Source: Nitrosomonas europaea (GTDB taxonomy: Bacteria > Pseudomonadota > Gammaproteobacteria > Burkholderiales > Nitrosomonadaceae). Taken from it: 32,000 nucleotides of DNA. The notes beneath the pieces were generated by a model, which searched no databases, was not told the origin of the DNA, and was given only the letters and a program-made list of their open reading frames with translations. Positions 1 to 32,000 of this stretch are shown here, one piece after another. Where the stretch lies: the NCBI RefSeq assembly GCF_900167395.1, contig NZ_FUWK01000016.1, positions 1 through 32,000 of the forward strand, read 5' to 3'. Numbering within the stretch: the stretch's first letter is position 1; every line of letters begins with the position of its first letter. The position numbers and the translations under genes are program-made.

Positions 1-272
1 ATATATTGATTGTCCGGGTCTTCGGTCAAAACATCGAATATCTTTTCCCAAATACCGGCCTGTGCCCACCGCGTAAAGCGTTTGTGAGCAGTTTTCCATT
101 TGCCATACCGCTCCGGCAGGTCATGCCAGTGCGCGCCGGAGCGTAAAACCCATAAAACACCATTTATGAACAATAGATTATCAGCACCATGTCGGCCACG
201 ATCCCCAATTTTCCCCGGTATAAACGGCTCTATTCGACACCATTGCTCCCTGTTCAATTCATAGCGTTTCAT
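1..272 (-). mobile_element. IS5-family transposase gene, 5' part only (continues past the left window edge)
   Basis: The minus-strand ATG at 272..270 opens a frame that stays open to position 1: MKRYELNREQWCRIEPFIPGKIGDRGRHGADNLLFINGVLWVLRSGAHWHDLPERYGKWKTAHKRFTRWAQAGIWEKIFDVLTEDPDNQY. The pattern ExxEQWxRIxPxxPGKxGDxGR...NGVLWxxRxGxxWxDLPxxYGKW...RFxRWxxxGxW is the hallmark N-terminus of IS5-family (IS427-group type) DDE transposases. It is absent from the ORF track because no stop codon lies inside the window. Confidence 0.8.
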
Positions 273-451
273 ACATTCCTCACTGAAAATGTTAGACCTC
301 TTTCAGTAAAGCAAAAATTATAGATGTTGAGAATCCGTAAATGTCGATTTGTCCTAGCGTTTTTTCCTGAATATATTCCGGGCTCAGAATAGAGCCCGGA
401 GAACTTCTTCCTGCAAAATCCAGCAAGGAACCCCGCCACTTCCTGAACGGT

Positions 452-1474
452 TCATGCTTCAAACACTTCTTCGACCGTTTGTGCCGTCAGTATCTGTTCT
501 CCCCAGGTCAGCAAGGTTTGCGAGTCCGCTGCCCTGATTCGGGTACGTATCGTCTCATTGATCGGACCAAAACGCCGTTCCAGCAGGCGCAGCAGAAACT
601 CGGCTTCACCTTGCTGCAACCCTTCTTCGCGTCCCTCTTGTCGCCCCTCTTGTCGCCCCTGCTGCAATCCCTGTTGCAATCCCTTTTGTAATCCTTCCTC
701 TATGCCTTGTTGTTTCCAGTCTTTGGTCCATTCCTTGACACGTTCTGCCAGCATGCTGTGTACCTCCTGTAAATCCTGAATTTCATCAAATCTAACCTTC
801 GGCATTCTGCCAGGCAGAAATACCCGTTTTAACCAGACAGTAAATGTCCGCCGTAATCCGCTTTGTTGTGGTGATTGCAACCAGGCGATCAACGCCTGCA
901 ACACCTGTTGGACATCTTCCGGCGTACGACTGTTCTCCAGCCGAAATAATGCTGCTGTCAGATTGCGCAGGGTGGCCAGTTCATGATCATGATAGCTGCC
1001 TTCATCCAGCAGCAGATAATGTAGCTGTGGCCGATAGCGTTCCAATCCACCCGGGATCGGGATGATCAGTTCACTGATGTCTACCGGTGCCTGCCAGCGG
1101 TTATCACCATTGTATAGCACGACCGGCAGCACTGGCGGCAGTTGCTCACCCTTATGGATCGATTCACTTCTGATCAAATCCTGATACAGTAAACCGACGT
1201 AGGTCATGATCCGCACTGCCATGAACCAGTCTACCGTGGACTGGAATTCGAGCAGCAGGTAGACATACAGCCAGTCTTTTCCCCAGCGTATGCGCCAGAT
1301 GATGTCGTCTTCCCGTTCCCGTAAATCGTCACTAATATAGCTACCGCTGACTTTCTCTAATGTAGAAAAATCCAGTTCATTGACCCATTCTTCCCGAACG
1401 AAGCCACGCAGCAGATCAGCTACCATCTCGGCATGTGAAAACAATGCTTTGTAACTGTGATCGTGATCCATCAT
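452..1474 (-). CDS. Rpn/YhgA-family recombination-promoting nuclease / putative transposase (PD-(D/E)XK), with DUF4351-like C-terminal tail
   Basis: 340-aa ORF. The N-terminus is YKALFSHAEMVADLLRGFV. The core ...DDIIWRIRW...VYLLLEFQS... is typical of the Rpn (Transposase_31) family. The C-terminal helical tail is AEFLLRLLERRFGPINETIRTRI, preceded by Q/G/E tetrapeptide repeats. Confidence 0.8.
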   Translation of the reverse strand: MMDHDHSYKALFSHAEMVADLLRGFVREEWVNELDFSTLEKVSGSYISDDLREREDDIIWRIRWGKDWLYVYLLLEFQSTVDWFMAVRIMTYVGLLYQDLIRSESIHKGEQLPPVLPVVLYNGDNRWQAPVDISELIIPIPGGLERYRPQLHYLLLDEGSYHDHELATLRNLTAALFRLENSRTPEDVQQVLQALIAWLQSPQQSGLRRTFTVWLKRVFLPGRMPKVRFDEIQDLQEVHSMLAERVKEWTKDWKQQGIEEGLQKGLQQGLQQGRQEGRQEGREEGLQQGEAEFLLRLLERRFGPINETIRTRIRAADSQTLLTWGEQILTAQTVEEVFEA

Positions 1475-1552
1475 CAGGTAAGTGTAGCAAAGACAGGAAG
1501 AAATTATCCTCAGAGTTGATGGTTCCCACGCTGGAGCGCCACTGCCATTAAG

Positions 1553-1580
1553 AGTAGAATTCTAACTAGGAATTCTTACT
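1553..1580. promoter_or_regulatory. Imperfect palindrome upstream of vapB, candidate autoregulatory operator
   Basis: AGTAGAATTC-TAACTAG-GAATTCTTACT lies 17 nt upstream of the vapB ATG. The arms are complementary except for one extra base. It contains a TAGAAT -10-like hexamer. No convincing -35 was found. Confidence 0.35.
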
Positions 1581-1596
1581 TTTTGGGAACCTGGAT

Positions 1597-1860
1597 ATGC
1601 AAGTTACTGACAAAGGACAAGTTACGATCCCCAAACGCCTGCGCGATGCTGCCGGCTTTCTGCCCGGCAGCCAGGTCACCTTCTCGTTGGAAGGAGGAAA
1701 GATCATCATCAGCAAGACCGGCATGGGAACTGACGACCGACGTAAGTCGCTGCGCGCTGCTGCCGCAAAGGTACGCAAAAGCCTGGATGAGCCATTCAAG
1801 CAGATGAACAGCGACGACATCATGGCGTTCCTGCGCCCGGATGGCGACGATTGTGCATGA
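1597..1860 (+). CDS. vapB: AbrB/SpoVT-family antitoxin (VapB-type)
   Basis: 87-aa ORF with the N-terminal swapped-hairpin motif QVTDKGQVTIPKRLRDAAGFLPGSQV. It overlaps the downstream PIN gene by 20 nt, giving the classic antitoxin-toxin order. Confidence 0.75.
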   Translation: MQVTDKGQVTIPKRLRDAAGFLPGSQVTFSLEGGKIIISKTGMGTDDRRKSLRAAAAKVRKSLDEPFKQMNSDDIMAFLRPDGDDCA

Positions 1861-2314
1861 CTTGTCCAAATATGACGGCTCGGCGGGTTTCTTAGTCGAT
1901 ACCAATATTTGGATCGACTGCATGGACACCGATAGCCGGTGGCACGACTGGTCCGTGGATCAGCTTCAGATCTGTAGCGAGCAGGCGCCACTGCACATCA
2001 ATCTGATGATCTACACTGAGTTGCTTATCCCGGGACCAGACATAGATGCTCTGGACACGATGCTTGATATCTACGATACCCTGCGCAGTCCCTTACCATG
2101 GTCGTGTGCCGGGCTGGCGGCGAAAGCCTATCTGAACTATCGCCGTCGGGGTGGCACTCGACTCGTACCGTTGCCGGATTTCTACATTGGCACCCATGCG
2201 GCTGTTGCCAATCTAAGTGTGCTCAGTCGGGACGTAAAACCTTATCACAACTATTTTCGGCGCTTGCGCTGCGTCGGTCCAGATGAAACAGCCGAGCAGC
2301 ATACAGACGGATAG
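1841..2314 (+). CDS. vapC: PIN-domain toxin (VapC-type ribonuclease)
   Basis: 157-aa ORF. FLVDTNIWID carries the first PIN acidic residue. It is followed by ...IYTELL..., ...DFYIGTHAAV... and ...LSRD.... It is coupled to vapB. An in-frame GTG at 1853 is an alternative start. Confidence 0.75.
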   Translation: MATIVHDLSKYDGSAGFLVDTNIWIDCMDTDSRWHDWSVDQLQICSEQAPLHINLMIYTELLIPGPDIDALDTMLDIYDTLRSPLPWSCAGLAAKAYLNYRRRGGTRLVPLPDFYIGTHAAVANLSVLSRDVKPYHNYFRRLRCVGPDETAEQHTDG

Positions 2315-2401
2315 AAATAACCAATCAACATACAAGCAAGTACGACATATATGCCCTATTTGCATCATACAAATGACTACAGACAATAAGGGAAATCTTA
2401 T

Positions 2402-3163
2402 TTACCGATAGCTGACGCGTGAAACCCCTCGCGTGTTGACTGATCTTTGAGACGGATTGCAGTAAACCTTGAAATGCACGGCACCAGCAAGTGATCCTGC
2501 CACTGATTTTTTAGCGCATACAGCTATGTTACCTGCGCCTGTAGCATCAATTTCAACATTATCTACTGTGAAATCTCTTGCTGTTGTATTACCTGCCCCG
2601 GATAGATTTAACTTAAGCGTGCTTGCCTGACCTTCGATATTTATACTGCCGGCACCACTTTTTCTGACAGATAAGCCATCAGGAAAGTCACCATAAATAT
2701 TTGTGCTACCCGCCCCGGAGATTTTGAGTTTTTGAAGTGAGATACTTTCTACAATTACATTGAGGTTATCATTTCCTGGGCCTGGCCTGCGGATGATTAA
2801 TTCTCCATCGGATGAATTGACCTCAACAGATTCCACATAATTGCTATCTCCGGAAATTATGACTCTGTTTTCACTACTGGTTTTTATTTCAGTATTGAAC
2901 GCACCCGATAAAACCAGTGATGTATACGGTTCAGGTGAATAGGATTTACTGACTGCTATGCCAGCTGGTGTCATTGCGTTTTGTTCATTATTACTCGAAC
3001 AATTTACACTTGAATATGAAACACTGTTTCCTGAACGGGAATAGGCGGATGCAGAGCCACTCTCAGCGCAGCTAACACTGGTTGAAGTATCAGCAACGCT
3101 TACGTTGATGCAGAGCAACAGCATTATTGAAACGGTTGCTTTCTTCAAGATCTGATTCCGCAT
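2402..3163 (-). CDS. Secreted head-GIN domain protein (DUF2807-like, putative adhesin head)
   Basis: 253-aa ORF. The signal peptide is MRNQILKKATVSIMLLLCINVSVA. This is followed by a Ser-rich linker and repeated beta-solenoid-type S/TGAG(S/N) units (ISGAGSTNIYG, KSGAGSINIEG, LSGAGNTTARD, ATGAGNIAV), as in DUF2807 proteins. The gene is visibly AT-rich. Confidence 0.7.
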   Translation of the reverse strand: MRNQILKKATVSIMLLLCINVSVADTSTSVSCAESGSASAYSRSGNSVSYSSVNCSSNNEQNAMTPAGIAVSKSYSPEPYTSLVLSGAFNTEIKTSSENRVIISGDSNYVESVEVNSSDGELIIRRPGPGNDNLNVIVESISLQKLKISGAGSTNIYGDFPDGLSVRKSGAGSINIEGQASTLKLNLSGAGNTTARDFTVDNVEIDATGAGNIAVCAKKSVAGSLAGAVHFKVYCNPSQRSVNTRGVSRVSYR

Positions 3164-3185
3164 AAAAATTTTCCGTATGCTCTAA

Positions 3186-3457
3186 GGAACCTCTGCACGC
3201 ATCCTCCATGAGCCGCATTGCAGGCAAAATCATGATGATCGCAAGGAGCGCAACGAAGATCGTAGTTATTCTACGATGCCGAGGCGCGTGACACGGCGAG
3301 CGCGTGATTTTGCCACAACCCTTCAGGGCACTGGTTTTGCAGACGGACTGCAGCGTTGAGTTCGTTGTGAAAGGAGTAGCCATTCACTGCCTCACTCGCC
3401 TTGCATTCCATCCGCAAAACACAGTGTGCGACCATGTGGGATGTGTGCAGAGGTTCC
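3186..3457. mobile_element. 272-bp non-autonomous IS-like element (MITE) with terminal inverted repeats and CTAA target-site duplication
   Basis: The left end is GGAACCTCTGCACGCATCC (3186-3204). The reverse complement of the right end is GGAACCTCTGCACACATCC (3457-3439). They match at 18/19 positions, with weaker similarity continuing to about 25-32 nt. The element is flanked on both sides by CTAA (3182-3185 and 3458-3461). No credible transposase ORF lies inside. Confidence 0.7.
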
Positions 3458-3500
3458 CTAACCCGATCAAGCTACGATTTTACCGCTACACAGTAGCGCA

Positions 3501-3533
3501 GTAGGATGTAGTGAGGTACAAACCGCATCCTAC
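3501..3533 (+). repeat. REP-like palindromic element, copy A
   Basis: The sequence is GTAGGATGtagtgaggtacaaaccgCATCCTAC, with an 8-bp stem. It is near-identical to copy B at 4327-4360 and in the same orientation. Confidence 0.6.
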
Positions 3534-3674
3534 TAATTTATATATATTTTTTACCAACCCCGATATATTCCATATAAATATAAATTACAGCTGATTAGCC
3601 ATAATAACAAAGAGGTTGAAAATAGATTTAAAAAATATCTATGATTAGCAGTTACAAAATTTTATGGAGAGAAA

Positions 3675-4253
3675 ATGAAAAAACAGTCTTGTTCACACAC
3701 AACCGAAGATGTTCCGTTTCCACAAGCCAATCGGAGGAAATTTCTTCAGCTCGCTGCGCTTGGTAGTAGCATAGGTTTATTTTCAGTGGTATCAGGGATA
3801 TCGGAAGCCCGTGCAGAAAAAAAAGCAGGTACATTACTTTTAAGTTGTATGGATTACCGCCTGATGGATGAAATTGAACGCTACATGCTCCGTCGAGGGT
3901 TGTACCACAACTATGACCATATTGTATTGGCCGGTGCTTCACTGGGTGCTGTTACAGATAAATATCCTGCCTGGAGCAGGACCTTCTGGGATCATCTCGA
4001 CCTGGCGGTCAATCTGCACGAGATACACACCGTTATGGTGATGGATCATCGTGACTGTGGTGCATATAAGATATTACTTGGAGAAGATTACTCCAAGGAT
4101 ACAGATAGAGAAACGGCAGAACACACTATAAAACTCACACAGCTCAAAGATATGATCAATAAAAAATATCCAAAAATAGAGGTTGAAACACTGTTGATGG
4201 GGCTGAATGGTGAAGTAGAAGCTATTCCAACTGCTGTAGCAAAACAGGGGTAA
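3675..4253 (+). CDS. Tat-signal protein with beta-carbonic-anhydrase-like zinc-site motifs
   Basis: 192-aa ORF with a GGAGAG Shine-Dalgarno sequence upstream. The twin-arginine signal is NRRKFLQLAALGSSIGLFSVVSGISEARA. It has a CxDxR motif (SCMDYR) and an HxxC motif (DHRDCGAY) in the order and spacing typical of beta-class carbonic anhydrase-fold proteins. Confidence 0.55.
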   Translation: MKKQSCSHTTEDVPFPQANRRKFLQLAALGSSIGLFSVVSGISEARAEKKAGTLLLSCMDYRLMDEIERYMLRRGLYHNYDHIVLAGASLGAVTDKYPAWSRTFWDHLDLAVNLHEIHTVMVMDHRDCGAYKILLGEDYSKDTDRETAEHTIKLTQLKDMINKKYPKIEVETLLMGLNGEVEAIPTAVAKQG

Positions 4254-4326
4254 GGAGAATATCTGATATTCAATTTGGTTCAGGTTTTTATTGTTCCAAA
4301 TCTCTTTTACCACTGAATCCAGCATA

Positions 4327-4360
4327 GTAGGATACGGTGAGGTACGAACCCGCATCCTAC
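4327..4360 (+). repeat. REP-like palindromic element, copy B (possible bidirectional terminator between convergent genes)
   Basis: The sequence is GTAGGATacggtgaggtacgaacccgCATCCTAC. It has the same core (GTGAGGTAC-AACC-GCATCCTAC) as copy A. It lies between the convergent stops at 4253 and 4490. Confidence 0.6.
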
Positions 4361-4489
4361 TGTGTTGATCACATTTTTCGAAACAACACACTATTTCCCA
4401 GAAGCTAATAGCAGCACACGCCAGCGCACCCTGCGCTTTTCCACTGTCCAGAGCTTGTTTGTTGGGCAGCCATCGTTAATCGCGTTTGA

Positions 4490-5746
4490 TTACAGCAACC
4501 GGAATGCCAGTGCCGCAATGAAGGTGGGGATTGCTGCAGTTAGCAACAGCCTGAAGGGGTGCACCGCCTCATCATCGAAATGATTACGCAGGATAGCTAT
4601 ACCCGCCGGGTTGGGTGCATTCGCAATGAGAGTCAGGCCACCTCCTGTCACTGCACCACTGACGAGGGCATATTTGAGATCGTCGGATAATCCTTCGACC
4701 AGCGAACCCAGATAGGTCAGTGCTGCGTTGTCGGTCACTGCGGTCAGCAGGGTTGCACCGAGGAACATCTGGTCGCTGGTCATGCTCATCAGCAGCGGTT
4801 GCAACCACCACTGCTGCTGGCCGCCCAACACTACCAGCCCCGCCAGAAAAAAGGCAACCAGCAGACCTTCACGCAGAATCAGTCGATCCTGATATTGCTG
4901 ATAGGCGTGGGTAATTCCCAGAAAAAACAGGAACAGCCCCATGAACATGGCCGGGTGATGAGAGAACATCACGATGCCCGCCAGAAATGCCAGATGCACC
5001 CCGGCCAGCACAGGCGGTACAGCCTCATGACGATTGTTCTCGGTTACCGGCAGCAATCGCAGTTCTTCACGGAACAGCAACGTGACACACAGCGCATTCG
5101 CCACTACGGCGATGGCTGCCTTCCAGCCGAAAGTCGTCAGCATGAAAGCCGTATCCCAATTCCATTTACTTGCCACCATCAGAACGGGGGGTGCGGCAAA
5201 ATGTGTCAATGTACCGCCGATGGAAATATTGACGAACAGTACAGCCAGGATGGCGTACTTCATGTGTGCAGAGATCCCTTTCGCGAAAATATGTTCGGCC
5301 AGGATCAGTGCAGCCAGTGTCATGGCAGCAGGCTCGGTAATGAACGAACCGAGCAGAGGAATCAATGTCAGGATGGTAAAGCAGAATCCCATACTGCCCG
5401 GCAGGGGAATGAGGCGAGTGGCCAAATGAACCGCAGCCATCGCTGTCTGCAGGATCGGGCGGGTACCTGCAATCACCATGATGGCAAAAACGAACATCGG
5501 TTCGGTGAAATTGCGGGAATCAACGTAATGTATCGCTGCGGCTTCACCTTCGATGGTGAACAGAGCTACCACCAGCACCAGTGCCCAGAAGCCAAACACC
5601 ACCTCCACTTCACCCAGCAGATGCCACAGCCCGGCATGTGCAGGTTGGATATACGCCAGTCGCTTGAAGAATCCGGTGCTAAAAGTGTGCAGGATGGCAA
5701 GGGCAAATAACCCTGCACCCATCAGTTCGATGAGGGTCGGTGTCAT
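4490..5746 (-). CDS. Polytopic inner-membrane protein, DUF1504 / putative Na+/H+ antiporter-like family
   Basis: 418-aa ORF that is hydrophobic throughout, with about 11-12 predicted helices. The N-terminus LIELMGAGLFALAILHTFSTGFF... is typical of the approximately 420-aa Na_H_antiport_2/DUF1504 family. An AGGA Shine-Dalgarno sequence precedes the ATG at 5746. Confidence 0.6.
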   Translation of the reverse strand: MTPTLIELMGAGLFALAILHTFSTGFFKRLAYIQPAHAGLWHLLGEVEVVFGFWALVLVVALFTIEGEAAAIHYVDSRNFTEPMFVFAIMVIAGTRPILQTAMAAVHLATRLIPLPGSMGFCFTILTLIPLLGSFITEPAAMTLAALILAEHIFAKGISAHMKYAILAVLFVNISIGGTLTHFAAPPVLMVASKWNWDTAFMLTTFGWKAAIAVVANALCVTLLFREELRLLPVTENNRHEAVPPVLAGVHLAFLAGIVMFSHHPAMFMGLFLFFLGITHAYQQYQDRLILREGLLVAFFLAGLVVLGGQQQWWLQPLLMSMTSDQMFLGATLLTAVTDNAALTYLGSLVEGLSDDLKYALVSGAVTGGGLTLIANAPNPAGIAILRNHFDDEAVHPFRLLLTAAIPTFIAALAFRLL

Positions 5747-5801
5747 GTTTTATCCTGGAATATCAGCCCGTACCCTCCGTGCTTTGCCAGCAGGTGAAAG
5801 G

Positions 5802-6906
5802 TCATACCCCCTGCTTGAGACTTGCTTCGATGAATGTATCCAGATCACCATCGAGTACAGCCTGGGTATTGCCGATCTCGATATTGGTGCGCAAATCCTT
5901 GATACGGGACTGATCCAGCACATAAGAGCGAATCTGGTGACCCCAGGCGATATCGGTTTTGGAATCTTCGATGGCCTGTTTGGTCTCGTTGCGTTTTCTC
6001 AGTTCTGCTTCATACAAACGGGATTTCAGTACTGTCATGGCATCAGCACGGTTGCGGTGCTGGGAGCGGCCACTCTGGCATTGAACGACGATACCGGTTG
6101 GAATATGCGTGATCCGGACAGCTGAATCTGTTTTATTGATATGCTGCCCGCCCGCGCCTGAGGCACGAAAGGTATCTACCCGCAAATCGGCTGGATTGAT
6201 GTCGATTTCGATACTGTCATCCACTTCCGGATAGACAAACACGCTGGCAAAGGAAGTATGCCGCCGGTTACCGGAATCAAATGGTGATTTACGCACCAGC
6301 CGGTGCACACCCGTTTCTGTGCGCAGATAGCCATAGGCATATTCACCGCTTATCTTGAGCGTGGCACTCTTGATACCGGCTACGTCGCCAGGAGATTCTT
6401 CCAGCAGTTCCACTCCCAGTCCGCGCCGTTCACAGTAGCGCAGGTACATTCTTTCCAGCATCGATGCCCAGTCCTGTGCTTCAGTTCCACCCGAACCGGA
6501 CTGGATATCGACAAAACAGTTATTAGGATCCATCGGATCGGAAAACATCCGGCGAAACTCCATCCCGGCCAGTGTCTGATCGAGTTCCGTGACATCATCG
6601 GCAATGCTTTGCAGGGTTTCTTTGTCGTTTTCTTCCTGGGCGATCTGCAGCAGTTCATGCGTATCCCGCAATTGACGATCGACCGATTGCAGAGTATGTA
6701 CGATGTTTTCGAGAGATTTTTTCTCACGCCCCATTTCCTGGGCGCGATCCGGATCATTCCAGATGGCGGGATCTTCAGACTGGCGTTCCAGCTCCGTCAG
6801 CCGTATTTGCTTGGCATCGAAGTCAAAGATACCTCCGCAAATCAAGACTTCTTTGCTTCATGCCTTCCAGCTGTTCGGTCATTGCATTGATTTGTTCGGC
6901 TTCCAT
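5802..6906 (-). CDS. prfB: Peptide chain release factor 2, two frames joined by the programmed +1 frameshift
   Basis: Frame 0 runs from the ATG at 6906: [27 protein letters not shown], then an in-frame TGA at 6825-6823. The +1 frame continues [13 protein letters not shown]... to the stop at 5802. The SPF tripeptide (RKSPFDS) and the GGQ motif ([19 protein letters not shown]) are present. Confidence 0.95.
6822..6836 (-). other. prfB programmed +1 frameshift site (CTT TGA C) with upstream internal Shine-Dalgarno-like GGAGG
   Basis: The minus strand reads GGAGG TAT CTT TGA C. The GGAGG is at 6836-6832, the slippery CTT at 6828-6826 and the TGA at 6825-6823. The spacing is the same as in the E. 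coli prfB recoding site. Confidence 0.9.
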
Positions 6907-6945
6907 GACAGTATCCTACCCAAAGCGGTTGATTATACTGTAAGT

Positions 6946-8073
6946 CTAGTAATGATAGTGTGCGCCGATACCGAGATATTCCACCTTTTCCCTGAAGAAC
7001 TGGCCGGTAGGGGAATATCCGTTGAAGTATTCAAGCAGAAATTGAAGTTTCCTGTTGAAGGCCTGAAAATTATCGAACTGAATACCGGCTCTGGCAGATA
7101 TATCAGCATTCCAGTTATTCTGTTCGTAATTCTTGATATCCACGGCAAAAACCGGCCGTACCAATGCAAACTCCATTTGCCACGGACTTCTGAACTCTAT
7201 ACCGTATTGCGCTGACCAGGGCTTGATCGCCGACGGTTCTTTGCGAAAAACCCCACCACCCCCGCCATAAACACGTATTCCATACGGGAATTCATAGGAA
7301 AGTCTGAGATCGGCGGCCTCATAACTAAGATTGATACGCTCTATATCAGTGAGTTTTCTCAACAGGAATTCATCGCCAAGATGAGAACTCTGATGATAAA
7401 TACGGGCAAAAGCGGAAGCATTACCTGCCCGTACGCTGGTATAGATTCCTCCGATAAAATCGGTATTGATGAGATCAGTTGAGGAAGCACCCAGGTTGAA
7501 ATCACTGAATATACCGGCCTGGAGCCCGACCTCCCACTGCACGATCGATTGCCCGATATTGGCACGGTAAAATGGTATCGTTTCACCGAAGCTGACAGAG
7601 CCATTATGATTACCGTCTACATTTCTTCCCACATAATTACGGTAGGCAGCCGAGAAATGATTCCAGCGTGGGTCAGCCAGTAATGGCTTGAATAAATGAC
7701 CTTCCGGCAGGGGGCCAGTTGCCAGCATCGTTGAGCGTGTTGCCAAAGCGCCTTTATCGACAATCGCCTCATCTGGCTCCGGAGAAGCAAGTGAAGGTTG
7801 CTGTGCGGTATATTCCACTATTTCCACTCTGGTAACACCGGGAATCTCCGAGAACAGCTGCGTAATCCTGGTACGGTCTTCTGCCGGCAATTTGTCAGCT
7901 GGCAGCGTAATATTGCCATTCCGCACGGTTAATGAAGGGAGATCGATCCCGAACTGAAATTTCAGAATGGCTGCAGCATAACCAGCGATATAGGAATCAT
8001 CTGATGCCGGTGTCGCAGCACTTACAGGGAAAGTACAGAATATTGCGGCTATGATAATTGACAGAAATCGCAC
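6946..8073 (-). CDS. Outer-membrane-type protein (DUF1207-like) with BON-like N-terminal segment
   Basis: The ORF is open to 8229, but that start is a TTG without a Shine-Dalgarno sequence. The in-frame GTG at 8073 is preceded by AAGGTGA and gives the signal peptide VRFLSIIIAAIFCTFPVSA. The C-terminal half has alternating amphipathic beta-strand character and ends in ...GIGAHYHY, an aromatic terminus as in beta-barrel outer-membrane proteins. The family name is from memory of the sequence style only. Confidence 0.5.
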   Translation of the reverse strand: MRFLSIIIAAIFCTFPVSAATPASDDSYIAGYAAAILKFQFGIDLPSLTVRNGNITLPADKLPAEDRTRITQLFSEIPGVTRVEIVEYTAQQPSLASPEPDEAIVDKGALATRSTMLATGPLPEGHLFKPLLADPRWNHFSAAYRNYVGRNVDGNHNGSVSFGETIPFYRANIGQSIVQWEVGLQAGIFSDFNLGASSTDLINTDFIGGIYTSVRAGNASAFARIYHQSSHLGDEFLLRKLTDIERINLSYEAADLRLSYEFPYGIRVYGGGGGVFRKEPSAIKPWSAQYGIEFRSPWQMEFALVRPVFAVDIKNYEQNNWNADISARAGIQFDNFQAFNRKLQFLLEYFNGYSPTGQFFREKVEYLGIGAHYHY

Positions 8074-8230
8074 AATATCACCTTGGCAGGAAGAATTTTT
8101 GATCCTGATAACAGGCAGGCGTAACGGGATATTCGGGTATCCCCTGCTCTCTGTTAAAACCGGATAAAAAATAACACTCTTCTTTTCCAGCCAGGTGTTT
8201 GAAAGACTGCCTGGCTGAAAAGTACACAAC

Positions 8231-9037
8231 TCAGCTTATTTCAGGAGCACCGGTCAGTTGATGCAGCCGGGCAACCGCTGCCGCATCCAGACCCAGCAGT
8301 TTTGCCAGCTCGCGAAGGTAGTTCTCTTCCTTTTCGGTATCGACATTGATCGCCAGCAATGAGGCACTGTAAACCTCGGCTGCAACGACCTGATTCGGCA
8401 CCTCGGCTACCAGCGCAGCCATATCCGCAGGACGACGTAATTCCTCGTCTACCAGTTGTCGTTCGGCCTCGGTAACACCATCCTCACCCACCTTGCCCAG
8501 AATACGCGCGTTCTCCTGTTCATCAATGATACCATCCGCCTTTGCGGCAGCAATCATCGCACGCACGATCAAACGCTGGGTATCCGGGTCATCAATTGCT
8601 TCCATGGCATATCGATCGATATCAGCTGCACTGGCTGAAGTATTGCCGGCAGCCAGGTGTCCTTTCAGCGCATTCAGTGCCAGAGAACCGAGGATTGCCA
8701 TAGCACTGCCGCCAAGTGCTCCTTTGCTTGCTTTGACACCCCCACTCAACAATGCTCCTGCGAGCGCACCAATGCCGGTCAGTTGACTTCCAGTCAGCTT
8801 ACCTGTTTGTTTGCTGCCAAAGAAACCGCGTATCAGATTGAGCAAACCACCGCTGGTCGATGCAGAGTCACGCCCGCTACCATTATCATTGTCATTCAGT
8901 AAATTTCCGAGAAACTGCTCCAGTTTGCCACCAGCCCCGTCCAGTTCCAGTGAACCGAGAGCCTGATCCAGGCGCGAACGACTTTGTCCTGAAATACCCT
9001 GTTGCAGAAACTGACCGATAATGTTTGCAAAACTCAT
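8231..9037 (-). CDS. TerB-fold / DUF533 (YebE-like) protein
   Basis: The start is taken at MSFANIIGQFLQQG (ATG at 9037, GGAG Shine-Dalgarno sequence 9 nt upstream). A Gly/Ala-rich central region is followed by the C-terminal TerB-like module LIVRAMIAAAKADGIIDEQENARIL...AAEVYSASLLAINVDTEKEENYLRELAKLLGL. Confidence 0.7.
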   Translation of the reverse strand: MSFANIIGQFLQQGISGQSRSRLDQALGSLELDGAGGKLEQFLGNLLNDNDNGSGRDSASTSGGLLNLIRGFFGSKQTGKLTGSQLTGIGALAGALLSGGVKASKGALGGSAMAILGSLALNALKGHLAAGNTSASAADIDRYAMEAIDDPDTQRLIVRAMIAAAKADGIIDEQENARILGKVGEDGVTEAERQLVDEELRRPADMAALVAEVPNQVVAAEVYSASLLAINVDTEKEENYLRELAKLLGLDAAAVARLHQLTGAPEIS

Positions 9038-9301
9038 AGTTATATACTCCTTGTGGTTGGCCCTACGTGTATGAAAACGATCAATTACACCGACGGCCAC
9101 CATTTAGTTTTGCCTGTACCACGATGATGGTCAGTCGACCTTCAACTGCTGTTACGATGGATGATAAATGAGTAAAAATGACTTCTGTTTCTATTTTCTT
9201 TTACCGGACGATACTTCAAAGCCAGTCTGATTGGCAAGAATTTTCTCTCTAAGCCAAAGCATCCGAAATCACCTTATGATCAGGCATTCGACAGGGTGCA
9301 A

Positions 9302-10516
9302 TTAATCAAATACTTCATCTCCTGTCGGTTCAAGGTGAGTGGTTTCATTCATCTCCTGACGGAATCGGGATAATTCATAATACATTCTAAAACGCGCCCG
9401 GTTGATATTACCCAACGGCCGGTGTTCAGGAAGGCAATGCCAGGGATTCATTTTCAGACGCTTGGCAAACTCGAACTGCGCATCCGAATCGAATTTCTGT
9501 CTGGGAATATGGATGGTAGCAGCAGGAATGAATGAAGAAAGCTTTTCCGGCCAGCGCACTGAGCTGTCCTCGATAGGCATCAAATGGGGATCAGTTTGTA
9601 CCTGGATCATGAGATCAAACTCGACATCTTTTTCATTGAGCGTCTTGATCATGTTCTCCCGTAAATAGTTGAACGGTGGTGTGCCAAAAGGCAAGCCAGG
9701 AATATGCCTTTCAACCTCTTTCGTTTTTGGCACAAATGAATACATCATTGCCTGGCCTTCACCCAGCAGATAAGGTGTACAGCTCCAGTAGCGCTGTCCC
9801 AGCGGATTGTACTGAGTTGCTGTCCACAGGCTCTGCATGAAAAAATCGAGCAAGTGAGAATCTTTCGGATTGAGAAAGTAATAAAGTGTCATATCCACCA
9901 GACTCCAGTATTGCAACTTGGCATTTTCCCGCGTGTTGGGCGTAACGAATGTCGCCCCTCCGCTGGTTGCAATGAAGTCTTGCGTCAATTTTTCTTCACT
10001 CATCAGTTTCTCGCCCGGCACCCCCATGATTTTCATTGCCATACTCATAAACCCGACATCATTAATATCAGCAGGCACATTCGGGCCCGGTCCGGAATAG
10101 CGGATATATGCCGGATAACTGCGCGGATTGGCAAAAATACCTTTGCGGCAATGCTCCGGCAGATCATCCCGGATAGTAATGGTGGCACGCACGATACCGT
10201 GTGTTTTGGTATTACCCCCTCGTTCATAACCTCCCGGTTTGAAGCGCCCGCGCATCTGATCCATCATGAGATCGATAATTTTGTTCAGGCTTTCTTCTTC
10301 GTCGGGATCAAATCTTTCTTCCGCCAGTTCAAGATCAGAATCCTTGTTCTTGCGTCGCCGATTAATCAGAAACTGGATCAATCTTGAGCCAGGTTCGCGA
10401 AAAAGATAATCCCACTGCGGTCGAAACCAGGGTTCCAATCGACGCTCGATGCGCAGCAACAAAATCAGGAAATTATGAATCGCTTTGAGTACCCGGTTTT
10501 TGATTGTCATGTTCAT
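9302..10516 (-). CDS. Catalase-related haem protein (mini-catalase / y4iL-like clade, the clade that contains allene oxide synthase- and hydroperoxide-lyase-type enzymes)
   Basis: 404-aa ORF. The distal-side motif GGYERGGNTKTHGIVRATITIRDDLPEHCRKGIFANPRSYPAYIRYSGPGP has the His in KTHG. The proximal-side motif is HRPLGNINRARFRMYYELSRFRQ (R-x-x-x-Y Tyr ligand pattern). The start ATG overlaps the DyP stop in an ATGA overlap at 10516-10513. Confidence 0.75.
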   Translation of the reverse strand: MNMTIKNRVLKAIHNFLILLLRIERRLEPWFRPQWDYLFREPGSRLIQFLINRRRKNKDSDLELAEERFDPDEEESLNKIIDLMMDQMRGRFKPGGYERGGNTKTHGIVRATITIRDDLPEHCRKGIFANPRSYPAYIRYSGPGPNVPADINDVGFMSMAMKIMGVPGEKLMSEEKLTQDFIATSGGATFVTPNTRENAKLQYWSLVDMTLYYFLNPKDSHLLDFFMQSLWTATQYNPLGQRYWSCTPYLLGEGQAMMYSFVPKTKEVERHIPGLPFGTPPFNYLRENMIKTLNEKDVEFDLMIQVQTDPHLMPIEDSSVRWPEKLSSFIPAATIHIPRQKFDSDAQFEFAKRLKMNPWHCLPEHRPLGNINRARFRMYYELSRFRQEMNETTHLEPTGDEVFD

Positions 10517-12039
10517 GATGAACCGCCGTTTCCGTTAGCAGGTAAAGCTGAAATGTATTTGAGTGCACGCAACCCGGGCATGAAAAAATATCCGCCACCC
10601 AGTACAGTCGTAAACTGCGGTAAATGACAGGTTTTTTGCATCGATCCGGATGAAGTGGGGCGATTGAAATGATCCGTGCTGTTACCGTTTATCATCGGTT
10701 CACGATTTCCCAGCAAGGGATCCGGCTCCTCCTGCAAGCCACCAAATTTGCCATTCACAATCCAGGCATTCTGGACAAATTCAAACTGTCGCCCTATGTT
10801 GGCTACCAGGCAGATGAACTGCAAACCACGTTCAGCAGCAGGTGCATCCGGTTTGACAGCGTCCCCCGGTGCAAGGACAGGGCCATAGCTGCGACCACGC
10901 CGCAACAAACGGTGAAAACGAGAAGAAGCAATGAGATCTTCCTCCGGTTTTTGTCCAAACCCCAGGATTTTAACCAACCGGTTTATCAGTGCGATCGCAC
11001 CGGTACCCGTTACAGCCGTCGGCAAATCGCCTGTCCGGGGATTGGCCCTGCGCACATGAGCACTGACTGGGCAATGATTCCCTTTCGGATCGAGGTCATA
11101 GGTAAAATGATTGCCATGATCCTTGGGCAAAATTCCCGGAATGTGCTCCGCAATCAAGGGCGTACCATTCCGTTCTCTGCCCACCATCGATGCGGCAAGC
11201 CGCTCCCGCTTCTCCGGGATGGAATCCGATACCTTGTCGAGAAATTGCCAGAAACCGGGAACATTCTGCTCCAGTTGCCGAAGTACCAGATACGTTCCAT
11301 TGCGGCCAAAATCTTTCCGTGCAGGATCATCTTTGGCATCCGGCAGATTCACGGCAAACCGGTCTTTTTGAAGGTCGATCAACGGTCGTGCAGTGTATTG
11401 CCCATATTCATTGGGATAACCAAGCACCATTTCGCCGGCAGCCAGTAAATTGGTGTAGCGGTCATTTGCATGTGAATCCGTATCATGCCGATCTGCCCAG
11501 TCAATCGCGGGCTGACTGATCCCATCCTCAAACCCGAAAGGATCAGTTCGCCCCATGTCCGAGGTGGGCAGATACTGCAGCAGCTGAAATGCCTGTGAGA
11601 AATACTCGCCTTCTACCGTTGCTTTCCAGGCATCAAGCCCCCCCTTTCTGGCATAAAGCAATAACAAGATATGCGGTACGTCTGCACCCTCCCCCCATTT
11701 CCAGTACTTCGGCGCATTGTGTCCAATATCACCGAGCCGACGAGAGCAGTTTTCATTTCTGGTCATGCCATGAACGAATTCATCGGAAAAACCATCAATA
11801 ATGGATTCATCAATGCCCAATGCACGCAAACCCTGCACGGAAAAAGCGATCTGCAGTGCCGTATCAGGCGGTGGATGAATTGCAATGGCACTGCTGACCG
11901 GCGCTGTGCTCAACCATTGTCTGGCGGCACTGGCATCCGCAATTTTCAGCAACATGAAGCAGGTATCAGCCAGCTTTCCGTATCCAAAACGCAGCAATCC
12001 CTGTACATCATCGAATTCAAAATTGCCGGATTCTTTCAT
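10513..12039 (-). CDS. Dye-decolorizing (DyP-type) haem peroxidase
   Basis: The N-terminus is FDDVQGLLRFGYG. The GxxDG motif is DPFGFEDGISQP. The proximal His region is PVSAHVRRANPR, followed by HRLLRRGRSYGP and ERGLQFICLVANIGRQFEFVQNAW. The start is taken at MKESGNF (ATG 12039), which has a GAGGGGG Shine-Dalgarno sequence directly after the upstream gene's TGA. The ORF is open to 12072. Confidence 0.85.
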   Translation of the reverse strand: MKESGNFEFDDVQGLLRFGYGKLADTCFMLLKIADASAARQWLSTAPVSSAIAIHPPPDTALQIAFSVQGLRALGIDESIIDGFSDEFVHGMTRNENCSRRLGDIGHNAPKYWKWGEGADVPHILLLLYARKGGLDAWKATVEGEYFSQAFQLLQYLPTSDMGRTDPFGFEDGISQPAIDWADRHDTDSHANDRYTNLLAAGEMVLGYPNEYGQYTARPLIDLQKDRFAVNLPDAKDDPARKDFGRNGTYLVLRQLEQNVPGFWQFLDKVSDSIPEKRERLAASMVGRERNGTPLIAEHIPGILPKDHGNHFTYDLDPKGNHCPVSAHVRRANPRTGDLPTAVTGTGAIALINRLVKILGFGQKPEEDLIASSRFHRLLRRGRSYGPVLAPGDAVKPDAPAAERGLQFICLVANIGRQFEFVQNAWIVNGKFGGLQEEPDPLLGNREPMINGNSTDHFNRPTSSGSMQKTCHLPQFTTVLGGGYFFMPGLRALKYISALPANGNGGSS

Positions 12040-12053
12040 GTATATACCCCCTC

Positions 12054-13358
12054 TCAGATCAGGCTGAGCCATTCACGGATTTCCGCATCATCCGACTGGC
12101 GAATTTCCACGCCTTGCCGAATACGGCTGTTGCGCACCAGATCAACGGCGGTCAGTCCCGGATAAGCCTTGTACCAGACCTCGGTAGGTATCTGATGCCG
12201 CCTTTGCGTGTATTTGAATGCGTGCTCACGCTGCGCGCCTTCCTTAATCATCCACCTTGTCGTCGGGTAGCCGACAGCATTGCTAAAGGTCAGGTTCAGC
12301 CCCCAGCCAACCTTGTTGATGAAATCATCCATATAGCTTTCGTGGCTGCCATCGTAATTACTGGCAAAGAAAACGCGATGGTTGTTATCCATGAATACCC
12401 AGCGGGCGAAATGGATCGTTTTGATGCGCGCAAGAAAGCCGTGATTGTAAACATGCCTGGCAAACCAGTCGGTCAGCAGGAGGATGAATTTAAAGGTCAA
12501 CAGGCGGAACAACCCTGGTTTTACATCCCCAAACACGCTGTATTGATTGCTGACATCCCAATCTTCCTGTTCGGAAAGCGCTTCGATATGTGAGTAGGCA
12601 GGCCGGATGAAGAGTTCAGGATCAGAGCGCTCCCGCTTTCTCAACCATAATGCAAAGAAGGGAGCAATCACCAATAGCAATGGAGAGAAAAGCAACAGGA
12701 CCAGCGGCACGCCGATTTTATGCAGCAGATTACGGGTTCTCCATTCACTCGGCGTTGGCTCCGGCGGGGAAAGCACAAGCCTGCCTTTATACTTTTCCAT
12801 TTCGACATGTGACAAAAGCTTTTGCCGTAGAGTATGAATATTTTCCCGCCCGACCTCTGCAACAATTTTCTGTAAACAGTCAGACAGGCTGTGATGTAGC
12901 GCTGCTTCTTCATGGATCTGCCTGACGGTTCGACCCACCCAGTTAACGTAATTGGCGCCGGGGCTGACATTACGCATCTTCATCCACTCCAGCAAATTCT
13001 GATTTCCCGTAGAGAAATCATCACAGTGGGAGAAGATTTTTGTCAGCCCCGATTCTGCACGTTCCACGAGCTCTGCCAGGAAAGTGTGCATATCCCCGTC
13101 GATGTCACCCAGGAAAGCAAGCATGGGCCGCCATGGCCGTGGTTTTACACCGAACTCTTTAATCTCTTGTAGCGTTTTTGCTTCTATGATCACAAACCGT
13201 GCAAAATGCAAGCGATCCAGTTTCCCGAATGGAATCAGGTCATTATCAGGATCAGCATGCCCGGGGATTGTATTCATCGAAGCGAGCAAGGTACGCAAAT
13301 CCTGCAGTTGCCCAACACGTACCGTCGCAGCAATCATGAAGGCAGATTGAGGTGTCAT
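12054..13358 (-). CDS. Hypothetical protein with one central TM helix and an internally duplicated HFAR[FW]V...DG module
   Basis: 434-aa ORF. The N-half has DRLHFARFVIIE...LAFLGDIDGDMHTFLAELV. The central hydrophobic helix is IGVPLVLLLFSPLLLVIAPFFALWL. The C-half has KTIHFARWVFMD...VFFASNYDGSHESYMDDFI. I do not recognise a named family. Its stop lies 12 nt before the DyP start. Confidence 0.6.
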   Translation of the reverse strand: MTPQSAFMIAATVRVGQLQDLRTLLASMNTIPGHADPDNDLIPFGKLDRLHFARFVIIEAKTLQEIKEFGVKPRPWRPMLAFLGDIDGDMHTFLAELVERAESGLTKIFSHCDDFSTGNQNLLEWMKMRNVSPGANYVNWVGRTVRQIHEEAALHHSLSDCLQKIVAEVGRENIHTLRQKLLSHVEMEKYKGRLVLSPPEPTPSEWRTRNLLHKIGVPLVLLLFSPLLLVIAPFFALWLRKRERSDPELFIRPAYSHIEALSEQEDWDVSNQYSVFGDVKPGLFRLLTFKFILLLTDWFARHVYNHGFLARIKTIHFARWVFMDNNHRVFFASNYDGSHESYMDDFINKVGWGLNLTFSNAVGYPTTRWMIKEGAQREHAFKYTQRRHQIPTEVWYKAYPGLTAVDLVRNSRIRQGVEIRQSDDAEIREWLSLI

Positions 13359-13391
13359 GGTCTTCTATCCCGAAAACAGTTGGACAGCGCG

Positions 13392-13847
13392 TTATTGGGT
13401 GTCGCTTTGCGTCAGGGCAAAATCCAGGACGCGCGTTTTGCCCCACCAGACTTTTCCAAGATAAACACCAGGCTCAACCTCGCGAATCTCATCGCGAATC
13501 ACTTTGGCAACGAATGAAGTTTTAGAGTAATCAATGACGATGGTGTCTTGCCCGTCGAGCCAACTCTTATCGCGATACACCTTTGCAACGATAAACGTCA
13601 AACCAAACGGCGTAATCTTGTTGACAAGGACACCCGCCTGACCGCCTGGACAAAATAAATCAAATACCTTGCCCTGCCAGGCAAAAAGGCGTGCAAAAGC
13701 AGCCACTGTTTTTGAAAAGAATGATCCCGCCAGAATTGCCGTGCCGCGTGTATCGCCTGCCGGAATATTTCCCGGCGTGGCATGACGATAGATTTCATCC
13801 AGTTCTTCACGTGATTTCCCCAACCAAGCTCTGACCGTATTATTCAT
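13392..13847 (-). CDS. Hypothetical 151-aa protein, first gene of the DyP/catalase-related operon
   Basis: The ORF has an AGGAG Shine-Dalgarno sequence 8 nt upstream of the ATG at 13847, and a 33-nt gap to the next gene. Its layout (G-rich N-part, ...AWQGKVFD..., then ...IVIDYSKTSFVAKVIRDEIREVEPGVYLGKVWW...) loosely recalls GXWXG/DUF4334-type small proteins. I cannot confirm that. Confidence 0.5.
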   Translation of the reverse strand: MNNTVRAWLGKSREELDEIYRHATPGNIPAGDTRGTAILAGSFFSKTVAAFARLFAWQGKVFDLFCPGGQAGVLVNKITPFGLTFIVAKVYRDKSWLDGQDTIVIDYSKTSFVAKVIRDEIREVEPGVYLGKVWWGKTRVLDFALTQSDTQ

Positions 13848-14230
13848 TTCAGTTACTCCTCATGGTTATACCAAAAACAAATAAACAGAATCGTCTGACA
13901 ACACGTGATCCGAAACAGGATGATCCAGGACAAGCACCTTACCTATTCAACAAGCTGAACCCCCCTCGCAGAAAAGAATCAATCTGTATCGAATTCAAAG
14001 ACCACACTCACAATAACTTTATTCCTGGTTTACCCAATATGCAATTGTTTGATCACCTCAAAACAGAAAAACAGGATTATGCTGAATAACTATTGGCTAT
14101 CTAATTTTCTCTAAAATTAATTCAAACATAGTAATACCCTCAGTAGAAAAAGGGATATATTATGAAAGCATACTGCAGTAATGGCTTCAAACTTTAGCTT
14201 GCCCTGATCAACATTTAACTGGAGATCATC

Positions 14231-16900
14231 ATGAAAACATGTAGAAATATCTTTTATTTCACCGGGATCAGCTTGGTTTTACTTCTTGCAGGATGTTCAG
14301 ATGATTTATCTCTGAAAATTGCAGCCGAATGTATCAAAGGTAATCACATCCAGTCCGGATCGGTTCTGGATGAAGCACAGTGTGTAAACAGATCTGCAGA
14401 GAGCTTTCCGGGAGCGGATGAAGATTATTTCAAGGATATGGATTATGGAATCAGCCAGACTCCTGATAAGGTAGTCGCTGCCCTTGAGCCCTTCGTGCCC
14501 GGCGTTTCACAGAATCCGGACGAGGCTGTCAAATCGATAGTCAGAGGCCGAAACAACTGGATCGTCTGGACGGGTGGCAACGACAAGTTCTGGGATTATA
14601 TGAGCGTGAAGAGCTTTGGCAGCTTCGATCTGCTGAAAGTGCTGTCGAATCATCCCAGGCTTGTGAAAAATCCGGGATACAGCCGCGACAACCGATGGCA
14701 CTGGTTTGGTCTGGTCAATGAACCGTGTTTCATAAAAAATACCGACGCGCAAGGCAAACTGGTCGGGCGTGAAGATCGTTTCGGCCTATATCTGGATGTA
14801 CGAGATCCGACCTGTCCTGCTGATCCGTTTGAAAATGAGGAAAAATATCCAGGCGTCAAAATTGGTGCGCGTGGCAAAACCGTGCCAGTGGGGTCTTATT
14901 ATGGTTATGCGACTGGTATTGTAGGTCTGCGCCTGTTTCCCAATCCCGATTTCAATGAAGCCGCAAAAAAACGCTGGGATGCCGAAAAATATTATTCTGA
15001 TCCGAATTACTACAATAATCCCAAACTGGTCAAACCGTACCGGGTGGGAATGGCTTGCAGTTTCTGTCACGTAGGACCCAACCCGACCAACCCGCCTGAA
15101 GATCCGGAAAATCCGCAGTGGGCCAATCTCAATTCCAATCCCGGGGCACAGTATTTCTGGTTCGACCGGGTATTCGCGTACGAGGCCGATAAAACCAGTT
15201 TCGCCTACCAGCATCTCCATACCAACCGGCCGGGTGCTTTGGATACCTCACTCATCTCCACCGACTACATCAACAATCCGCGTACCATGAACGCTGTTTA
15301 CAGCCTTCCTGCACGGATGCTGAATACCTTACGCTGGGGTGAAGAAAAATTGAACGGTGGCGAGCGGGATAACAAGCAGTTCAATCATTTCGACGAAATC
15401 CCTGCCGACAGCCCGCTCAGAGCCTTTTTCAAAGATCCGGATACGGTACTGACGCCGCGTGTGCTCAAAGATGGTGCGGATTCGGTCGGTGCACTGGGCG
15501 CATTGAATCGTGTTTTCATCAATATCGGTTTGTTCAGTGAAGAATGGCTACAGCACATCAATCCCCTGGTAGGAGGAAAGCCGTTTACACCTTTCCCGAT
15601 CAAAATAGCCGAACAGAATTCCAGCTACTGGCGGGCAACCGAGCAGCAGACGCTGGATGGCGCCTTGTTTTTTCTGGTTGCCACCCCTCCGGATCATTTG
15701 AAGGATGCTCCCGGGGGTAAACATTACCTGACCGATGATGAAGAAACTCTGGAACATGGTAAGAAGGTATTTGCCGAGCATTGTGCTGCTTGCCATTCGA
15801 GTAAATTACCGGACGAGGCAAACAAGTTTTTCCCTGATAAAGGGTGTGTCGGCCCTGATTACTTGAAGTGCTGGAATCAGTATTGGCACTGGACCAACTC
15901 ACCCGAATTCAAGGAGAAAATGACAAAGCTGGTCATGGAAGAAGATTTTCTCAAAGAGAATTTCCTGTCCACGGAGTTACGCATCCCGGTAACTCTGCTG
16001 GAAACCAATATTTGTGCGTCGATCGCGACCAATGCCATCCAGGGAGATACCTGGGACAATTTTTCTTCGACTTCCTACAAAAATTTGCCTTCGGTAGGAA
16101 AAGCACTGATCCATCATCCAGTTACACGCAAACCTGCAGATCACGTCATGCCAGACGGGGGACGTGGTTATATTCGTCCACCTTCCCTTTCGAGCATTTG
16201 GTCTACAGCACCATTTTTACTGAACAATACGGTCGGGAAATTTTATCCCTCGGGTTCAGTGGAAGATCGTATGAAATCTTTCGAGATCAGTATCGAGCAG
16301 CTGCTATGGCCCGAAAAACGCTACTGCGATCAGAAAGATCTGTACTACTACGGACAGGATAAAGAAGGAAAAGGCTCCTATGCCTATGATTCGGAAGCAG
16401 CAGGCAGTTGCGAAGGAAAAACCTATCTGACCCGATCCGGCAAAGAAGTACCGGGTATTATCGACCGGACGACAGAAAGGAGTGAGCTAAAAGTACCGAA
16501 AGGTTACCTGCCATGGTATGTCAGAATTCTCCCTATTGGTGATGGGTTGGAGCTTGGTCCATTCCCTGAAGGCATTCCTGTGAATCTGGTTTCCAATACC
16601 AATATGGAAATGAACTGGGGGCAGCGGCTTTCTCTTTCGTGGGATCTTGCAAGGGCTATCGGGTGGGATATCTTTGATTTGTGGAAAGCCCAGGAACATC
16701 CTGAAAGCATGACTGATGAAGAGCTGCGCAAAATATTGAGCGGGATAGTCGATCCTTTACTGGGCGTTAACAAATGTCCGGATTTTGTCGTTAACCGCGG
16801 GCATTATTTCGGCACAGACTACCTCCCGGCAGAAGAAGGCAGAACAGCGCTCGATGATAACGATAAACGTGCTTTGATCGAGTTTCTCAAGACCATGTAA
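14231..16900 (+). CDS. Large di-haem c-type cytochrome lipoprotein (unknown family)
   Basis: 889-aa ORF with a GGAG Shine-Dalgarno sequence 7 nt upstream. The lipoprotein signal is MKTCRNIFYFTGISLVLLLAGC (lipobox LAGC). There are two CxxCH haem-c motifs: CSFCH (15056-15070) and CAACH (15782-15796). Confidence 0.7.
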   Translation: MKTCRNIFYFTGISLVLLLAGCSDDLSLKIAAECIKGNHIQSGSVLDEAQCVNRSAESFPGADEDYFKDMDYGISQTPDKVVAALEPFVPGVSQNPDEAVKSIVRGRNNWIVWTGGNDKFWDYMSVKSFGSFDLLKVLSNHPRLVKNPGYSRDNRWHWFGLVNEPCFIKNTDAQGKLVGREDRFGLYLDVRDPTCPADPFENEEKYPGVKIGARGKTVPVGSYYGYATGIVGLRLFPNPDFNEAAKKRWDAEKYYSDPNYYNNPKLVKPYRVGMACSFCHVGPNPTNPPEDPENPQWANLNSNPGAQYFWFDRVFAYEADKTSFAYQHLHTNRPGALDTSLISTDYINNPRTMNAVYSLPARMLNTLRWGEEKLNGGERDNKQFNHFDEIPADSPLRAFFKDPDTVLTPRVLKDGADSVGALGALNRVFINIGLFSEEWLQHINPLVGGKPFTPFPIKIAEQNSSYWRATEQQTLDGALFFLVATPPDHLKDAPGGKHYLTDDEETLEHGKKVFAEHCAACHSSKLPDEANKFFPDKGCVGPDYLKCWNQYWHWTNSPEFKEKMTKLVMEEDFLKENFLSTELRIPVTLLETNICASIATNAIQGDTWDNFSSTSYKNLPSVGKALIHHPVTRKPADHVMPDGGRGYIRPPSLSSIWSTAPFLLNNTVGKFYPSGSVEDRMKSFEISIEQLLWPEKRYCDQKDLYYYGQDKEGKGSYAYDSEAAGSCEGKTYLTRSGKEVPGIIDRTTERSELKVPKGYLPWYVRILPIGDGLELGPFPEGIPVNLVSNTNMEMNWGQRLSLSWDLARAIGWDIFDLWKAQEHPESMTDEELRKILSGIVDPLLGVNKCPDFVVNRGHYFGTDYLPAEEGRTALDDNDKRALIEFLKTM

Positions 16901-17002
16901 TTCTGTAACGGCGGGTAATCCAACATGCAGCCGGAATATCCGCCGTATTTCTCAGTTTACAGATCACGACGCTCTACCCGTTTTCTGCTCCAGGAGATAT
17001 CT

Positions 17003-18949
17003 ATGATTGAGCCTGCCTCCCCGGAAAATAATCAGATCGATAGTGATAGTGACGAAAAGTTTGACTATGTCGTCATCGGCTCCGGTGCAGGAGGTGGGCC
17101 AGTCGCCTGCAAACTGGCTCTGGCAGGATTTCGTGTGCTGTTGCTGGAAGCCGGAGGAGATGATGAGCCCTGTGATTACAGGGTTCCGGCATTTCATGCA
17201 CGTGCTTCGGAAAATGAAGCGCTTCGCTGGGATTACTTTGTTCATCATTATGGCGACAAAGTCCGGCAGGAATATGATTGCAAGTTCAGCAAAGAAAAGA
17301 ATGGTGTGCTTTACCCTCGCTCGGGCACATTAGGCGGATGTACCGCACATAATGCCATGGTTCTGATGTATCCCCACAATAGTGACTGGGATTACATTGC
17401 CAAACTGATGAATGATCCCAGTTGGCATAGCAGAAATATGCACAAATACTTCCGCCGTCTGGAACGCTGCGAATATGTTCCAAGATGGAAAATCTGGAGT
17501 CGCCATGGATTTGACGGCTGGTTGCCAACCAATCCAGCTAACCGCTGGATGCTGTTGAAGGACAAAGTCCTGACAAAACTGACGATCGCCGCAGTGAAAG
17601 AATCCCGGCGCATGATGCATCCGCTCAAACGTTTTTTTCTGGGGATTCTGAAATTTATCATTCGCTTCGATCCCAATGACTGGCGTTTGATTCGCAGGAT
17701 TCCTGAAGGACTGTGCAAAATTCCGATGACGATCCAACACGGCAAGCGGGCAGGTACCAGAGAGTACATCCTGCGGGTTCGGGAACAATGCCCTGACAAA
17801 TTGATAGTAAGAACCCACTCATTGGTCCAGCGGATCCTGCTCGACGAACATAACAGAGCTTACGGCGTGGTGTATCGTGTGGGCGCTCATCAATATCGCG
17901 CTGACCCCCGGCACGAAGAATCAGTTGTCTCCGAAGCCAAAACAGTTTGTGCAAAACGTGAAATCATCATTGCTGCGGGTGCTTTCAATACGCCTCAACT
18001 GCTCATGCTATCCGGGATTGGTCCGCGGGAAGAACTGGAAAAACATGAGATCGAGGTAAAAGTAGAACTGCCAGGTGTCGGAAAAAATTTACAGGATCGC
18101 TATGAAATCGGCGTGGTAACGAGACTCAAAGAAAACATTCCCCTGATCAAAGGAATGAAATTACGCCCGCCAGAACCTGGAGAAGAGCCAGATCCGCAAT
18201 ACGCGCTGTGGCTCCAGGAAAAAGGACCTTACACCACGAACGGTGCAACGATTGCGCTCATCAAGCGCTCTTCTGCCAAACATCCAGATGACGATCCGGA
18301 TCTGTTGATTTTTGGATTGCTCGGTAATTTCAGCGGCTACTATCCAGGCTATGCTCGTGATATTACCCGAGATAACAGTCGCTATCCTAATGCGCTATGT
18401 AATAAGAATGGCGACCACTCTGATACCTGCAAAGAAAATATCTTTACCTGGGCCATTCTCAAGGCACACGCAAGCAACACGGGATATGTCACCTTACGAT
18501 CCAGCGATCCGCGCGATGTGCCTGACATCAACTTCAACTACTTTCCTGAAAATGAGGATGACAGCAGTAGCAAGAAGGATCTGGATTCAGTAGTAGAGGG
18601 CGTGGAAACCGTTCGCAATATTCTCGAAGATTGCGGGGATCTGGTTGATGAAGAAATTCTACCGGGTGCAAACGTCAGCAGCCGAGATGAAATCCGTCAG
18701 TTCATCAAGGATCAGGCCTGGGGGCACCATGCTTCCTGCACCTGCAAAATGGGACCGCGAAGCGATGAAATGGCCGTCGTCGACAGCCGGTTCCGTGTTT
18801 ACGGAACCACTGGCCTGCGGATTGTCGATGCTTCAATCTTTCCCAGAATACCGGGTTTTTTTATTGTATCCGCCATCTACATGATCAGTGAAAAGGCCGG
18901 TGAAGTCATTATTGAAGATGTAAGGAGTAAACTTGGAAACCACAGCTGA
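17003..18949 (+). CDS. GMC-family FAD-dependent oxidoreductase (choline dehydrogenase / alcohol oxidase superfamily)
   Basis: The Rossmann motif is FDYVVIGSGAGGGPVACKLALAGFRVLLLEAGG. The C-terminal GMC signature region is AWGHHASCTCKMGP...VVDSRFRVYGTTGLRIVDASIFP. The start is taken at the ATG at 17003 (AGGAGA Shine-Dalgarno sequence 6 nt upstream). The ORF is open to 16925. Confidence 0.85.
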   Translation: MIEPASPENNQIDSDSDEKFDYVVIGSGAGGGPVACKLALAGFRVLLLEAGGDDEPCDYRVPAFHARASENEALRWDYFVHHYGDKVRQEYDCKFSKEKNGVLYPRSGTLGGCTAHNAMVLMYPHNSDWDYIAKLMNDPSWHSRNMHKYFRRLERCEYVPRWKIWSRHGFDGWLPTNPANRWMLLKDKVLTKLTIAAVKESRRMMHPLKRFFLGILKFIIRFDPNDWRLIRRIPEGLCKIPMTIQHGKRAGTREYILRVREQCPDKLIVRTHSLVQRILLDEHNRAYGVVYRVGAHQYRADPRHEESVVSEAKTVCAKREIIIAAGAFNTPQLLMLSGIGPREELEKHEIEVKVELPGVGKNLQDRYEIGVVTRLKENIPLIKGMKLRPPEPGEEPDPQYALWLQEKGPYTTNGATIALIKRSSAKHPDDDPDLLIFGLLGNFSGYYPGYARDITRDNSRYPNALCNKNGDHSDTCKENIFTWAILKAHASNTGYVTLRSSDPRDVPDINFNYFPENEDDSSSKKDLDSVVEGVETVRNILEDCGDLVDEEILPGANVSSRDEIRQFIKDQAWGHHASCTCKMGPRSDEMAVVDSRFRVYGTTGLRIVDASIFPRIPGFFIVSAIYMISEKAGEVIIEDVRSKLGNHS

Positions 18950-19036
18950 TCACTTATCAGCTTCTGTAAACCCTGAGCATTTCGAGTTCGATTTTAACGC
19001 CGCAATGCACCCTTCAGTGAGATATTGAACGGGTTC

Positions 19037-21898
19037 TTACCGAGTAAATACTTCATCCCCCTCGGCACCGCGCCGGGGTTTCCATTGAGTGCTGTAGTAT
19101 TCTCCGCGATCTCGCGCCCAGGGATCGAACAGGTTGACCACACCCTGAAGCTCATCCGCCAGCTCGGGCAACGTTCTCAACAGGACTCGCTTCAGCGGAG
19201 AAACCGGTTGCCGGTGACCATTGTACGTCCCCTCTTCCATTATTTCCGGGCCCGGCCCATTGTGCATTACCCACTCCACTCCCAGAATGCTATAGAACTC
19301 CGGGCGAAAACTCGAAGTAAAAAACCGGTCGCTGAAGAGTCTGCGTGAAGCATTGAGAACGAACACGACGAACTGGGTTTCTGAAATGGCAAAACCGTGC
19401 GGCCGTTTGAATTCCGCCAGCCAGCCGACGACCGTATCGACATCCTCGATATTGTCTACAAGACTGCCGTCGGGATGCCCCAGACAATCGTTAATGGGTG
19501 ATTTGTCGTCATTCAGCTGGGCGTTTGTGATCAGTCTGGATGCATCGCACCGGTGCTGTCCGTATACCTCACGTAATGTCCGCACGAGCTGCTCCTGTTC
19601 GCGACGAACAGACGAATCTCCGGGCACGCGCGGATCGATGAAATCATCGAAGCTGGTCAATTGCTTCAACCCGTACTGCCGACGAAACTCGTTATAGCGC
19701 GGAATGCCCCGCTCCCGGTCGCGAATGAGATCGAGTGCAGCAATGTCGATTTGCCGGGTGGATGATTGCAGATGAGGGATCTTCAGGTTTTGCAAAAACC
19801 GCGGATGATTCTGGAGCGTCAACGCACCTGCCCGCTGACGACCCATGCTGAGCGCCCAGTTTGCCAGGCCTTTCTGCCGCATCGCCCCGGTGGCTTTACC
19901 GCGAAAGGTATCGATGACAGGTATTTTTTGCCGAATGATATTCGGATTGTTATGCCATTCACGGTATTCGATCAAATCCGGCAACAAAGGATGCAGTCGA
20001 TATACCGTGACGAACTCTTCAGGAAAACTGAAAGGAGAACCAAAATGGTTGACTCCGCCATTGATATCTTCGTTGCGGGTGAGTGTCCAGATATCCTTTC
20101 TGTTGCGATCGACCAGGGAATAGAGCGGCGCGCCTTCATAGCGATGATTGCCTAACCCGAAAATACCTGCTCCACCAGCGAAAGCGGCATGAAGACTGTT
20201 GCTGATACCTTCGGTATCGTCCAGCTGGCGGATAATTTCTCTCAGTACCTCGGATACCGCCGCATGTTCGTGAAATAACCCATGCCAGTTGGCGTTCATC
20301 CCCCGATACAGCGGCTCGTTGTACAGCAGCTGCGTCGTCCACTCAAGGGTATGGATCTTGGCGATCTCGGCGGCAATCACCAGTCGGGCTACATTGAATA
20401 ATTCGCCTGCCGTGACATCCCGGTAACGAATGATCATCTCAGGGTGCGCCGGGTTCCTCAAGCCGCTGTCAGCATCAGGTGTTTTGGCTGCCTGCTTGCG
20501 GAATTCCTCAACAAAAGCATTGTGCTCTCTGGCAAAGACATTATGAAAAAAACTCAATCCAATGGACCAGTTGTCCGGAAAAGCGGCTGCTTCCTGACCT
20601 GACCATGCCGGATCGATCGGATCATCCACTTCAAAGGTCGGCAAGTATCCGGATTCATCGCCTCTATCCACGCTTTCTCTTACATGAATCAGCGCTAATT
20701 TGGCAGCATCCTCGGGATCCCGTTTCACCCGCTGACTGGAGCGCTCGTCATAGCCATAAAGCTGTGAGGCATCCCACCAGGCTGTCACATGATTACGTGT
20801 CGTTTTCGGCGCGCGTGTGCGATAAAGGTGGCCGTCGTGCATGAACGATGCGGGCGGTGTGTCATCATCGATCGGTGCAACATGGATTCTGTCACCCGGC
20901 CGGCAGCCCAGCTGGCGGGCTTCCTTCGCTGCCAAAGGCTGTTCGATGTTGTCAATTCGCTGAGTTATACAACCCACCGTCATCCACGCTGACTGGTCAG
21001 ATTCCTCTTCCACATGAGAAAACCAGTCATGGGTCATGAACTGAATCCAGAAAGCTGCCAGCACATTCAGGGCCGGTGCTTTTTTGTAATCACATGCGAA
21101 TTTCTCAAGATCGCCAGATAACTCGTCGTCGTTCCGGCATTTATCAGGCTGTGACTGCGTGCGCGTAAACAATTTCCGGCTGATGACCTGCGGATCGGGT
21201 TTCAGCAAACCCAATCGATCTCCATGACGATTCCTGGCCATCTCATCGAGGCCCAGATCAGGAAAGGTCGTATCGAACTGGACATTGCGCGCAAAGATCT
21301 GATGAGTCGAGCCCATCAACGGATTGTAGATATCGTTACAGATACCGGTAACAGTACGAAAACGAATCAATTCGCCACTGCAAACCTGATGTTCCTGATT
21401 ATGCTCAACGTCCTTGTAACGAGGATGAGTTGGCGGTAACTGCATTTCCGGCCAGACTTGTAAAACAGGGCCTGCCCTGCCATCACGGCCTGTCACATAA
21501 GCCTGGTAAGTACCGCTATTGTCAAAGAGATTGAATTTGATCAGCTCGATCCGCTGCAACTCCAGTTCATAAAGCGCACTGTTGATGCCACGTTCATTCG
21601 GACCGAAAAACGAGCTGGCCAATGGCGAAGAAGATAATGACAAGCTGTCACCTGTTCCCCAGAAATTTGGCCAATCCAGCCAGGGATTCCGGTTGAGCGC
21701 CACAGCATGATCTCCACCAAGACAATGCGCCCGTCTCCCGGTGACCTTACCGAGAAACCGCTGTTCTCTCGTCTTGGCAACGTGCTGAATGTCACCTTGC
21801 ATGAGCACAGAGAGACAGGATATTTCAGGTTCCAAAGCATCACATCCGCTCAAAAGCAGTAATCCTGTCAGTACGATAACTATCGGAAAGTGGCTCAT
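19037..21898 (-). CDS. Haem peroxidase of the peroxidase-cyclooxygenase superfamily, alpha-dioxygenase/PIOX-like, lipoprotein
   Basis: 953-aa ORF. The lipoprotein signal is MSHFPIVIVLTGLLLLSGC. It carries FRTVTGICNDIYNPLMGS (animal-haem-peroxidase type motif), the distal motif AAFWIQFMTHDWFSH, then FAREHNAFVEEF and IAKIHTLEWTTQLL. The Tyr/proximal-His motif EEFVTVYRLHPLLPD corresponds to plant alpha-DOX ...YRMHSLLPD and COX ...YHWHPLL. Confidence 0.85.
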   Translation of the reverse strand: MSHFPIVIVLTGLLLLSGCDALEPEISCLSVLMQGDIQHVAKTREQRFLGKVTGRRAHCLGGDHAVALNRNPWLDWPNFWGTGDSLSLSSSPLASSFFGPNERGINSALYELELQRIELIKFNLFDNSGTYQAYVTGRDGRAGPVLQVWPEMQLPPTHPRYKDVEHNQEHQVCSGELIRFRTVTGICNDIYNPLMGSTHQIFARNVQFDTTFPDLGLDEMARNRHGDRLGLLKPDPQVISRKLFTRTQSQPDKCRNDDELSGDLEKFACDYKKAPALNVLAAFWIQFMTHDWFSHVEEESDQSAWMTVGCITQRIDNIEQPLAAKEARQLGCRPGDRIHVAPIDDDTPPASFMHDGHLYRTRAPKTTRNHVTAWWDASQLYGYDERSSQRVKRDPEDAAKLALIHVRESVDRGDESGYLPTFEVDDPIDPAWSGQEAAAFPDNWSIGLSFFHNVFAREHNAFVEEFRKQAAKTPDADSGLRNPAHPEMIIRYRDVTAGELFNVARLVIAAEIAKIHTLEWTTQLLYNEPLYRGMNANWHGLFHEHAAVSEVLREIIRQLDDTEGISNSLHAAFAGGAGIFGLGNHRYEGAPLYSLVDRNRKDIWTLTRNEDINGGVNHFGSPFSFPEEFVTVYRLHPLLPDLIEYREWHNNPNIIRQKIPVIDTFRGKATGAMRQKGLANWALSMGRQRAGALTLQNHPRFLQNLKIPHLQSSTRQIDIAALDLIRDRERGIPRYNEFRRQYGLKQLTSFDDFIDPRVPGDSSVRREQEQLVRTLREVYGQHRCDASRLITNAQLNDDKSPINDCLGHPDGSLVDNIEDVDTVVGWLAEFKRPHGFAISETQFVVFVLNASRRLFSDRFFTSSFRPEFYSILGVEWVMHNGPGPEIMEEGTYNGHRQPVSPLKRVLLRTLPELADELQGVVNLFDPWARDRGEYYSTQWKPRRGAEGDEVFTR

Positions 21899-21953
21899 CT
21901 GAAATCCAGAAGCTCTACCAGGCTATTAGAAATTCATACGAATCCCGCGAGAA

Positions 21954-23621
21954 TCAAACCGTTACCCCATTCGGGATGATTCTTGGATTCATCCGGTCAT
22001 AGGGAACAGGTCGGCTGCTGTTTCTTTGATCGATTCGTCCTTCTATTTCCTGGAGCCGTTTTCTGAAGCGCTCTATGACATCACGTGCTGCCGGGTCAAA
22101 TTGCCGCAACGGATACTGGCCGATACGATTGACAGTAAAATTTGTCTGGAAATAAGTCCAGGTTTGCGAATATGCCGCCCGGAATGCGGGTTGAAACTTC
22201 AACAGCCCGTCTGCATCCATTTCCGCACCTTTCCCCACCGGGGGAGGTGCATAAGCCGAATGAGGCATATTGGGAACAAAACCCGGATATTTGTACTGGT
22301 TGAAATGAATGCACGAATGGAATGCCGTACATAGAAAAATGACATGGCCAATAGTCTCGGCCAGTTCCTGTCTGGATGCAAACCTGGCGGGAAACCCGGG
22401 AATTCTGCCGCGATCCCGGGCGCCGATATCATGCGCCCAGGCCTGAATCTCGCAATCTTCAGCCACATCCCCATCCGATTGATAGCAGACATCGATATAT
22501 TCTGTGGCGAAGTGCTGGATTGCATTCCATAACAACACACCATCATCACGATACGGATAAAAGAGATCAGGGTTATCGACTTCCCGGCTGGCAATATCGT
22601 TAGGGAAGGCCGATGCCCTGAAGTCAAAACTTGTCATACCATTGGCCATGCACTGAGTCGTCGCATCATAATCTCCGGCAAACAGCTCACCATACCGGCC
22701 GGGGCGCCCTTTTCGATCCCGCAGGAAGGTGTGCTGATGATTGACGTTGAGTGTATGTCGAAGATGCGGATTCAACAGCACACAGAGCGGATGAGATTTA
22801 TAAAGCTGCCGGCGTGAGGCCATGATAATGGCTTCCATCACATAATGAATGCGGGTGGCATGGGTAACCAGTATATGGTGATTACCATCTGCGACCTGGG
22901 CAAACGTTTTGGCTGCCAGCCACAGATTGCCATCGTTTGGAGTATAAATGGGATTGTCAGGCCCGGCATCCTGATACAGCTGGATGGCAATCGGCCGCAA
23001 TATGCCATCTGCTTGCAGAAACAGCACCACAATCGGGGTTGTGACATATTGTTTACGGCCGCCATCGATTTGTCCGGGATTGCGCTGCAATATCTCCAGA
23101 TCTGCATAATCCAGGATATACACACGCTTTTGCGTAATTGCAGTCGCATAGTCAGTTTCATCAACATACTTTGCAAAAACACGCTGGATTTCAGATTCCG
23201 GTAATTTCTGTGGCAGCGGATGCTGAGAAGTCACGGCGCGCAATACGACAGGATTTACCCCGATGACACGTTGCAGGCCAAATATCAGATCCTGCTGAAA
23301 GTTATCGACCAGTGCCGGATTCGGAGGGCTAAACGGATAAAAAATATAGTCGCGGTAGCTTTCCATCGGTTTGCCAAGCAAATAGCGCATATACGTCACC
23401 AGCAGACTCGGCAGACTTGGAATCAGCTGCAGCAAATTGATCCCGCCACGCAGCCAGTATCCAGGCCCTGGTATCTCCCGACATGGCAGTTTGCGTACCA
23501 CAGCAATCGTATTGGCATACTCGTAGGCATATTGATACTGCGCCTGTCTTCGCAGCAGATAATTTTTCCTATTCTCTACCGTGCGTCTGTTTTCTTCCTG
23601 TTGTGGCAGCTTGTTCATCAT
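21954..23621 (-). CDS. Lipoxygenase, short form without N-terminal PLAT domain (mini-LOX)
   Basis: The motif WLAAKTFAQVADGNHHILVTHATRIHYVMEA contains the H-x4-H metal ligands (His codons at 22877-22875 and 22862-22860). FHSCIHFNQYKYPGF contains the H-x3-H ligands. The C-terminal ...RIIPNGVTV corresponds to the canonical IPNSISI carboxylate ligand. The start is taken at the ATG at 23621 (AAGGAG Shine-Dalgarno sequence 7 nt upstream). The ORF is open to 23651. Confidence 0.9.
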   Translation of the reverse strand: MMNKLPQQEENRRTVENRKNYLLRRQAQYQYAYEYANTIAVVRKLPCREIPGPGYWLRGGINLLQLIPSLPSLLVTYMRYLLGKPMESYRDYIFYPFSPPNPALVDNFQQDLIFGLQRVIGVNPVVLRAVTSQHPLPQKLPESEIQRVFAKYVDETDYATAITQKRVYILDYADLEILQRNPGQIDGGRKQYVTTPIVVLFLQADGILRPIAIQLYQDAGPDNPIYTPNDGNLWLAAKTFAQVADGNHHILVTHATRIHYVMEAIIMASRRQLYKSHPLCVLLNPHLRHTLNVNHQHTFLRDRKGRPGRYGELFAGDYDATTQCMANGMTSFDFRASAFPNDIASREVDNPDLFYPYRDDGVLLWNAIQHFATEYIDVCYQSDGDVAEDCEIQAWAHDIGARDRGRIPGFPARFASRQELAETIGHVIFLCTAFHSCIHFNQYKYPGFVPNMPHSAYAPPPVGKGAEMDADGLLKFQPAFRAAYSQTWTYFQTNFTVNRIGQYPLRQFDPAARDVIERFRKRLQEIEGRIDQRNSSRPVPYDRMNPRIIPNGVTV

Positions 23622-23686
23622 GTGACGCTCCTTTAAAAGGATAAAATTCATCCAGTTCCCGGATTACTTCACTGCGACATCCTCAT

Positions 23687-25288
23687 TCAAGCAACAGCAG
23701 AGGTTCTGAAACTTGCAATAACCGTATCGCTGTCCCTGACATTACGTTTAACGATATCTGCAAGCAGACTGGTTTCTTCGATGATCGATTGCCCGACGGA
23801 CGAGAAGGTCTTTTCATTATGTACGTAGCCCGATACCAGTGGATTGGTCAGAGCATGGGTAAATGCATCGTAACCCACCATCCGCACCATCAGGCGCCCC
23901 AGACTAAACCCTTCATCGTGATCTTCCGCAAAGATACCGACCTGCCACTCCAGGTCATCGATGCGATCGTTATACAGTTCCTTCAACTCCCGTTGCAGCG
24001 CCGGATCTGCTGTCAATTCCTCAAAACTTCTCAAACGCGGCATGCTGAATGCCTGGCGGTAATCATTGAATGAGCGCAGTTTGGCCTGACGCCCCATCTC
24101 TACGCTGCGTTCCATGACACTCCGGTTATCCGCACCCACAGGCAATGGATCAAAAAAGAACTGAGGCGTGTTGTACAAACCGACACGGCCGGCTTTTTGC
24201 TGCGAGGCTGCTGATATCATGGTTCCAATACCATATTGGTGTGTGACCAGCGCGGTATTGTTGCGAAACTCATCGAGCGTGTATCGCTGATCACCGACAA
24301 AGTAGTATTCCGGCACCATCGAATGCCACCTGTAGAGCAGATTGAATTCCAGAGAAATCCAGTTGGTGCGATACCAGCGCTGCCTTTCCGCCATCCCCGG
24401 TGTAGGATCGAGCGTAAAACCAAATTGTGTAAAATGCGAAACATAATCCTGCAACACCACTTTAATCAGCAGCACGATCATGATGTTTCTGGCTGTCTGG
24501 AACAGACGTTCATCATCCCAGGTGGGATGCGCTTCTTTGAGCACGTCACAGATCCGATTGTGTTCACGCAACATGATAGTATTCATGAGGGTATAGCCAA
24601 TCGATGAATTACCATGTTCCAGCCCGGTGGCAAACATACGCTTCAACCGTTCTTCCGGGACATTGTCAAAAACAAATTCCAGAACAGCGCGGGGATGCAG
24701 ATTCTCAAATTCCCTGTCAGCAAACACCCAATTATCTGCAGTCGTTTCTTCTACATTGAAAAGGTAAGGAGGAAAAATTTCTCCATCGATGACCTGATAT
24801 TTCAGCTTGCCATCCTTTTTCAACCGCAGCAAATGCGTGATGTCTTCACGCAAGCCATAGATCTGGCACAGATCGATTTCGTGATTTGATGTATTTTTCC
24901 GGCGATCGAAAAAATCTGTCCGCAGAAAACTATCGGTGAACCATTGAGCGAAAAAAGAAAACAGGATGCTGGTATCAACTGACGGGATTTCCCTGTTTTC
25001 TTTTCTGCGCCACAGATTGACAACACTTTTCAGATCCGGAAGATTCTGTTCTCCTTCCGCTTCCGGCAGATGTCGTCCGGTGAATGTCCGGTCTGTCAAT
25101 GCCTGCCATGTGGTATAGGGAGCGGCCATGGAGAATGGCCTGGGACGGGGGTTTGTGGCATAGGCCTGCCAATTGATAAAAGTATCGCTGATCCAGCGCC
25201 GCAACCACGTTATGCGCGAGGCGACTCGACTGATCCATGGGAATCGGTTCACAAGCCGAAAAATGATCTGAAAAAAGAATTCATTCAT
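23687..25288 (-). CDS. Cyclooxygenase-like haem protein (prostaglandin-endoperoxide synthase homologue, catalytic domain only)
   Basis: 533-aa ORF with an AGGGGA Shine-Dalgarno sequence. There is near-colinear similarity to animal COX motifs: LFSFFAQWFTDSFLRTD (COX: FFAQHFTHQFFKTD), HEIDLCQIYG, TIMLREHNRICDVLKEAHPTWDDERLFQTARNIMIVLLIKVVLQDYV (COX: [47 protein letters not shown]), and EFNLLYRWHSMVPE (COX: EFNQLYHWHPLMP). There is no signal peptide or EGF-like region. Confidence 0.88.
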   Translation of the reverse strand: MNEFFFQIIFRLVNRFPWISRVASRITWLRRWISDTFINWQAYATNPRPRPFSMAAPYTTWQALTDRTFTGRHLPEAEGEQNLPDLKSVVNLWRRKENREIPSVDTSILFSFFAQWFTDSFLRTDFFDRRKNTSNHEIDLCQIYGLREDITHLLRLKKDGKLKYQVIDGEIFPPYLFNVEETTADNWVFADREFENLHPRAVLEFVFDNVPEERLKRMFATGLEHGNSSIGYTLMNTIMLREHNRICDVLKEAHPTWDDERLFQTARNIMIVLLIKVVLQDYVSHFTQFGFTLDPTPGMAERQRWYRTNWISLEFNLLYRWHSMVPEYYFVGDQRYTLDEFRNNTALVTHQYGIGTMISAASQQKAGRVGLYNTPQFFFDPLPVGADNRSVMERSVEMGRQAKLRSFNDYRQAFSMPRLRSFEELTADPALQRELKELYNDRIDDLEWQVGIFAEDHDEGFSLGRLMVRMVGYDAFTHALTNPLVSGYVHNEKTFSSVGQSIIEETSLLADIVKRNVRDSDTVIASFRTSAVA

Positions 25289-25458
25289 AGCGCATCCCCT
25301 TTTTGTCAGTGATAACTTACATTTCCTTCAGCTGCTGGAACTTTGGTCTTAGTGTGTATGCGGCTGCCTGGTAGCTGTTTTTTCTCCCTTTCTCAAAGTG
25401 CACTCAAAAATGAAAAGTGCGATTCATCAAATCCTGTTCTCAAGACAAAGCAATCAGC

Positions 25459-26961
25459 TCATCCCTGCGTCACCCGAACAGAATAAGCACCTGTCCCGGA
25501 TGGCGAGTAGTGTCTTACACGAACGAAATATTCACCCGGAGAAAGTTGACGGCGGATCAGCGCGTTGAAGGAGATGCCTGAATCATCGTTGCTGGCGATT
25601 TCCGGTATCTGGCTGTTCGGGCCATGCAAGCTCATGAAGGTATCCGTTGTCCCATTCGTCTGGATGGTATAAAAATCTCCCGTAGTAACATTAAACCGGT
25701 ACACATCGCTTTCATTCGCTGCAGAAATCGATGCATCGATGCCCACACCATTCACGATGAGCTCGGGGATCGGAACCGGGCCGGGACCAGGGCCTGGAGT
25801 GGCACTGACTGCGCGCACGCCAACCGCATAATTTCCCGTACTGTTCGGGCTGTACAGACGAACGCGCAGAAAATAAGTACCTGCAGACAGATTGCGGTTG
25901 ATTTGTGCATTGAAACCCTCGCCTGCATCATCATCTGATGCCACTTCAAAATTCGGATCATTGGGGCCGAACAGAGTCATGAACGTATCGGATGATCCGA
26001 GGGTATACATCGTATGAGCACCGAAGGCCGGGACTTCGAAACGGAAAACATCGGTTTCTCCCGGCACGCCGATAGCAGCTGCTATCGGATCGGCTCCAAC
26101 GACAATGAGCGGTATTTCCGGCTGAGGTTGCGGCTGAGGAGCAGCATCATCATATACGATACCCAGCGCTGCACTGTCCAGCACATCGATAGGACGCGAC
26201 CCGACCTGTCCTGAAGGGGTACTACCCATTGGATCAGTCAGATTTTGACCAAAAGGGCCGCCACTGGCTGGTAAATAACCTTGATTCGGGAAGCGCAGTT
26301 GCCATTCATGCCAGATTTTATCCACCATACAATGGTGCATGAAAAACACCGGATCATTCGGGGAAGTCATCGGCAGCATGGACCCCCCCACCCAGACATG
26401 ACCACGGTTGTGCAGATTGGGGCCAATCCAGCCTTCCAGCTGATTACGGAAACTTGGATTGCTGTTCATGTTCCACGGCGATGTATCATAGGGCGTAACG
26501 GCCATGACTTGATTGATTGCCGCTTGTGTGGGTAAGGTTGGCAAGCCGTTCTGACCGAAAGCGCGCATCAGCGGACCTGCTGGCAATCCGCTGGAATTGA
26601 TGACAGTCCATTGCCCGGAGCGGAATGGACCGGTACGGACAACACCACCGGCATCTCCATTGCCACCCAGCAAATCATCATTCCACATGGAGGCATTGGC
26701 GCTACCTGATGGCCAGTTCCAGTAAGGTATCCCGAGATTCGGGTTACCCGAAACGCGCTGCAGTTCCAGTTCGAGATCATAAATAAAGCGGCGGTGCCAC
26801 GGCAAAAAAGCAGAGCATCGGTGAATTGCACTCATATTGGCGTTCGCATGTCTGAGCACGAATCGATCATAGATGCCTTCGGCCTTCAACACGCGAATGG
26901 CAGCAACGAATTCTGCCCGTTCTGCAGCAGTCAGTGTATTTGCATCTTTTCTGATAGCCAT
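25459..26961 (-). CDS. Tyrosinase (type-3 copper oxidase) with two C-terminal PPC (pre-peptidase C-terminal) domains
   Basis: The CuA region is AIHRCSAFLPWHRRFIYDLE. The CuB region is LHNRGHVWVGGSMLPMTSPNDPVFFMHHCMVDKIWHEWQ. A PQPQPQPE linker is followed by PPC repeat 1 (about 25771-26115, ...ETDVFRFEV...DTFMTLFGPN...ASDDDAG...GTYFLRVRLYS...). A PGPGPGP linker is followed by PPC repeat 2 (about 25462-25770, ...ESDVYRFNV...DTFMSLHGPN...ASNDDSG...GEYFVRVRHYS...). The start is taken at the ATG at 26961 (GGAGG Shine-Dalgarno sequence). The ORF is open to 26976. No signal peptide is visible. Confidence 0.9.
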   Translation of the reverse strand: MAIRKDANTLTAAERAEFVAAIRVLKAEGIYDRFVLRHANANMSAIHRCSAFLPWHRRFIYDLELELQRVSGNPNLGIPYWNWPSGSANASMWNDDLLGGNGDAGGVVRTGPFRSGQWTVINSSGLPAGPLMRAFGQNGLPTLPTQAAINQVMAVTPYDTSPWNMNSNPSFRNQLEGWIGPNLHNRGHVWVGGSMLPMTSPNDPVFFMHHCMVDKIWHEWQLRFPNQGYLPASGGPFGQNLTDPMGSTPSGQVGSRPIDVLDSAALGIVYDDAAPQPQPQPEIPLIVVGADPIAAAIGVPGETDVFRFEVPAFGAHTMYTLGSSDTFMTLFGPNDPNFEVASDDDAGEGFNAQINRNLSAGTYFLRVRLYSPNSTGNYAVGVRAVSATPGPGPGPVPIPELIVNGVGIDASISAANESDVYRFNVTTGDFYTIQTNGTTDTFMSLHGPNSQIPEIASNDDSGISFNALIRRQLSPGEYFVRVRHYSPSGTGAYSVRVTQG

Positions 26962-26993
26962 GAGAATTTCCTCCATGTTTTTATCTGCAGGAA

Positions 26994-27209
26994 TTACTCT
27001 TTCACACCGGAGAATTCAACGGTGTCCCGGATGATCGCCCGCGCCAGATCCAGTAATGAATCATATTGGGTATAAGGCAGATATCTCGAAGACCACTTGT
27101 TTTTTACTGCATCATGTACGTAACTGATTTCCTTTCCATTGATTGTGAGGCTGGTATCGTCTTCTATATCGATCGTACCGCCTTCAAAAACTTCTGTATG
27201 GTGTGTCAT
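26994..27209 (-). CDS. Hypothetical 71-aa protein immediately upstream of the tyrosinase (candidate accessory protein)
   Basis: An AAGGAG Shine-Dalgarno sequence lies 7 nt upstream. Its ATG overlaps the stop of the preceding gene in an ATGA overlap at 27209-27206. It ends 32 nt before the tyrosinase start. The sequence MTHHTEVFEGG...KWSSRYLPYTQYDSLLDLARAII... matches no family I recognise. Confidence 0.5.
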   Translation of the reverse strand: MTHHTEVFEGGTIDIEDDTSLTINGKEISYVHDAVKNKWSSRYLPYTQYDSLLDLARAIIRDTVEFSGVKE

Positions 27210-27751
27210 TTGTAAACTCCTTTCTGGATGAATGACAATCGATCTGCTTTTACTGCAGTCCTTGCTGCGTCATCGATCACCGTGCATTGCAGGTTTGCGG
27301 TAACGATGACATTTTCCATCTCGCGTCCACGTGCACGAATTACAGCAGATATATCAATAAAGTACCCGTCCAGCCCGTCATAATTCAGATGTGCAAACCC
27401 CAGCGTCCCGGGAAAATCTGATAGCGCATTCTTCATGCCCGTGGTCCTTGTGGTCAGCAATTCGAGGCTCATTGCTTTTTCGAAAAAGGATGCTGCAAAG
27501 TCTCCCGATTTTGTTACATTCTCGACCATGAAGCAGCCCTCGTAGCGTGCCTTTAATTTGAAAGTACCCTCTTTCGATAGAGTCAATATTCCGGAATGAA
27601 GCGTTGGGACCCCGGTACAGCCATTCATACTGGCTGACGTAATGGAACACGTCATATTTTCCAGATGGAAGGGCTCCCTCGATATTGCCGTGGTACTTTT
27701 TCCAGCCAGCAATACCAGGATTCCCGTCAGGATCACAGCAGCCTGTTTCAT
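27206..27751 (-). CDS. Hypothetical secreted protein, first gene of the tyrosinase sub-operon
   Basis: The ORF is open to 27799, but the ATG at 27751 gives a clean signal peptide, MKQAAVILTGILVLLAGKSTTA. The mature part contains 4 Cys. No recognisable family. Confidence 0.5.
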   Translation of the reverse strand: MKQAAVILTGILVLLAGKSTTAISREPFHLENMTCSITSASMNGCTGVPTLHSGILTLSKEGTFKLKARYEGCFMVENVTKSGDFAASFFEKAMSLELLTTRTTGMKNALSDFPGTLGFAHLNYDGLDGYFIDISAVIRARGREMENVIVTANLQCTVIDDAARTAVKADRLSFIQKGVYK

Positions 27752-27806
27752 CGCATCTTTCCCTGATAGCCCACACGCAGAGACAACCCAACGCTTCATT
27801 TTTACG

Positions 27807-28565
27807 CTATTTCACACAGATACCCGCGCAGTCGGCACCTCCCTTGGCAGGATCACAGTCATCCGAGGGATCATCCACACACTTCATACCTTCGGGGCAG
27901 GGAAAACCGGCAATCCCTCCACACATTTGTTTAGGCTTCTGACCATCGTATGCAGCGCTTCCTTTGGGCGGATAATCAACACGTTTTCCCTCTCCACGCC
28001 CGGGCAGCTCGGTGGTACCCAGCTTCACGATATCGTGTATCCTTTTCGATTGAACAGTTTCGACATCGATCGATTGAACTTCTCCCTCCACGGGTCGTGC
28101 GGTATATACCCCTACCACATCCAGTGGAACAGGACTTTTCACTACCAGAAACCCCTCCAGAAATGCAAAATCTACGCATACCCCATTAATCGGGCAAAAG
28201 TAGCCGGCAATGTCAAAGCAATTTACTCCGACAGCACCATCCGGTTGCAGTGTAATTCCCTTGAACGGCGTAACATTGAAAGGGCCTGGTTCGGAGCCCA
28301 TCTGAGTGGAAAGTGCCACCTTGGCGGCAACCGTGATTTTCTTGCTGGCAGGATTGTGAATATTGATGATAGTACGGTATATGCCTTTCGCCAGAGTACC
28401 GTCCTGGTGTGGCAGTAATAACGAACACGCCACTTTTGCAGCATACTGATATTCGGTTTTGATTGTCTCGTATTTTGCTGTTTCTGCCTGAGTACCGATT
28501 GGATTAAACAAAAGCCATAACCCGAGAACAATTGAAAAGAGTTTGATCACATTCGATTGTTTCAT
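27807..28565 (-). CDS. Secreted protein with unknown N-terminal domain (INIHNP motif) and a C-terminal 6-Cys module
   Basis: The start at the ATG at 28565 has a GAGGTGG Shine-Dalgarno sequence 6 nt upstream. The signal peptide is MKQSNVIKLFSIVLGLWLLFNPIGTQA. The C-terminal module CGGIAGFPCPEGMKCVDDPSDDCDPAKGGADCAGICVK (27810-27923) is shared with the neighbouring gene. Confidence 0.6.
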   Translation of the reverse strand: MKQSNVIKLFSIVLGLWLLFNPIGTQAETAKYETIKTEYQYAAKVACSLLLPHQDGTLAKGIYRTIINIHNPASKKITVAAKVALSTQMGSEPGPFNVTPFKGITLQPDGAVGVNCFDIAGYFCPINGVCVDFAFLEGFLVVKSPVPLDVVGVYTARPVEGEVQSIDVETVQSKRIHDIVKLGTTELPGRGEGKRVDYPPKGSAAYDGQKPKQMCGGIAGFPCPEGMKCVDDPSDDCDPAKGGADCAGICVK

Positions 28566-28746
28566 GATAGCCACCTCACCGAGTGTTGTGCCCTCTACAG
28601 ATACCATGTTCCTGATGTGTATCGCATCCGCACCGGGCTAATAACAGGCCCACTTCATCTTGCCCAACCCGGGAGACAGAGTGGCCTCTCACGTTACCTG
28701 CAAAATATTTTTACCTCCATTTTTCTAAAAAACACATAAAAAGATG

Positions 28747-29454
28747 TCACTGACCCTGCCCGGCAATACATATCCCCGCACAATCTGCTCCCCCGTGTTC
28801 GGGATCGCAGGTATCACCCGGATCATCAACACATGCCAGGCCATCCGGACACCTGATTCCTGCAATTCCTCCGCAAGCCTGGGGTTCTGCTGTTTTACAT
28901 TCACCCTCATGATCGATAGAAACACCTGCCGCAGCCGCTCCACAGGCATTACCATAAGTTTTTCCGTCACAACCGCAAACCGGATTGAACTCTCTCGTGC
29001 AGATTGTTGGCCTGGTTTTACAGACACCTTGCGCATCAGCAACTTTGCACTGGCCGATGCCCAAATCACAGTACTGCTCGGCAGGACAGGCCAATCCCTG
29101 GATCGTGCCGCAAACTTGTGGTTGTAATTGAGGTTGTGGGGGGTTGCCTTCCTCACAACCCGCTACGACCAGAGAAACAGAAAGCACGATCAACCAGGTG
29201 ATCAATGCATTCAGATATCGTGGCAATTCCTTCCTGGTCTTGCGCGTGATCGATGGTGGCGACAGACCCCGGCCAGAACTGAACGCCCCATTGCCGGCAC
29301 CGAAATCGGAAGAAAAGTAAAGTTGTGGATTAAAACCAGAACAGCCTGATCCGGGTAAACCCAGGGCAGAAGTAAATTGCGTGGGGGACCGCTTTCCTGC
29401 CAAAACACACGCATTTCGAGCTTGAGTTCCGGCCTGATTTTTCTGCTGTTTCAT
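28747..29454 (-). CDS. Membrane-anchored or lipoprotein Cys-rich protein: Kazal-type inhibitor domain plus the shared C-terminal 6-Cys module
   Basis: The ATG at 29454 has a strong AAGGAGG Shine-Dalgarno sequence. The hydrophobic segment LNALITWLIVLSVSLVVAGC ends in a lipobox-like VAGC. An in-frame TTG at 29226 after AGGAAGGAA would give a classical lipoprotein precursor. The Kazal signature is CTREFNPVCGCDGKTYGNACGAAAAGVSIDHEGEC. The C-terminus is CGGIAGIRCPDGLACVDDPGDTCDPEHGGADCAGIC. Confidence 0.65.
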   Translation of the reverse strand: MKQQKNQAGTQARNACVLAGKRSPTQFTSALGLPGSGCSGFNPQLYFSSDFGAGNGAFSSGRGLSPPSITRKTRKELPRYLNALITWLIVLSVSLVVAGCEEGNPPQPQLQPQVCGTIQGLACPAEQYCDLGIGQCKVADAQGVCKTRPTICTREFNPVCGCDGKTYGNACGAAAAGVSIDHEGECKTAEPQACGGIAGIRCPDGLACVDDPGDTCDPEHGGADCAGICIAGQGQ

Positions 29455-29972
29455 GTGTTCCTCCTTCTCCTGGAGAGCTTTGGAACGGATCCCTTGTTAG
29501 ACAGGAAACTGTTTTCAGGTTTTCAGAATAGTGGTGTATTACTATCCCCCTCTGAAATAATCTACACCTTTTATTTTGAGATGGTAAGCAAATATTGCAT
29601 TGTCATTGCCATGTGCGATTCTTTGTTGCCATGTTTTTGTCCAGGCATCTGAGCACAATCTACATTGATGTCGCAGATTGGAACACAAAAAATTACCTCG
29701 GTAAGATCAGCAATGAAGCAGTTGAAAAGATCGAGCTGATACTGAAATCTGGAATTGCAGGAATGGGCAAACCGGAGATGCATCCGATAACGATTGGAAT
29801 CAAATGCAATCAGAAAACAACAAAACAAAACCGTCGAATAACTCTTCAAAATCAAATCATTTTATGTAACGTAGGTTATACAGTTTTCGCAATCAGGATT
29901 CATCCCGCTGAAAAAAAGCCCCTAGCCACTTCTATTACTATGAGCTTTCTCTCCTACCGGACAAATAGTCGG

Positions 29973-31331
29973 TTACACCCCCTGCATGGCGTTGTATTCA
30001 TCAGTGAAGAAAAACTTTTCCTCACCAAAAGCCGGTTTGAGGTCATCAAACCAGGTGGCCTCGGGATCGTATTTGGCAAAGAAAATGCGCTGTACCCAGT
30101 CGGGGTTGCGGCCCTGGATAAAGCGCAAGATAAAGATTTTCTCGCCATTCAGCTCAACGATGCCCTGGATTTCCACCTTACCGGGACCGGCACTCATGGA
30201 CGGGCCGCGTACCGTGCGTGCCAGTCCTGATACTTGCTGGATGGCTTCACGGTAAATCTGGTAGGTGCGTTCCAGCGGTACTTCAAAGTAGCGTTTGGCA
30301 CCGGTATCGCGCTCGACAAACATATAGTAGGGAATGATGCCCATGCCCACCTGCGTGCGCCACATTTTTGCCCAGACGGCCGGATCGTCATTGATGTTGC
30401 GCACAATCGGAGCCTGGGCGCGGATCACCACGCCTGCCGCACGGATGCGCCTGACCGCCTCACGCACAATGGGTGTATCCATTTCACGCCAGTGATTGAA
30501 GTGCGCCATCAGGGCCACGTGCTTGCCTGCTTTTACCAGCCGCTCCAGCAGCGCCAGCAGCTCGTGCGCATCCTCGTCGGTGACATAGCGCTGCGGCCAG
30601 AAGGTCAGCGACTTGGTGCCAATGCGAATGTTCTGCACATGTTCCAGCGCCGGGCGCAGCATGGCTTCCAGATAAGCTTTCAGGTGGTGGGTTTTCATCA
30701 CCATGGGATCACCACCGGTCATCAGCAGATCGGTAACATCCTTGTGGCCAGCCAGATACTTGTGCAGGTTGCCGGCTTCATTGCTGGCAAAGCGCAGCTC
30801 CTTGTCGCCGATAAACTGCGCCCAGCGGAAGCAGAAGGTGCAATAGCTATGACACACCTGCCCCTGGCTGGGGAAGAACAGCACGGTTTCGCGGTATTTG
30901 TGCTGTGTGCCCGGCAGAGGCTCGCCGTGAAAAACCGGCACATTCATTTCCTGCTGTCCGGCAGGATGGGGGTTCAGTTTGCTGCGAATATCGACAGCAA
31001 TCGCCTGGATCTCGCTGCGTTGCGCATCGCGACGCAATGCTTCGGCCATACGCTCGAAATCCTCCGGTTCCAGCATGTTGCGCTGGGGGAAGGTGAGCTG
31101 GAAAACAGGATCTGCCGGTATGTTGTTCCAGTCAATCAGTTCGTCAATCACATATTGGTTGACACGAAACGGCAGAACATTGGCCACTACATGCATTTCG
31201 AAACGCTGCTCTTTCGTGAACCTCTCCAGCGGCCTGATTTTGTCCAGTTGCCGCTCGGTATATACCTGGAACCGAGTATTTTGAGTCAATGCTTCATGAC
31301 CCGGAGCCATTATTTTTATAGCATGATTCAT
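29973..31331 (-). CDS. KamA-family radical SAM protein (lysine 2,3-aminomutase-like)
   Basis: The radical SAM cluster motif is CHSYCTFCFRW (CxxxCxxC). The KamA-style blocks are FQLTFPQ..., HKYRETVLFFPSQGQVC, DLLMTGGDPMVM, IRIGTK, HFNHWREM and IIPYYMFVERDTGAKRYF. The start is taken at the ATG at 31331 (GGAGA Shine-Dalgarno sequence). The ORF is open to the ATG at 31520, which also has an adjacent AGGAAAG, so the start is uncertain. Confidence 0.8.
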   Translation of the reverse strand: MNHAIKIMAPGHEALTQNTRFQVYTERQLDKIRPLERFTKEQRFEMHVVANVLPFRVNQYVIDELIDWNNIPADPVFQLTFPQRNMLEPEDFERMAEALRRDAQRSEIQAIAVDIRSKLNPHPAGQQEMNVPVFHGEPLPGTQHKYRETVLFFPSQGQVCHSYCTFCFRWAQFIGDKELRFASNEAGNLHKYLAGHKDVTDLLMTGGDPMVMKTHHLKAYLEAMLRPALEHVQNIRIGTKSLTFWPQRYVTDEDAHELLALLERLVKAGKHVALMAHFNHWREMDTPIVREAVRRIRAAGVVIRAQAPIVRNINDDPAVWAKMWRTQVGMGIIPYYMFVERDTGAKRYFEVPLERTYQIYREAIQQVSGLARTVRGPSMSAGPGKVEIQGIVELNGEKIFILRFIQGRNPDWVQRIFFAKYDPEATWFDDLKPAFGEEKFFFTDEYNAMQGV

Positions 31332-31650
31332 GGGTTTCTCCACTCTACGCAAGTGCCCCTGAAGCCTTGATGCGGCACTCGCTTGGATTGGGTCCCCGCA
31401 GGGAAGACAATTACCCGGGACGGCCGGGCAATAAAAAGCAACATCGACAACCCGGGTTGCCGCAATCGCCTGATACATGGAATCAATTCCACAAAGCTCG
31501 GAAAGTATCCGAAAAGGCATCTTTCCTGAGAAAGGACGGGAAGGGTAAATTATTTTTTGTCTTGACTCAAATTTTTCTGCACTATTTTTCCTGTCAGACC
31601 GATATCATACAGCCTGGTTTTTATCGAGTTGATATCTCCTCTCCTCCCTC

Positions 31651-31683
31651 TCACCTATGGCCCGCCTTATCGAGGACGATCAT
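31651..31683 (-). pseudogene. Remnant of a PIN-domain (FitB/VapC-type) toxin gene, only the first codons left
   Basis: The minus strand reads ATG ATC GTC CTC GAT AAG GCG GGC CAT AGG TGA. MIVLD is the canonical start of PIN toxins (MIxLDTNV...). The ATG overlaps a TGA in the usual ATGA antitoxin/toxin junction. The frame stops after 10 codons. Confidence 0.55.
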
Positions 31684-31690
31684 TCAAACC

Positions 31691-31946
31691 TCATCGGTTT
31701 GGCCGGAGTCTTGCCGCGGAGCTGGTTGATTTGCTCCGCTTCGGCGTCACAGTCAACCCTCCTGCTTCGCGGGCGATGGATGTTAGCAGAGAACCGAATT
31801 TCAGACGGCTCTCAGGTTTTACTGTCTGCTCCAGGATATAACGGATTTCAGCTTCGGCACTATGCGTGCATGGCAGCACGAATCCGAATCACGCGACGTA
31901 CCACGTCCGGGACATTGCGAATGGTGATGGATGGCATCGTGTTCAT
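31691..31946 (-). pseudogene. FitA-like ribbon-helix-helix antitoxin gene, frameshifted
   Basis: Frame a, from the ATG at 31946 (or 31937), reads M(NTM)PSITIRNVPDVVRRVIRIRAAMHA and stops at 31862-31860. Frame b (ORF 31691..31879) continues ...HSAEAEIRYILEQTVKPESRLKFGSLLTSIAREAGGL.... Joined, they reproduce the FitA pattern xxITIRNLPDxxxxxLRxRAAxxGRSxEAEIRxIL...RLGSxLxxIGxExGG. Confidence 0.7.
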
Positions 31947-32000
31947 CCTGCCGCAATACATGCAAATGCAGCGTTATATATCAATGAAAAGCATCGCTGC

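Follow-up and report, generated by a model that had tools for sequence, protein, structure and literature searches.

A modular gene cluster that recurs across phyla, built from a D-C-B-A operon, an E-F pair and G, is present in Nitrosomonas europaea. In the 32,000-nucleotide stretch of DNA analyzed here (the window), it lies at positions 9302–26976 together with genes for a lipoxygenase (LOX), a cyclooxygenase (COX)-like enzyme and a tyrosinase. The lipoxygenase protein is identical to that of AL954747.1 (N. europaea ATCC 19718), region 1.34–1.37 Mb. The initial annotation had counted twelve genes in this block, eight of them for oxidative enzymes; the open reading frame listing and the NCBI gene calls on contig L002 give a total of ten, but the eight oxygen- or peroxide-using enzymes stand. 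Their identities (A, B and E to J) are borne out by profile, PDB and motif searches and, for A, by structure searches with a weak model, and catalytic residues are present wherever checkable. Eight such enzymes among ten neighboring genes are far beyond chance (binomial P = 1e-12, an illustrative value assuming that 2% of genes qualify). We tentatively read the block, with a likelihood slightly short of even, as the form taken in N. europaea by a modular, membrane-associated system that is widespread and would oxygenate free fatty acids and then process the hydroperoxides and aldehydes formed. The features are as follows.

A, 9302–10516, minus strand: catalase-fold (catalase-related) heme protein, 404 aa, no signal peptide; last gene of D-C-B-A
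B, 10513–12072, minus strand: DyP-type peroxidase, 519 aa, no signal peptide
C, 12054–13358, minus strand: 434 aa, no known domain; single long hydrophobic segment (210–240)
D, 13392–13847, minus strand: 151 aa; first gene of the D-C-B-A operon
Intergenic region, 13848–14230: between the divergent D-C-B-A and E-F; conserved sequence island at about 14022–14062
E, 14231–16900, plus strand: di-heme c-type cytochrome lipoprotein, 889 aa, uncharacterized family
F, 16925–18949, plus strand: GMC flavoprotein oxidoreductase (GMC_oxred_N 1.7e-20, GMC_oxred_C 2.3e-31)
G, 19037–21898, minus strand: alpha-dioxygenase (alpha-DOX)-like heme lipoprotein, 953 aa (An_peroxidase 2.9e-67)
H, 21954–23651, minus strand: mini-lipoxygenase, 565 aa, no PLAT domain, no signal peptide (Lipoxygenase Pfam 8.7e-58)
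I, 23687–25288, minus strand: cyclooxygenase-like heme dioxygenase, 533 aa (An_peroxidase 5.5e-42; PGHS-2 4e-70)
J, 25459–26976, minus strand: tyrosinase with two PPC domains (Tyrosinase 2.3e-42, PPC 2.5e-21)

Spacing and strand of the reading frames outline three compact operons: D-C-B-A, in which the stop of B and the start of A share 4 bp and B and C overlap by 19 bp; E-F, with a gap of 24 bp; and I-H-G, with distances of 35 bp between I and H and 55 bp between H and G. J is separated from I by 170 bp, as against 17, −4 and 7 bp to the reading frames upstream of it, and probably belongs to another operon, shared with orf71, K and L (26994–28607), which encode three exported proteins without known function. 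The block thus comprises four or more transcription units, spread over both strands, and several modules. Between the two divergent operons, the sequence island keeps TTATTCC..GTTTA..AATRTGCAA when aligned to copies from N. mobilis, N. communis and metagenomes. Domain and profile searches of the block's proteins found no domain of a regulator, transporter, lipase or acyl-activating enzyme, in agreement with the initial annotation.

Neighborhoods were surveyed from three independent anchors: G (80 genome loci), A (80 metagenome loci) and E (7 loci). Among A-anchored loci with enough flank, B is adjacent to A in 55 of 60, the counts being 46 of 47 for C, which there adjoins B, and 42 of 44 for D. 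All seven E-anchored loci hold F and/or A–D genes, two hold G and two hold patatin phospholipases; a GMC gene is paired with E in six. Around G (n = 80), A–D genes occur at 11 loci, E and/or F at 8, LOX at 5, P450 at 4 and RoxA-like cytochromes at 3; its commonest neighbors are these families plus one protease-FGE gene of the Nitrospira lineage. The idea, allowed for at the outset, that these homologues might never be syntenic is refuted: A to G are found together in five other Nitrosomonas species, and subsets of the cluster occur in Desulfobacterota, methanotrophs, Methylomirabilota, Binatia, Casimicrobiaceae and others. The order is shuffled. L033 and L099, for instance, have D C B A E F G, all on the same strand; other arrangements are B C A D / E F G and G A' D C B A, where A' is a paralogue of A encoded directly after G in other taxa. 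The last arrangement, G>A'>D>C>B>A, is seen at about 20 loci, so that the suggested pairing of a dioxygenase with a catalase-related heme protein proves to be recurrent. Reshuffling between lineages points to selection on proximity rather than to inherited order. Alternative neighbors in other taxa are P450s, RoxA-like di-heme cytochromes, divergent lipoxygenases and patatin phospholipases, which strengthens the link with lipids. Our search of the searchable literature found no description of this cluster.

These surveys also bear on a reading in which the block is a mosaic of independent modules (D-C-B-A, E-F, G, H-I and J), each with its own job, brought together by shared regulation, heme cofactor needs or a history of horizontal transfer. 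It would accommodate the multiple transcription units and orientations, the roughly 60 of 80 G-anchored loci, mostly from Nitrospira and Acidobacteriota, at which G has no such partners nearby, the loci at which D-C-B-A stands without other modules (L144, L159, L164), and the confinement of the clustered LOX and COX-like genes to ammonia oxidizers and, very nearly, of the tyrosinase to N. europaea. However, the same partners have been rejoined in many orders and on both strands across phyla, which would be difficult to account for if they were not functionally coupled, and 28 of 32 wide-context A-anchored loci hold another module (G and/or E/F and/or LOX-COX). We regard a mosaic as quite unlikely. 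The single dedicated system originally proposed survives in part: A–D, E–F and G do co-localize, but the separate transcription units, the ammonia-oxidizer-only LOX and COX and the tyrosinase in its own operon do not fit it.

The best PDB matches of G are the alpha-dioxygenases of rice (4kvj) and Arabidopsis (4hhr), at 3e-54; matches to any peroxidase in the PDB are far weaker (2e-4). Aligned with these enzymes, G has the alpha-DOX residues in place as His290, Tyr633, His636 and Arg852/853. Its lipobox cysteine, Cys19, is invariant. G has 481 relatives among GTDB representative genomes, and Candidatus Manganitrophus genomes also hold some.

A, named 'catalase family protein' by NCBI, has no Pfam match and no PDB sequence match; similarity to coral allene oxide synthase (AOS) is not detectable by sequence (E 1.6), and the hhalign match to KatE is in register (E 0.0026). 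With a predicted structure, Foldseek placed 3e4y (M. avium catalase-related) first, 1u5u (coral allene oxide synthase) second and true catalases thereafter, the E value of about 1e-7 for A coming from a low-confidence model (pLDDT 42). Both Thr105-His106 and Arg375..Tyr379..Arg386 are invariant motifs. No catalase Asn is aligned, and the distal Thr-His pair is of the type of coral allene oxide synthase; in A', the distal His is missing.

E carries the lipobox LLAGC (Cys22), which with that of G makes up the two lipoboxes noted at the outset, as well as CSFCH at 276 and CAACH at 518, both CxxCH motifs being invariant across 27 homologues. Its profile matches are weak (NF040606 4e-12, RoxA-like 0.026; family score 46 bits versus a cut-off of 150), the PDB search gave no match, and Foldseek with a low-confidence model (pLDDT 48) gave none either. 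For F, the true start is probably Met27 (window position 17003), as judged from an N-terminal extension that is broken by stop codons in close relatives. A Tat and lipobox signal was seen only on the F homologue at L080; no export signal was found on N. europaea F, which makes a periplasmic cytochrome c doubtful as its direct electron sink. The role of the cytochrome as electron sink for the GMC enzyme, as first suggested, is thus at odds with the predicted topology.

An island for general protection from peroxide and from reactive oxygen or nitrogen species, with fatty acids not the intended substrates, would give these proteins a different meaning: DyP, the catalase-fold protein, a CCP-like di-heme cytochrome and the heme peroxidases would simply clear H2O2, organic peroxides or peroxynitrite from the envelope of highly oxidative ammonia, nitrite or methane oxidizers. 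True peroxidases exist in all heme families present, E weakly matches a di-heme cytochrome c peroxidase subfamily, and the homologues of A–D are largely from nitrifiers and methanotrophs, those of G from Nitrosomonas and Nitrospira. Yet G retains Tyr633, which is specific to the dioxygenases, and the Arg pair with which alpha-DOX binds the carboxylate, the distal sites of A and A' depart from that of catalase as described, and the score of E is far below its family cut-off. Moreover, the recurring neighbors are P450, lipoxygenases, RoxA-like proteins and patatin rather than thiol peroxidases, superoxide dismutase or OxyR/PerR. We consider such a defensive function unlikely.

B matches PDB DyPs at 6e-40 to 1e-21 and TIGR01413 at 6e-19, and has the GXXDG Asp183, the proximal His339 and the distal Arg391/392. 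Searches with C (Pfam, NCBIfam, PDB) and with D (domains) gave no match. The family of C numbers 2530 representative clusters and includes natural fusions to DyP (P0488 and others); D-C fusions also occur (P0371, P0399), aligned at 49–51% identity. From these fusions and its hydrophobic segment, C is likely a membrane anchor or partner of DyP. H matches the Cyanothece lipoxygenase 5med (569 aa) over its full length (5e-73) and has His259, His264, His445, His449 and a C-terminal Val/Ile, all kept in orthologues. I retains Tyr319 and His322 within EFNLLYRWH, with Asp119 at the COX distal-His position in 7 of 7 orthologues. All three dioxygenase types named initially, LOX, COX and alpha-DOX, are thus represented. 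Among the loci surveyed, J is confined to N. europaea-type contigs (L001–L005); the Nitrosospira version of the cluster contains a different tyrosinase with about 30% identity to J.

In the PDB search, the nearest matches of B are fungal-type (class D) DyPs and Amycolatopsis DyP2. That affinity, the tyrosinases that N. europaea and Nitrosospira have next to or within the cluster, and the G relatives in Candidatus Manganitrophus would suit a system that oxidizes phenolic, humic or lignin-like material or Mn(II), in which GMC-made H2O2 feeds DyP and heme peroxidases while tyrosinase acts on phenols, as in wood-decay fungi. Bacterial Mn oxidizers include animal-type heme peroxidases. Mn oxidation by heme peroxidases, directly or via superoxide (preprint 10.1101/2024.12.25.630300), counts in the same direction. 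However, B, F and J have no export signal, which puts extracellular polymers out of their reach, G is much nearer to fatty-acid alpha-dioxygenases than to peroxidases, and nearly all cluster versions have no tyrosinase. This function appears improbable.

Under the fatty-acid reading, free fatty acids would arise in the envelope, from the cell's own phospholipids or from outside sources. Other taxa have patatin phospholipase genes next to the cluster, an observation pertinent to the former source; for the latter, linoleic and linolenic acids from plants are known inhibitors of ammonia oxidation. On the periplasmic face, G would hold the carboxylate by Arg852/853 and, through a heme/Tyr633 radical, form a 2-hydroperoxy fatty acid, which would decay to CO2 and an aldehyde one carbon shorter. 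In ammonia oxidizers, H and I may further oxygenate unsaturated acids at allylic or bis-allylic positions. The Tyr-ligated A, in a role shared by A' in other taxa, could rearrange or reduce the hydroperoxides, which would also be the oxidant of a membrane-tethered D-C-DyP complex. F may oxidize alcohol or aldehyde products, and E may supply or remove electrons on the periplasmic side or itself be a RoxA/FadCcp-like oxygenase. Signal prediction assigns E and G as exported lipoproteins and finds no signal peptide on A, B, D, F, H and I; with this split topology, a linear pathway needs intermediates in or across the membrane. Nitrifier membranes contain mainly C16:0 and C16:1, which leaves LOX and COX with no obvious endogenous polyunsaturated substrate. 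Every family in the block also includes plain peroxidases, which counts against this reading, as do the low confidence of the A and E models and the roughly 60 of 80 G-anchored loci at which G has none of these partners nearby. If the proposal holds, the system would on balance detoxify or turn over membrane-active fatty acids and lipid peroxides, or might instead produce signals. Both AMO and HAO are inhibited by linoleic and linolenic acids (PMC9011059).

Among known systems, G shares with rice 4kvj and Arabidopsis 4hhr the fold, distal His, catalytic Tyr, proximal His and Arg pair; unlike plant and cyanobacterial alpha-DOX (about 620–650 aa), it has 953 aa, with a lipoprotein signal, about 170 extra N-terminal residues and several insertions, and it lies in a conserved gene neighborhood, none being described for known alpha-DOX enzymes. 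P. aeruginosa oleate dioxygenase and diol synthase are di-heme cytochrome c enzymes; these proteins (FadCcp, encoded by the operon PA2077/PA2078) and the rubber oxygenase RoxA are periplasmic and oxygenate unsaturated lipids (PMC4496055). E is likewise a di-heme c lipoprotein with a faint RoxA-like match, and RoxA-like di-heme genes recur beside G and E in other genomes; E is much larger, though, at 889 aa, and its resemblance to the FadCcp/RoxA families is restricted to the surroundings of the heme motif, so that membership is not established. The coral and cyanobacterial allene oxide synthase-lipoxygenase fusions (1u5u, 3dy5) likewise combine a catalase-fold enzyme bearing a Thr-His pair with a lipoxygenase, and coral fusion chains match H at about 1e-60, whereas A and H are encoded separately, at a distance of 11 kb and in different operons. 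Finally, according to PMC13049297, which cites Brash et al. 2014, a COX-like linoleate 10S-dioxygenase of Nostoc punctiforme acts together with a catalase-related 10S-hydroperoxide lyase that is separately encoded. By comparison, the present cluster has a 953-aa alpha-DOX-type lipoprotein and adds the DyP complex, the di-heme c lipoprotein, the GMC flavoprotein and two families without known domain. Both systems have a bacterial heme dioxygenase of the COX/alpha-DOX superfamily with a small Tyr-ligated catalase-fold protein encoded nearby, and in many relatives of this cluster the catalase-fold A' lies directly 3' of G.

The block between 9302 and 26976 contains ten genes according to the ORF listing and the NCBI gene calls, rather than the twelve reported in the initial annotation. 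The gene calls were taken from AL954747.1 (N. europaea ATCC 19718), at about 1.34-1.37 Mb, where the protein encoded by H matches exactly. All eight enzyme identities proposed for the block are borne out by domain or structure-sequence matches and by motifs, A being the weakest case, and domain searches found no regulator, transporter, lipase or acyl-activating enzyme inside the block, as had been claimed.

Genes of the block, with position in the window, strand and product
9302-10516, - strand: A, putative catalase-related haem protein, 404 aa
10513-12072, - strand: B, DyP peroxidase, 519 aa
12054-13358, - strand: C, protein of no known domain, 434 aa
13392-13847, - strand: D, protein of no known domain, 151 aa
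14231-16900, + strand: E, di-haem c-type cytochrome lipoprotein, 889 aa
16925-18949, + strand: F, GMC flavoprotein, 674 aa
19037-21898, - strand: G, alpha-dioxygenase-like lipoprotein, 953 aa
21954-23651, - strand: H, mini-lipoxygenase, 565 aa
23687-25288, - strand: I, cyclooxygenase (COX)-like haem protein, 533 aa
25459-26976, - strand: J, tyrosinase, 505 aa

Genes A-B-C-D overlap or nearly abut (spacing of -4, -19 and 33 bp), and E and F are 24 bp apart, with 55 bp between G and H and 35 bp between H and I. J lies 170 bp from I, and the gaps to orf71, K and L, the ORFs upstream of it, are 17, -4 and 7 bp. E-F is divergent from D across 383 bp, and I-H-G is convergent with F. These gaps and orientations imply at least four transcription units: D-C-B-A, E-F, I-H-G and L-K-orf71-J. 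Promoter-like sites in a consensus scan were at chance level and terminator-like sites in modest excess (29 versus 17.4 expected); neither helped in defining transcripts. The divergent D-E intergenic region contains, at about 14022-14062, a conserved island (TTATTCC..GTTTA..AATRTGCAA) that is kept in N. mobilis and N. communis and is a candidate regulator site. The same region has a half-site resembling that of FNR, which was dropped because it is not conserved. The GC content of the block is the same as that of its flanks, and searches for PADLOC defence systems, Rfam families and tRNAs returned no matches.

Elsewhere in the window, prfB (release factor 2; 5802-6905, - strand) carries the programmed +1 frameshift site GGAGG TAT CTT TGA C at about 6815-6832, which is why it is listed as a 347-aa ORF starting from an internal TTG. 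A YhgA-like (Transposase_31) gene is found at 452-1474, 8 kb from the block, and near it, at 3675-4253, a gene for a beta-carbonic-anhydrase-like protein with a twin-arginine-type N-terminus.

Export signals are predicted only on E and G and on none of A, B, D, F, H and I, while C has one long hydrophobic segment. The two envelope lipoboxes noticed earlier are indeed present, at Cys22 of E and at Cys19 of G, the latter invariant.

The three families of fatty-acid dioxygenases said to meet in this block are represented by G, H and I, each with family matches and motifs. G has the An_peroxidase fold (Pfam, 2.9e-67), and its best relatives in the PDB are the plant fatty-acid alpha-dioxygenases 4kvj (3.3e-54) and 4hhr (2.7e-51), with true peroxidases reaching merely 2e-4. 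Alignment of G with rice alpha-dioxygenase 4kvj by phmmer pairs wiqfmtHdw/wiqfmvHdw, vYrlH/vYrmH and asRRl/asRRl, placing His290, Tyr633, His636 and Arg852/853 at the distal His, catalytic Tyr, proximal His and Arg pair of the rice enzyme, which we take to be His157, Tyr379, His382 and the carboxylate-binding Arg558/559. All of these residues of G are invariant among 17 homologues. That G keeps every alpha-dioxygenase signature residue, including the carboxylate-binding Arg, would make oxygenation of free fatty acids at C2 the most economical reading of its sequence.

H matches the lipoxygenase Pfam family (8.7e-58), and its residues 26-564 align end to end with residues 16-568 of a 569-aa Cyanothece enzyme. 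Since its alignment with 5-LOX covers residues 145-690 and skips the PLAT region, H corresponds to the catalytic domain without the N-terminal PLAT barrel. Six close orthologues with 79-88% identity conserve His259/His264, His445/His449 and the C-terminal Val, which is Ile in the Nitrosospira-type copies. Judging from what is known of the family, these residues presumably represent the metal ligands, namely His-x4-His, His-x3-His/Asn and the carboxylate of a C-terminal Ile/Val.

The closest characterised relative of I is PGHS-2 (4e-70). Its motif EFNLLYRWH, invariant in orthologues, contains Tyr319 and His322, presumably the equivalents of COX Tyr385 and His388. The alignment begins at COX residue ~60, and the EGF domain and signal peptide of animal COX are missing. 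In the segment FAQWFTDSF, Asp119 occupies the position of the COX distal His207, as it does in seven of seven orthologues, and the peroxidase site is, to judge from this residue, probably unusual. A recent review (PMC13049297) names Tyr348, Tyr385 and His388 as the only residues that the related dioxygenases of bacteria and fungi all keep. In view of the distal-His substitution, I is best described as a "COX-like" dioxygenase and not as a PGH synthase.

The assignment of A required several lines of evidence. NCBI labels it a "catalase family protein"; no Pfam family, including Catalase, and no PDB sequence matches it. Its AlphaFold model was built on a shallow alignment. When this model (pLDDT 42) was submitted to Foldseek, the top matches, at a TM score of about 0.33, were 3e4y, a catalase-related protein from M. 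avium (2.6e-7), and 1u5u, the coral allene oxide synthase (AOS; 3.1e-7). Dozens of true catalases occupied the next ranks in this search with the pLDDT 42 model, with E-values ranging from 1e-7 to 1e-5 overall. A shallow profile of the A family did not match E. coli KatE, and a more diverse local profile gave a weak, in-register hhalign match (E 0.0026, 61 columns). The residues of interest in catalase-related haem proteins are a proximal Tyr with an Arg partner, a distal His, which follows a Thr in AOS, and a distal Asn. In A, Thr105-His106 and Arg375-x3-Tyr379-x6-Arg386 are invariant among homologues, and the position aligning, within this weak alignment to KatE, with the catalase distal Asn is occupied by Ser, Gly or Cys. 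The Foldseek matches of the weak model, the KatE profile match and the motifs lead us to accept A, with moderate confidence, as a haem protein of the "catalase-related" type proposed earlier, with a catalase fold and a putative Tyr ligand.

B is a DyP peroxidase as first annotated, matching DyPs in the PDB at 6e-40 to 1e-21 and displaying the motifs FGFEDG (Asp183 of GXXDG), AHVRRANPR (proximal His339) and LLRRG (distal Arg391/392). Its neighbours C and D contain no domain recognisable by Pfam or NCBIfam and are similar neither to DyP nor to one another; C is also without a useful match among solved structures. A full-library search with C returned 2530 representative clusters. Among these proteins are fusions of C to DyP (P0396, P0488, P0485, P0469 and P0434), and in two further fusions (P0371 and P0399) a segment 49-51% identical to D is found at the N-terminus of C. 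From the D-C and C-DyP fusions it follows that D, C and B very probably form one membrane-tethered DyP complex. One protein, P0392, has an endonuclease/exonuclease/phosphatase-family (EEP) domain fused to C. The block might also be read as an island for general defence against peroxide and reactive species, a reading that we consider unlikely.

E has two haem-binding motifs, CSFCH (276) and CAACH (518), and neither varies among 27 homologues. The protein scores 46 bits against NF040606 (cut-off 150), over residues 503-685 only, and matches the RoxA-like Pfam family at an E-value of 0.026. When an E profile was compared by hhalign with E. coli Ccp and RoxA-like neighbours, the haem motif alone aligned, and neither the PDB nor a Foldseek search with the AlphaFold model (pLDDT 48) yielded a match. 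Because no profile matches over both haem domains, we do not assign E to the superfamily of di-haem CCP, MauG, RoxA and FadCcp. F contains both the FAD-binding and the substrate domain of GMC oxidoreductases (GMC_oxred_N, 1.7e-20; GMC_oxred_C, 2.3e-31), and scores below cut-off against choline dehydrogenase and related equivalogs. Close relatives have stop codons within its annotated N-terminal extension, indicating that the true start is probably Met27 (17003) and that the first 26 annotated codons (16925-17002) are probably untranslated. A Tat signal with a lipobox was seen in a single distant F orthologue (L080). Given that F itself lacks an export signal, the suggestion that the GMC enzyme passes its electrons directly to a periplasmic cytochrome c is weakened for N. 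europaea.

To see whether these genes also occur together elsewhere, or are never syntenic, as would have spoken against a common role, neighbourhoods were surveyed with G, A and E as anchors. The synteny recurs across phyla. For G, with one genome per species, we took the best 80 of 481 relatives with 10 kb on each side and clustered all ORFs. In these 80 loci, the commonest neighbour was a protease-FGE gene specific to the Nitrospira lineage (14 loci); this gene aside, the commonest families are the window's own genes, namely D (12 loci), B (11), C (10), A (10), F (9), E (8) and lipoxygenase (5). Further repeated neighbours, among the same best 80 of 481, were cytochrome P450s (4 loci) and RoxA-like di-haem cytochromes (3). 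Genes A-G occur all together in five other Nitrosomonas species, in changed order; at one locus, L033, all seven share a strand and run D C B A E F G. The order G>A'>D>C>B>A is found in Desulfuromonadales, Desulfobulbaceae and Methyloglobulus, and E>F>G in Methylomirabilales and Binatia, while two Gammaproteobacteria have a divergent lipoxygenase directly 3' of G. A', a catalase-fold paralogue 27-35% identical to A, lies directly 3' of G in many genomes (L060, L064, L071, L075, L081, L100-L155); it retains the proximal Arg..Tyr, and Val or Ile replaces the distal His of A.

The survey from A covered 80 metagenome loci. Among those with enough flank, B is adjacent in 55 of 60; the corresponding figures are 46 of 47 for C and 42 of 44 for D. 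Where the wider context could be seen, 28 of 32 loci contained G and/or E/F and/or LOX-COX (19, 10 and 4 loci, respectively). Seven look-ups were made for E. Two unrelated contigs showed B<C<A<D< | E>F>G>, and Nitrosospira multiformis showed LOX> A<B<C<D< FAD_binding_4> tyrosinase> E> F>. Other loci had E F A C B or E D C B A, and in one, F E precede a pair of RoxA-like cytochromes, another GMC-like gene and a SnoaL-P450. Genes for patatin-like phospholipases adjoin the cluster at two loci: directly after E-F in L172 (14663-17527) and beside the A-D operon in L175 (2030-3043).

The re-association of the same families in many orders and orientations across phyla argues for functional coupling rather than inherited gene order. 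About 60 of the best 80 G loci, mostly from Nitrospira and Acidobacteriota, have none of these partners near G, and a mosaic whose modules are independent and have stayed together for some other reason has to be weighed against the recurring associations; we regard it as rather improbable. H and I travel as a pair and, in the surveyed loci, adjoin the cluster only in ammonia oxidisers: next to G in N. europaea, N. mobilis and N. communis, whereas in Nitrosospira-type contigs they flank the cluster on its opposite side, beside A. Of the single dedicated system originally envisaged, A-G stand as a real conserved association; J is peripheral, as are H-I outside the ammonia oxidisers.

A metagenome copy of the region (L001, a contig of JGI 3300014786) has 99-100% amino acid identity, but its J, I and G genes and its A-D region are fragmented into several gene calls by either assembly indels or gene decay. 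By taxon names, ammonia oxidisers, Nitrospira, methanotrophs and Methylomirabilota appear to contribute more than their share of the homologues of A-D, E and G. Copper membrane monooxygenases are present in many of these lineages.

Of all members of the block, J is the weakest, and it appears to belong to another operon. It has a tyrosinase domain (Pfam, 2.3e-42) and two PPC domains, and its score of 252 against NCBIfam MelC2 (cut-off 450) means that it is not an equivalog. In the surveyed loci, the N. europaea J gene is in no other lineage's version of the cluster. Nitrosospira has a different tyrosinase, ~30% identical to J, between the FAD_binding_4 oxidase and E, which may point to a loose, ammonia-oxidiser-specific link of tyrosinases to the cluster. 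In Nitrosospira L169 (6838-9912) and L093 (2541-5662), the FAD_binding_4 (VAO-type) and short tyrosinase genes lie just upstream of E-F, and G is absent within 10 kb. Oxidation of phenolics, humic matter or Mn is the reading of the block that we find least probable. In the window, the - strand region 26994-29454 begins with three ORFs lying close against J, namely orf71, K (197 aa) and L (266 aa). They contain no known domains; two of the three products have signal-like N-termini. Farther upstream, M (235 aa) has Kazal inhibitor and SpvB-like segments.

The signature residues of G and its repeated neighbours, namely catalase-fold proteins with atypical distal sites, P450s, RoxA/FadCcp-like cytochromes and lipoxygenases, together with the patatins, lead us to favour, tentatively and at somewhat short of even confidence, a modular system for fatty-acid oxygenation and hydroperoxide processing. 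In such a system, patatin phospholipases would supply free fatty acids, and G, working from the periplasmic side of the membrane, would oxygenate them at C2. Hydroperoxides would be the membrane substrates of A and the D-C-DyP complex, while F would oxidise products that are alcohols or aldehydes, and E would be either a periplasmic electron-transfer partner or itself an oxygenase.

N. europaea is culturable and genetically tractable, which makes this proposal directly testable. Two fatty acids from Brachiaria, linoleic and alpha-linolenic acid, inhibit both AMO and HAO (PMC9011059), and we speculate that the system could serve nitrifiers in removing inhibitory free unsaturated fatty acids. 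A bolder version, which we consider doubtful, is that A-G constitute an undescribed, phylum-spanning lipid-oxidation machine, built around families C and D (the membrane DyP complex) and the 850-900-aa di-haem lipoprotein E, whose task in ammonia, nitrite and methane oxidisers would be to destroy free unsaturated fatty acids that act on membranes. If this were true, its targets would include two biological nitrification inhibitors released by plants, linoleic and linolenic acid, and the system would set the sensitivity of nitrifiers to such inhibitors. The genes would offer testable candidates for the means by which nitrifiers tolerate inhibitory free fatty acids, a question that bears on biological nitrification inhibition in agriculture.

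A lipoxygenase in N. europaea has been noted before (e.g., in the review PMC11941309). Our literature search, outside which most subscription journals lay, found no description of the A-G cluster, the D-C-DyP complex or the E family; nor, within the same coverage, did searches for NE1236-NE1241 and for the enzyme names with Nitrosomonas find a functional or expression study. To our knowledge, bacterial oxylipin enzymology consists of a few isolated cases, such as the Pseudomonas LOX and diol synthase and the cyanobacterial pairs of LOX, DOX and catalase-related proteins. A conserved multi-gene cluster in nitrifiers, methanotrophs and many uncultured lineages would broaden this picture and would give context to three large uncharacterised families, of which C alone comprises more than 2500 representative clusters.

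Bacterial oxylipin-type gene clusters are already known as a kind, and precedents exist for the enzyme pairings seen here. The formation or processing of hydroperoxides is exemplified by the Nostoc 10S-dioxygenase with its catalase-related lyase (PMC13049297) and by the di-haem oleate dioxygenase and diol synthase of P. aeruginosa (PMC4496055). The families neighbouring G, that is, catalase-fold haem proteins, P450s, RoxA/FadCcp-like cytochromes and lipoxygenases, make or transform fatty-acid hydroperoxides elsewhere. In the known tandem systems of a dioxygenase and a catalase-related protein, the two genes are adjacent or fused. In relatives, G and A' are directly adjacent in ~20 loci; in the window, the distance from A is 8.5 kb to G and 11.4 kb to H, and A belongs to another operon than these two.

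Follow-up and report, generated by a model that had tools for sequence, protein, structure and literature searches.

A conserved four-gene operon of Nitrosomonas europaea encoding two uncharacterised proteins, a DyP-type peroxidase and a catalase-related protein

Organisation of the operon

The analysed window, a whole stretch of 32,000 nt from the N. europaea contig NZ_FUWK01000016.1, contains four minus-strand ORFs, A, B, C (DyP) and D, which form an operon spanning positions 13847 to 9302 (Table 1). The coordinates confirmed the ORFs and the gene order given in the original prediction, which had been made from the sequence alone. The counterparts of the four genes in N. europaea ATCC 19718 are CAD85146 to CAD85143. 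Among the junctions previously described, the 33-nt gap between A and B, the ATGA overlap and the GAGGGGG motif following the TGA were read in the sequence as stated, whereas the B–DyP junction was found to be 14 nt and not 12 nt long. An alternative DyP start at the in-frame ATG at 12072, present in the 519-aa RefSeq model and resulting in a 19-nt overlap with B, is not supported by the N-termini of orthologues, which favour the start at 12039.

The A gene is oriented divergently to a gene encoding a di-haem cytochrome c. An alignment with three Nitrosomonas loci revealed that the leader upstream of A, located in the intergenic region, is kept among Nitrosomonas, and a promoter search of this region gave a single weak promoter-like match.

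Table 1. Coordinates of the operon, its junctions and the associated genes in the window.
Feature	Position	Strand	Description
Gene D	9302..10516	-	404 aa; predicted catalase-related haem protein
DyP–D start/stop overlap	10513..10516	-	ATGA, read from the sequence
Gene C (DyP)	10513..12039	-	508 aa; predicted class C/V DyP-type haem peroxidase
B–DyP junction	12040..12053	-	14 nt, TGA-gagggggtatatac-ATG; GAGGGGG Shine-Dalgarno sequence right behind the B stop codon TGA
Gene B	12054..13358	-	434 aa
Hydrophobic segment of B	12642..12716	-	residues 215-239 (IGVPLVLLLFSPLLLVIAPFFALWL); Kyte-Doolittle 19-residue maximum 2.7
Gene A	13392..13847	-	151 aa; ORF with GAGGAG ribosome-binding site upstream
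Divergent intergenic region, A to di-haem cytochrome c gene	13848..14230	.	383 bp
Di-haem cytochrome c lipoprotein	14231..16900	+	889 aa; lipobox LLAGC; CSFCH at 276, CAACH at 518
GMC-family FAD oxidoreductase	16925..18949	+	674 aa; Pfam GMC_oxred_N, GMC_oxred_C
Alpha-dioxygenase-like haem lipoprotein	19037..21898	-	953 aa; lipobox LLSGC; Pfam An_peroxidase

Proteins A and B

The search for relatives of A yielded 1892 homologues, every one of them unnamed. No match to A was found in Pfam, NCBIfam, PDB or PADLOC, also when the family profile was used, and no signal peptide was detected. Judging from these searches, A is a member of an uncharacterised family with no detectable relatives of known function.

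The B family comprises 2530 clusters at 50% identity. The B sequence gave no match in Pfam, NCBIfam or PDB (profile), including the ABM and SchA/CurD families of Pfam, and hhalign revealed no relation between B and DyP. The AlphaFold2 model of B (pLDDT 90.3, pTM 0.89) predicted two ferredoxin-like (ABM-type) alpha+beta-barrel halves in tandem, the beta-alpha-beta arrangement of the ABM/dimeric alpha+beta-barrel fold. The best Foldseek matches in PDB were the ABM/SchA-like WhiE-ORFI (9lmn, E = 4e-6) and the putative monooxygenase 3mcs; the structural match was moderate (TM 0.39-0.46), with TMt of 0.5-0.6 for single ABM domains.

Such matches suggest an alternative role for the operon, which could tailor by oxidation a small hydrophobic molecule of aromatic or quinone type (a pigment, a quinone or a polyketide-like lipid). 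B would then be a cofactor-free oxygenase or cyclase of the ABM type, and the aromatic product would be oxidised by DyP. WhiE-ORFI, which comes from a polyketide cluster for spore pigment, and ABM-type monooxygenases or cyclases are the closest structural relatives of B. Anthraquinones are the best-known substrates of DyPs, and a tyrosinase gene is located 12 kb away in the window. This explanation is considered improbable, as B resembles these structures moderately and without sequence support, and the gene neighbourhoods described below also argue against it.

The only strongly hydrophobic stretch of B contains three prolines, is bordered by basic residues on either side and was modelled as helix-kink-helix (residues 204-223 and 225-245). 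The segment is kept across the family, with a median of 26 uncharged residues and usually 2-3 prolines. The segment probably serves as a monotopic or re-entrant anchor, although it may be a single transmembrane helix; were the latter true, the topology argument presented below would change.

The DyP-type peroxidase

A phmmer search of PDB with the gene C product detected Deinococcus radiodurans DyP (8re3, E = 5e-40), which upheld its earlier identification as a DyP, followed by fungal and bacterial class C/D DyPs at 1e-27 to 1e-12 (residues 64-499). The similarity to solved DyPs extended over both ferredoxin-like domains. The scores against family models were 22.8 for DyP_N (cut-off 27.5), 20.4 for Dyp_perox_C (cut-off 20) and 68.6 for TIGR01413 (cut-off 100.5), and the protein is assigned by sequence to a divergent DyP subfamily.

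The putative catalytic residues, distal Asp172 (in FGFEDG) and Arg380 together with proximal His328 (in SAHVRRANPR), were invariant in 22 orthologues and aligned to those of D. radiodurans DyP (DrDyP), a class C/V enzyme with H324, D189 and R348 (PMC10820274). Gene C is accordingly classified, from its sequence, as encoding a class C/V DyP-type haem peroxidase, with haem binding and activity predicted. Neither a Tat nor a Sec signal was found at its N-terminus (MKESGNFEFDD).

A combination of DyP with an ABM-like protein could also serve in haem or iron handling, with a deferrochelatase-like DyP and an IsdG-like ABM-fold protein supplying, repairing or degrading haem for the nearby haem enzymes. 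IsdG-type haem oxygenases share the ABM fold, and a deferrochelatase function has been proposed for some DyPs (EfeB, YfeX). One member of the cluster was automatically named 'deferrochelatase/peroxidase EfeB', and haem proteins are unusually numerous in the neighbourhood. Such a function is nevertheless very unlikely, since gene C matched the EfeB model TIGR01412 only with E = 3e-4 (19.8 bits, the model cut-off being 428), the sequence of B could not be related to IsdG-type proteins and no efeU, efeO, Tat signal or haem-transport genes were found.

The catalase-related protein D

Protein D is named 'catalase family protein' by NCBI. Its catalase identity was not visible in single-sequence searches of Pfam, NCBIfam and PDB, with no match to Pfam Catalase even at E = 10, and was revealed only by the broader family profile and a fold search. 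The profile matched, in order, the coral allene oxide synthase 1u5u (2e-9), 3dy5, MAP_2744c (3e4w, 9e-6) and then catalases, the true catalases being weak matches (1e-3 or weaker), and Pfam Catalase recognised 13 of 30 family members. In the low-confidence structure model (pLDDT 45), for which the top 50 Foldseek matches were all catalase-fold entries, a helical extension of about 95 aa was predicted at the N-terminus. The earlier description of D as catalase-related was thus correct, as the family profile placed hydroperoxide-metabolising relatives above true catalases.

Because the model of D is poor, the roles of its residues were assigned by motif alignment. The candidate distal pair is Thr105-His106 (K-T105-H106-G), and Arg375-x3-Tyr379-x6-Arg386 conforms to R-x3-Y-x6-R, the proximal haem-ligand motif of catalases, which would provide the proximal Tyr and its partner Arg. 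Thr105 and the three proximal residues were conserved in 57 of 57 orthologues and His106 in 50 of them, with Gln in six and Tyr in one. The Thr-His pair carried by D is given in PMC10813956 (its reference 158) as the hallmark of hydroperoxide-reactive catalase relatives. The replacement of His106 in 7 of the 57 orthologues cannot be reconciled with catalase activity as an obligatory function. The sequence of D does not conform to a true H2O2-dismutating catalase, having Thr instead of Val before the His and no match to Pfam Catalase, and no residue was confidently assigned as the distal Asn of such catalases. The sequence data place it in the allene-oxide-synthase/MAP_2744c-type branch of the catalase superfamily, and a function involving hydroperoxides is plausible.

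These features also bear on an explanation by general peroxide defence, in which DyP and D would be cytoplasmic scavengers of H2O2 or small organic peroxides, with A and B as stabilising or regulatory subunits. Both enzymes come from peroxide-handling superfamilies, the NCBI name of D points in this direction and many of the hosts are aerobes with a strongly oxidising metabolism. Such a role appears unlikely, however, in view of the non-catalase relatives ranking first in the D profile, the variable candidate distal His, the failure of D from the window to match Pfam Catalase and the dedicated membrane anchor predicted on B.

Conservation of the gene arrangement

The gene neighbourhoods were analysed in 80 genomes encoding a B relative, the closest 80 of at least 559 matches, with at least 48% identity to B, and the four-gene statistics apply to this subfamily only. 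DyP was located immediately downstream of B in 71 of 71 evaluable loci, D was present in 65 of 66 and A preceded B in 70 of 78, the order A-B-C-D being kept in 49 of the 80 loci. The co-occurrence check suggested in the original prediction hence revealed the four genes as neighbours elsewhere. The hosts of the A-B-C-D arrangement included Nitrosomonadaceae, Methylococcales, Desulfobulbales, Chromatiales, Nitrospira, Verrucomicrobia, Acidobacteria, Rokubacteria/Methylomirabilota and alphaproteobacteria. Since the same four families are adjacent in nearly all of the 80 loci, representing at least eight phyla or classes, the arrangement is conserved well beyond chance and the four genes constitute one conserved, co-inherited operon.

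The DyP and D genes overlapped (ATGA-type, mostly by -4) in 40 of 43 orthologous loci. The B–DyP gap had a median of 12 nt over 76 loci, with overlapping genes in 16, and the A–B gap in orthologous loci had a median of 27 nt. Fusion proteins were identified for A and B (P0371, P0399) as well as for B and DyP (P0396, P0434, P0469, P0488, P0485). Pairwise distances correlated most strongly for B and C (r = 0.95), the remaining pairs giving values of 0.82-0.88. The tight coupling claimed earlier was borne out by these overlaps, fusions and correlated divergence, which also argue for a physical partnership of the proteins, possibly as a complex. The literature search found no published account of the four-gene module, in agreement with the view that it had been undescribed, and none of A, B, C or D matched the anti-phage defence models of PADLOC.

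At 30-34% identity to B, the B–DyP pair persisted without D, and DyP was found beside B in every informative distant context. The four genes thus form a unit, as proposed, within the B subfamily, but the invariant core is B–DyP, even at 30% identity. Some of the distant pairs occurred without other haem enzymes, which speaks against haem handling. Two distant pairs adjoined a natural-product-type P450, and the translational coupling of distant B–DyP pairs to such P450s favours the tailoring of a small molecule. On the other hand, genes that would form a scaffold, such as those for a polyketide synthase or a non-ribosomal peptide synthetase, were not conserved beside the module in the 80 loci, and the conserved partners are of the fatty-acid dioxygenase and phospholipase types.

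Associated genes and lipid context

Two kinds of partner recur with the module, either a haem lipoprotein that resembles alpha-dioxygenases or a GMC oxidoreductase together with a di-haem cytochrome c lipoprotein. The alpha-dioxygenase-like protein matched 4kvj and 4hhr, fatty-acid alpha-dioxygenases of plants, at 3e-54 and its VYRLH motif (Tyr633, His636) was kept in 29 of 29 sequences. In about 36 loci its gene preceded the module, and in about 28 loci it was directly followed by D', a paralogue of D, which retained the R/Y/R proximal residues in 28 of 28 cases and had Ile, Val or Leu at the position of the distal His. In many loci the di-haem cytochrome c gene was located directly upstream of A and co-directional with it, together with the GMC gene. 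The GMC oxidoreductase, found with the module in about 30 loci, has choline and alcohol oxidases and fatty-acid photodecarboxylase as its PDB relatives. In several other genomes, genes for patatin-like and Tle1-like phospholipases directly followed D. The substitutions in D' and the persistent linkage to fatty-acid dioxygenase-type enzymes and phospholipases, needless for a plain scavenger, further argue against peroxide defence.

The window also encodes a lipoxygenase and a second Tyr-x-x-His haem dioxygenase. The operon had been proposed to be the hydroperoxide-processing arm of the neighbouring dioxygenases; of these, the alpha-dioxygenase-like protein is a recurrent partner, but the lipoxygenase is not a conserved one, being found with the module in Nitrosomonadaceae only. 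Signal peptides or lipoboxes are present in the dioxygenase, the di-haem cytochrome and many D' paralogues but not in A, DyP and D, which would place the producer and the consumer of hydroperoxides on opposite sides of the inner membrane. Because of this difference in export signals, a downstream arm acting in the same compartment is not established.

Proposed function

The operon is interpreted, with about an even chance of being correct, as a membrane-associated set of haem enzymes processing lipid-derived hydroperoxides, with B–DyP as the core and D acting on fatty-acid hydroperoxides. This interpretation builds on what was observed of the genes and their conservation, the fusion proteins, the folds and the catalytic residues; the proposed arrangement in the membrane, the complex, the substrates and the order of the pathway would be as follows. 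B would hold DyP at the inner membrane, on its cytoplasmic face, and present it with a lipophilic substrate or reductant, while A would be a small accessory subunit of B. D, made in step with DyP through the ATGA overlap, would be a Tyr-ligated haemoprotein transforming organic (fatty-acid) hydroperoxides rather than dismutating H2O2. The hydroperoxides might be supplied by the exported fatty-acid dioxygenases (alpha-dioxygenase-like and, in Nitrosomonas, also lipoxygenase) from fatty acids released by the neighbouring phospholipases. Synthesis of polyunsaturated fatty acids is not known from most of the host bacteria, a point against this interpretation. Due to the distant pairs located beside natural-product-type P450s without D, the B–DyP core need not be lipid-specific.

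Comparison with known systems

The EfeUOB iron uptake system (class A, Tat-exported DyP) and the encapsulin–DyP cargo systems (class B) likewise combine a DyP with dedicated partners in one operon. Both were ruled out here by the missing Tat signal, efeU/efeO and shell gene in the window and the loci; the partners are instead two unrelated uncharacterised families and a catalase-related protein. The class C/V DyPs (DrDyP 8re2/8re3, Amycolatopsis DyP2 4g2c, Anabaena AnaPX 5c2i) are the best sequence matches of gene C and share with it the distal Asp, distal Arg and proximal His as well as the lack of an export signal. Gene C differs in an insertion between the proximal His and distal Arg, residues 340-367 splitting the two aligned stretches, and in always following a membrane-anchored (as predicted) ABM-like partner, to which it is sometimes fused. 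No description of such a partner for characterised DyPs was found in the literature.

The tandem ferredoxin-like barrel modelled for B is common to ABM/SchA-CurD-like barrels (WhiE-ORFI 9lmn, FN1347 3mcs, ActVA-Orf6-type monooxygenases). In contrast to them, B has no sequence-level similarity, contains a helical insert of about 100 aa carrying the putative hydrophobic anchor and is obligatorily coupled to DyP.

The allene oxide synthases and hydroperoxide lyases of corals and cyanobacteria (Plexaura cAOS–LOX 1u5u, 3dy5; Acaryochloris marina) and mycobacterial MAP_2744c (3e4w), the first matches of the D profile, share with D the predicted Tyr-ligated catalase-type proximal motif, the Thr-His pair and the genomic company of fatty-acid dioxygenases. 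Unlike cAOS–LOX, D is not fused to a lipoxygenase and has the additional N-terminal extension; it also differs from this group in its translational coupling to DyP and in a candidate distal His that is not universally kept.

The plant fatty-acid alpha-dioxygenase pathway and the fungal LDS/AOS dioxygenase–P450 fusions similarly place a Tyr-x-x-His haem dioxygenase beside a hydroperoxide-transforming haem enzyme, as does the D' gene directly following the dioxygenase gene in gamma- and deltaproteobacterial loci. The system described here is bacterial, its dioxygenase, about 950-1000 aa long, is exported as a lipoprotein and the candidates for handling the hydroperoxides are a catalase-related protein and a DyP instead of a P450.

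Organization of the A–D genes

The minus strand carries four ORFs in tandem, here named A, B, C (= DyP) and D. A 33-nt gap separated A from B and a 14-nt gap (TGA-GAGGGGGTATATAC-ATG) separated B from C, and C and D overlapped by ATGA. ORFs and junctions were thus as read in the original prediction except for the B–C gap, given there as 12 nt; since this two-base miscount was the only deviation, the rest of the earlier description was correct. The four proteins were identical to CAD85146 to CAD85143 of N. europaea ATCC 19718, and their public names are exclusively automatic ('hypothetical protein', 'Dyp-type peroxidase', 'catalase family protein'). The DyP start differs between public annotations, with GenBank CAD85144 describing a 508-aa protein starting from the ATG at 12039 behind a strong Shine-Dalgarno sequence and RefSeq WP_234989024 a 519-aa protein starting from the ATG at 12072, with a 19-nt overlap with B. 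Alignments of orthologue N-termini favour the 508-aa variant.

The leader 5' of A, containing GTGTTGTCAG and a GAGGAGTAACT ribosome-binding region, was conserved in four Nitrosomonas loci, and the remainder of the 383-bp divergent intergenic region was variable among the same loci. The search for a sigma-70 promoter or an operator gave no convincing candidate, and promoter and terminator scans yielded sites not above shuffled controls, leaving the operon ends not delimited. An Rfam search of the window detected no RNA family and PADLOC gave no defence-system match for A, B, C or D.

Features of the window and of loci fetched from other genomes (L numbers, loci encoding a B relative; P0432, a representative of a B family cluster)
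Feature	Location	Strand	Remarks
A	13847..13392	-	ORF, 151 aa
B	13358..12054	-	ORF, 434 aa
C (= DyP)	12039..10513	-	ORF, 508 aa
D	10516..9302	-	ORF, 404 aa
Leader 5' of A	13848-13925	-	
Di-haem cytochrome c lipoprotein, 889 aa	14231..16900	+	partner (ii); two CXXCH motifs, signal peptide
GMC oxidoreductase	16925..18949	+	partner (ii), beside cytochrome
953-aa 'animal haem peroxidase' protein	19037..21898	-	upstream partner (i)
Lipoxygenase	21954-23651	-	row of oxidative enzymes
533-aa haem dioxygenase-type protein	23687-25288	-	second Tyr-x-x-His: YRWH, Tyr319, His322
Tyrosinase with PPC domains	25459-26976	-	row of oxidative enzymes
DUF533/TerB	8231-9103		position after D
DUF1207	6946-8229		position after D
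YhgA-like transposase (Transposase_31)	452-1474	-	
235-aa protein	28747-29454	-	Kazal protease-inhibitor and SpvB-like segments
515-aa protein	29973-31520	-	weak radical-SAM match
D' (shorter paralogue of D)	L011:7229-8176; L013:8555-9508; L047:8471-9520		among ~28 gamma-/deltaproteobacterial loci
Patatin-like phospholipase	L003:14269-16074; also L004-L006, L010		Nitrosomonas relatives
Tle1-like (DUF2235) phospholipase	L011:12837-14405; also L013, others		Methylococcales and other gammaproteobacteria
DyP–D read-through	L052:11311-14052		
Long A-like proteins	L068:2761-3354; L072:7064-7993; L034:6762-7658; L076; L058; L070		~300 aa, 25-29% identity to A
P450 with distant B–DyP	L083:6833-10765; contig of P0432		B ~31% identity

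Conservation of the module across genomes

A diverse B alignment was used to scan one genome per species, revealing at least 559 stretches encoding a B relative. The best 80 of these (48-95% identity to B) were fetched with 10-kb flanks and orthologue presence was scored by tblastn with the window proteins. The hosts encompassed Nitrosomonas/Nitrosospira, Methylococcales, Chromatiales, Sedimenticola, Geminicoccaceae, Paracoccaceae, Desulfobulbales, Nitrospira, Verrucomicrobia, Acidobacteria, Rokubacteria/Methylomirabilota and more.

Among these best 80 loci, a DyP orthologue was located directly after B in all 71 with enough sequence, D was present in 65 of 66, and A was detected at 40% identity or more in 70 of 78, most of the remaining loci carrying more distant A-like genes of ~300 aa. 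The four families, whose co-occurrence had been named as a check of the operon, are therefore conserved as neighbours elsewhere. The A-B-C-D order was retained in 49 of the 80 loci; an A-D-B-C order was found in Verrucomicrobia and Acidobacteria, and D was inverted in Rokubacteria and some other loci. The tight coupling predicted from the window was kept across loci, with C and D overlapping in 40/43 (mostly ATGA), a median B–C gap of 12 nt (overlaps in 16/76) and a median A–B gap of 27 nt. Pairwise-distance matrices from 37 loci correlated at r = 0.95 for B–C and at r = 0.82-0.88 for the other protein pairs, correlations that ignore the species tree. Module copies from beta-, gamma- and deltaproteobacteria shared 65-80% identity, which points to transfer of the whole block between bacterial groups.

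In one locus (L052), DyP appeared to read through in frame into D, with no stop between the aligned parts; either DyP and D may be naturally fused there, or the assembly may be in error. In Nitrospira and some proteobacteria, the gene preceding the long A-like genes encoded a remote di-haem cytochrome c (26-28% identity), and between the A-like genes and B-DyP-D lay a gene for another protein containing cytochrome c, 650-750 aa in length.

The B–DyP core

Fusions were sought by blastp among the representatives of the B family, which comprised 2530 clusters at 50% identity. A was fused to B in P0371 (579 aa) and P0399 (567 aa) and B to DyP in P0396 (924 aa), P0434, P0469, P0488 (949 aa) and P0485. 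All of these came from the metagenome-derived representative set, and no B–DyP fusion was present among the 80 genome loci. The domain order in the fusions was the gene order in the operon, which is classical evidence that A, B and DyP are associated physically or functionally.

For B relatives at 30-34% identity, a DyP gene followed directly, overlapping or after a gap of a few bases, in every informative case. One such pair (L082) had A upstream and two had a translationally coupled P450 gene in its place; D was not found in these distant contexts. The invariant core is thus B–DyP. The overlapping P450 in place of A suggests that the cassette teams with different haem oxygenases, and since distant pairs adjoin P450s, the core pair may accept a broader range of hydrophobic substrates. 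A fatty-acid peroxygenase identity of the P450 was considered and rejected, as the protein resembles an ordinary natural-product-type P450.

Properties of DyP, B and A

The closest solved relative of C was the Deinococcus radiodurans DyP 8re3 (5e-40), assigned to class C/V (PMC10820274), with class C/D DyPs of fungi and bacteria next in the PDB. Asp172 (in FGFEDG), the proximal His328 and Arg380 were invariant in orthologues, in agreement with the DyP identity proposed originally. Curated Pfam and NCBIfam thresholds were missed or barely met, which marks C as a member of a divergent DyP subfamily. No export signal was detected in C. A role of the module in haem or iron handling is less likely than the reading outlined below.

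B had no match in single-sequence searches of Pfam, NCBIfam and the PDB, and its profile gave noise only, and no solved relative, against PDB sequences. Its AlphaFold2 model was confident (pLDDT 90.3, pTM 0.89) and showed a pair of ferredoxin-like alpha+beta halves that pack against each other, plus an inserted helical region. Foldseek matched the model to WhiE-ORFI (ABM/SchA-like, 9lmn; 4e-6, TM 0.39-0.46), the putative monooxygenase 3mcs and single ABM domains. The module could on this basis be imagined to tailor an aromatic or quinone metabolite, a reading judged less likely than the membrane-anchored hydroperoxide system discussed below. The single strong hydrophobic segment of B (residues 215-239) was modelled within the helical insert as two helices (204-223 and 225-245) with a kink between them. 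In the family, the median length of this segment was 26 uncharged residues; it usually contained two to three prolines and was flanked by basic residues. Given that both domains form a single packed unit, we infer that the segment may serve as a re-entrant or monotopic anchor at the cytoplasmic face. Hhalign detected no relationship between B and DyP, leaving the notion of B as a degenerate paralogue of DyP unsupported.

For A, single-sequence searches of Pfam, NCBIfam, the PDB and PADLOC gave no match, and its profile gave noise against the PDB and Pfam. Hhalign found no relationship of A to B or to the di-haem cytochrome. A GXWXG/DUF4334-like identity, suspected from a motif resemblance, was not supported by Pfam.

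D and its paralogue D'

Single-sequence searches of Pfam, NCBIfam and the PDB with D revealed nothing, and a shallow D profile (76-100% identity) had no match in the PDB. Only a profile including D', a catalase-related paralogue of ~315-350 aa that is ~30% identical to D, reached coral allene oxide synthase (cAOS; 1u5u at 2e-9, and 3dy5) and the mycobacterial catalase relative MAP_2744c (3e4w, 9e-6), with true catalases ranked after them at 1e-3 or weaker. Plain peroxide defence is accordingly the less likely role of the module compared with processing of organic hydroperoxides. The Pfam Catalase model matched 13 of 30 D-family members. The AlphaFold model built from the shallow alignment was poor (pLDDT 45), and the top 50 Foldseek matches of this low-confidence model were all catalase-fold, 1u5u included. 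Profile and fold thus agree with the prediction that D is catalase-related.

R375-x3-Y379-x6-R386 of D was invariant, a spacing that we take to be the catalase proximal Tyr motif. D also carries Lys-Thr105-His106, in which Thr was invariant among 57 orthologues and His was replaced by Gln or Tyr in seven of them. A passage in PMC10813956 (its reference 158) describes the Thr-His pair as a hallmark of catalase relatives reacting with fatty-acid hydroperoxides. An N-terminal helical extension of ~95 residues sets D apart from D' and cAOS.

The D' gene, absent from the window, was flanked by the alpha-dioxygenase-like gene on one side and A on the other. In D', the distal-His position is occupied by Ile, Val or Leu and the proximal Tyr and Arg are retained; a signal peptide or lipobox of its own is often present.

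Genomic neighborhood

Two alternative upstream partners were conserved: (i) an alpha-dioxygenase-like gene or (ii) a gene for a di-haem cytochrome c together with a GMC oxidoreductase gene. N. europaea carries both sets. The 953-aa partner (i) protein had plant fatty-acid alpha-dioxygenases as closest solved relatives (3e-54), a lipoprotein signal with the lipobox LLSGC and Asp at +2, and a VYRLH motif (Tyr633, His636) invariant in 29/29. There appears to be no characterised example of an exported bacterial alpha-dioxygenase-like lipoprotein.

Across loci, the partner cytochrome was a di-haem c lipoprotein of 800-900 aa; in that of the window, the C-terminus weakly resembled RoxA, and a di-haem peroxidase model was matched below threshold. 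The cytochrome and GMC pair was co-directional with A at most loci and divergent in the window. With the pair directly upstream of A, co-directionally, in ~25 loci of other phyla, six genes may make up the conserved unit.

Beyond these partners, the window encodes a row of eukaryote-like oxidative enzymes: lipoxygenase, the YRWH haem dioxygenase and tyrosinase. The proposed link of the operon to neighbouring dioxygenases held for the conserved alpha-dioxygenase-like partner but not for the lipoxygenase, which was beside the module only in Nitrosomonadaceae loci. Directly after D, a patatin-like phospholipase gene was found in eight loci and a Tle1-like one in six. The DUF533/TerB and DUF1207 arrangement at this position was common only to the window and its closest relative, L001.

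Discussion

The evidence fits best a mechanism in which B and A would hold the class C/V DyP at the inner membrane, and D, produced in a fixed ratio with DyP, would process organic hydroperoxides. The substrates may be fatty-acid or lipid hydroperoxides, as proposed from the context of alpha-dioxygenase-like enzymes, the catalase-related paralogue, phospholipases and lipoxygenase. A difficulty for this mechanism is that export signals occur in the dioxygenase and cytochrome but are missing from A, DyP and D.

A new and widespread type of DyP system, in which a cytoplasmic class C/V DyP is active only in a complex with the monotopic ABM-fold B and A and forms a lipid-hydroperoxide pathway with D, seems rather improbable. 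B would then couple DyP to a membrane-borne reductant or substrate, e.g., quinol or lipid hydroperoxide. Where all four genes are present, D and DyP would together convert or repair fatty-acid/lipid hydroperoxides made by the exported alpha-dioxygenase-like enzymes. If true, DyPs would thereby gain a defined function in cell physiology, and nitrifiers, methanotrophs and sulfur-cycle bacteria would be shown to share a bacterial oxylipin system spread among them by horizontal transfer.

The substrates and partner proteins used in the cell are known for few bacterial DyP peroxidases, and for especially few of class C. A large DyP subfamily has an obligate partner, B, which is predicted to be membrane-anchored, is sometimes fused and belongs to a family of thousands of members without annotation. 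The main interest of the module is that the physiological role of this subfamily becomes experimentally approachable. In one widespread subfamily, B–DyP is locked to an allene-oxide-synthase-type catalase-related haemoprotein and linked to alpha-dioxygenase-like enzymes and phospholipases, and the module is thus a concrete candidate, open to experiment, for an oxylipin or lipid-peroxide pathway in bacteria. Working roles are thereby proposed for two 'hypothetical protein' families. The module is found in environmentally important hosts such as ammonia oxidisers, methanotrophs, Nitrospira, NC10 and Desulfobulbales.

In the literature searched, the coverage of which was incomplete, there was no description of the module, as had been supposed, or of these N. 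europaea genes, and no membrane partner of class C DyPs was described. The related known kinds of system are DyP operons and the dioxygenase/catalase-related oxylipin clusters.

Follow-up and report, generated by a model that had tools for sequence, protein, structure and literature searches.

Does a flavoprotein gene that lies directly behind a gene for a haem c protein encode one half of an electron-transferring dehydrogenase, or an enzyme with a step of its own? The question is raised by two adjacent genes of Nitrosomonas europaea, one for an 889-aa di-haem c-type lipoprotein and one for a 648-aa GMC flavoprotein, located within the first 32,000 nucleotides of contig NZ_FUWK01000016.1 (the window, by which we mean the whole stretch of DNA that was analysed). 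A sequence-only reading of the window had taken the pair for a flavoprotein–cytochrome c dehydrogenase in which FAD passes electrons to haem. To address the question we draw here on the structure of the genes, on sequence motifs and homologues, on synteny, and on gene fusions and the state of the signal peptides.

Gene Structure and Boundaries

The di-haem gene occupies 14231..16900 on the plus strand, with GGAG located 8 nt ahead of its ATG; its genomic partner, the GMC gene, follows on the same strand (17003..18949). The longest open reading frame of the latter begins at 16925, 24 nt from the di-haem gene, and ends at 18949. The conserved start is, however, predicted to be the ATG at 17003 and not 16925, because an AGGAGA Shine-Dalgarno sequence lies 7 nt upstream of it, a 92%-identical locus (L002) has an in-frame stop upstream of the GMC start, and 108 near-identical database members carry 648-aa gene calls. 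The resulting gap of 102 nt agrees with the earlier estimate of about 100 nt. The upstream in-frame stretch (16925..17002, plus strand) is probably untranslated; it holds a decayed twin-arginine remnant, SRRSTRFLL, with neither a hydrophobic core nor a lipobox. No terminator-like site was found in the gap (16901–17002), and promoter and terminator scans gave the same counts as in shuffled sequence.

Upstream, a divergent intergenic region of 383 bp (13848..14230), its extent correctly given before, separates the di-haem gene from the first gene (151 aa, minus strand) of a DyP/catalase-like cassette. This region contains blocks conserved among five Nitrosomonas species, such as TTATTCCnnGTTT...AATnTnCAA at about 14020–14050 and A(T/A)AG(T/C)AATA at about 14128–14136.

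Motifs of the Di-Haem Protein

The N-terminus of the di-haem protein reads MKTCRNIFYFTGISLVLLLAGC, followed by SDD. Residues 1–22 (14231..14296, plus strand) comprise a basic n-region, a hydrophobic core, and a lipobox, LLAGC22, that conforms to the pattern [LVI][ASTVI][GAS]C with Cys22 as the lipobox cysteine. The protein is predicted to be a Sec-exported periplasmic lipoprotein, and a lipobox or signal anchor is present in most of its close homologues. It has exactly two CxxCH motifs: C276-S-F-C279-H280 (15056..15070, plus strand), which aligns with C191-xx-C194-H195 of the rubber oxygenase RoxA (CSACH195), and C518-A-A-C521-H522 (15782..15796, plus strand). Their separation of 242 residues bears out the previous description of an 889-aa lipoprotein with two such motifs, CSFCH280 and CAACH522, about 240 residues apart. 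Neither motif varies among the 25 close homologues, and 55–58 of 60 distant ones carry them, so that, judged by conservation, this is not a chance pattern.

In RoxA the haem of the first CxxCH is the catalytic, O2-binding haem, and the C-terminal haem has His641 as its second axial ligand (PMC6311187). The residue that aligns with His641 is His858 (codon 16802..16804, plus strand), within NRGHYFGT; the surrounding segment NRGH858YFG...LIEFLKT aligns with RoxA NGGH641DF...LIEYIKT. His858 is kept in 25/25 close and 55/60 distant relatives (80/85) and is the sole His, Met, or Lys among the near-invariant columns outside both CxxCH motifs. The C-terminal haem therefore appears to be bis-His (predicted ligands H522 and H858). 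Tyr616 (54 of 60 distant relatives) is the one other possible haem ligand; beyond it, the near-invariant columns offer no clear candidate for a conserved sixth ligand of the N-terminal haem. That haem (H280) is probably an open, O2- or peroxide-reactive site, the putative catalytic centre. RoxA has F317 and W302 at the catalytic haem and between the haems; in the window protein four near-invariant tryptophans (W439, W467, W608, and W657) were observed.

A MauG-type motif region, GYIRPPSLSSIWSTAPFLLNNTVG (residues 645–670; 16163..16240, plus strand), aligns with RoxA 499–523. The histidine of the motif pattern P-[YF]-[FLM]-H-N-[GS]-S-V-P, H517 in RoxA, is replaced by Leu664 in the window protein, which falls in a non-His clade: Leu occupies the position in 23/25 close homologues, and His in 40/60 distant relatives.

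Relation to RoxA and Family Size

Within the CCP/MauG superfamily, the di-haem protein stands as a distant RoxA-like member, related to the two-haem enzymes that oxygenate rubber and fatty acids, rather than as a simple electron carrier. Among proteins of solved structure, RoxA is its nearest relative. Searches of PDB sequences with the single sequence or with 25 sequences gave generic cytochrome c motif matches only, and the RoxA link emerged only with a profile of 85 family members, which matched RoxA (4b2n) at an E value of 0.0017 in three colinear pieces, which cover the first CxxCH, the MauG-type motif, and the GH near the C-terminus at RoxA H641, and which include both histidines that ligate haem. 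An AlphaFold model built with 25 close homologues reached a pLDDT of 52 and was not used; one built with diverse relatives reached a pLDDT of 92 and a pTM of 0.91. The top Foldseek match of this model in the PDB was again RoxA (E 5.9e-3, probability 0.85), a remote similarity at 12% identity and TM-scores of 0.26/0.33, and the remaining matches listed were all CCP/MauG-superfamily proteins.

Among 53 diverse relatives, the NCBIfam models for RoxC, RoxB, and RoxA found matches at E ≤ 0.01 in 23, 18, and 10, respectively (best 1.4e-7), and the Pfam model RoxA-like_Cyt-c (PF21419) in 34; one relative (P0170) scored 27.8 bits on PF21419, for which the gathering threshold is 26.7. The window protein itself falls below that threshold (14.5 bits, E 0.026) and has no match at E ≤ 0.01 to the NCBIfam RoxA and RoxB models (NF050033, NF050034). 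Its 46 bits on NF040606, “di-heme cytochrome c peroxidase,” are sub-threshold against a cut-off of 150, and Pfam CCP_MauG (PF03150) gave no match even at E ≤ 10.

The superfamily also contains enzymes that modify proteins, and MauG, an MbnH-like protein, and BthA are among the weaker fold matches of the model, all with E above 0.6. Were the di-haem protein of this kind, it would oxidise residues of a periplasmic protein, and the role of the GMC protein would be unrelated and accessory. Such enzymes are typically encoded beside their protein partners, but no conserved periplasmic partner is found here, the only universal neighbour being the GMC protein, which is mostly cytoplasmic; the MauG-motif histidine, moreover, is lost. 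We regard this explanation as very improbable.

The family is large, comprising more than 6000 clusters at 90% identity and 2170 at 50% identity; a scan of species-representative genomes gave at least 580 stretches that match it. Its distribution in the genus Pseudomonas is patchy: one full-length member was found in 151 species, the rest being motif-level matches of about 30 residues. An apparent di-haem–GMC fusion (P0249) was rejected as evidence; it lacks CxxCH altogether, its FAD motif lies at residue 826, and it looks like a metagenomic read-through or frame artefact.

An Atypical GMC Flavoprotein

Both GMC domains are present in the flavoprotein (PF00732 and PF05199; E 1.7e-20 and 2.3e-31). 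The FAD-binding GxGxxG motif, G26-S-G-A-G-G31 of the 648-aa protein (17078..17095, plus strand), is invariant in the family as GSGAGG, and His576 (codon 18728..18730, plus strand) aligns with His466, which is the catalytic base in choline oxidase. About 44 residues beyond His576, the usual Asn or His partner is replaced by Phe (PGFFIV), as in 65 of 67 family members, and only half of the GMC catalytic pair at the re-face of FAD is therefore retained. A WGHHASCTC motif is also conserved in the family. By its sequence, the protein is best described as an atypical GMC variant with a predicted hydrophobic active site.

Its best solved relatives are choline dehydrogenase/oxidase and fatty-acid photodecarboxylase (8b7s, 9lq0, 2jbv, 5ncc). 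It resembles choline oxidase in the GMC fold and FAD motif, in the H466 equivalent, and in having a His at the flavinylation position H99; it differs from these relatives in some 100 extra residues, in the Phe in place of Asn/His, and in the conserved WGHHASCTC. Scores on the BetA models TIGR01810 and NF002550 (211 versus 732 and 256 versus 605 bits) are far below the cut-offs, and the database label “choline dehydrogenase” carried by its relatives is generic.

Conservation of the Gene Pair

This GMC gene adjoins the di-haem gene in 74 of 80 loci, on the same strand in 72; the genomes sampled represent at least five phyla. In the six loci that lack it, the contig ends within 1 kb (five loci) or is cut 209 nt upstream (L040), so that there is no demonstrated exception to the pairing among the 80. 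The identities of the two proteins to those of the window co-vary across loci (Pearson 0.95), and adjacency persists at about 39–41% identity, where a GMC gene directly follows the di-haem gene in three of four relatives and the fourth contig is too short to tell. The earlier proposal that the two genes form a functional module is thus upheld by adjacency across phyla, at about 40% identity as well. In the literature that was searched, in part by locus tag, we came across no paper that describes the pair.

Export Signals and Membrane Face

Attachment of haem c requires a periplasmic protein. The GMC protein, as the sequence-only reading had rightly remarked, has no obvious signal peptide; it is leaderless in most of the 80 loci, carries a Tat signal and lipobox in 17–18 of them, Nitrosospira included, and in Nitrosomonas retains only a degenerate Tat remnant. 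Since an export signal is absent, the GMC protein is probably cytoplasmic in Nitrosomonas, and the two products probably lie on opposite sides of the membrane here. In the 17–18 lineages where both are predicted to be periplasmic lipoproteins, direct contact would be possible. The membrane face of the GMC protein therefore varies between loci, and the pairing is unbroken throughout.

These signal-peptide states weigh on the idea of a direct flavocytochrome c dehydrogenase, a stable two-subunit periplasmic complex in which the GMC protein would oxidise an alcohol and the di-haem protein would reoxidise its FADH2. Strict pairing is also compatible with a physical or redox partnership, and the gaps between the genes are short; at the loci with Tat and lipobox both proteins could be periplasmic lipoproteins, and the bis-His C-terminal haem could serve as the site of electron entry. 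In this genome and at most loci, however, the GMC protein has no export signal while its haem partner must be periplasmic, the very mismatch of compartments that the sequence-only reading had named as refuting the pairing. In a GMC::patatin fusion (see below) the leaderless GMC domain lies N-terminal to a transmembrane block and is presumably cytoplasmic, and the haem protein, 889 aa long and RoxA-like with a probably open catalytic haem, also counts against the idea.

The hallmarks of known complexes are likewise absent. Fructose, gluconate, and glucose dehydrogenases of Gluconobacter and Burkholderia combine a tri-haem cytochrome of about 45–50 kDa with a small Tat subunit that exports the flavoprotein. 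Like them, the window pair sets a GMC-fold flavoprotein gene beside that of a multi-haem c-type protein at the membrane; unlike them, it places two haems in a protein of 889 aa that resembles an enzyme, lacks both a tri-haem subunit and a conserved small one, and has flavoproteins that are mostly inside the cell. Clustering of open reading frames across the 80 loci revealed no small Tat-bearing hitch-hiker subunit, several “conserved” small open reading frames being shadows of the di-haem, GMC, or patatin gene. FAD-to-haem transfer as originally proposed is unsupported in this genome, and we consider a direct flavocytochrome unlikely.

Another alternative is coupling through peroxide. The di-haem protein, tethered to the membrane, would then use lipid hydroperoxide or H2O2 as a peroxidase or peroxygenase does. 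The GMC protein would supply it with H2O2 if it were an oxidase, or indirectly with electrons through the quinone pool if it were a quinone-reducing dehydrogenase. With an intermediate that diffuses or travels in the membrane, the GMC face could flip without breaking the pairing, and the quinone pool can be reached from either face; membership in the CCP/MauG superfamily, sub-threshold NF040606 matches in 51 of 53 relatives, and DyP and catalase-like neighbours that also handle peroxides are in keeping with this. The nearest relatives are nevertheless dioxygenases and not peroxidases, and Pfam CCP_MauG does not match; the C-terminal haem appears bis-His as in RoxA, not His/Met as in electron-accepting bCCPs, and to make H2O2 in the cytoplasm for use by an enzyme in the periplasm would be both wasteful and harmful. 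We therefore view peroxide coupling as doubtful.

Companion Genes

Neighbouring genes lend plausibility to the lipid and oxylipin theme suggested earlier. A polytopic patatin-like lipase adjoins the pair in 18 of 80 loci; in a further case a GMC gene overlaps by 4 nt with the patatin gene behind it. In a fusion protein of 1552 aa, a leaderless GMC domain is linked to a transmembrane block and a Patatin domain recorded in Pfam; its GMC portion belongs to the same subfamily (WGHHACGTC, PGYFI), and on two contigs it adjoins a di-haem gene whose product is 41% identical. No homologue of the patatin-like membrane protein was found in this genome, in a search run without a positive control. As to the co-regulation hinted at earlier, the DyP/catalase-like cassette recurs beside the pair, variously arranged, in 17 of 80 loci. 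This recurrence argues for a functional link, and the cassette is not a universal neighbour. In the window, a lipoxygenase gene and two haem-peroxidase-family oxygenase genes lie directly downstream of the pair.

A Proposed Lipid-Oxygenation Module

We favour, at a probability of roughly one half, the reading that the pair is a widespread, uncharacterised two-enzyme module for membrane-lipid oxygenation, in which the enzymes would take consecutive steps with no direct wire from FAD to haem. The first would be a periplasmic, membrane-tethered di-haem enzyme of the RoxA/fatty-acid di-haem oxygenase branch of the CCP/MauG superfamily, acting at the outer face of the cytoplasmic membrane, where it would oxygenate or cleave an unsaturated substrate, either a membrane lipid or a fatty-acyl compound; that the large cytochrome itself transforms a substrate, as had been suspected, is probable given its likeness to RoxA and an N-terminal haem with no conserved candidate for a sixth ligand. 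The second, the GMC flavoenzyme, would be on the cytoplasmic side, its Tat-lipoprotein signal having been lost in Nitrosomonas, and would next oxidise the hydroxy or aldehyde product, which could reach either face of the membrane. In this genome the module lies in an accessory island together with the lipoxygenase, the two haem-peroxidase-family oxygenases, and the DyP/catalase-like cassette, and would probably feed or drain the same lipid-peroxide chemistry. No member of the di-haem family has been characterised, and we infer substrate, reaction, and order of steps from relatives and neighbours only.

A broader version can be entertained tentatively, as a possibility well below an even chance. 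The pair would then be the core of a widespread, undescribed trans-membrane lipid-oxidation system. Its RoxA-type dioxygenase, facing the periplasm, would oxygenate or cleave lipids in the envelope of the cell itself, whether through their unsaturated acyl chains or as isoprenoid or alkenyl lipids, and a flavoenzyme, sometimes fused to a membrane-embedded patatin lipase, would excise and oxidise the product; in nitrifiers it would be wired to lipoxygenase, cyclooxygenase-like, and DyP/catalase-like enzymes, as a bacterial pathway for oxylipin signalling or repair of oxidised lipids.

Comparison with Known Di-Haem Oxygenases

RoxA, RoxB, and RoxC (NF050033, NF050034, and NF051462; Steroidobacter cummioxidans 35Y; 4b2n) likewise belong to the CCP/MauG superfamily, are large di-haem proteins of the c type, and have numerous loop extensions; RoxA shares the order of motifs: first CxxCH, second CxxCH, MauG-type motif, and C-terminal Gly-His. 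In RoxA and RoxB the two CxxCH motifs are separated by about 200 aa, a spacing that the 242 aa of the window protein fit. The RoxA family measures about 650–680 aa, whereas the window protein has 889; RoxA and RoxB are secreted, soluble, and cleave poly(cis-1,4-isoprene), whereas the window protein is predicted to be lipid-anchored, without a plain signal peptide. The MauG-motif His of RoxA is Leu here, and a GMC partner gene invariably accompanies the window family. We know of no rubber degraders among the hosts of this family, which include nitrifiers and methanotrophs.

The “FadCcp” enzymes of P. aeruginosa, oleate 10S-dioxygenase PA2077 and 7,10-diol synthase PA2078, have CxxCH motifs 245 and 235 aa apart (PMC4496055), compared with 242 in the window protein. 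By their published features, they too are periplasmic, RoxA-related di-haem proteins with a C-terminal His ligand, and their action on unsaturated fatty acids fits the oxylipin and lipase context of the window pair. They differ in being soluble, in their length of about 630 aa, in keeping the MauG-motif His, and in forming a haem–haem gene pair without a GMC gene.

Implications

To our knowledge, just two chemistries have been described for di-haem oxygenases: the cleavage of rubber and the dioxygenation of oleate. The substrate of the pair, once found, would annotate thousands of entries now called “c-type cytochrome” and “choline dehydrogenase.” Because the di-haem and GMC products probably lie on opposite sides of the membrane here, the locus also cautions annotators that a flavoprotein gene beside a haem c gene need not encode part of a flavocytochrome. 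The pair could reveal a bacterial route for the oxygenation or repair of membrane lipids, and in Nitrosomonas it bears on why an ammonia oxidiser retains an accessory island of lipid-oxygenase genes.

The Two-Gene Module and Its Distribution

The first gene of the pair is an open reading frame of 889 codons (14231–16900, + strand) with a GGAG 8 nt 5' of its ATG. Its product begins with MKTCRNIFYFTGISLVLLLAGC, followed by SDD, a lipoprotein signal in which Cys22 lies within an L-A-G-C lipobox, and it carries exactly two haem c attachment motifs, CSFCH (residues 276–280) and CAACH (518–522). The sequence-only reading, which described an 889-aa lipoprotein with two CxxCH motifs about 240 residues apart, is borne out, the spacing being 242 residues. 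The adjoining gene, which ends at 18949 on the same strand, encodes a GMC oxidoreductase (Pfam GMC_oxred_N, 1.7e-20; GMC_oxred_C, 2.3e-31). The longest reading of this frame opens at 16925; the real start is placed at the conserved ATG at 17003, because a strong AGGAGA lies 7 nt upstream, a 92%-identical locus (L002) has an in-frame stop between the positions of both ATGs, other Nitrosomonas have GTG or TTG start codons at the equivalent position, and the gene calls in a 99%-identical cluster of 108 GMC sequences are of 648 aa. This start gives a protein of 648 aa and a gap of 102 nt to the di-haem gene, in keeping with the 100 nt or so first read; no terminator-like hairpin was found in the gap. 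On its other side, the di-haem gene is separated by a divergent spacer of 383 bp (13848–14230), also as first read, from the 151-aa first gene of the DyP cassette.

Homologues of the di-haem protein fall into more than 6,000 clusters at 90% identity and 2,170 clusters at 50% identity (E ≤ 0.001), and a pattern scan of species-representative genomes confirmed at least 580 stretches encoding the family. Synteny was compared at 80 of these loci, from Nitrosomonas, Nitrosospira, methanotrophs of both classes, Pseudomonas, Cellvibrionaceae, Chromatiaceae, Acidobacteriota, a Myxococcaceae genome, and an Oscillatoria metagenome-assembled genome. A homologue of the window's GMC gene directly adjoins the di-haem gene at 74 loci (69 downstream and 3 upstream on the same strand, 2 otherwise). 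Among the six others, the contig ends less than 1 kb downstream of the di-haem gene in five, and L040 opens 209 nt upstream; true absence of the GMC gene was demonstrated at none of the 80 loci. Across loci, the identities of the two proteins to those of the window co-vary (Pearson 0.95). Distant relatives show the same arrangement: P0154 (40% identity) has a 606-aa GMC gene 15 nt downstream, P0184 (39%) has a GMC gene with a patatin gene behind it, and P0170 (41%) has, on two independent contigs, a GMC::patatin fusion next downstream. The contig of P0243 is too short to show the downstream gene. The di-haem and GMC genes thus form a conserved two-gene module. Within the window's own genus the di-haem gene is present in five of 24 species, and of 151 Pseudomonas species sampled one has it, a patchy spread typical of an accessory module.

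Nitrosospira and Nitrosovibrio have a second, 25%-identical di-haem paralogue approximately 5 kb downstream of the pair (L007, 17835–20168, minus strand; L009, 18189–20186, minus strand). A metagenomic gene call of 942 aa (P0249), considered as a possible fusion, matches the di-haem family but lacks CxxCH and ends in a FAD motif of the GMC type (residue 826); it probably arose as an artefact of read-through or frame.

A Divergent Relative of Rubber Oxygenase

Searches with the di-haem protein alone or with 25 close homologues recognized a generic cytochrome c motif and nothing more specific, and the match to NCBIfam NF040606 ("di-heme cytochrome c peroxidase") was below threshold (46 bits vs. 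a cut-off of 150). A profile of 85 diverse relatives matched the rubber oxygenase RoxA (PDB 4b2n) with an E value of 0.0017 in three colinear pieces. The first (consensus vGmsCafCH; window H280) aligns with IGASCSACH195 at the catalytic haem of RoxA. The second (rGyyRppsLvslWataPfLhnN; window residues 645–670) aligns with the MauG motif, TGYIAPPLYGAWATAPYFH517N, and the third (drGHyfg...LsdedkraLieflkt; window H858) with NGGH641DF...LTDSERWALIEYIKT, in which H641 serves the C-terminal haem as its second axial His (PMC6311187). Expression of RoxA-type proteins in E. coli is poor (PMC6311187).

A structure model from a shallow alignment reached a pLDDT of 52, and one from a diverse alignment reached 92.1, with a pTM of 0.91. 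The top Foldseek match in the PDB was RoxA (E 5.9e-3, probability 0.85, 886 alignment columns, TM 0.26/0.33); the remaining matches listed, each with E above 0.6, all belong to the CCP/MauG superfamily (MauG, an MbnH-like protein, bCCPs, the hydrazine synthase gamma subunit, and BthA). A MauG-like role, in which the di-haem protein would modify other proteins, is highly improbable, there being no conserved protein partner for it. Among 53 diverse relatives, an NCBIfam scan gave matches to NF040606 in 51, RoxC in 23, RoxB in 18, and RoxA in 10, and a Pfam scan gave matches to RoxA-like_Cyt-c in 34, one of them above threshold.

By these comparisons, the di-haem protein sits in the RoxA branch of this superfamily as a very divergent member. 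It is not itself a RoxA, because it misses the RoxA and RoxB models, is lipid-anchored whereas RoxA is secreted, and has Leu664 where RoxA has the MauG-motif His. Leu occupies this site in 23 of 25 close homologues, and His in 40 of 60 distant ones. H858 is the sole near-invariant His beyond those of the two CxxCH motifs, and the family alignment contains no near-invariant Met or Lys, which suggests an N-terminal haem with an open sixth position, as in RoxA; Tyr616, kept in 54 of 60 distant relatives, is one other possible haem ligand. In P. aeruginosa, two published di-haem enzymes of fatty acids, PA2077 (a 10S-dioxygenase) and PA2078 (a diol synthase), are relatives of RoxA whose haem motifs are separated by 245 and 235 residues (PMC4496055), compared with 242 in the window protein. 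Many distant relatives (among P0142–P0210) have two to four predicted transmembrane helices in the C-terminal third, replacing or adding to the N-terminal anchor, so membrane tethering seems to be general across the family.

The GMC Partner

The partner is a genuine GMC flavoprotein but not a choline dehydrogenase, scoring 256 and 211 bits against BetA models, vs. cut-offs of 605 and 732. Across 67 aligned GMC proteins encoded beside di-haem genes, the FAD motif is conserved, His116 (equivalent to the flavinylated His99 of choline oxidase) is retained in 66, and His576, which corresponds to the catalytic base of choline oxidase (His466), in 65. The second active-site residue, which is Asn510 in choline oxidase and Asn also in choline dehydrogenase and chloramphenicol oxidase, is Phe in the window protein and in 65 of the 67, inside an invariant PGFFIV. 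Together with a characteristic WGHHASCTC motif, these residues mark a subfamily of its own, whose active site is more hydrophobic.

Companion Genes and the Divergent Spacer

Two neighbour sets recur, a patatin-like gene (18 of 80 loci) and the DyP cassette (17 of 80), and in this sample they are never found together, as if they were alternative downstream branches. The patatin-like gene, divergent from the pair or downstream of it (e.g., L062, 6944–9562; L070, 14419–16839), encodes a polytopic membrane protein of 800–900 aa with an N-terminal match to the first quarter of the patatin phospholipase model; a search of the window's genome, run without a positive control, found no such protein. 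The GMC::patatin fusion (1,552 aa; L089, 9238–13896; L090, 3464–8122), with a Patatin domain on its Pfam record, begins 30 nt downstream of a di-haem gene of 41% identity. The DyP cassette encodes a 151-aa protein, a 434-aa protein, a DyP peroxidase, and a 404-aa protein (e.g., L003–L013), and may lie upstream and divergent, as in the window, upstream and co-directional, or downstream; its linkage, recurrent though variable, argues for a functional relation with the pair.

Other neighbours include an alpha/beta hydrolase, DUF4331 and TPR proteins, and an OYE flavoenzyme. Downstream of the pair in the window come genes for a 953-aa protein of the animal haem peroxidase family and a lipoxygenase, and then a 533-aa ORF. 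The pair is thus linked repeatedly by neighbouring genes, and once physically, to acyl-lipid hydrolases, and peroxide-handling haem enzymes also recur beside it. DUF4331 proteins lie beside the pair in several lineages (L088, 2916–5944, with a TPR protein; L091, 9244–10338; L058, 8405–9826), and HupE/UreJ-like membrane proteins recur there in alphaproteobacterial methanotrophs (L080, 6991–8319).

Two blocks of the spacer, TTATTCCnnGTTT...AATnTnCAA (14017–14052) and A(T/A)AG(T/C)AATA (14128–14136), are kept in five Nitrosomonas species and are candidate regulatory or promoter elements common to the pair and the DyP cassette. Promoter-like matches in the spacer were no more frequent than in shuffled sequence.

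Predicted Location of the Two Proteins

That the di-haem protein lies outside the cytoplasmic membrane follows from haem c attachment and from its lipobox. The lipobox Cys is followed by Ser-Asp-Asp (14294–14305), which under the E. coli +2 rule, a rule that may not be that of Nitrosomonas, would direct it to the outer membrane; such sorting decides which membrane the enzyme faces.

The GMC protein occurs in two states. At 17–18 loci, in Nitrosospira, Casimicrobiaceae, several uncultured beta- and gammaproteobacteria, and the Myxococcaceae genome, it opens with a twin-arginine motif, a hydrophobic core, and a lipobox (e.g., ISRRSFIKFGALLLSGASTLLTGC) and is predicted to be a Tat-exported lipoprotein. 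In the second state, seen at most loci (Pseudomonas, methanotrophs, Acidobacteriota, and others), the reading frame begins 5–15 residues before the FAD motif, often with a stop just a few codons upstream, and can encode no signal. By identity, the window protein groups with the Tat clade (54–67%, vs. 44–50% to leaderless members), and the Nitrosospira orthologues keep an intact Tat-lipoprotein signal. Every Nitrosomonas copy begins just before the FAD motif, and in frame upstream of the window's GMC start lies a decayed twin-arginine remnant, SRRSTRFLL (16925–17002, + strand), with neither h-region nor lipobox. Nitrosomonas seems to have moved the enzyme back to the cytoplasm, and in N. europaea we predict a cytoplasmic GMC protein and a periplasmic di-haem protein.

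The sequence-only reading likened the pair to complexes in which the FAD subunit passes electrons to the cytochrome, a pairing that by its own account would fail if the two were in separate compartments with no partner linking them, and opposite compartments are what we predict here. A direct flavocytochrome, possible only where both proteins are exported, is improbable. Coupling of the two through peroxide or a quinone would tolerate the flipping sidedness of the GMC protein; we regard it as a tentative, rather unlikely alternative. The GMC::patatin fusion, in which a leaderless GMC domain of the same subfamily (WGHHACGTC, PGYFI; residues 1 to ~700) precedes seven to nine transmembrane helices, and whose di-haem partner has a signal peptide and C-terminal transmembrane helices, agrees with a cytoplasmic GMC domain and a periplasmic haem protein.

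Proposed Function

We assign a probability of about 0.5 to a family of explanations in which a lipid-oxygenating haem enzyme is followed by a product-oxidizing flavoenzyme. On the outer side of the cytoplasmic membrane, the haem enzyme would oxygenate or cleave an unsaturated lipid, and the flavoenzyme would then oxidize the hydroxy or aldehyde product, which could reach either face of the membrane.

Our literature searches found no paper linking RoxA to a bacterial GMC oxidoreductase and none describing the di-haem family, the proteins being named in sources as "hypothetical," "c-type cytochrome," or "choline dehydrogenase." This is a large and unexplained family, whose chemistry we infer, and the finding is that of a di-haem enzyme of the RoxA type whose flavoenzyme partner is obligate.

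What the first reader, a model, noticed from the sequence alone, without database searches (positions are those of the whole stretch)
19037..25288. Three different fatty-acid dioxygenase families encoded back-to-back on one strand
The COX-like gene (25288->23687), the mini-LOX (23621->21954) and the alpha-DOX-like peroxidase lipoprotein (21898->19037) follow each other on the minus strand. The gaps are only about 65 and 55 nt, with no visible terminator hairpin between them, which suggests one transcript.

The catalytic Tyr/proximal His pair is retained in both haem enzymes (LYRWH in the COX-like protein, VYRLH in the alpha-DOX-like protein). The LOX keeps both His pairs. All three therefore look catalytically competent rather than decayed.

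Having all three eukaryote-style lipid oxygenases in one putative operon is highly unusual. The arrangement points to sequential or combinatorial oxygenation of the same substrate pool.
Basis: partly seen in the sequence, partly recalled or inferred. Interest (0 to 1): 0.88.

Follow-up and report, generated by a model that had tools for sequence, protein, structure and literature searches.

The report
Bacterial COX-like/lipoxygenase pair plus alpha-dioxygenase lipoprotein
Three intact lipid-oxygenase genes really do sit in a row in the ammonia oxidiser Nitrosomonas europaea, but comparison with other genomes shows a conserved two-gene unit (a cyclooxygenase-like haem enzyme plus a small lipoxygenase) with a separately evolving alpha-dioxygenase-like lipoprotein next to it.

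Summary
The window is Nitrosomonas europaea ATCC 19718; the genes are NE1240, NE1239 and NE1238. In detail: coordinates, 65- and 55-nt gaps, no convincing terminator, catalytic residues present.

1. COX-like→LOX is a fixed, co-diverging pair. It occurs in 18 of 18 species genomes with a COX-like protein of at least 65% identity (Mantel r = 0.95).
2. The alpha-DOX-like gene adjoins the pair only in some Nitrosomonas, with gaps from 55 nt to 4.9 kb. In Nitrospirota it stands alone. It is a lipoprotein, whereas the other two lack signal peptides. In one transcriptome it changed in the opposite direction to NE1239.
3. The "COX" is not a prostaglandin synthase. Asp replaces distal His207, and it shares motifs with the characterised Nostoc 10S-dioxygenase.
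4. This LOX clade always follows a haem oxygenase gene, either COX-like or a RoxA-like di-haem cytochrome. A close COX-like relative carries a fused P450 instead. The LOX is therefore probably the second step of a two-enzyme pathway (inferred).

A looser link among all three families remains possible. N. marina has COX-like→LOX→patatin→aldehyde dehydrogenase→canonical alpha-DOX.

The genes were already annotated; the pairing appears undescribed in the literature searched.

The parts
23687..25288 (-). NE1240: COX-fold haem fatty-acid dioxygenase of the bacterial 10S-DOX type (533 aa). No signal peptide and no EGF domain. The N-terminus consists of amphipathic helices.
   Evidence: Pfam and PDB matches. 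Invariant FFAQWFTDSF and LLYRWH. Motif match to Nostoc 10S-DOX. Foldseek top hit is COX-2, TM 0.70, from a low-confidence model. Locus tag and 58-65 TPM.
21954..23621 (-). NE1239: mini-lipoxygenase (555 aa). Iron ligands are His249, His254, His435, His439 and the C-terminal Val. The Coffa region is non-canonical (VNHQHTFLRD).
   Evidence: AAGGAG ribosome-binding site. Always directly downstream of the COX-like gene. 92→63 TPM.
19037..21898 (-). NE1238: alpha-dioxygenase-like haem protein (953 aa) with a lipoprotein signal peptide (LLSGC, Cys19). Conserved residues are distal His290, His516, Tyr633/His636 and Arg852/Arg853.
   Evidence: Distribution and gene contexts. 36→67 TPM (p = 0.037).
23622..23686 (-). 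65-nt COX-like/LOX spacer holding the LOX ribosome-binding site and one weak hairpin followed by a T-run.
21899..21953 (-). 55-nt LOX/alpha-DOX-like spacer. No terminator-like structure. The Shine-Dalgarno sequence is weak.
25289..25458 (-). 170-nt region upstream of NE1240 and the likely promoter region of the pair. No site was called by the consensus scan.
25459..26976 (-). NE1241: tyrosinase with two C-terminal PPC domains, upstream on the same strand. It is present only in close N. europaea relatives.
16925..18949 (+). NE1237: GMC-family FAD oxidoreductase, convergent with NE1238. Orthologues (42-46% identity) accompany alpha-DOX-type genes in N. marina and in actinobacterial MAGs.
14231..16900 (+). 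NE1236: di-haem c-type cytochrome lipoprotein (LLAGC; CXXCH at 276 and 518). It is distantly related to the RoxA/di-haem peroxidase family. It lies 24 nt upstream of the GMC gene.

Best explanation
**Overall reading.** Two units lie side by side.

**Unit 1: NE1240→NE1239, a conserved two-gene oxylipin module.**
- NE1240 is a haem fatty-acid dioxygenase with the COX fold. It belongs to the bacterial type exemplified by the Nostoc punctiforme 10S-dioxygenase.
- Inferred mechanism: a tyrosyl radical on Tyr319, next to the proximal His322, abstracts an allylic hydrogen from a free mono- or di-unsaturated fatty acid. O2 then adds to give a hydroperoxide. Asp119 replaces the peroxidase distal His.
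- NE1239 is a mini-LOX with intact iron ligands but an unusual O2-channel region. Inference: it works on the same lipid, most probably converting the haem enzyme's hydroperoxide by isomerisation, diol or epoxy-alcohol formation, or a second oxygenation.
- Both proteins lack signal peptides, so they should act at the cytoplasmic face of the membrane.

**Unit 2: NE1238, a separate gene.**
- It is a lipid-anchored, extracytoplasmic alpha-dioxygenase-type enzyme that keeps every alpha-DOX catalytic and carboxylate-binding residue.
- It is therefore likely to oxidise free fatty acids at C-2 in the periplasm.
- It is linked more to the neighbouring GMC oxidoreductase and di-haem lipoprotein than to the pair.

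**The juxtaposition.** The 55-nt spacing in N. europaea is lineage-specific. Read-through transcription is possible but is not a conserved feature.

**Shown versus inferred.** Shown here: family membership, residue conservation, synteny and co-divergence, signal sequences, and transcription. Inferred: substrates, products, the order of the reactions, and operon structure.
For: **Linkage of the pair**
- In the species-level genome scan, 18 of 18 loci with a COX-like protein of at least 65% identity have LOX immediately downstream and co-directional.
- None of the 60 loci at 53% identity or less has LOX within 10 kb.
- A reciprocal scan from LOX found the COX-like gene upstream in 7 metagenome loci, and also in Methylomonas sp. 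MgM2.
- Distance matrices of the two proteins over 22 loci correlate with r = 0.953. None of 2,000 permutations reached that value. Gaps are 51-203 nt.
- The pair moves as a cassette. In a Methylomonas MAG it is flanked by Tn3 and DDE transposases. In Nitrosovibrio it is bounded by oppositely oriented genes.

**Role of the partner**
- The same LOX clade, and its 41-44%-identical sister clade, instead follows a RoxA-like di-haem cytochrome c gene. This is seen in five other loci, including Beggiatoa leptomitoformis, where the genes overlap by 10 nt.
- That protein scores 528 bits against NF040606.
- Its haem-motif spacing (243 aa) matches the P. aeruginosa oleate 10S-DOX and 7,10-diol synthase (245 and 235 aa; PMC4496055).
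- A 63%-identical COX-like protein (L027) and P0066 are fused to a cytochrome P450. Fungal DOX-CYP enzymes have the same architecture, and there the P450 converts the hydroperoxide (PMC13049297).

**Family of NE1240**
- FTDSF, IxxxTx and xGxDAFxH/QA match the motifs listed for the Nostoc 10S-DOX, which oxygenates oleate and linoleate.
- FFAQWFTDSF and LLYRWH are invariant in 11 diverse homologues.

**LOX peculiarity**
- The Coffa Ala/Gly-Arg is replaced by an invariant NHQHTFL plus a 2-residue insertion.

**Lipid context**
- Patatin-like phospholipase genes neighbour the pair in three Nitrosomonas lineages.
- N. marina adds an aldehyde dehydrogenase and a canonical alpha-DOX.

**Separateness of NE1238**
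- Its spacing from LOX varies, and in N. mobilis unrelated genes are inserted.
- It is stand-alone in Nitrospirota, with different neighbours in four contexts.
- Its lipobox and 10 invariant Cys are conserved.
- It showed a discordant TPM change relative to NE1239.
- The alpha-DOX residues are all invariant: distal His, His311-equivalent, Tyr/His and Arg-Arg.
Against: - No biochemical data exist for any of the three proteins.
- I did not obtain the Nostoc 10S-DOX sequence, so membership rests on published motifs and not on a tree.
- Co-divergence of the pair could partly reflect shared species phylogeny.
- The LOX might simply oxygenate exogenous polyunsaturated fatty acids independently of the haem enzyme.
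- N. europaea's spacing (55 nt, no terminator), the similar TPM of all three genes, and the recurrence of alpha-DOX-type genes beside the pair all keep a real three-way functional link alive. That recurrence covers N. marina and two actinobacterial MAGs.
- Compartment assignment rests on reading the N-termini. No signal-peptide predictor was run.
- The structure models were poor (pLDDT 61 and 35), so no residue-level superposition was possible.
Confidence: 0.58

Rival explanations
1. All three genes form one operon, and the three dioxygenases act sequentially or combinatorially on one fatty-acid pool.
For: - The genes share a strand, with 65- and 55-nt gaps and no convincing terminator.
- All three are transcribed at the same order of magnitude, 36-92 TPM.
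- The trio with the same spacing recurs in N. europaea-like metagenome contigs. It also recurs, with a short gap, in an N. communis MAG.
- N. marina has COX-like→LOX→patatin→ALDH→canonical alpha-DOX, all co-directional.
- Actinobacterial MAGs have GMC→alpha-DOX→758-aa→COX-like.
Against: - NE1238 carries a lipoprotein signal peptide and conserved Cys, whereas the others have no signal.
- The gap grows to 1 kb, and to 4.9 kb with a Sel1-caspase gene and an autotransporter gene, in other Nitrosomonas.
- The gene is absent beside the pair in Nitrosospira, Nitrosovibrio, Methylomonas and other MAGs.
- It is stand-alone in Nitrospirota.
- NE1238 and NE1239 changed in opposite directions.
Confidence: 0.2
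2. The enzymes do not act on the cell's own fatty acids.

- The pair may attack other unsaturated lipids, such as isoprenoids (squalene, hopanoid precursors) or foreign lipids from neighbouring organisms.
- The alpha-DOX-like lipoprotein may be a nitrifier-specific periplasmic peroxidase handling reactive oxygen or nitrogen species.
For: - The alternative LOX partner belongs to the family of the rubber (polyisoprene) oxygenase RoxA.
- From general knowledge, N. europaea lipids are dominated by 16:0 and 16:1, with no polyunsaturated fatty acid for a canonical LOX.
- The long alpha-DOX-like family is concentrated in nitrifiers, namely Nitrosomonas and Nitrospirota. In one Nitrospira lineage it follows amoC copies.
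- The LOX Coffa region is aberrant.
Against: - The alpha-DOX carboxylate-binding Arg-Arg and the radical-forming Tyr are invariant.
- Patatin phospholipase and aldehyde dehydrogenase neighbours point to acyl lipids.
- The characterised relatives of both partner types use oleate or linoleate.
- The amoC adjacency is not general.
Confidence: 0.17
3. The genes are horizontally acquired leftovers with no current function.
For: The pair is transposon-flanked in one Methylomonas MAG. Its phyletic distribution is patchy.
Against: - The ORFs are intact across genera at 65-95% identity, with invariant active-site residues.
- The genes are transcribed in chemostat culture.
- Window G+C is unremarkable.
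Confidence: 0.03

Closest known systems
Nostoc punctiforme linoleate/oleate 10S-dioxygenase with its neighbouring catalase-related hydroperoxide lyase (Brash et al. 2014, as summarised in PMC13049297)
   Same: - A COX-fold bacterial haem dioxygenase with FTDSF in place of COX's FTHQF.
- The same central and terminal substrate-site motifs, and the same Tyr-His spacing.
- It is encoded next to a second enzyme that converts its hydroperoxide.
   Different: - The partner here is a mini-lipoxygenase and not a catalase-related haem protein.
- The hosts are ammonia oxidisers and methanotrophs.
- No activity has been measured.
- Sequence identity to B2J5P4 was not determined.
Fungal DOX-CYP fusion enzymes (linoleate diol synthases, allene oxide and epoxy-alcohol synthases; Ppo proteins)
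   Same: A COX-related dioxygenase is coupled to a dedicated hydroperoxide-transforming partner. Bacterial relatives of NE1240 (L027, P0066) carry the same P450 fusion.
   Different: In Nitrosomonas the second activity would be supplied by a separate non-haem iron LOX. The distal-site residues also differ.
Pseudomonas aeruginosa oleate-diol synthase operon PA2077/PA2078 (di-haem 10S-DOX plus 7,10-diol synthase)
   Same: - A two-gene bacterial pathway acting on mono-unsaturated fatty acids.
- The alternative partner of this LOX clade is a di-haem protein of that wider family, with the same haem-motif spacing.
- NE1236 in the window is a distant relative.
   Different: The N. europaea pair uses a COX-fold enzyme and a LOX, and neither is a c-type cytochrome.
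Mammalian 12R-LOX / eLOX3 pathway
   Same: It provides a precedent for a lipoxygenase-family protein acting as a hydroperoxide isomerase on another oxygenase's product.
   Different: Both enzymes there are LOXs. eLOX3 keeps an Ala at the Coffa site. The resemblance is an analogy only.
Cyanothece sp. PCC 8801 mini-LOX CspLOX2 (PDB 5MED)
   Same: It is the best solved relative (E 4.6e-73). It has the same truncated architecture without a PLAT domain, and the iron-ligand positions align.
   Different: - About 30-35% identity.
- CspLOX2 has the canonical Ala-Arg Coffa motif, Asn as the fourth ligand and a C-terminal Ile.
- It is not paired with a haem oxygenase as far as I know.
Plant and cyanobacterial fatty-acid alpha-dioxygenases (rice 4KVJ, Arabidopsis 4HHR)
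   Same: These are the only strong solved relatives of NE1238. The distal His, His311, Tyr379/His382 and Arg558/Arg559 equivalents are all conserved.
   Different: - NE1238 is about 330 residues longer. It has an N-terminal extension of about 180 residues and several insertions.
- It has a lipoprotein signal and 10 conserved Cys.
- It is only 28-29% identical to the canonical bacterial alpha-DOX found in N. marina.
Animal cyclooxygenases COX-1/COX-2
   Same: The fold is the same (E 4e-70; Foldseek TM 0.70). Gln203, Tyr348, Tyr385, Trp387 and His388 equivalents are present.
   Different: - No signal peptide or EGF domain.
- His207→Asp, Arg120→Gln/variable, Tyr355→Phe, Ser530→Ala and Gly533→His.
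- A prostaglandin endoperoxide synthase function is unlikely.

Membership tests
Animal cyclooxygenase (prostaglandin G/H synthase) | Catalytic Tyr385 and proximal haem ligand His388 | tested here: met
   EFNLLYRWH aligns with EFNTLYHWH. The motif is invariant in 11 homologues.
Animal cyclooxygenase (prostaglandin G/H synthase) | Peroxidase-site distal His207 (with Gln203) | tested here: not met
   Gln115 is kept, but His207 is Asp119. FFAQWFTDSF is invariant in the family.
Animal cyclooxygenase (prostaglandin G/H synthase) | Cyclooxygenase-channel residues Arg120, Tyr355, Ser530 and Gly533 | tested here: not met
   Read from the HMMER alignment to mouse COX-2. Arg120 aligns with Gln41 in a variable column of A1. 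Tyr355 aligns with Phe, Ser530 with Ala475, and Gly533 with His478. Only Tyr348/Val349 are kept.
Animal cyclooxygenase (prostaglandin G/H synthase) | Signal peptide, EGF-like domain and luminal topology | tested here: not met
   The alignment starts after the EGF domain, at about COX-2 chain residue 60. The N-terminus is amphipathic and shows no signal peptide.
Bacterial COX-related 10S-dioxygenase (Nostoc punctiforme B2J5P4 type) | FTDSF distal-helix motif. Central motif I/V-x-x-x-Y-I/V-x-x-x-T...L. Terminal motif x-G-x-D-A-F-x-Q/H-A. FxxxY catalytic motif. | tested here: met
   NE1240 has F117TDSF, VLQDY282VSHFTQFGFTL, VGYDAFTHA and FNLLY319. The Y282-Y319 spacing is 37, as for Y305-Y342 in 10S-DOX (motifs quoted from PMC13049297).
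Bacterial COX-related 10S-dioxygenase (Nostoc punctiforme B2J5P4 type) | Phylogenetic placement with the characterised enzyme, and 10S-oxygenation of oleate/linoleate | not testable with these tools
   The B2J5P4 sequence could not be retrieved. Enzyme activity needs an assay.
Lipoxygenase (iron, mini-LOX architecture) | Five metal ligands: His-x4-His, His-x3-His/Asn, and the C-terminal carboxylate of Ile/Val | tested here: met
   H249ILVTH254, H435SCIH439 and C-terminal Val (Ile in Nitrosovibrio). All are invariant in the clade.
Lipoxygenase (iron, mini-LOX architecture) | Catalytic domain only, with no N-terminal PLAT/beta-barrel | tested here: met
   No PF01477 hit. The protein aligns full length with the 569-aa CspLOX2, and from residue 145 of 5-LOX.
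Lipoxygenase (iron, mini-LOX architecture) | Canonical Coffa determinant (Ala or Gly followed by Arg) controlling O2 access and stereochemistry | tested here: not met
   MAFFT places His297-Thr298 opposite Ala-Arg, with a 2-residue insertion nearby. The motif is invariant in the haem-partnered clade. Beggiatoa-type relatives also deviate. The alignment around the indel is uncertain: HMMER placed Leu300 there.
Fatty-acid alpha-dioxygenase | Distal His157, His311, catalytic Tyr379 and proximal His382 (rice numbering) | tested here: met
   FMTH290DW, AKIH516T and VY633RLH636 align with the rice and Arabidopsis enzymes. All are invariant in 20 homologues.
Fatty-acid alpha-dioxygenase | Carboxylate-binding Arg558/Arg559 | tested here: met
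   NASR852R853LFSDRFFTS aligns with MASRRLEADRFFTS. The motif is invariant.
Fatty-acid alpha-dioxygenase | Continuous domain of about 620-650 aa. C-2 oxygenation of fatty acids. | tested here: inconclusive
   Homology is split into six blocks by insertions, and the protein is 953 aa. The AlphaFold model failed (pLDDT 35). Activity is untested.
Bacterial lipoprotein | Signal peptide ending in the lipobox [LVI][ASTVI][GAS]C | tested here: met
   MSHFPIVIVLTGLLLLSGC|D. The Cys is kept in at least 90% of 20 homologues, and 10 further Cys are invariant. No dedicated predictor was run.
Single three-gene operon | Conserved adjacency, order and tight spacing of all members across relatives | tested here: not met
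   Met for COX-like/LOX. Not met for LOX/alpha-DOX-like.
Single three-gene operon | One transcript | not testable with these tools
   Only gene-level TPM from one study is available. No internal terminator or promoter was detected.

The most novel reading that the evidence does not exclude
A clade of bacterial mini-lipoxygenases has become the dedicated second enzyme of haem-dioxygenase pathways. It always sits behind either a COX-fold 10S-DOX-type enzyme or a RoxA/FadCcp-type di-haem oxygenase. It has lost the canonical Coffa Ala/Gly-Arg, with His in its place.

In organisms without polyunsaturated fatty acids, it would convert hydroperoxides of mono-unsaturated fatty acids into diol, epoxy-alcohol or cleavage products. 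Those products could serve as signals or membrane modifiers in nitrifiers, methanotrophs and Beggiatoa.

In N. europaea, up to four distinct lipid-oxygenase families would make up one oxylipin island: COX-fold, LOX, alpha-DOX-type and di-haem. A GMC oxidase and, in relatives, a patatin lipase and an aldehyde dehydrogenase would also belong to it.
Probability: 0.35. Interest if true: 0.8.

Novelty: new variant of a known kind. Interest (0 to 1): 0.6.

Why it matters
**Gap in knowledge.** Bacterial oxylipin pathways are known from only a handful of cases: P. aeruginosa LoxA and its oleate-diol synthase, and the Nostoc 10S-DOX with its lyase. Ammonia oxidisers are key nitrogen-cycle organisms. 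As far as I know, their lipids lack the polyunsaturated substrates that LOX and COX normally use.

**What the comparative result offers.** A conserved, co-diverging COX-fold/LOX gene pair with interchangeable haem partners gives a concrete hypothesis that can be tested at once. The hypothesis is a two-step oxygenation of mono-unsaturated fatty acids.

**What it would extend if confirmed.**
- The "dioxygenase plus hydroperoxide-converting partner" logic of fungi, Nostoc and human skin to a new enzyme combination.
- The catalytic repertoire of lipoxygenases.

**The lipoprotein.** The alpha-DOX-type lipoprotein shared by Nitrosomonas and Nitrospira is a separate lead. It points to periplasmic fatty-acid alpha-oxidation, or to another haem-radical chemistry, in nitrifiers.

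Tried and rejected
- **Structure-based check of catalytic residues.**
  - The AlphaFold model of NE1240 from 11 sequences reached only pLDDT 60.8. It was adequate to recover COX-2 as the top Foldseek hit, but not for residue superposition.
  - The NE1238 model failed outright, with pLDDT 35.
- **Search for a conserved partner of the roughly 50%-identical actinobacterial and alphaproteobacterial COX-like genes.**
  - I clustered neighbouring ORFs from about 60 loci.
  - No recurrent neighbour was found, so those genes look stand-alone.
  - A possible catalase-related gene about 3.7 kb away in 3 loci was not verified.
- **Literature.**
  - Searches for NE1238-NE1241, for Nitrosomonas with lipoxygenase or cyclooxygenase, and for the peroxidase-cyclooxygenase superfamily found only passing mentions.
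  - The N. europaea genome paper is not held.
- **Further transcriptome supplements.** Two more papers yielded nothing usable.
- **NE1236 against solved structures.** There was no significant hit. Its RoxA-family link rests on a 46-bit partial NCBIfam match, a weak Pfam match and the CXXCH spacing.
- **amoC idea.** I considered that the alpha-DOX-like gene is functionally tied to amoC, because it follows amoC in one Nitrospira lineage. I rejected this as a general rule after three other Nitrospirota contexts showed unrelated neighbours.
- **Tat signal on the GMC protein.** I considered the SRRSTRF sequence as a Tat signal. No hydrophobic core follows it, and most callers start the gene at Met27, so I rejected the idea.

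Full report
**Origin and observation**

The 533-aa product of 25288..23687 is encoded, residue for residue, on the Nitrosomonas europaea ATCC 19718 chromosome (AL954747.1, about 1.35 Mb). It is also encoded on many wastewater metagenome contigs.

A published expression table lists the genes as follows:

| Locus tag | Table label or product |
|---|---|
| NE1241 | tyrosinase |
| NE1240 | "Ptgs1" |
| NE1239 | "ALOX5" |
| NE1238 | no label |

- The 533-aa protein hits PF03098 at E 5.5e-42.
- The LOX hits PF00305 at 8.7e-58.
- The 953-aa protein hits PF03098 at 2.9e-67.

Their best solved relatives are mouse COX-2 (4e-70), the Cyanothece mini-LOX 5MED (4.6e-73) and rice/Arabidopsis alpha-DOX (3e-54), respectively.

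The LOX start at 23621 is preceded by AAGGAG, which fixes the gaps at 65 and 55 nt. A consensus scan finds only one weak hairpin/T-run in the first gap, and such sites are not enriched in the region. Neither spacer folds better than shuffled sequence.

**Catalytic residues**

NE1240:
- It keeps Gln203, Tyr348, Tyr385, Trp387 and His388 equivalents.
- It has Asp119 at the distal His207 position.
- It has Gln at Arg120, Phe at Tyr355, Ala at Ser530 and His at Gly533.
- It lacks the signal peptide and the EGF domain.
- FFAQWFTDSF and LLYRWH are invariant in homologues down to 49% identity, so the Asp is a family trait and not decay.
- A recent comparison of COX-related dioxygenases lists F143tdsF for the characterised Nostoc punctiforme 10S-dioxygenase, where COX has F205thqF. 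It also lists central and terminal substrate-site motifs that NE1240 reproduces (PMC13049297). That enzyme oxygenates oleate and linoleate and works with a neighbouring catalase-related hydroperoxide lyase.
- NE1240 is therefore best called a bacterial 10S-DOX-type haem dioxygenase. It fails the test for a prostaglandin synthase.

NE1238:
- It keeps every alpha-DOX signature: distal His290, His516, Tyr633/His636 and the carboxylate-binding Arg852/Arg853.
- All are invariant in 20 homologues.
- It is about 330 residues longer than plant alpha-DOX.
- It starts with a lipoprotein signal (LLSGC) and has 10 invariant cysteines.

The LOX:
- It has all five metal ligands and no PLAT domain.
- Where canonical LOXs have the Coffa Ala/Gly-Arg, its clade has an invariant NHQHTFL[KR]D with a 2-residue insertion.

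**Comparative genomics of the pair**

- The COX-like family is large, with 3,708 homologues at E ≤ 1e-20.
- I scanned one genome per species and kept 80 loci. tblastn of the window proteins against them gave a sharp result.
- All 18 loci with a COX-like protein of at least 65% identity have the LOX immediately downstream and co-directional. These loci come from Nitrosomonas, Nitrosospira, Nitrosovibrio, a Methylomonas MAG and a Pseudomonadota MAG.
- None of the 60 loci at 53% identity or less has a LOX within 10 kb. These come from Actinomycetota, Alphaproteobacteria and others.
- Their neighbours show no recurrent partner.
- The reciprocal scan from the LOX side found the COX-like gene upstream in every metagenome locus with enough sequence, apart from a subset described below.
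- Pairwise distances of the two proteins over 22 loci correlate at r = 0.953. None of 2,000 permutations reached this value. Gaps are 51-203 nt.
- The pair sits in unrelated surroundings. In one Methylomonas MAG it lies between Tn3 and DDE transposase genes.
- This is the behaviour of a two-gene functional cassette.

**What the LOX is doing there**

The LOX clade is small and sharply bounded: about 56 clusters at 67% identity or more, then a drop to 38-44%. Two findings bear on its role.

First, some members, and the 41-44%-identical sister clade, follow a RoxA-like di-haem cytochrome c lipoprotein gene in place of a COX-like gene.
- This is seen in L102, L104 and L106.
- L109 has the order RoxA-like→LOX→RoxA-like→RoxA-like.
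- In the complete Beggiatoa leptomitoformis genome the two genes overlap by 10 nt.
- That protein scores 528 bits on NCBIfam NF040606.
- Its two CXXCH motifs are 243 residues apart. The spacing is 245 and 235 in the P. aeruginosa di-haem oleate 10S-dioxygenase and 7,10-diol synthase (PMC4496055).

Second, a 63%-identical COX-like protein from a gammaproteobacterial MAG (L027), and P0066, carry a C-terminal cytochrome P450. No LOX follows L027 within 10 kb. This is the architecture of the fungal DOX-CYP enzymes, whose P450 converts the DOX hydroperoxide.

So the position behind the haem dioxygenase is filled by a P450, a catalase-related lyase (Nostoc) or this LOX. Conversely, this LOX accepts either of two unrelated haem oxygenases whose characterised relatives both make 10S-hydroperoxides from oleate. 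I infer that the LOX processes the haem enzyme's product, as eLOX3 and PA2078 do. This is an inference and no activity was measured.

Patatin-like phospholipase genes beside the pair in three Nitrosomonas lineages support an acyl-lipid substrate.

**The third gene is a separate unit**

The long alpha-DOX-like protein lies next to the LOX only in some Nitrosomonas:

| Organism / locus | Distance from LOX |
|---|---|
| N. europaea and near-identical contigs | 55 nt |
| N. communis MAG | 53 nt by longest ORF; up to about 250 nt by homology |
| Another Nitrosomonas (L092) | 1,017 nt with two small ORFs |
| N. mobilis | 4.9 kb |

- The N. mobilis interval holds a Sel1-caspase gene, two unknown genes and an autotransporter gene.
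- The gene is absent from the Nitrosospira, Nitrosovibrio, Methylomonas and MAG loci.
- Its closest relatives outside Nitrosomonas are 64-73%-identical proteins of Nitrospirota.
- There the gene stands alone, with different neighbours in each of four contexts. One context follows amoC copies.
- It is an exported lipoprotein, whereas NE1240 and NE1239 have no signal peptide.
- In chemostat transcriptomes all three genes are expressed at modest levels. NE1238 rose from 36 to 67 TPM (p = 0.037) under O2 limitation, while NE1239 fell from 92 to 63 and NE1240 stayed at 58-65 (PMC6967387). This evidence is weak and comes from a single data set.

- N. marina has COX-like→LOX→patatin→aldehyde dehydrogenase→a canonical alpha-DOX, all co-directional. 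That alpha-DOX scores E 6e-114 against the rice enzyme and is only 28% identical to NE1238.
- Two actinobacterial MAGs have GMC oxidoreductase→alpha-DOX (4-nt overlap)→758-aa protein→COX-like.
- The GMC proteins there are 42-46% identical to NE1237, which converges on NE1238 in the window.
- Alpha-DOX-type genes, GMC oxidases and COX-fold dioxygenases therefore come together repeatedly, using different alpha-DOX subtypes.
- I read the locus as a variable lipid-oxidation island built around a fixed COX-like/LOX core. I do not read it as a three-gene operon.

**Known or new**

- The genes have been annotated since the genome was sequenced.
- From memory, the LOX was noted in early surveys of bacterial LOXs, and the COX-like protein in superfamily phylogenies. 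I could not retrieve those papers here.
- I found no report of the conserved pairing, of the alternative di-haem partner, or of the aberrant Coffa region.
- I rate it a new variant of a known kind: a dioxygenase plus a hydroperoxide-converting partner.

**Limits**

- There is no biochemistry for any of the three proteins.
- The structure models were poor.
- Compartments were read from the N-termini by eye.
- Operon structure remains untested.

Noticed in passing
window 14231-16900 (+), NE1236: An 889-aa lipoprotein (LLAGC) with two CXXCH motifs 242 residues apart. It has a 46-bit partial match to the di-haem cytochrome c peroxidase/RoxA family. It may be a fourth lipid-oxygenase family in the neighbourhood. 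It lies 24 nt upstream of the GMC gene. Orthologues are found near the pair in Nitrosospira, Nitrosovibrio and N. marina.
   Followed up: partly
window 16925-18949 (+), NE1237; L045 3939-5891; L021 2630-4495: GMC-family FAD oxidoreductase whose orthologues (42-46% identity) travel with alpha-DOX-type genes across phyla. In an actinobacterial MAG it overlaps the alpha-DOX start by 4 nt. It may act on the alpha-DOX product (2-hydroxy acid or aldehyde).
   Followed up: partly
window 9302-13847 (-): A four-gene block of 404, 519, 434 and 151 aa, conserved next to NE1236 in Nitrosovibrio and other Nitrosomonas. The 519-aa member is a divergent DyP-type peroxidase (TIGR01413, E 6e-19, below cut-off). 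The others match no family.
   Followed up: partly
window 25459-26976 (-), NE1241: Tyrosinase (MelC2-like) with two C-terminal PPC domains and no obvious signal peptide or caddie gene. It lies 170 nt upstream of the COX-like gene. It is present only in close N. europaea relatives, and the protein was detected in a published proteome.
   Followed up: partly
L027 6721-9663; protein P0066: Bacterial COX-like dioxygenases fused to a cytochrome P450, from a gammaproteobacterial MAG and from Planktomarina. This architecture is otherwise known from fungal linoleate diol synthases.
   Followed up: partly
L107 6115-9656 (Beggiatoa leptomitoformis); L109 5984-13234; L104 761-3485: Mini-LOX genes directly behind RoxA-like di-haem cytochrome c genes, overlapping in Beggiatoa. 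In L109 the LOX is flanked by three such genes.
   Followed up: partly
L021 9995-19217 (Nitrosomonas marina Nm22): A five-gene co-directional cluster: COX-like, LOX, patatin-like phospholipase, aldehyde dehydrogenase, and a TPR-fused canonical alpha-dioxygenase.
   Followed up: partly
L090 15-6939 and L091 745-4819 (Nitrospira-type contigs): The long alpha-DOX-like lipoprotein gene follows amoC copies, suggesting a comammox-type Nitrospira. Three other Nitrospirota contexts do not show this.
   Followed up: yes
L088 1077-12879 (Methylomonas MAG): The COX-like/LOX pair lies between a resolvase and Tn3 transposase on one side and DDE transposase fragments on the other. This suggests recent transfer as a cassette.
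   Followed up: no
window 25360-25378 (+): A terminator-like hairpin with a T-run on the plus strand, antisense to the tyrosinase/COX-like spacer. No plus-strand gene ends there.
   Followed up: no
window 27206-29454 (-): Three small Cys-rich proteins upstream of the tyrosinase. Two of them (197 and 266 aa) begin with a hydrophobic N-terminal segment and match no family. The third (235 aa) has Kazal and SpvB-like segments.
   Followed up: no
L028 15304-16734 and two other actinobacterial loci: A 476-aa ORF about 3.7 kb from the stand-alone COX-like gene looked catalase-related by eye. This recalls the Nostoc hydroperoxide lyase partner, but it was not verified.
   Followed up: no
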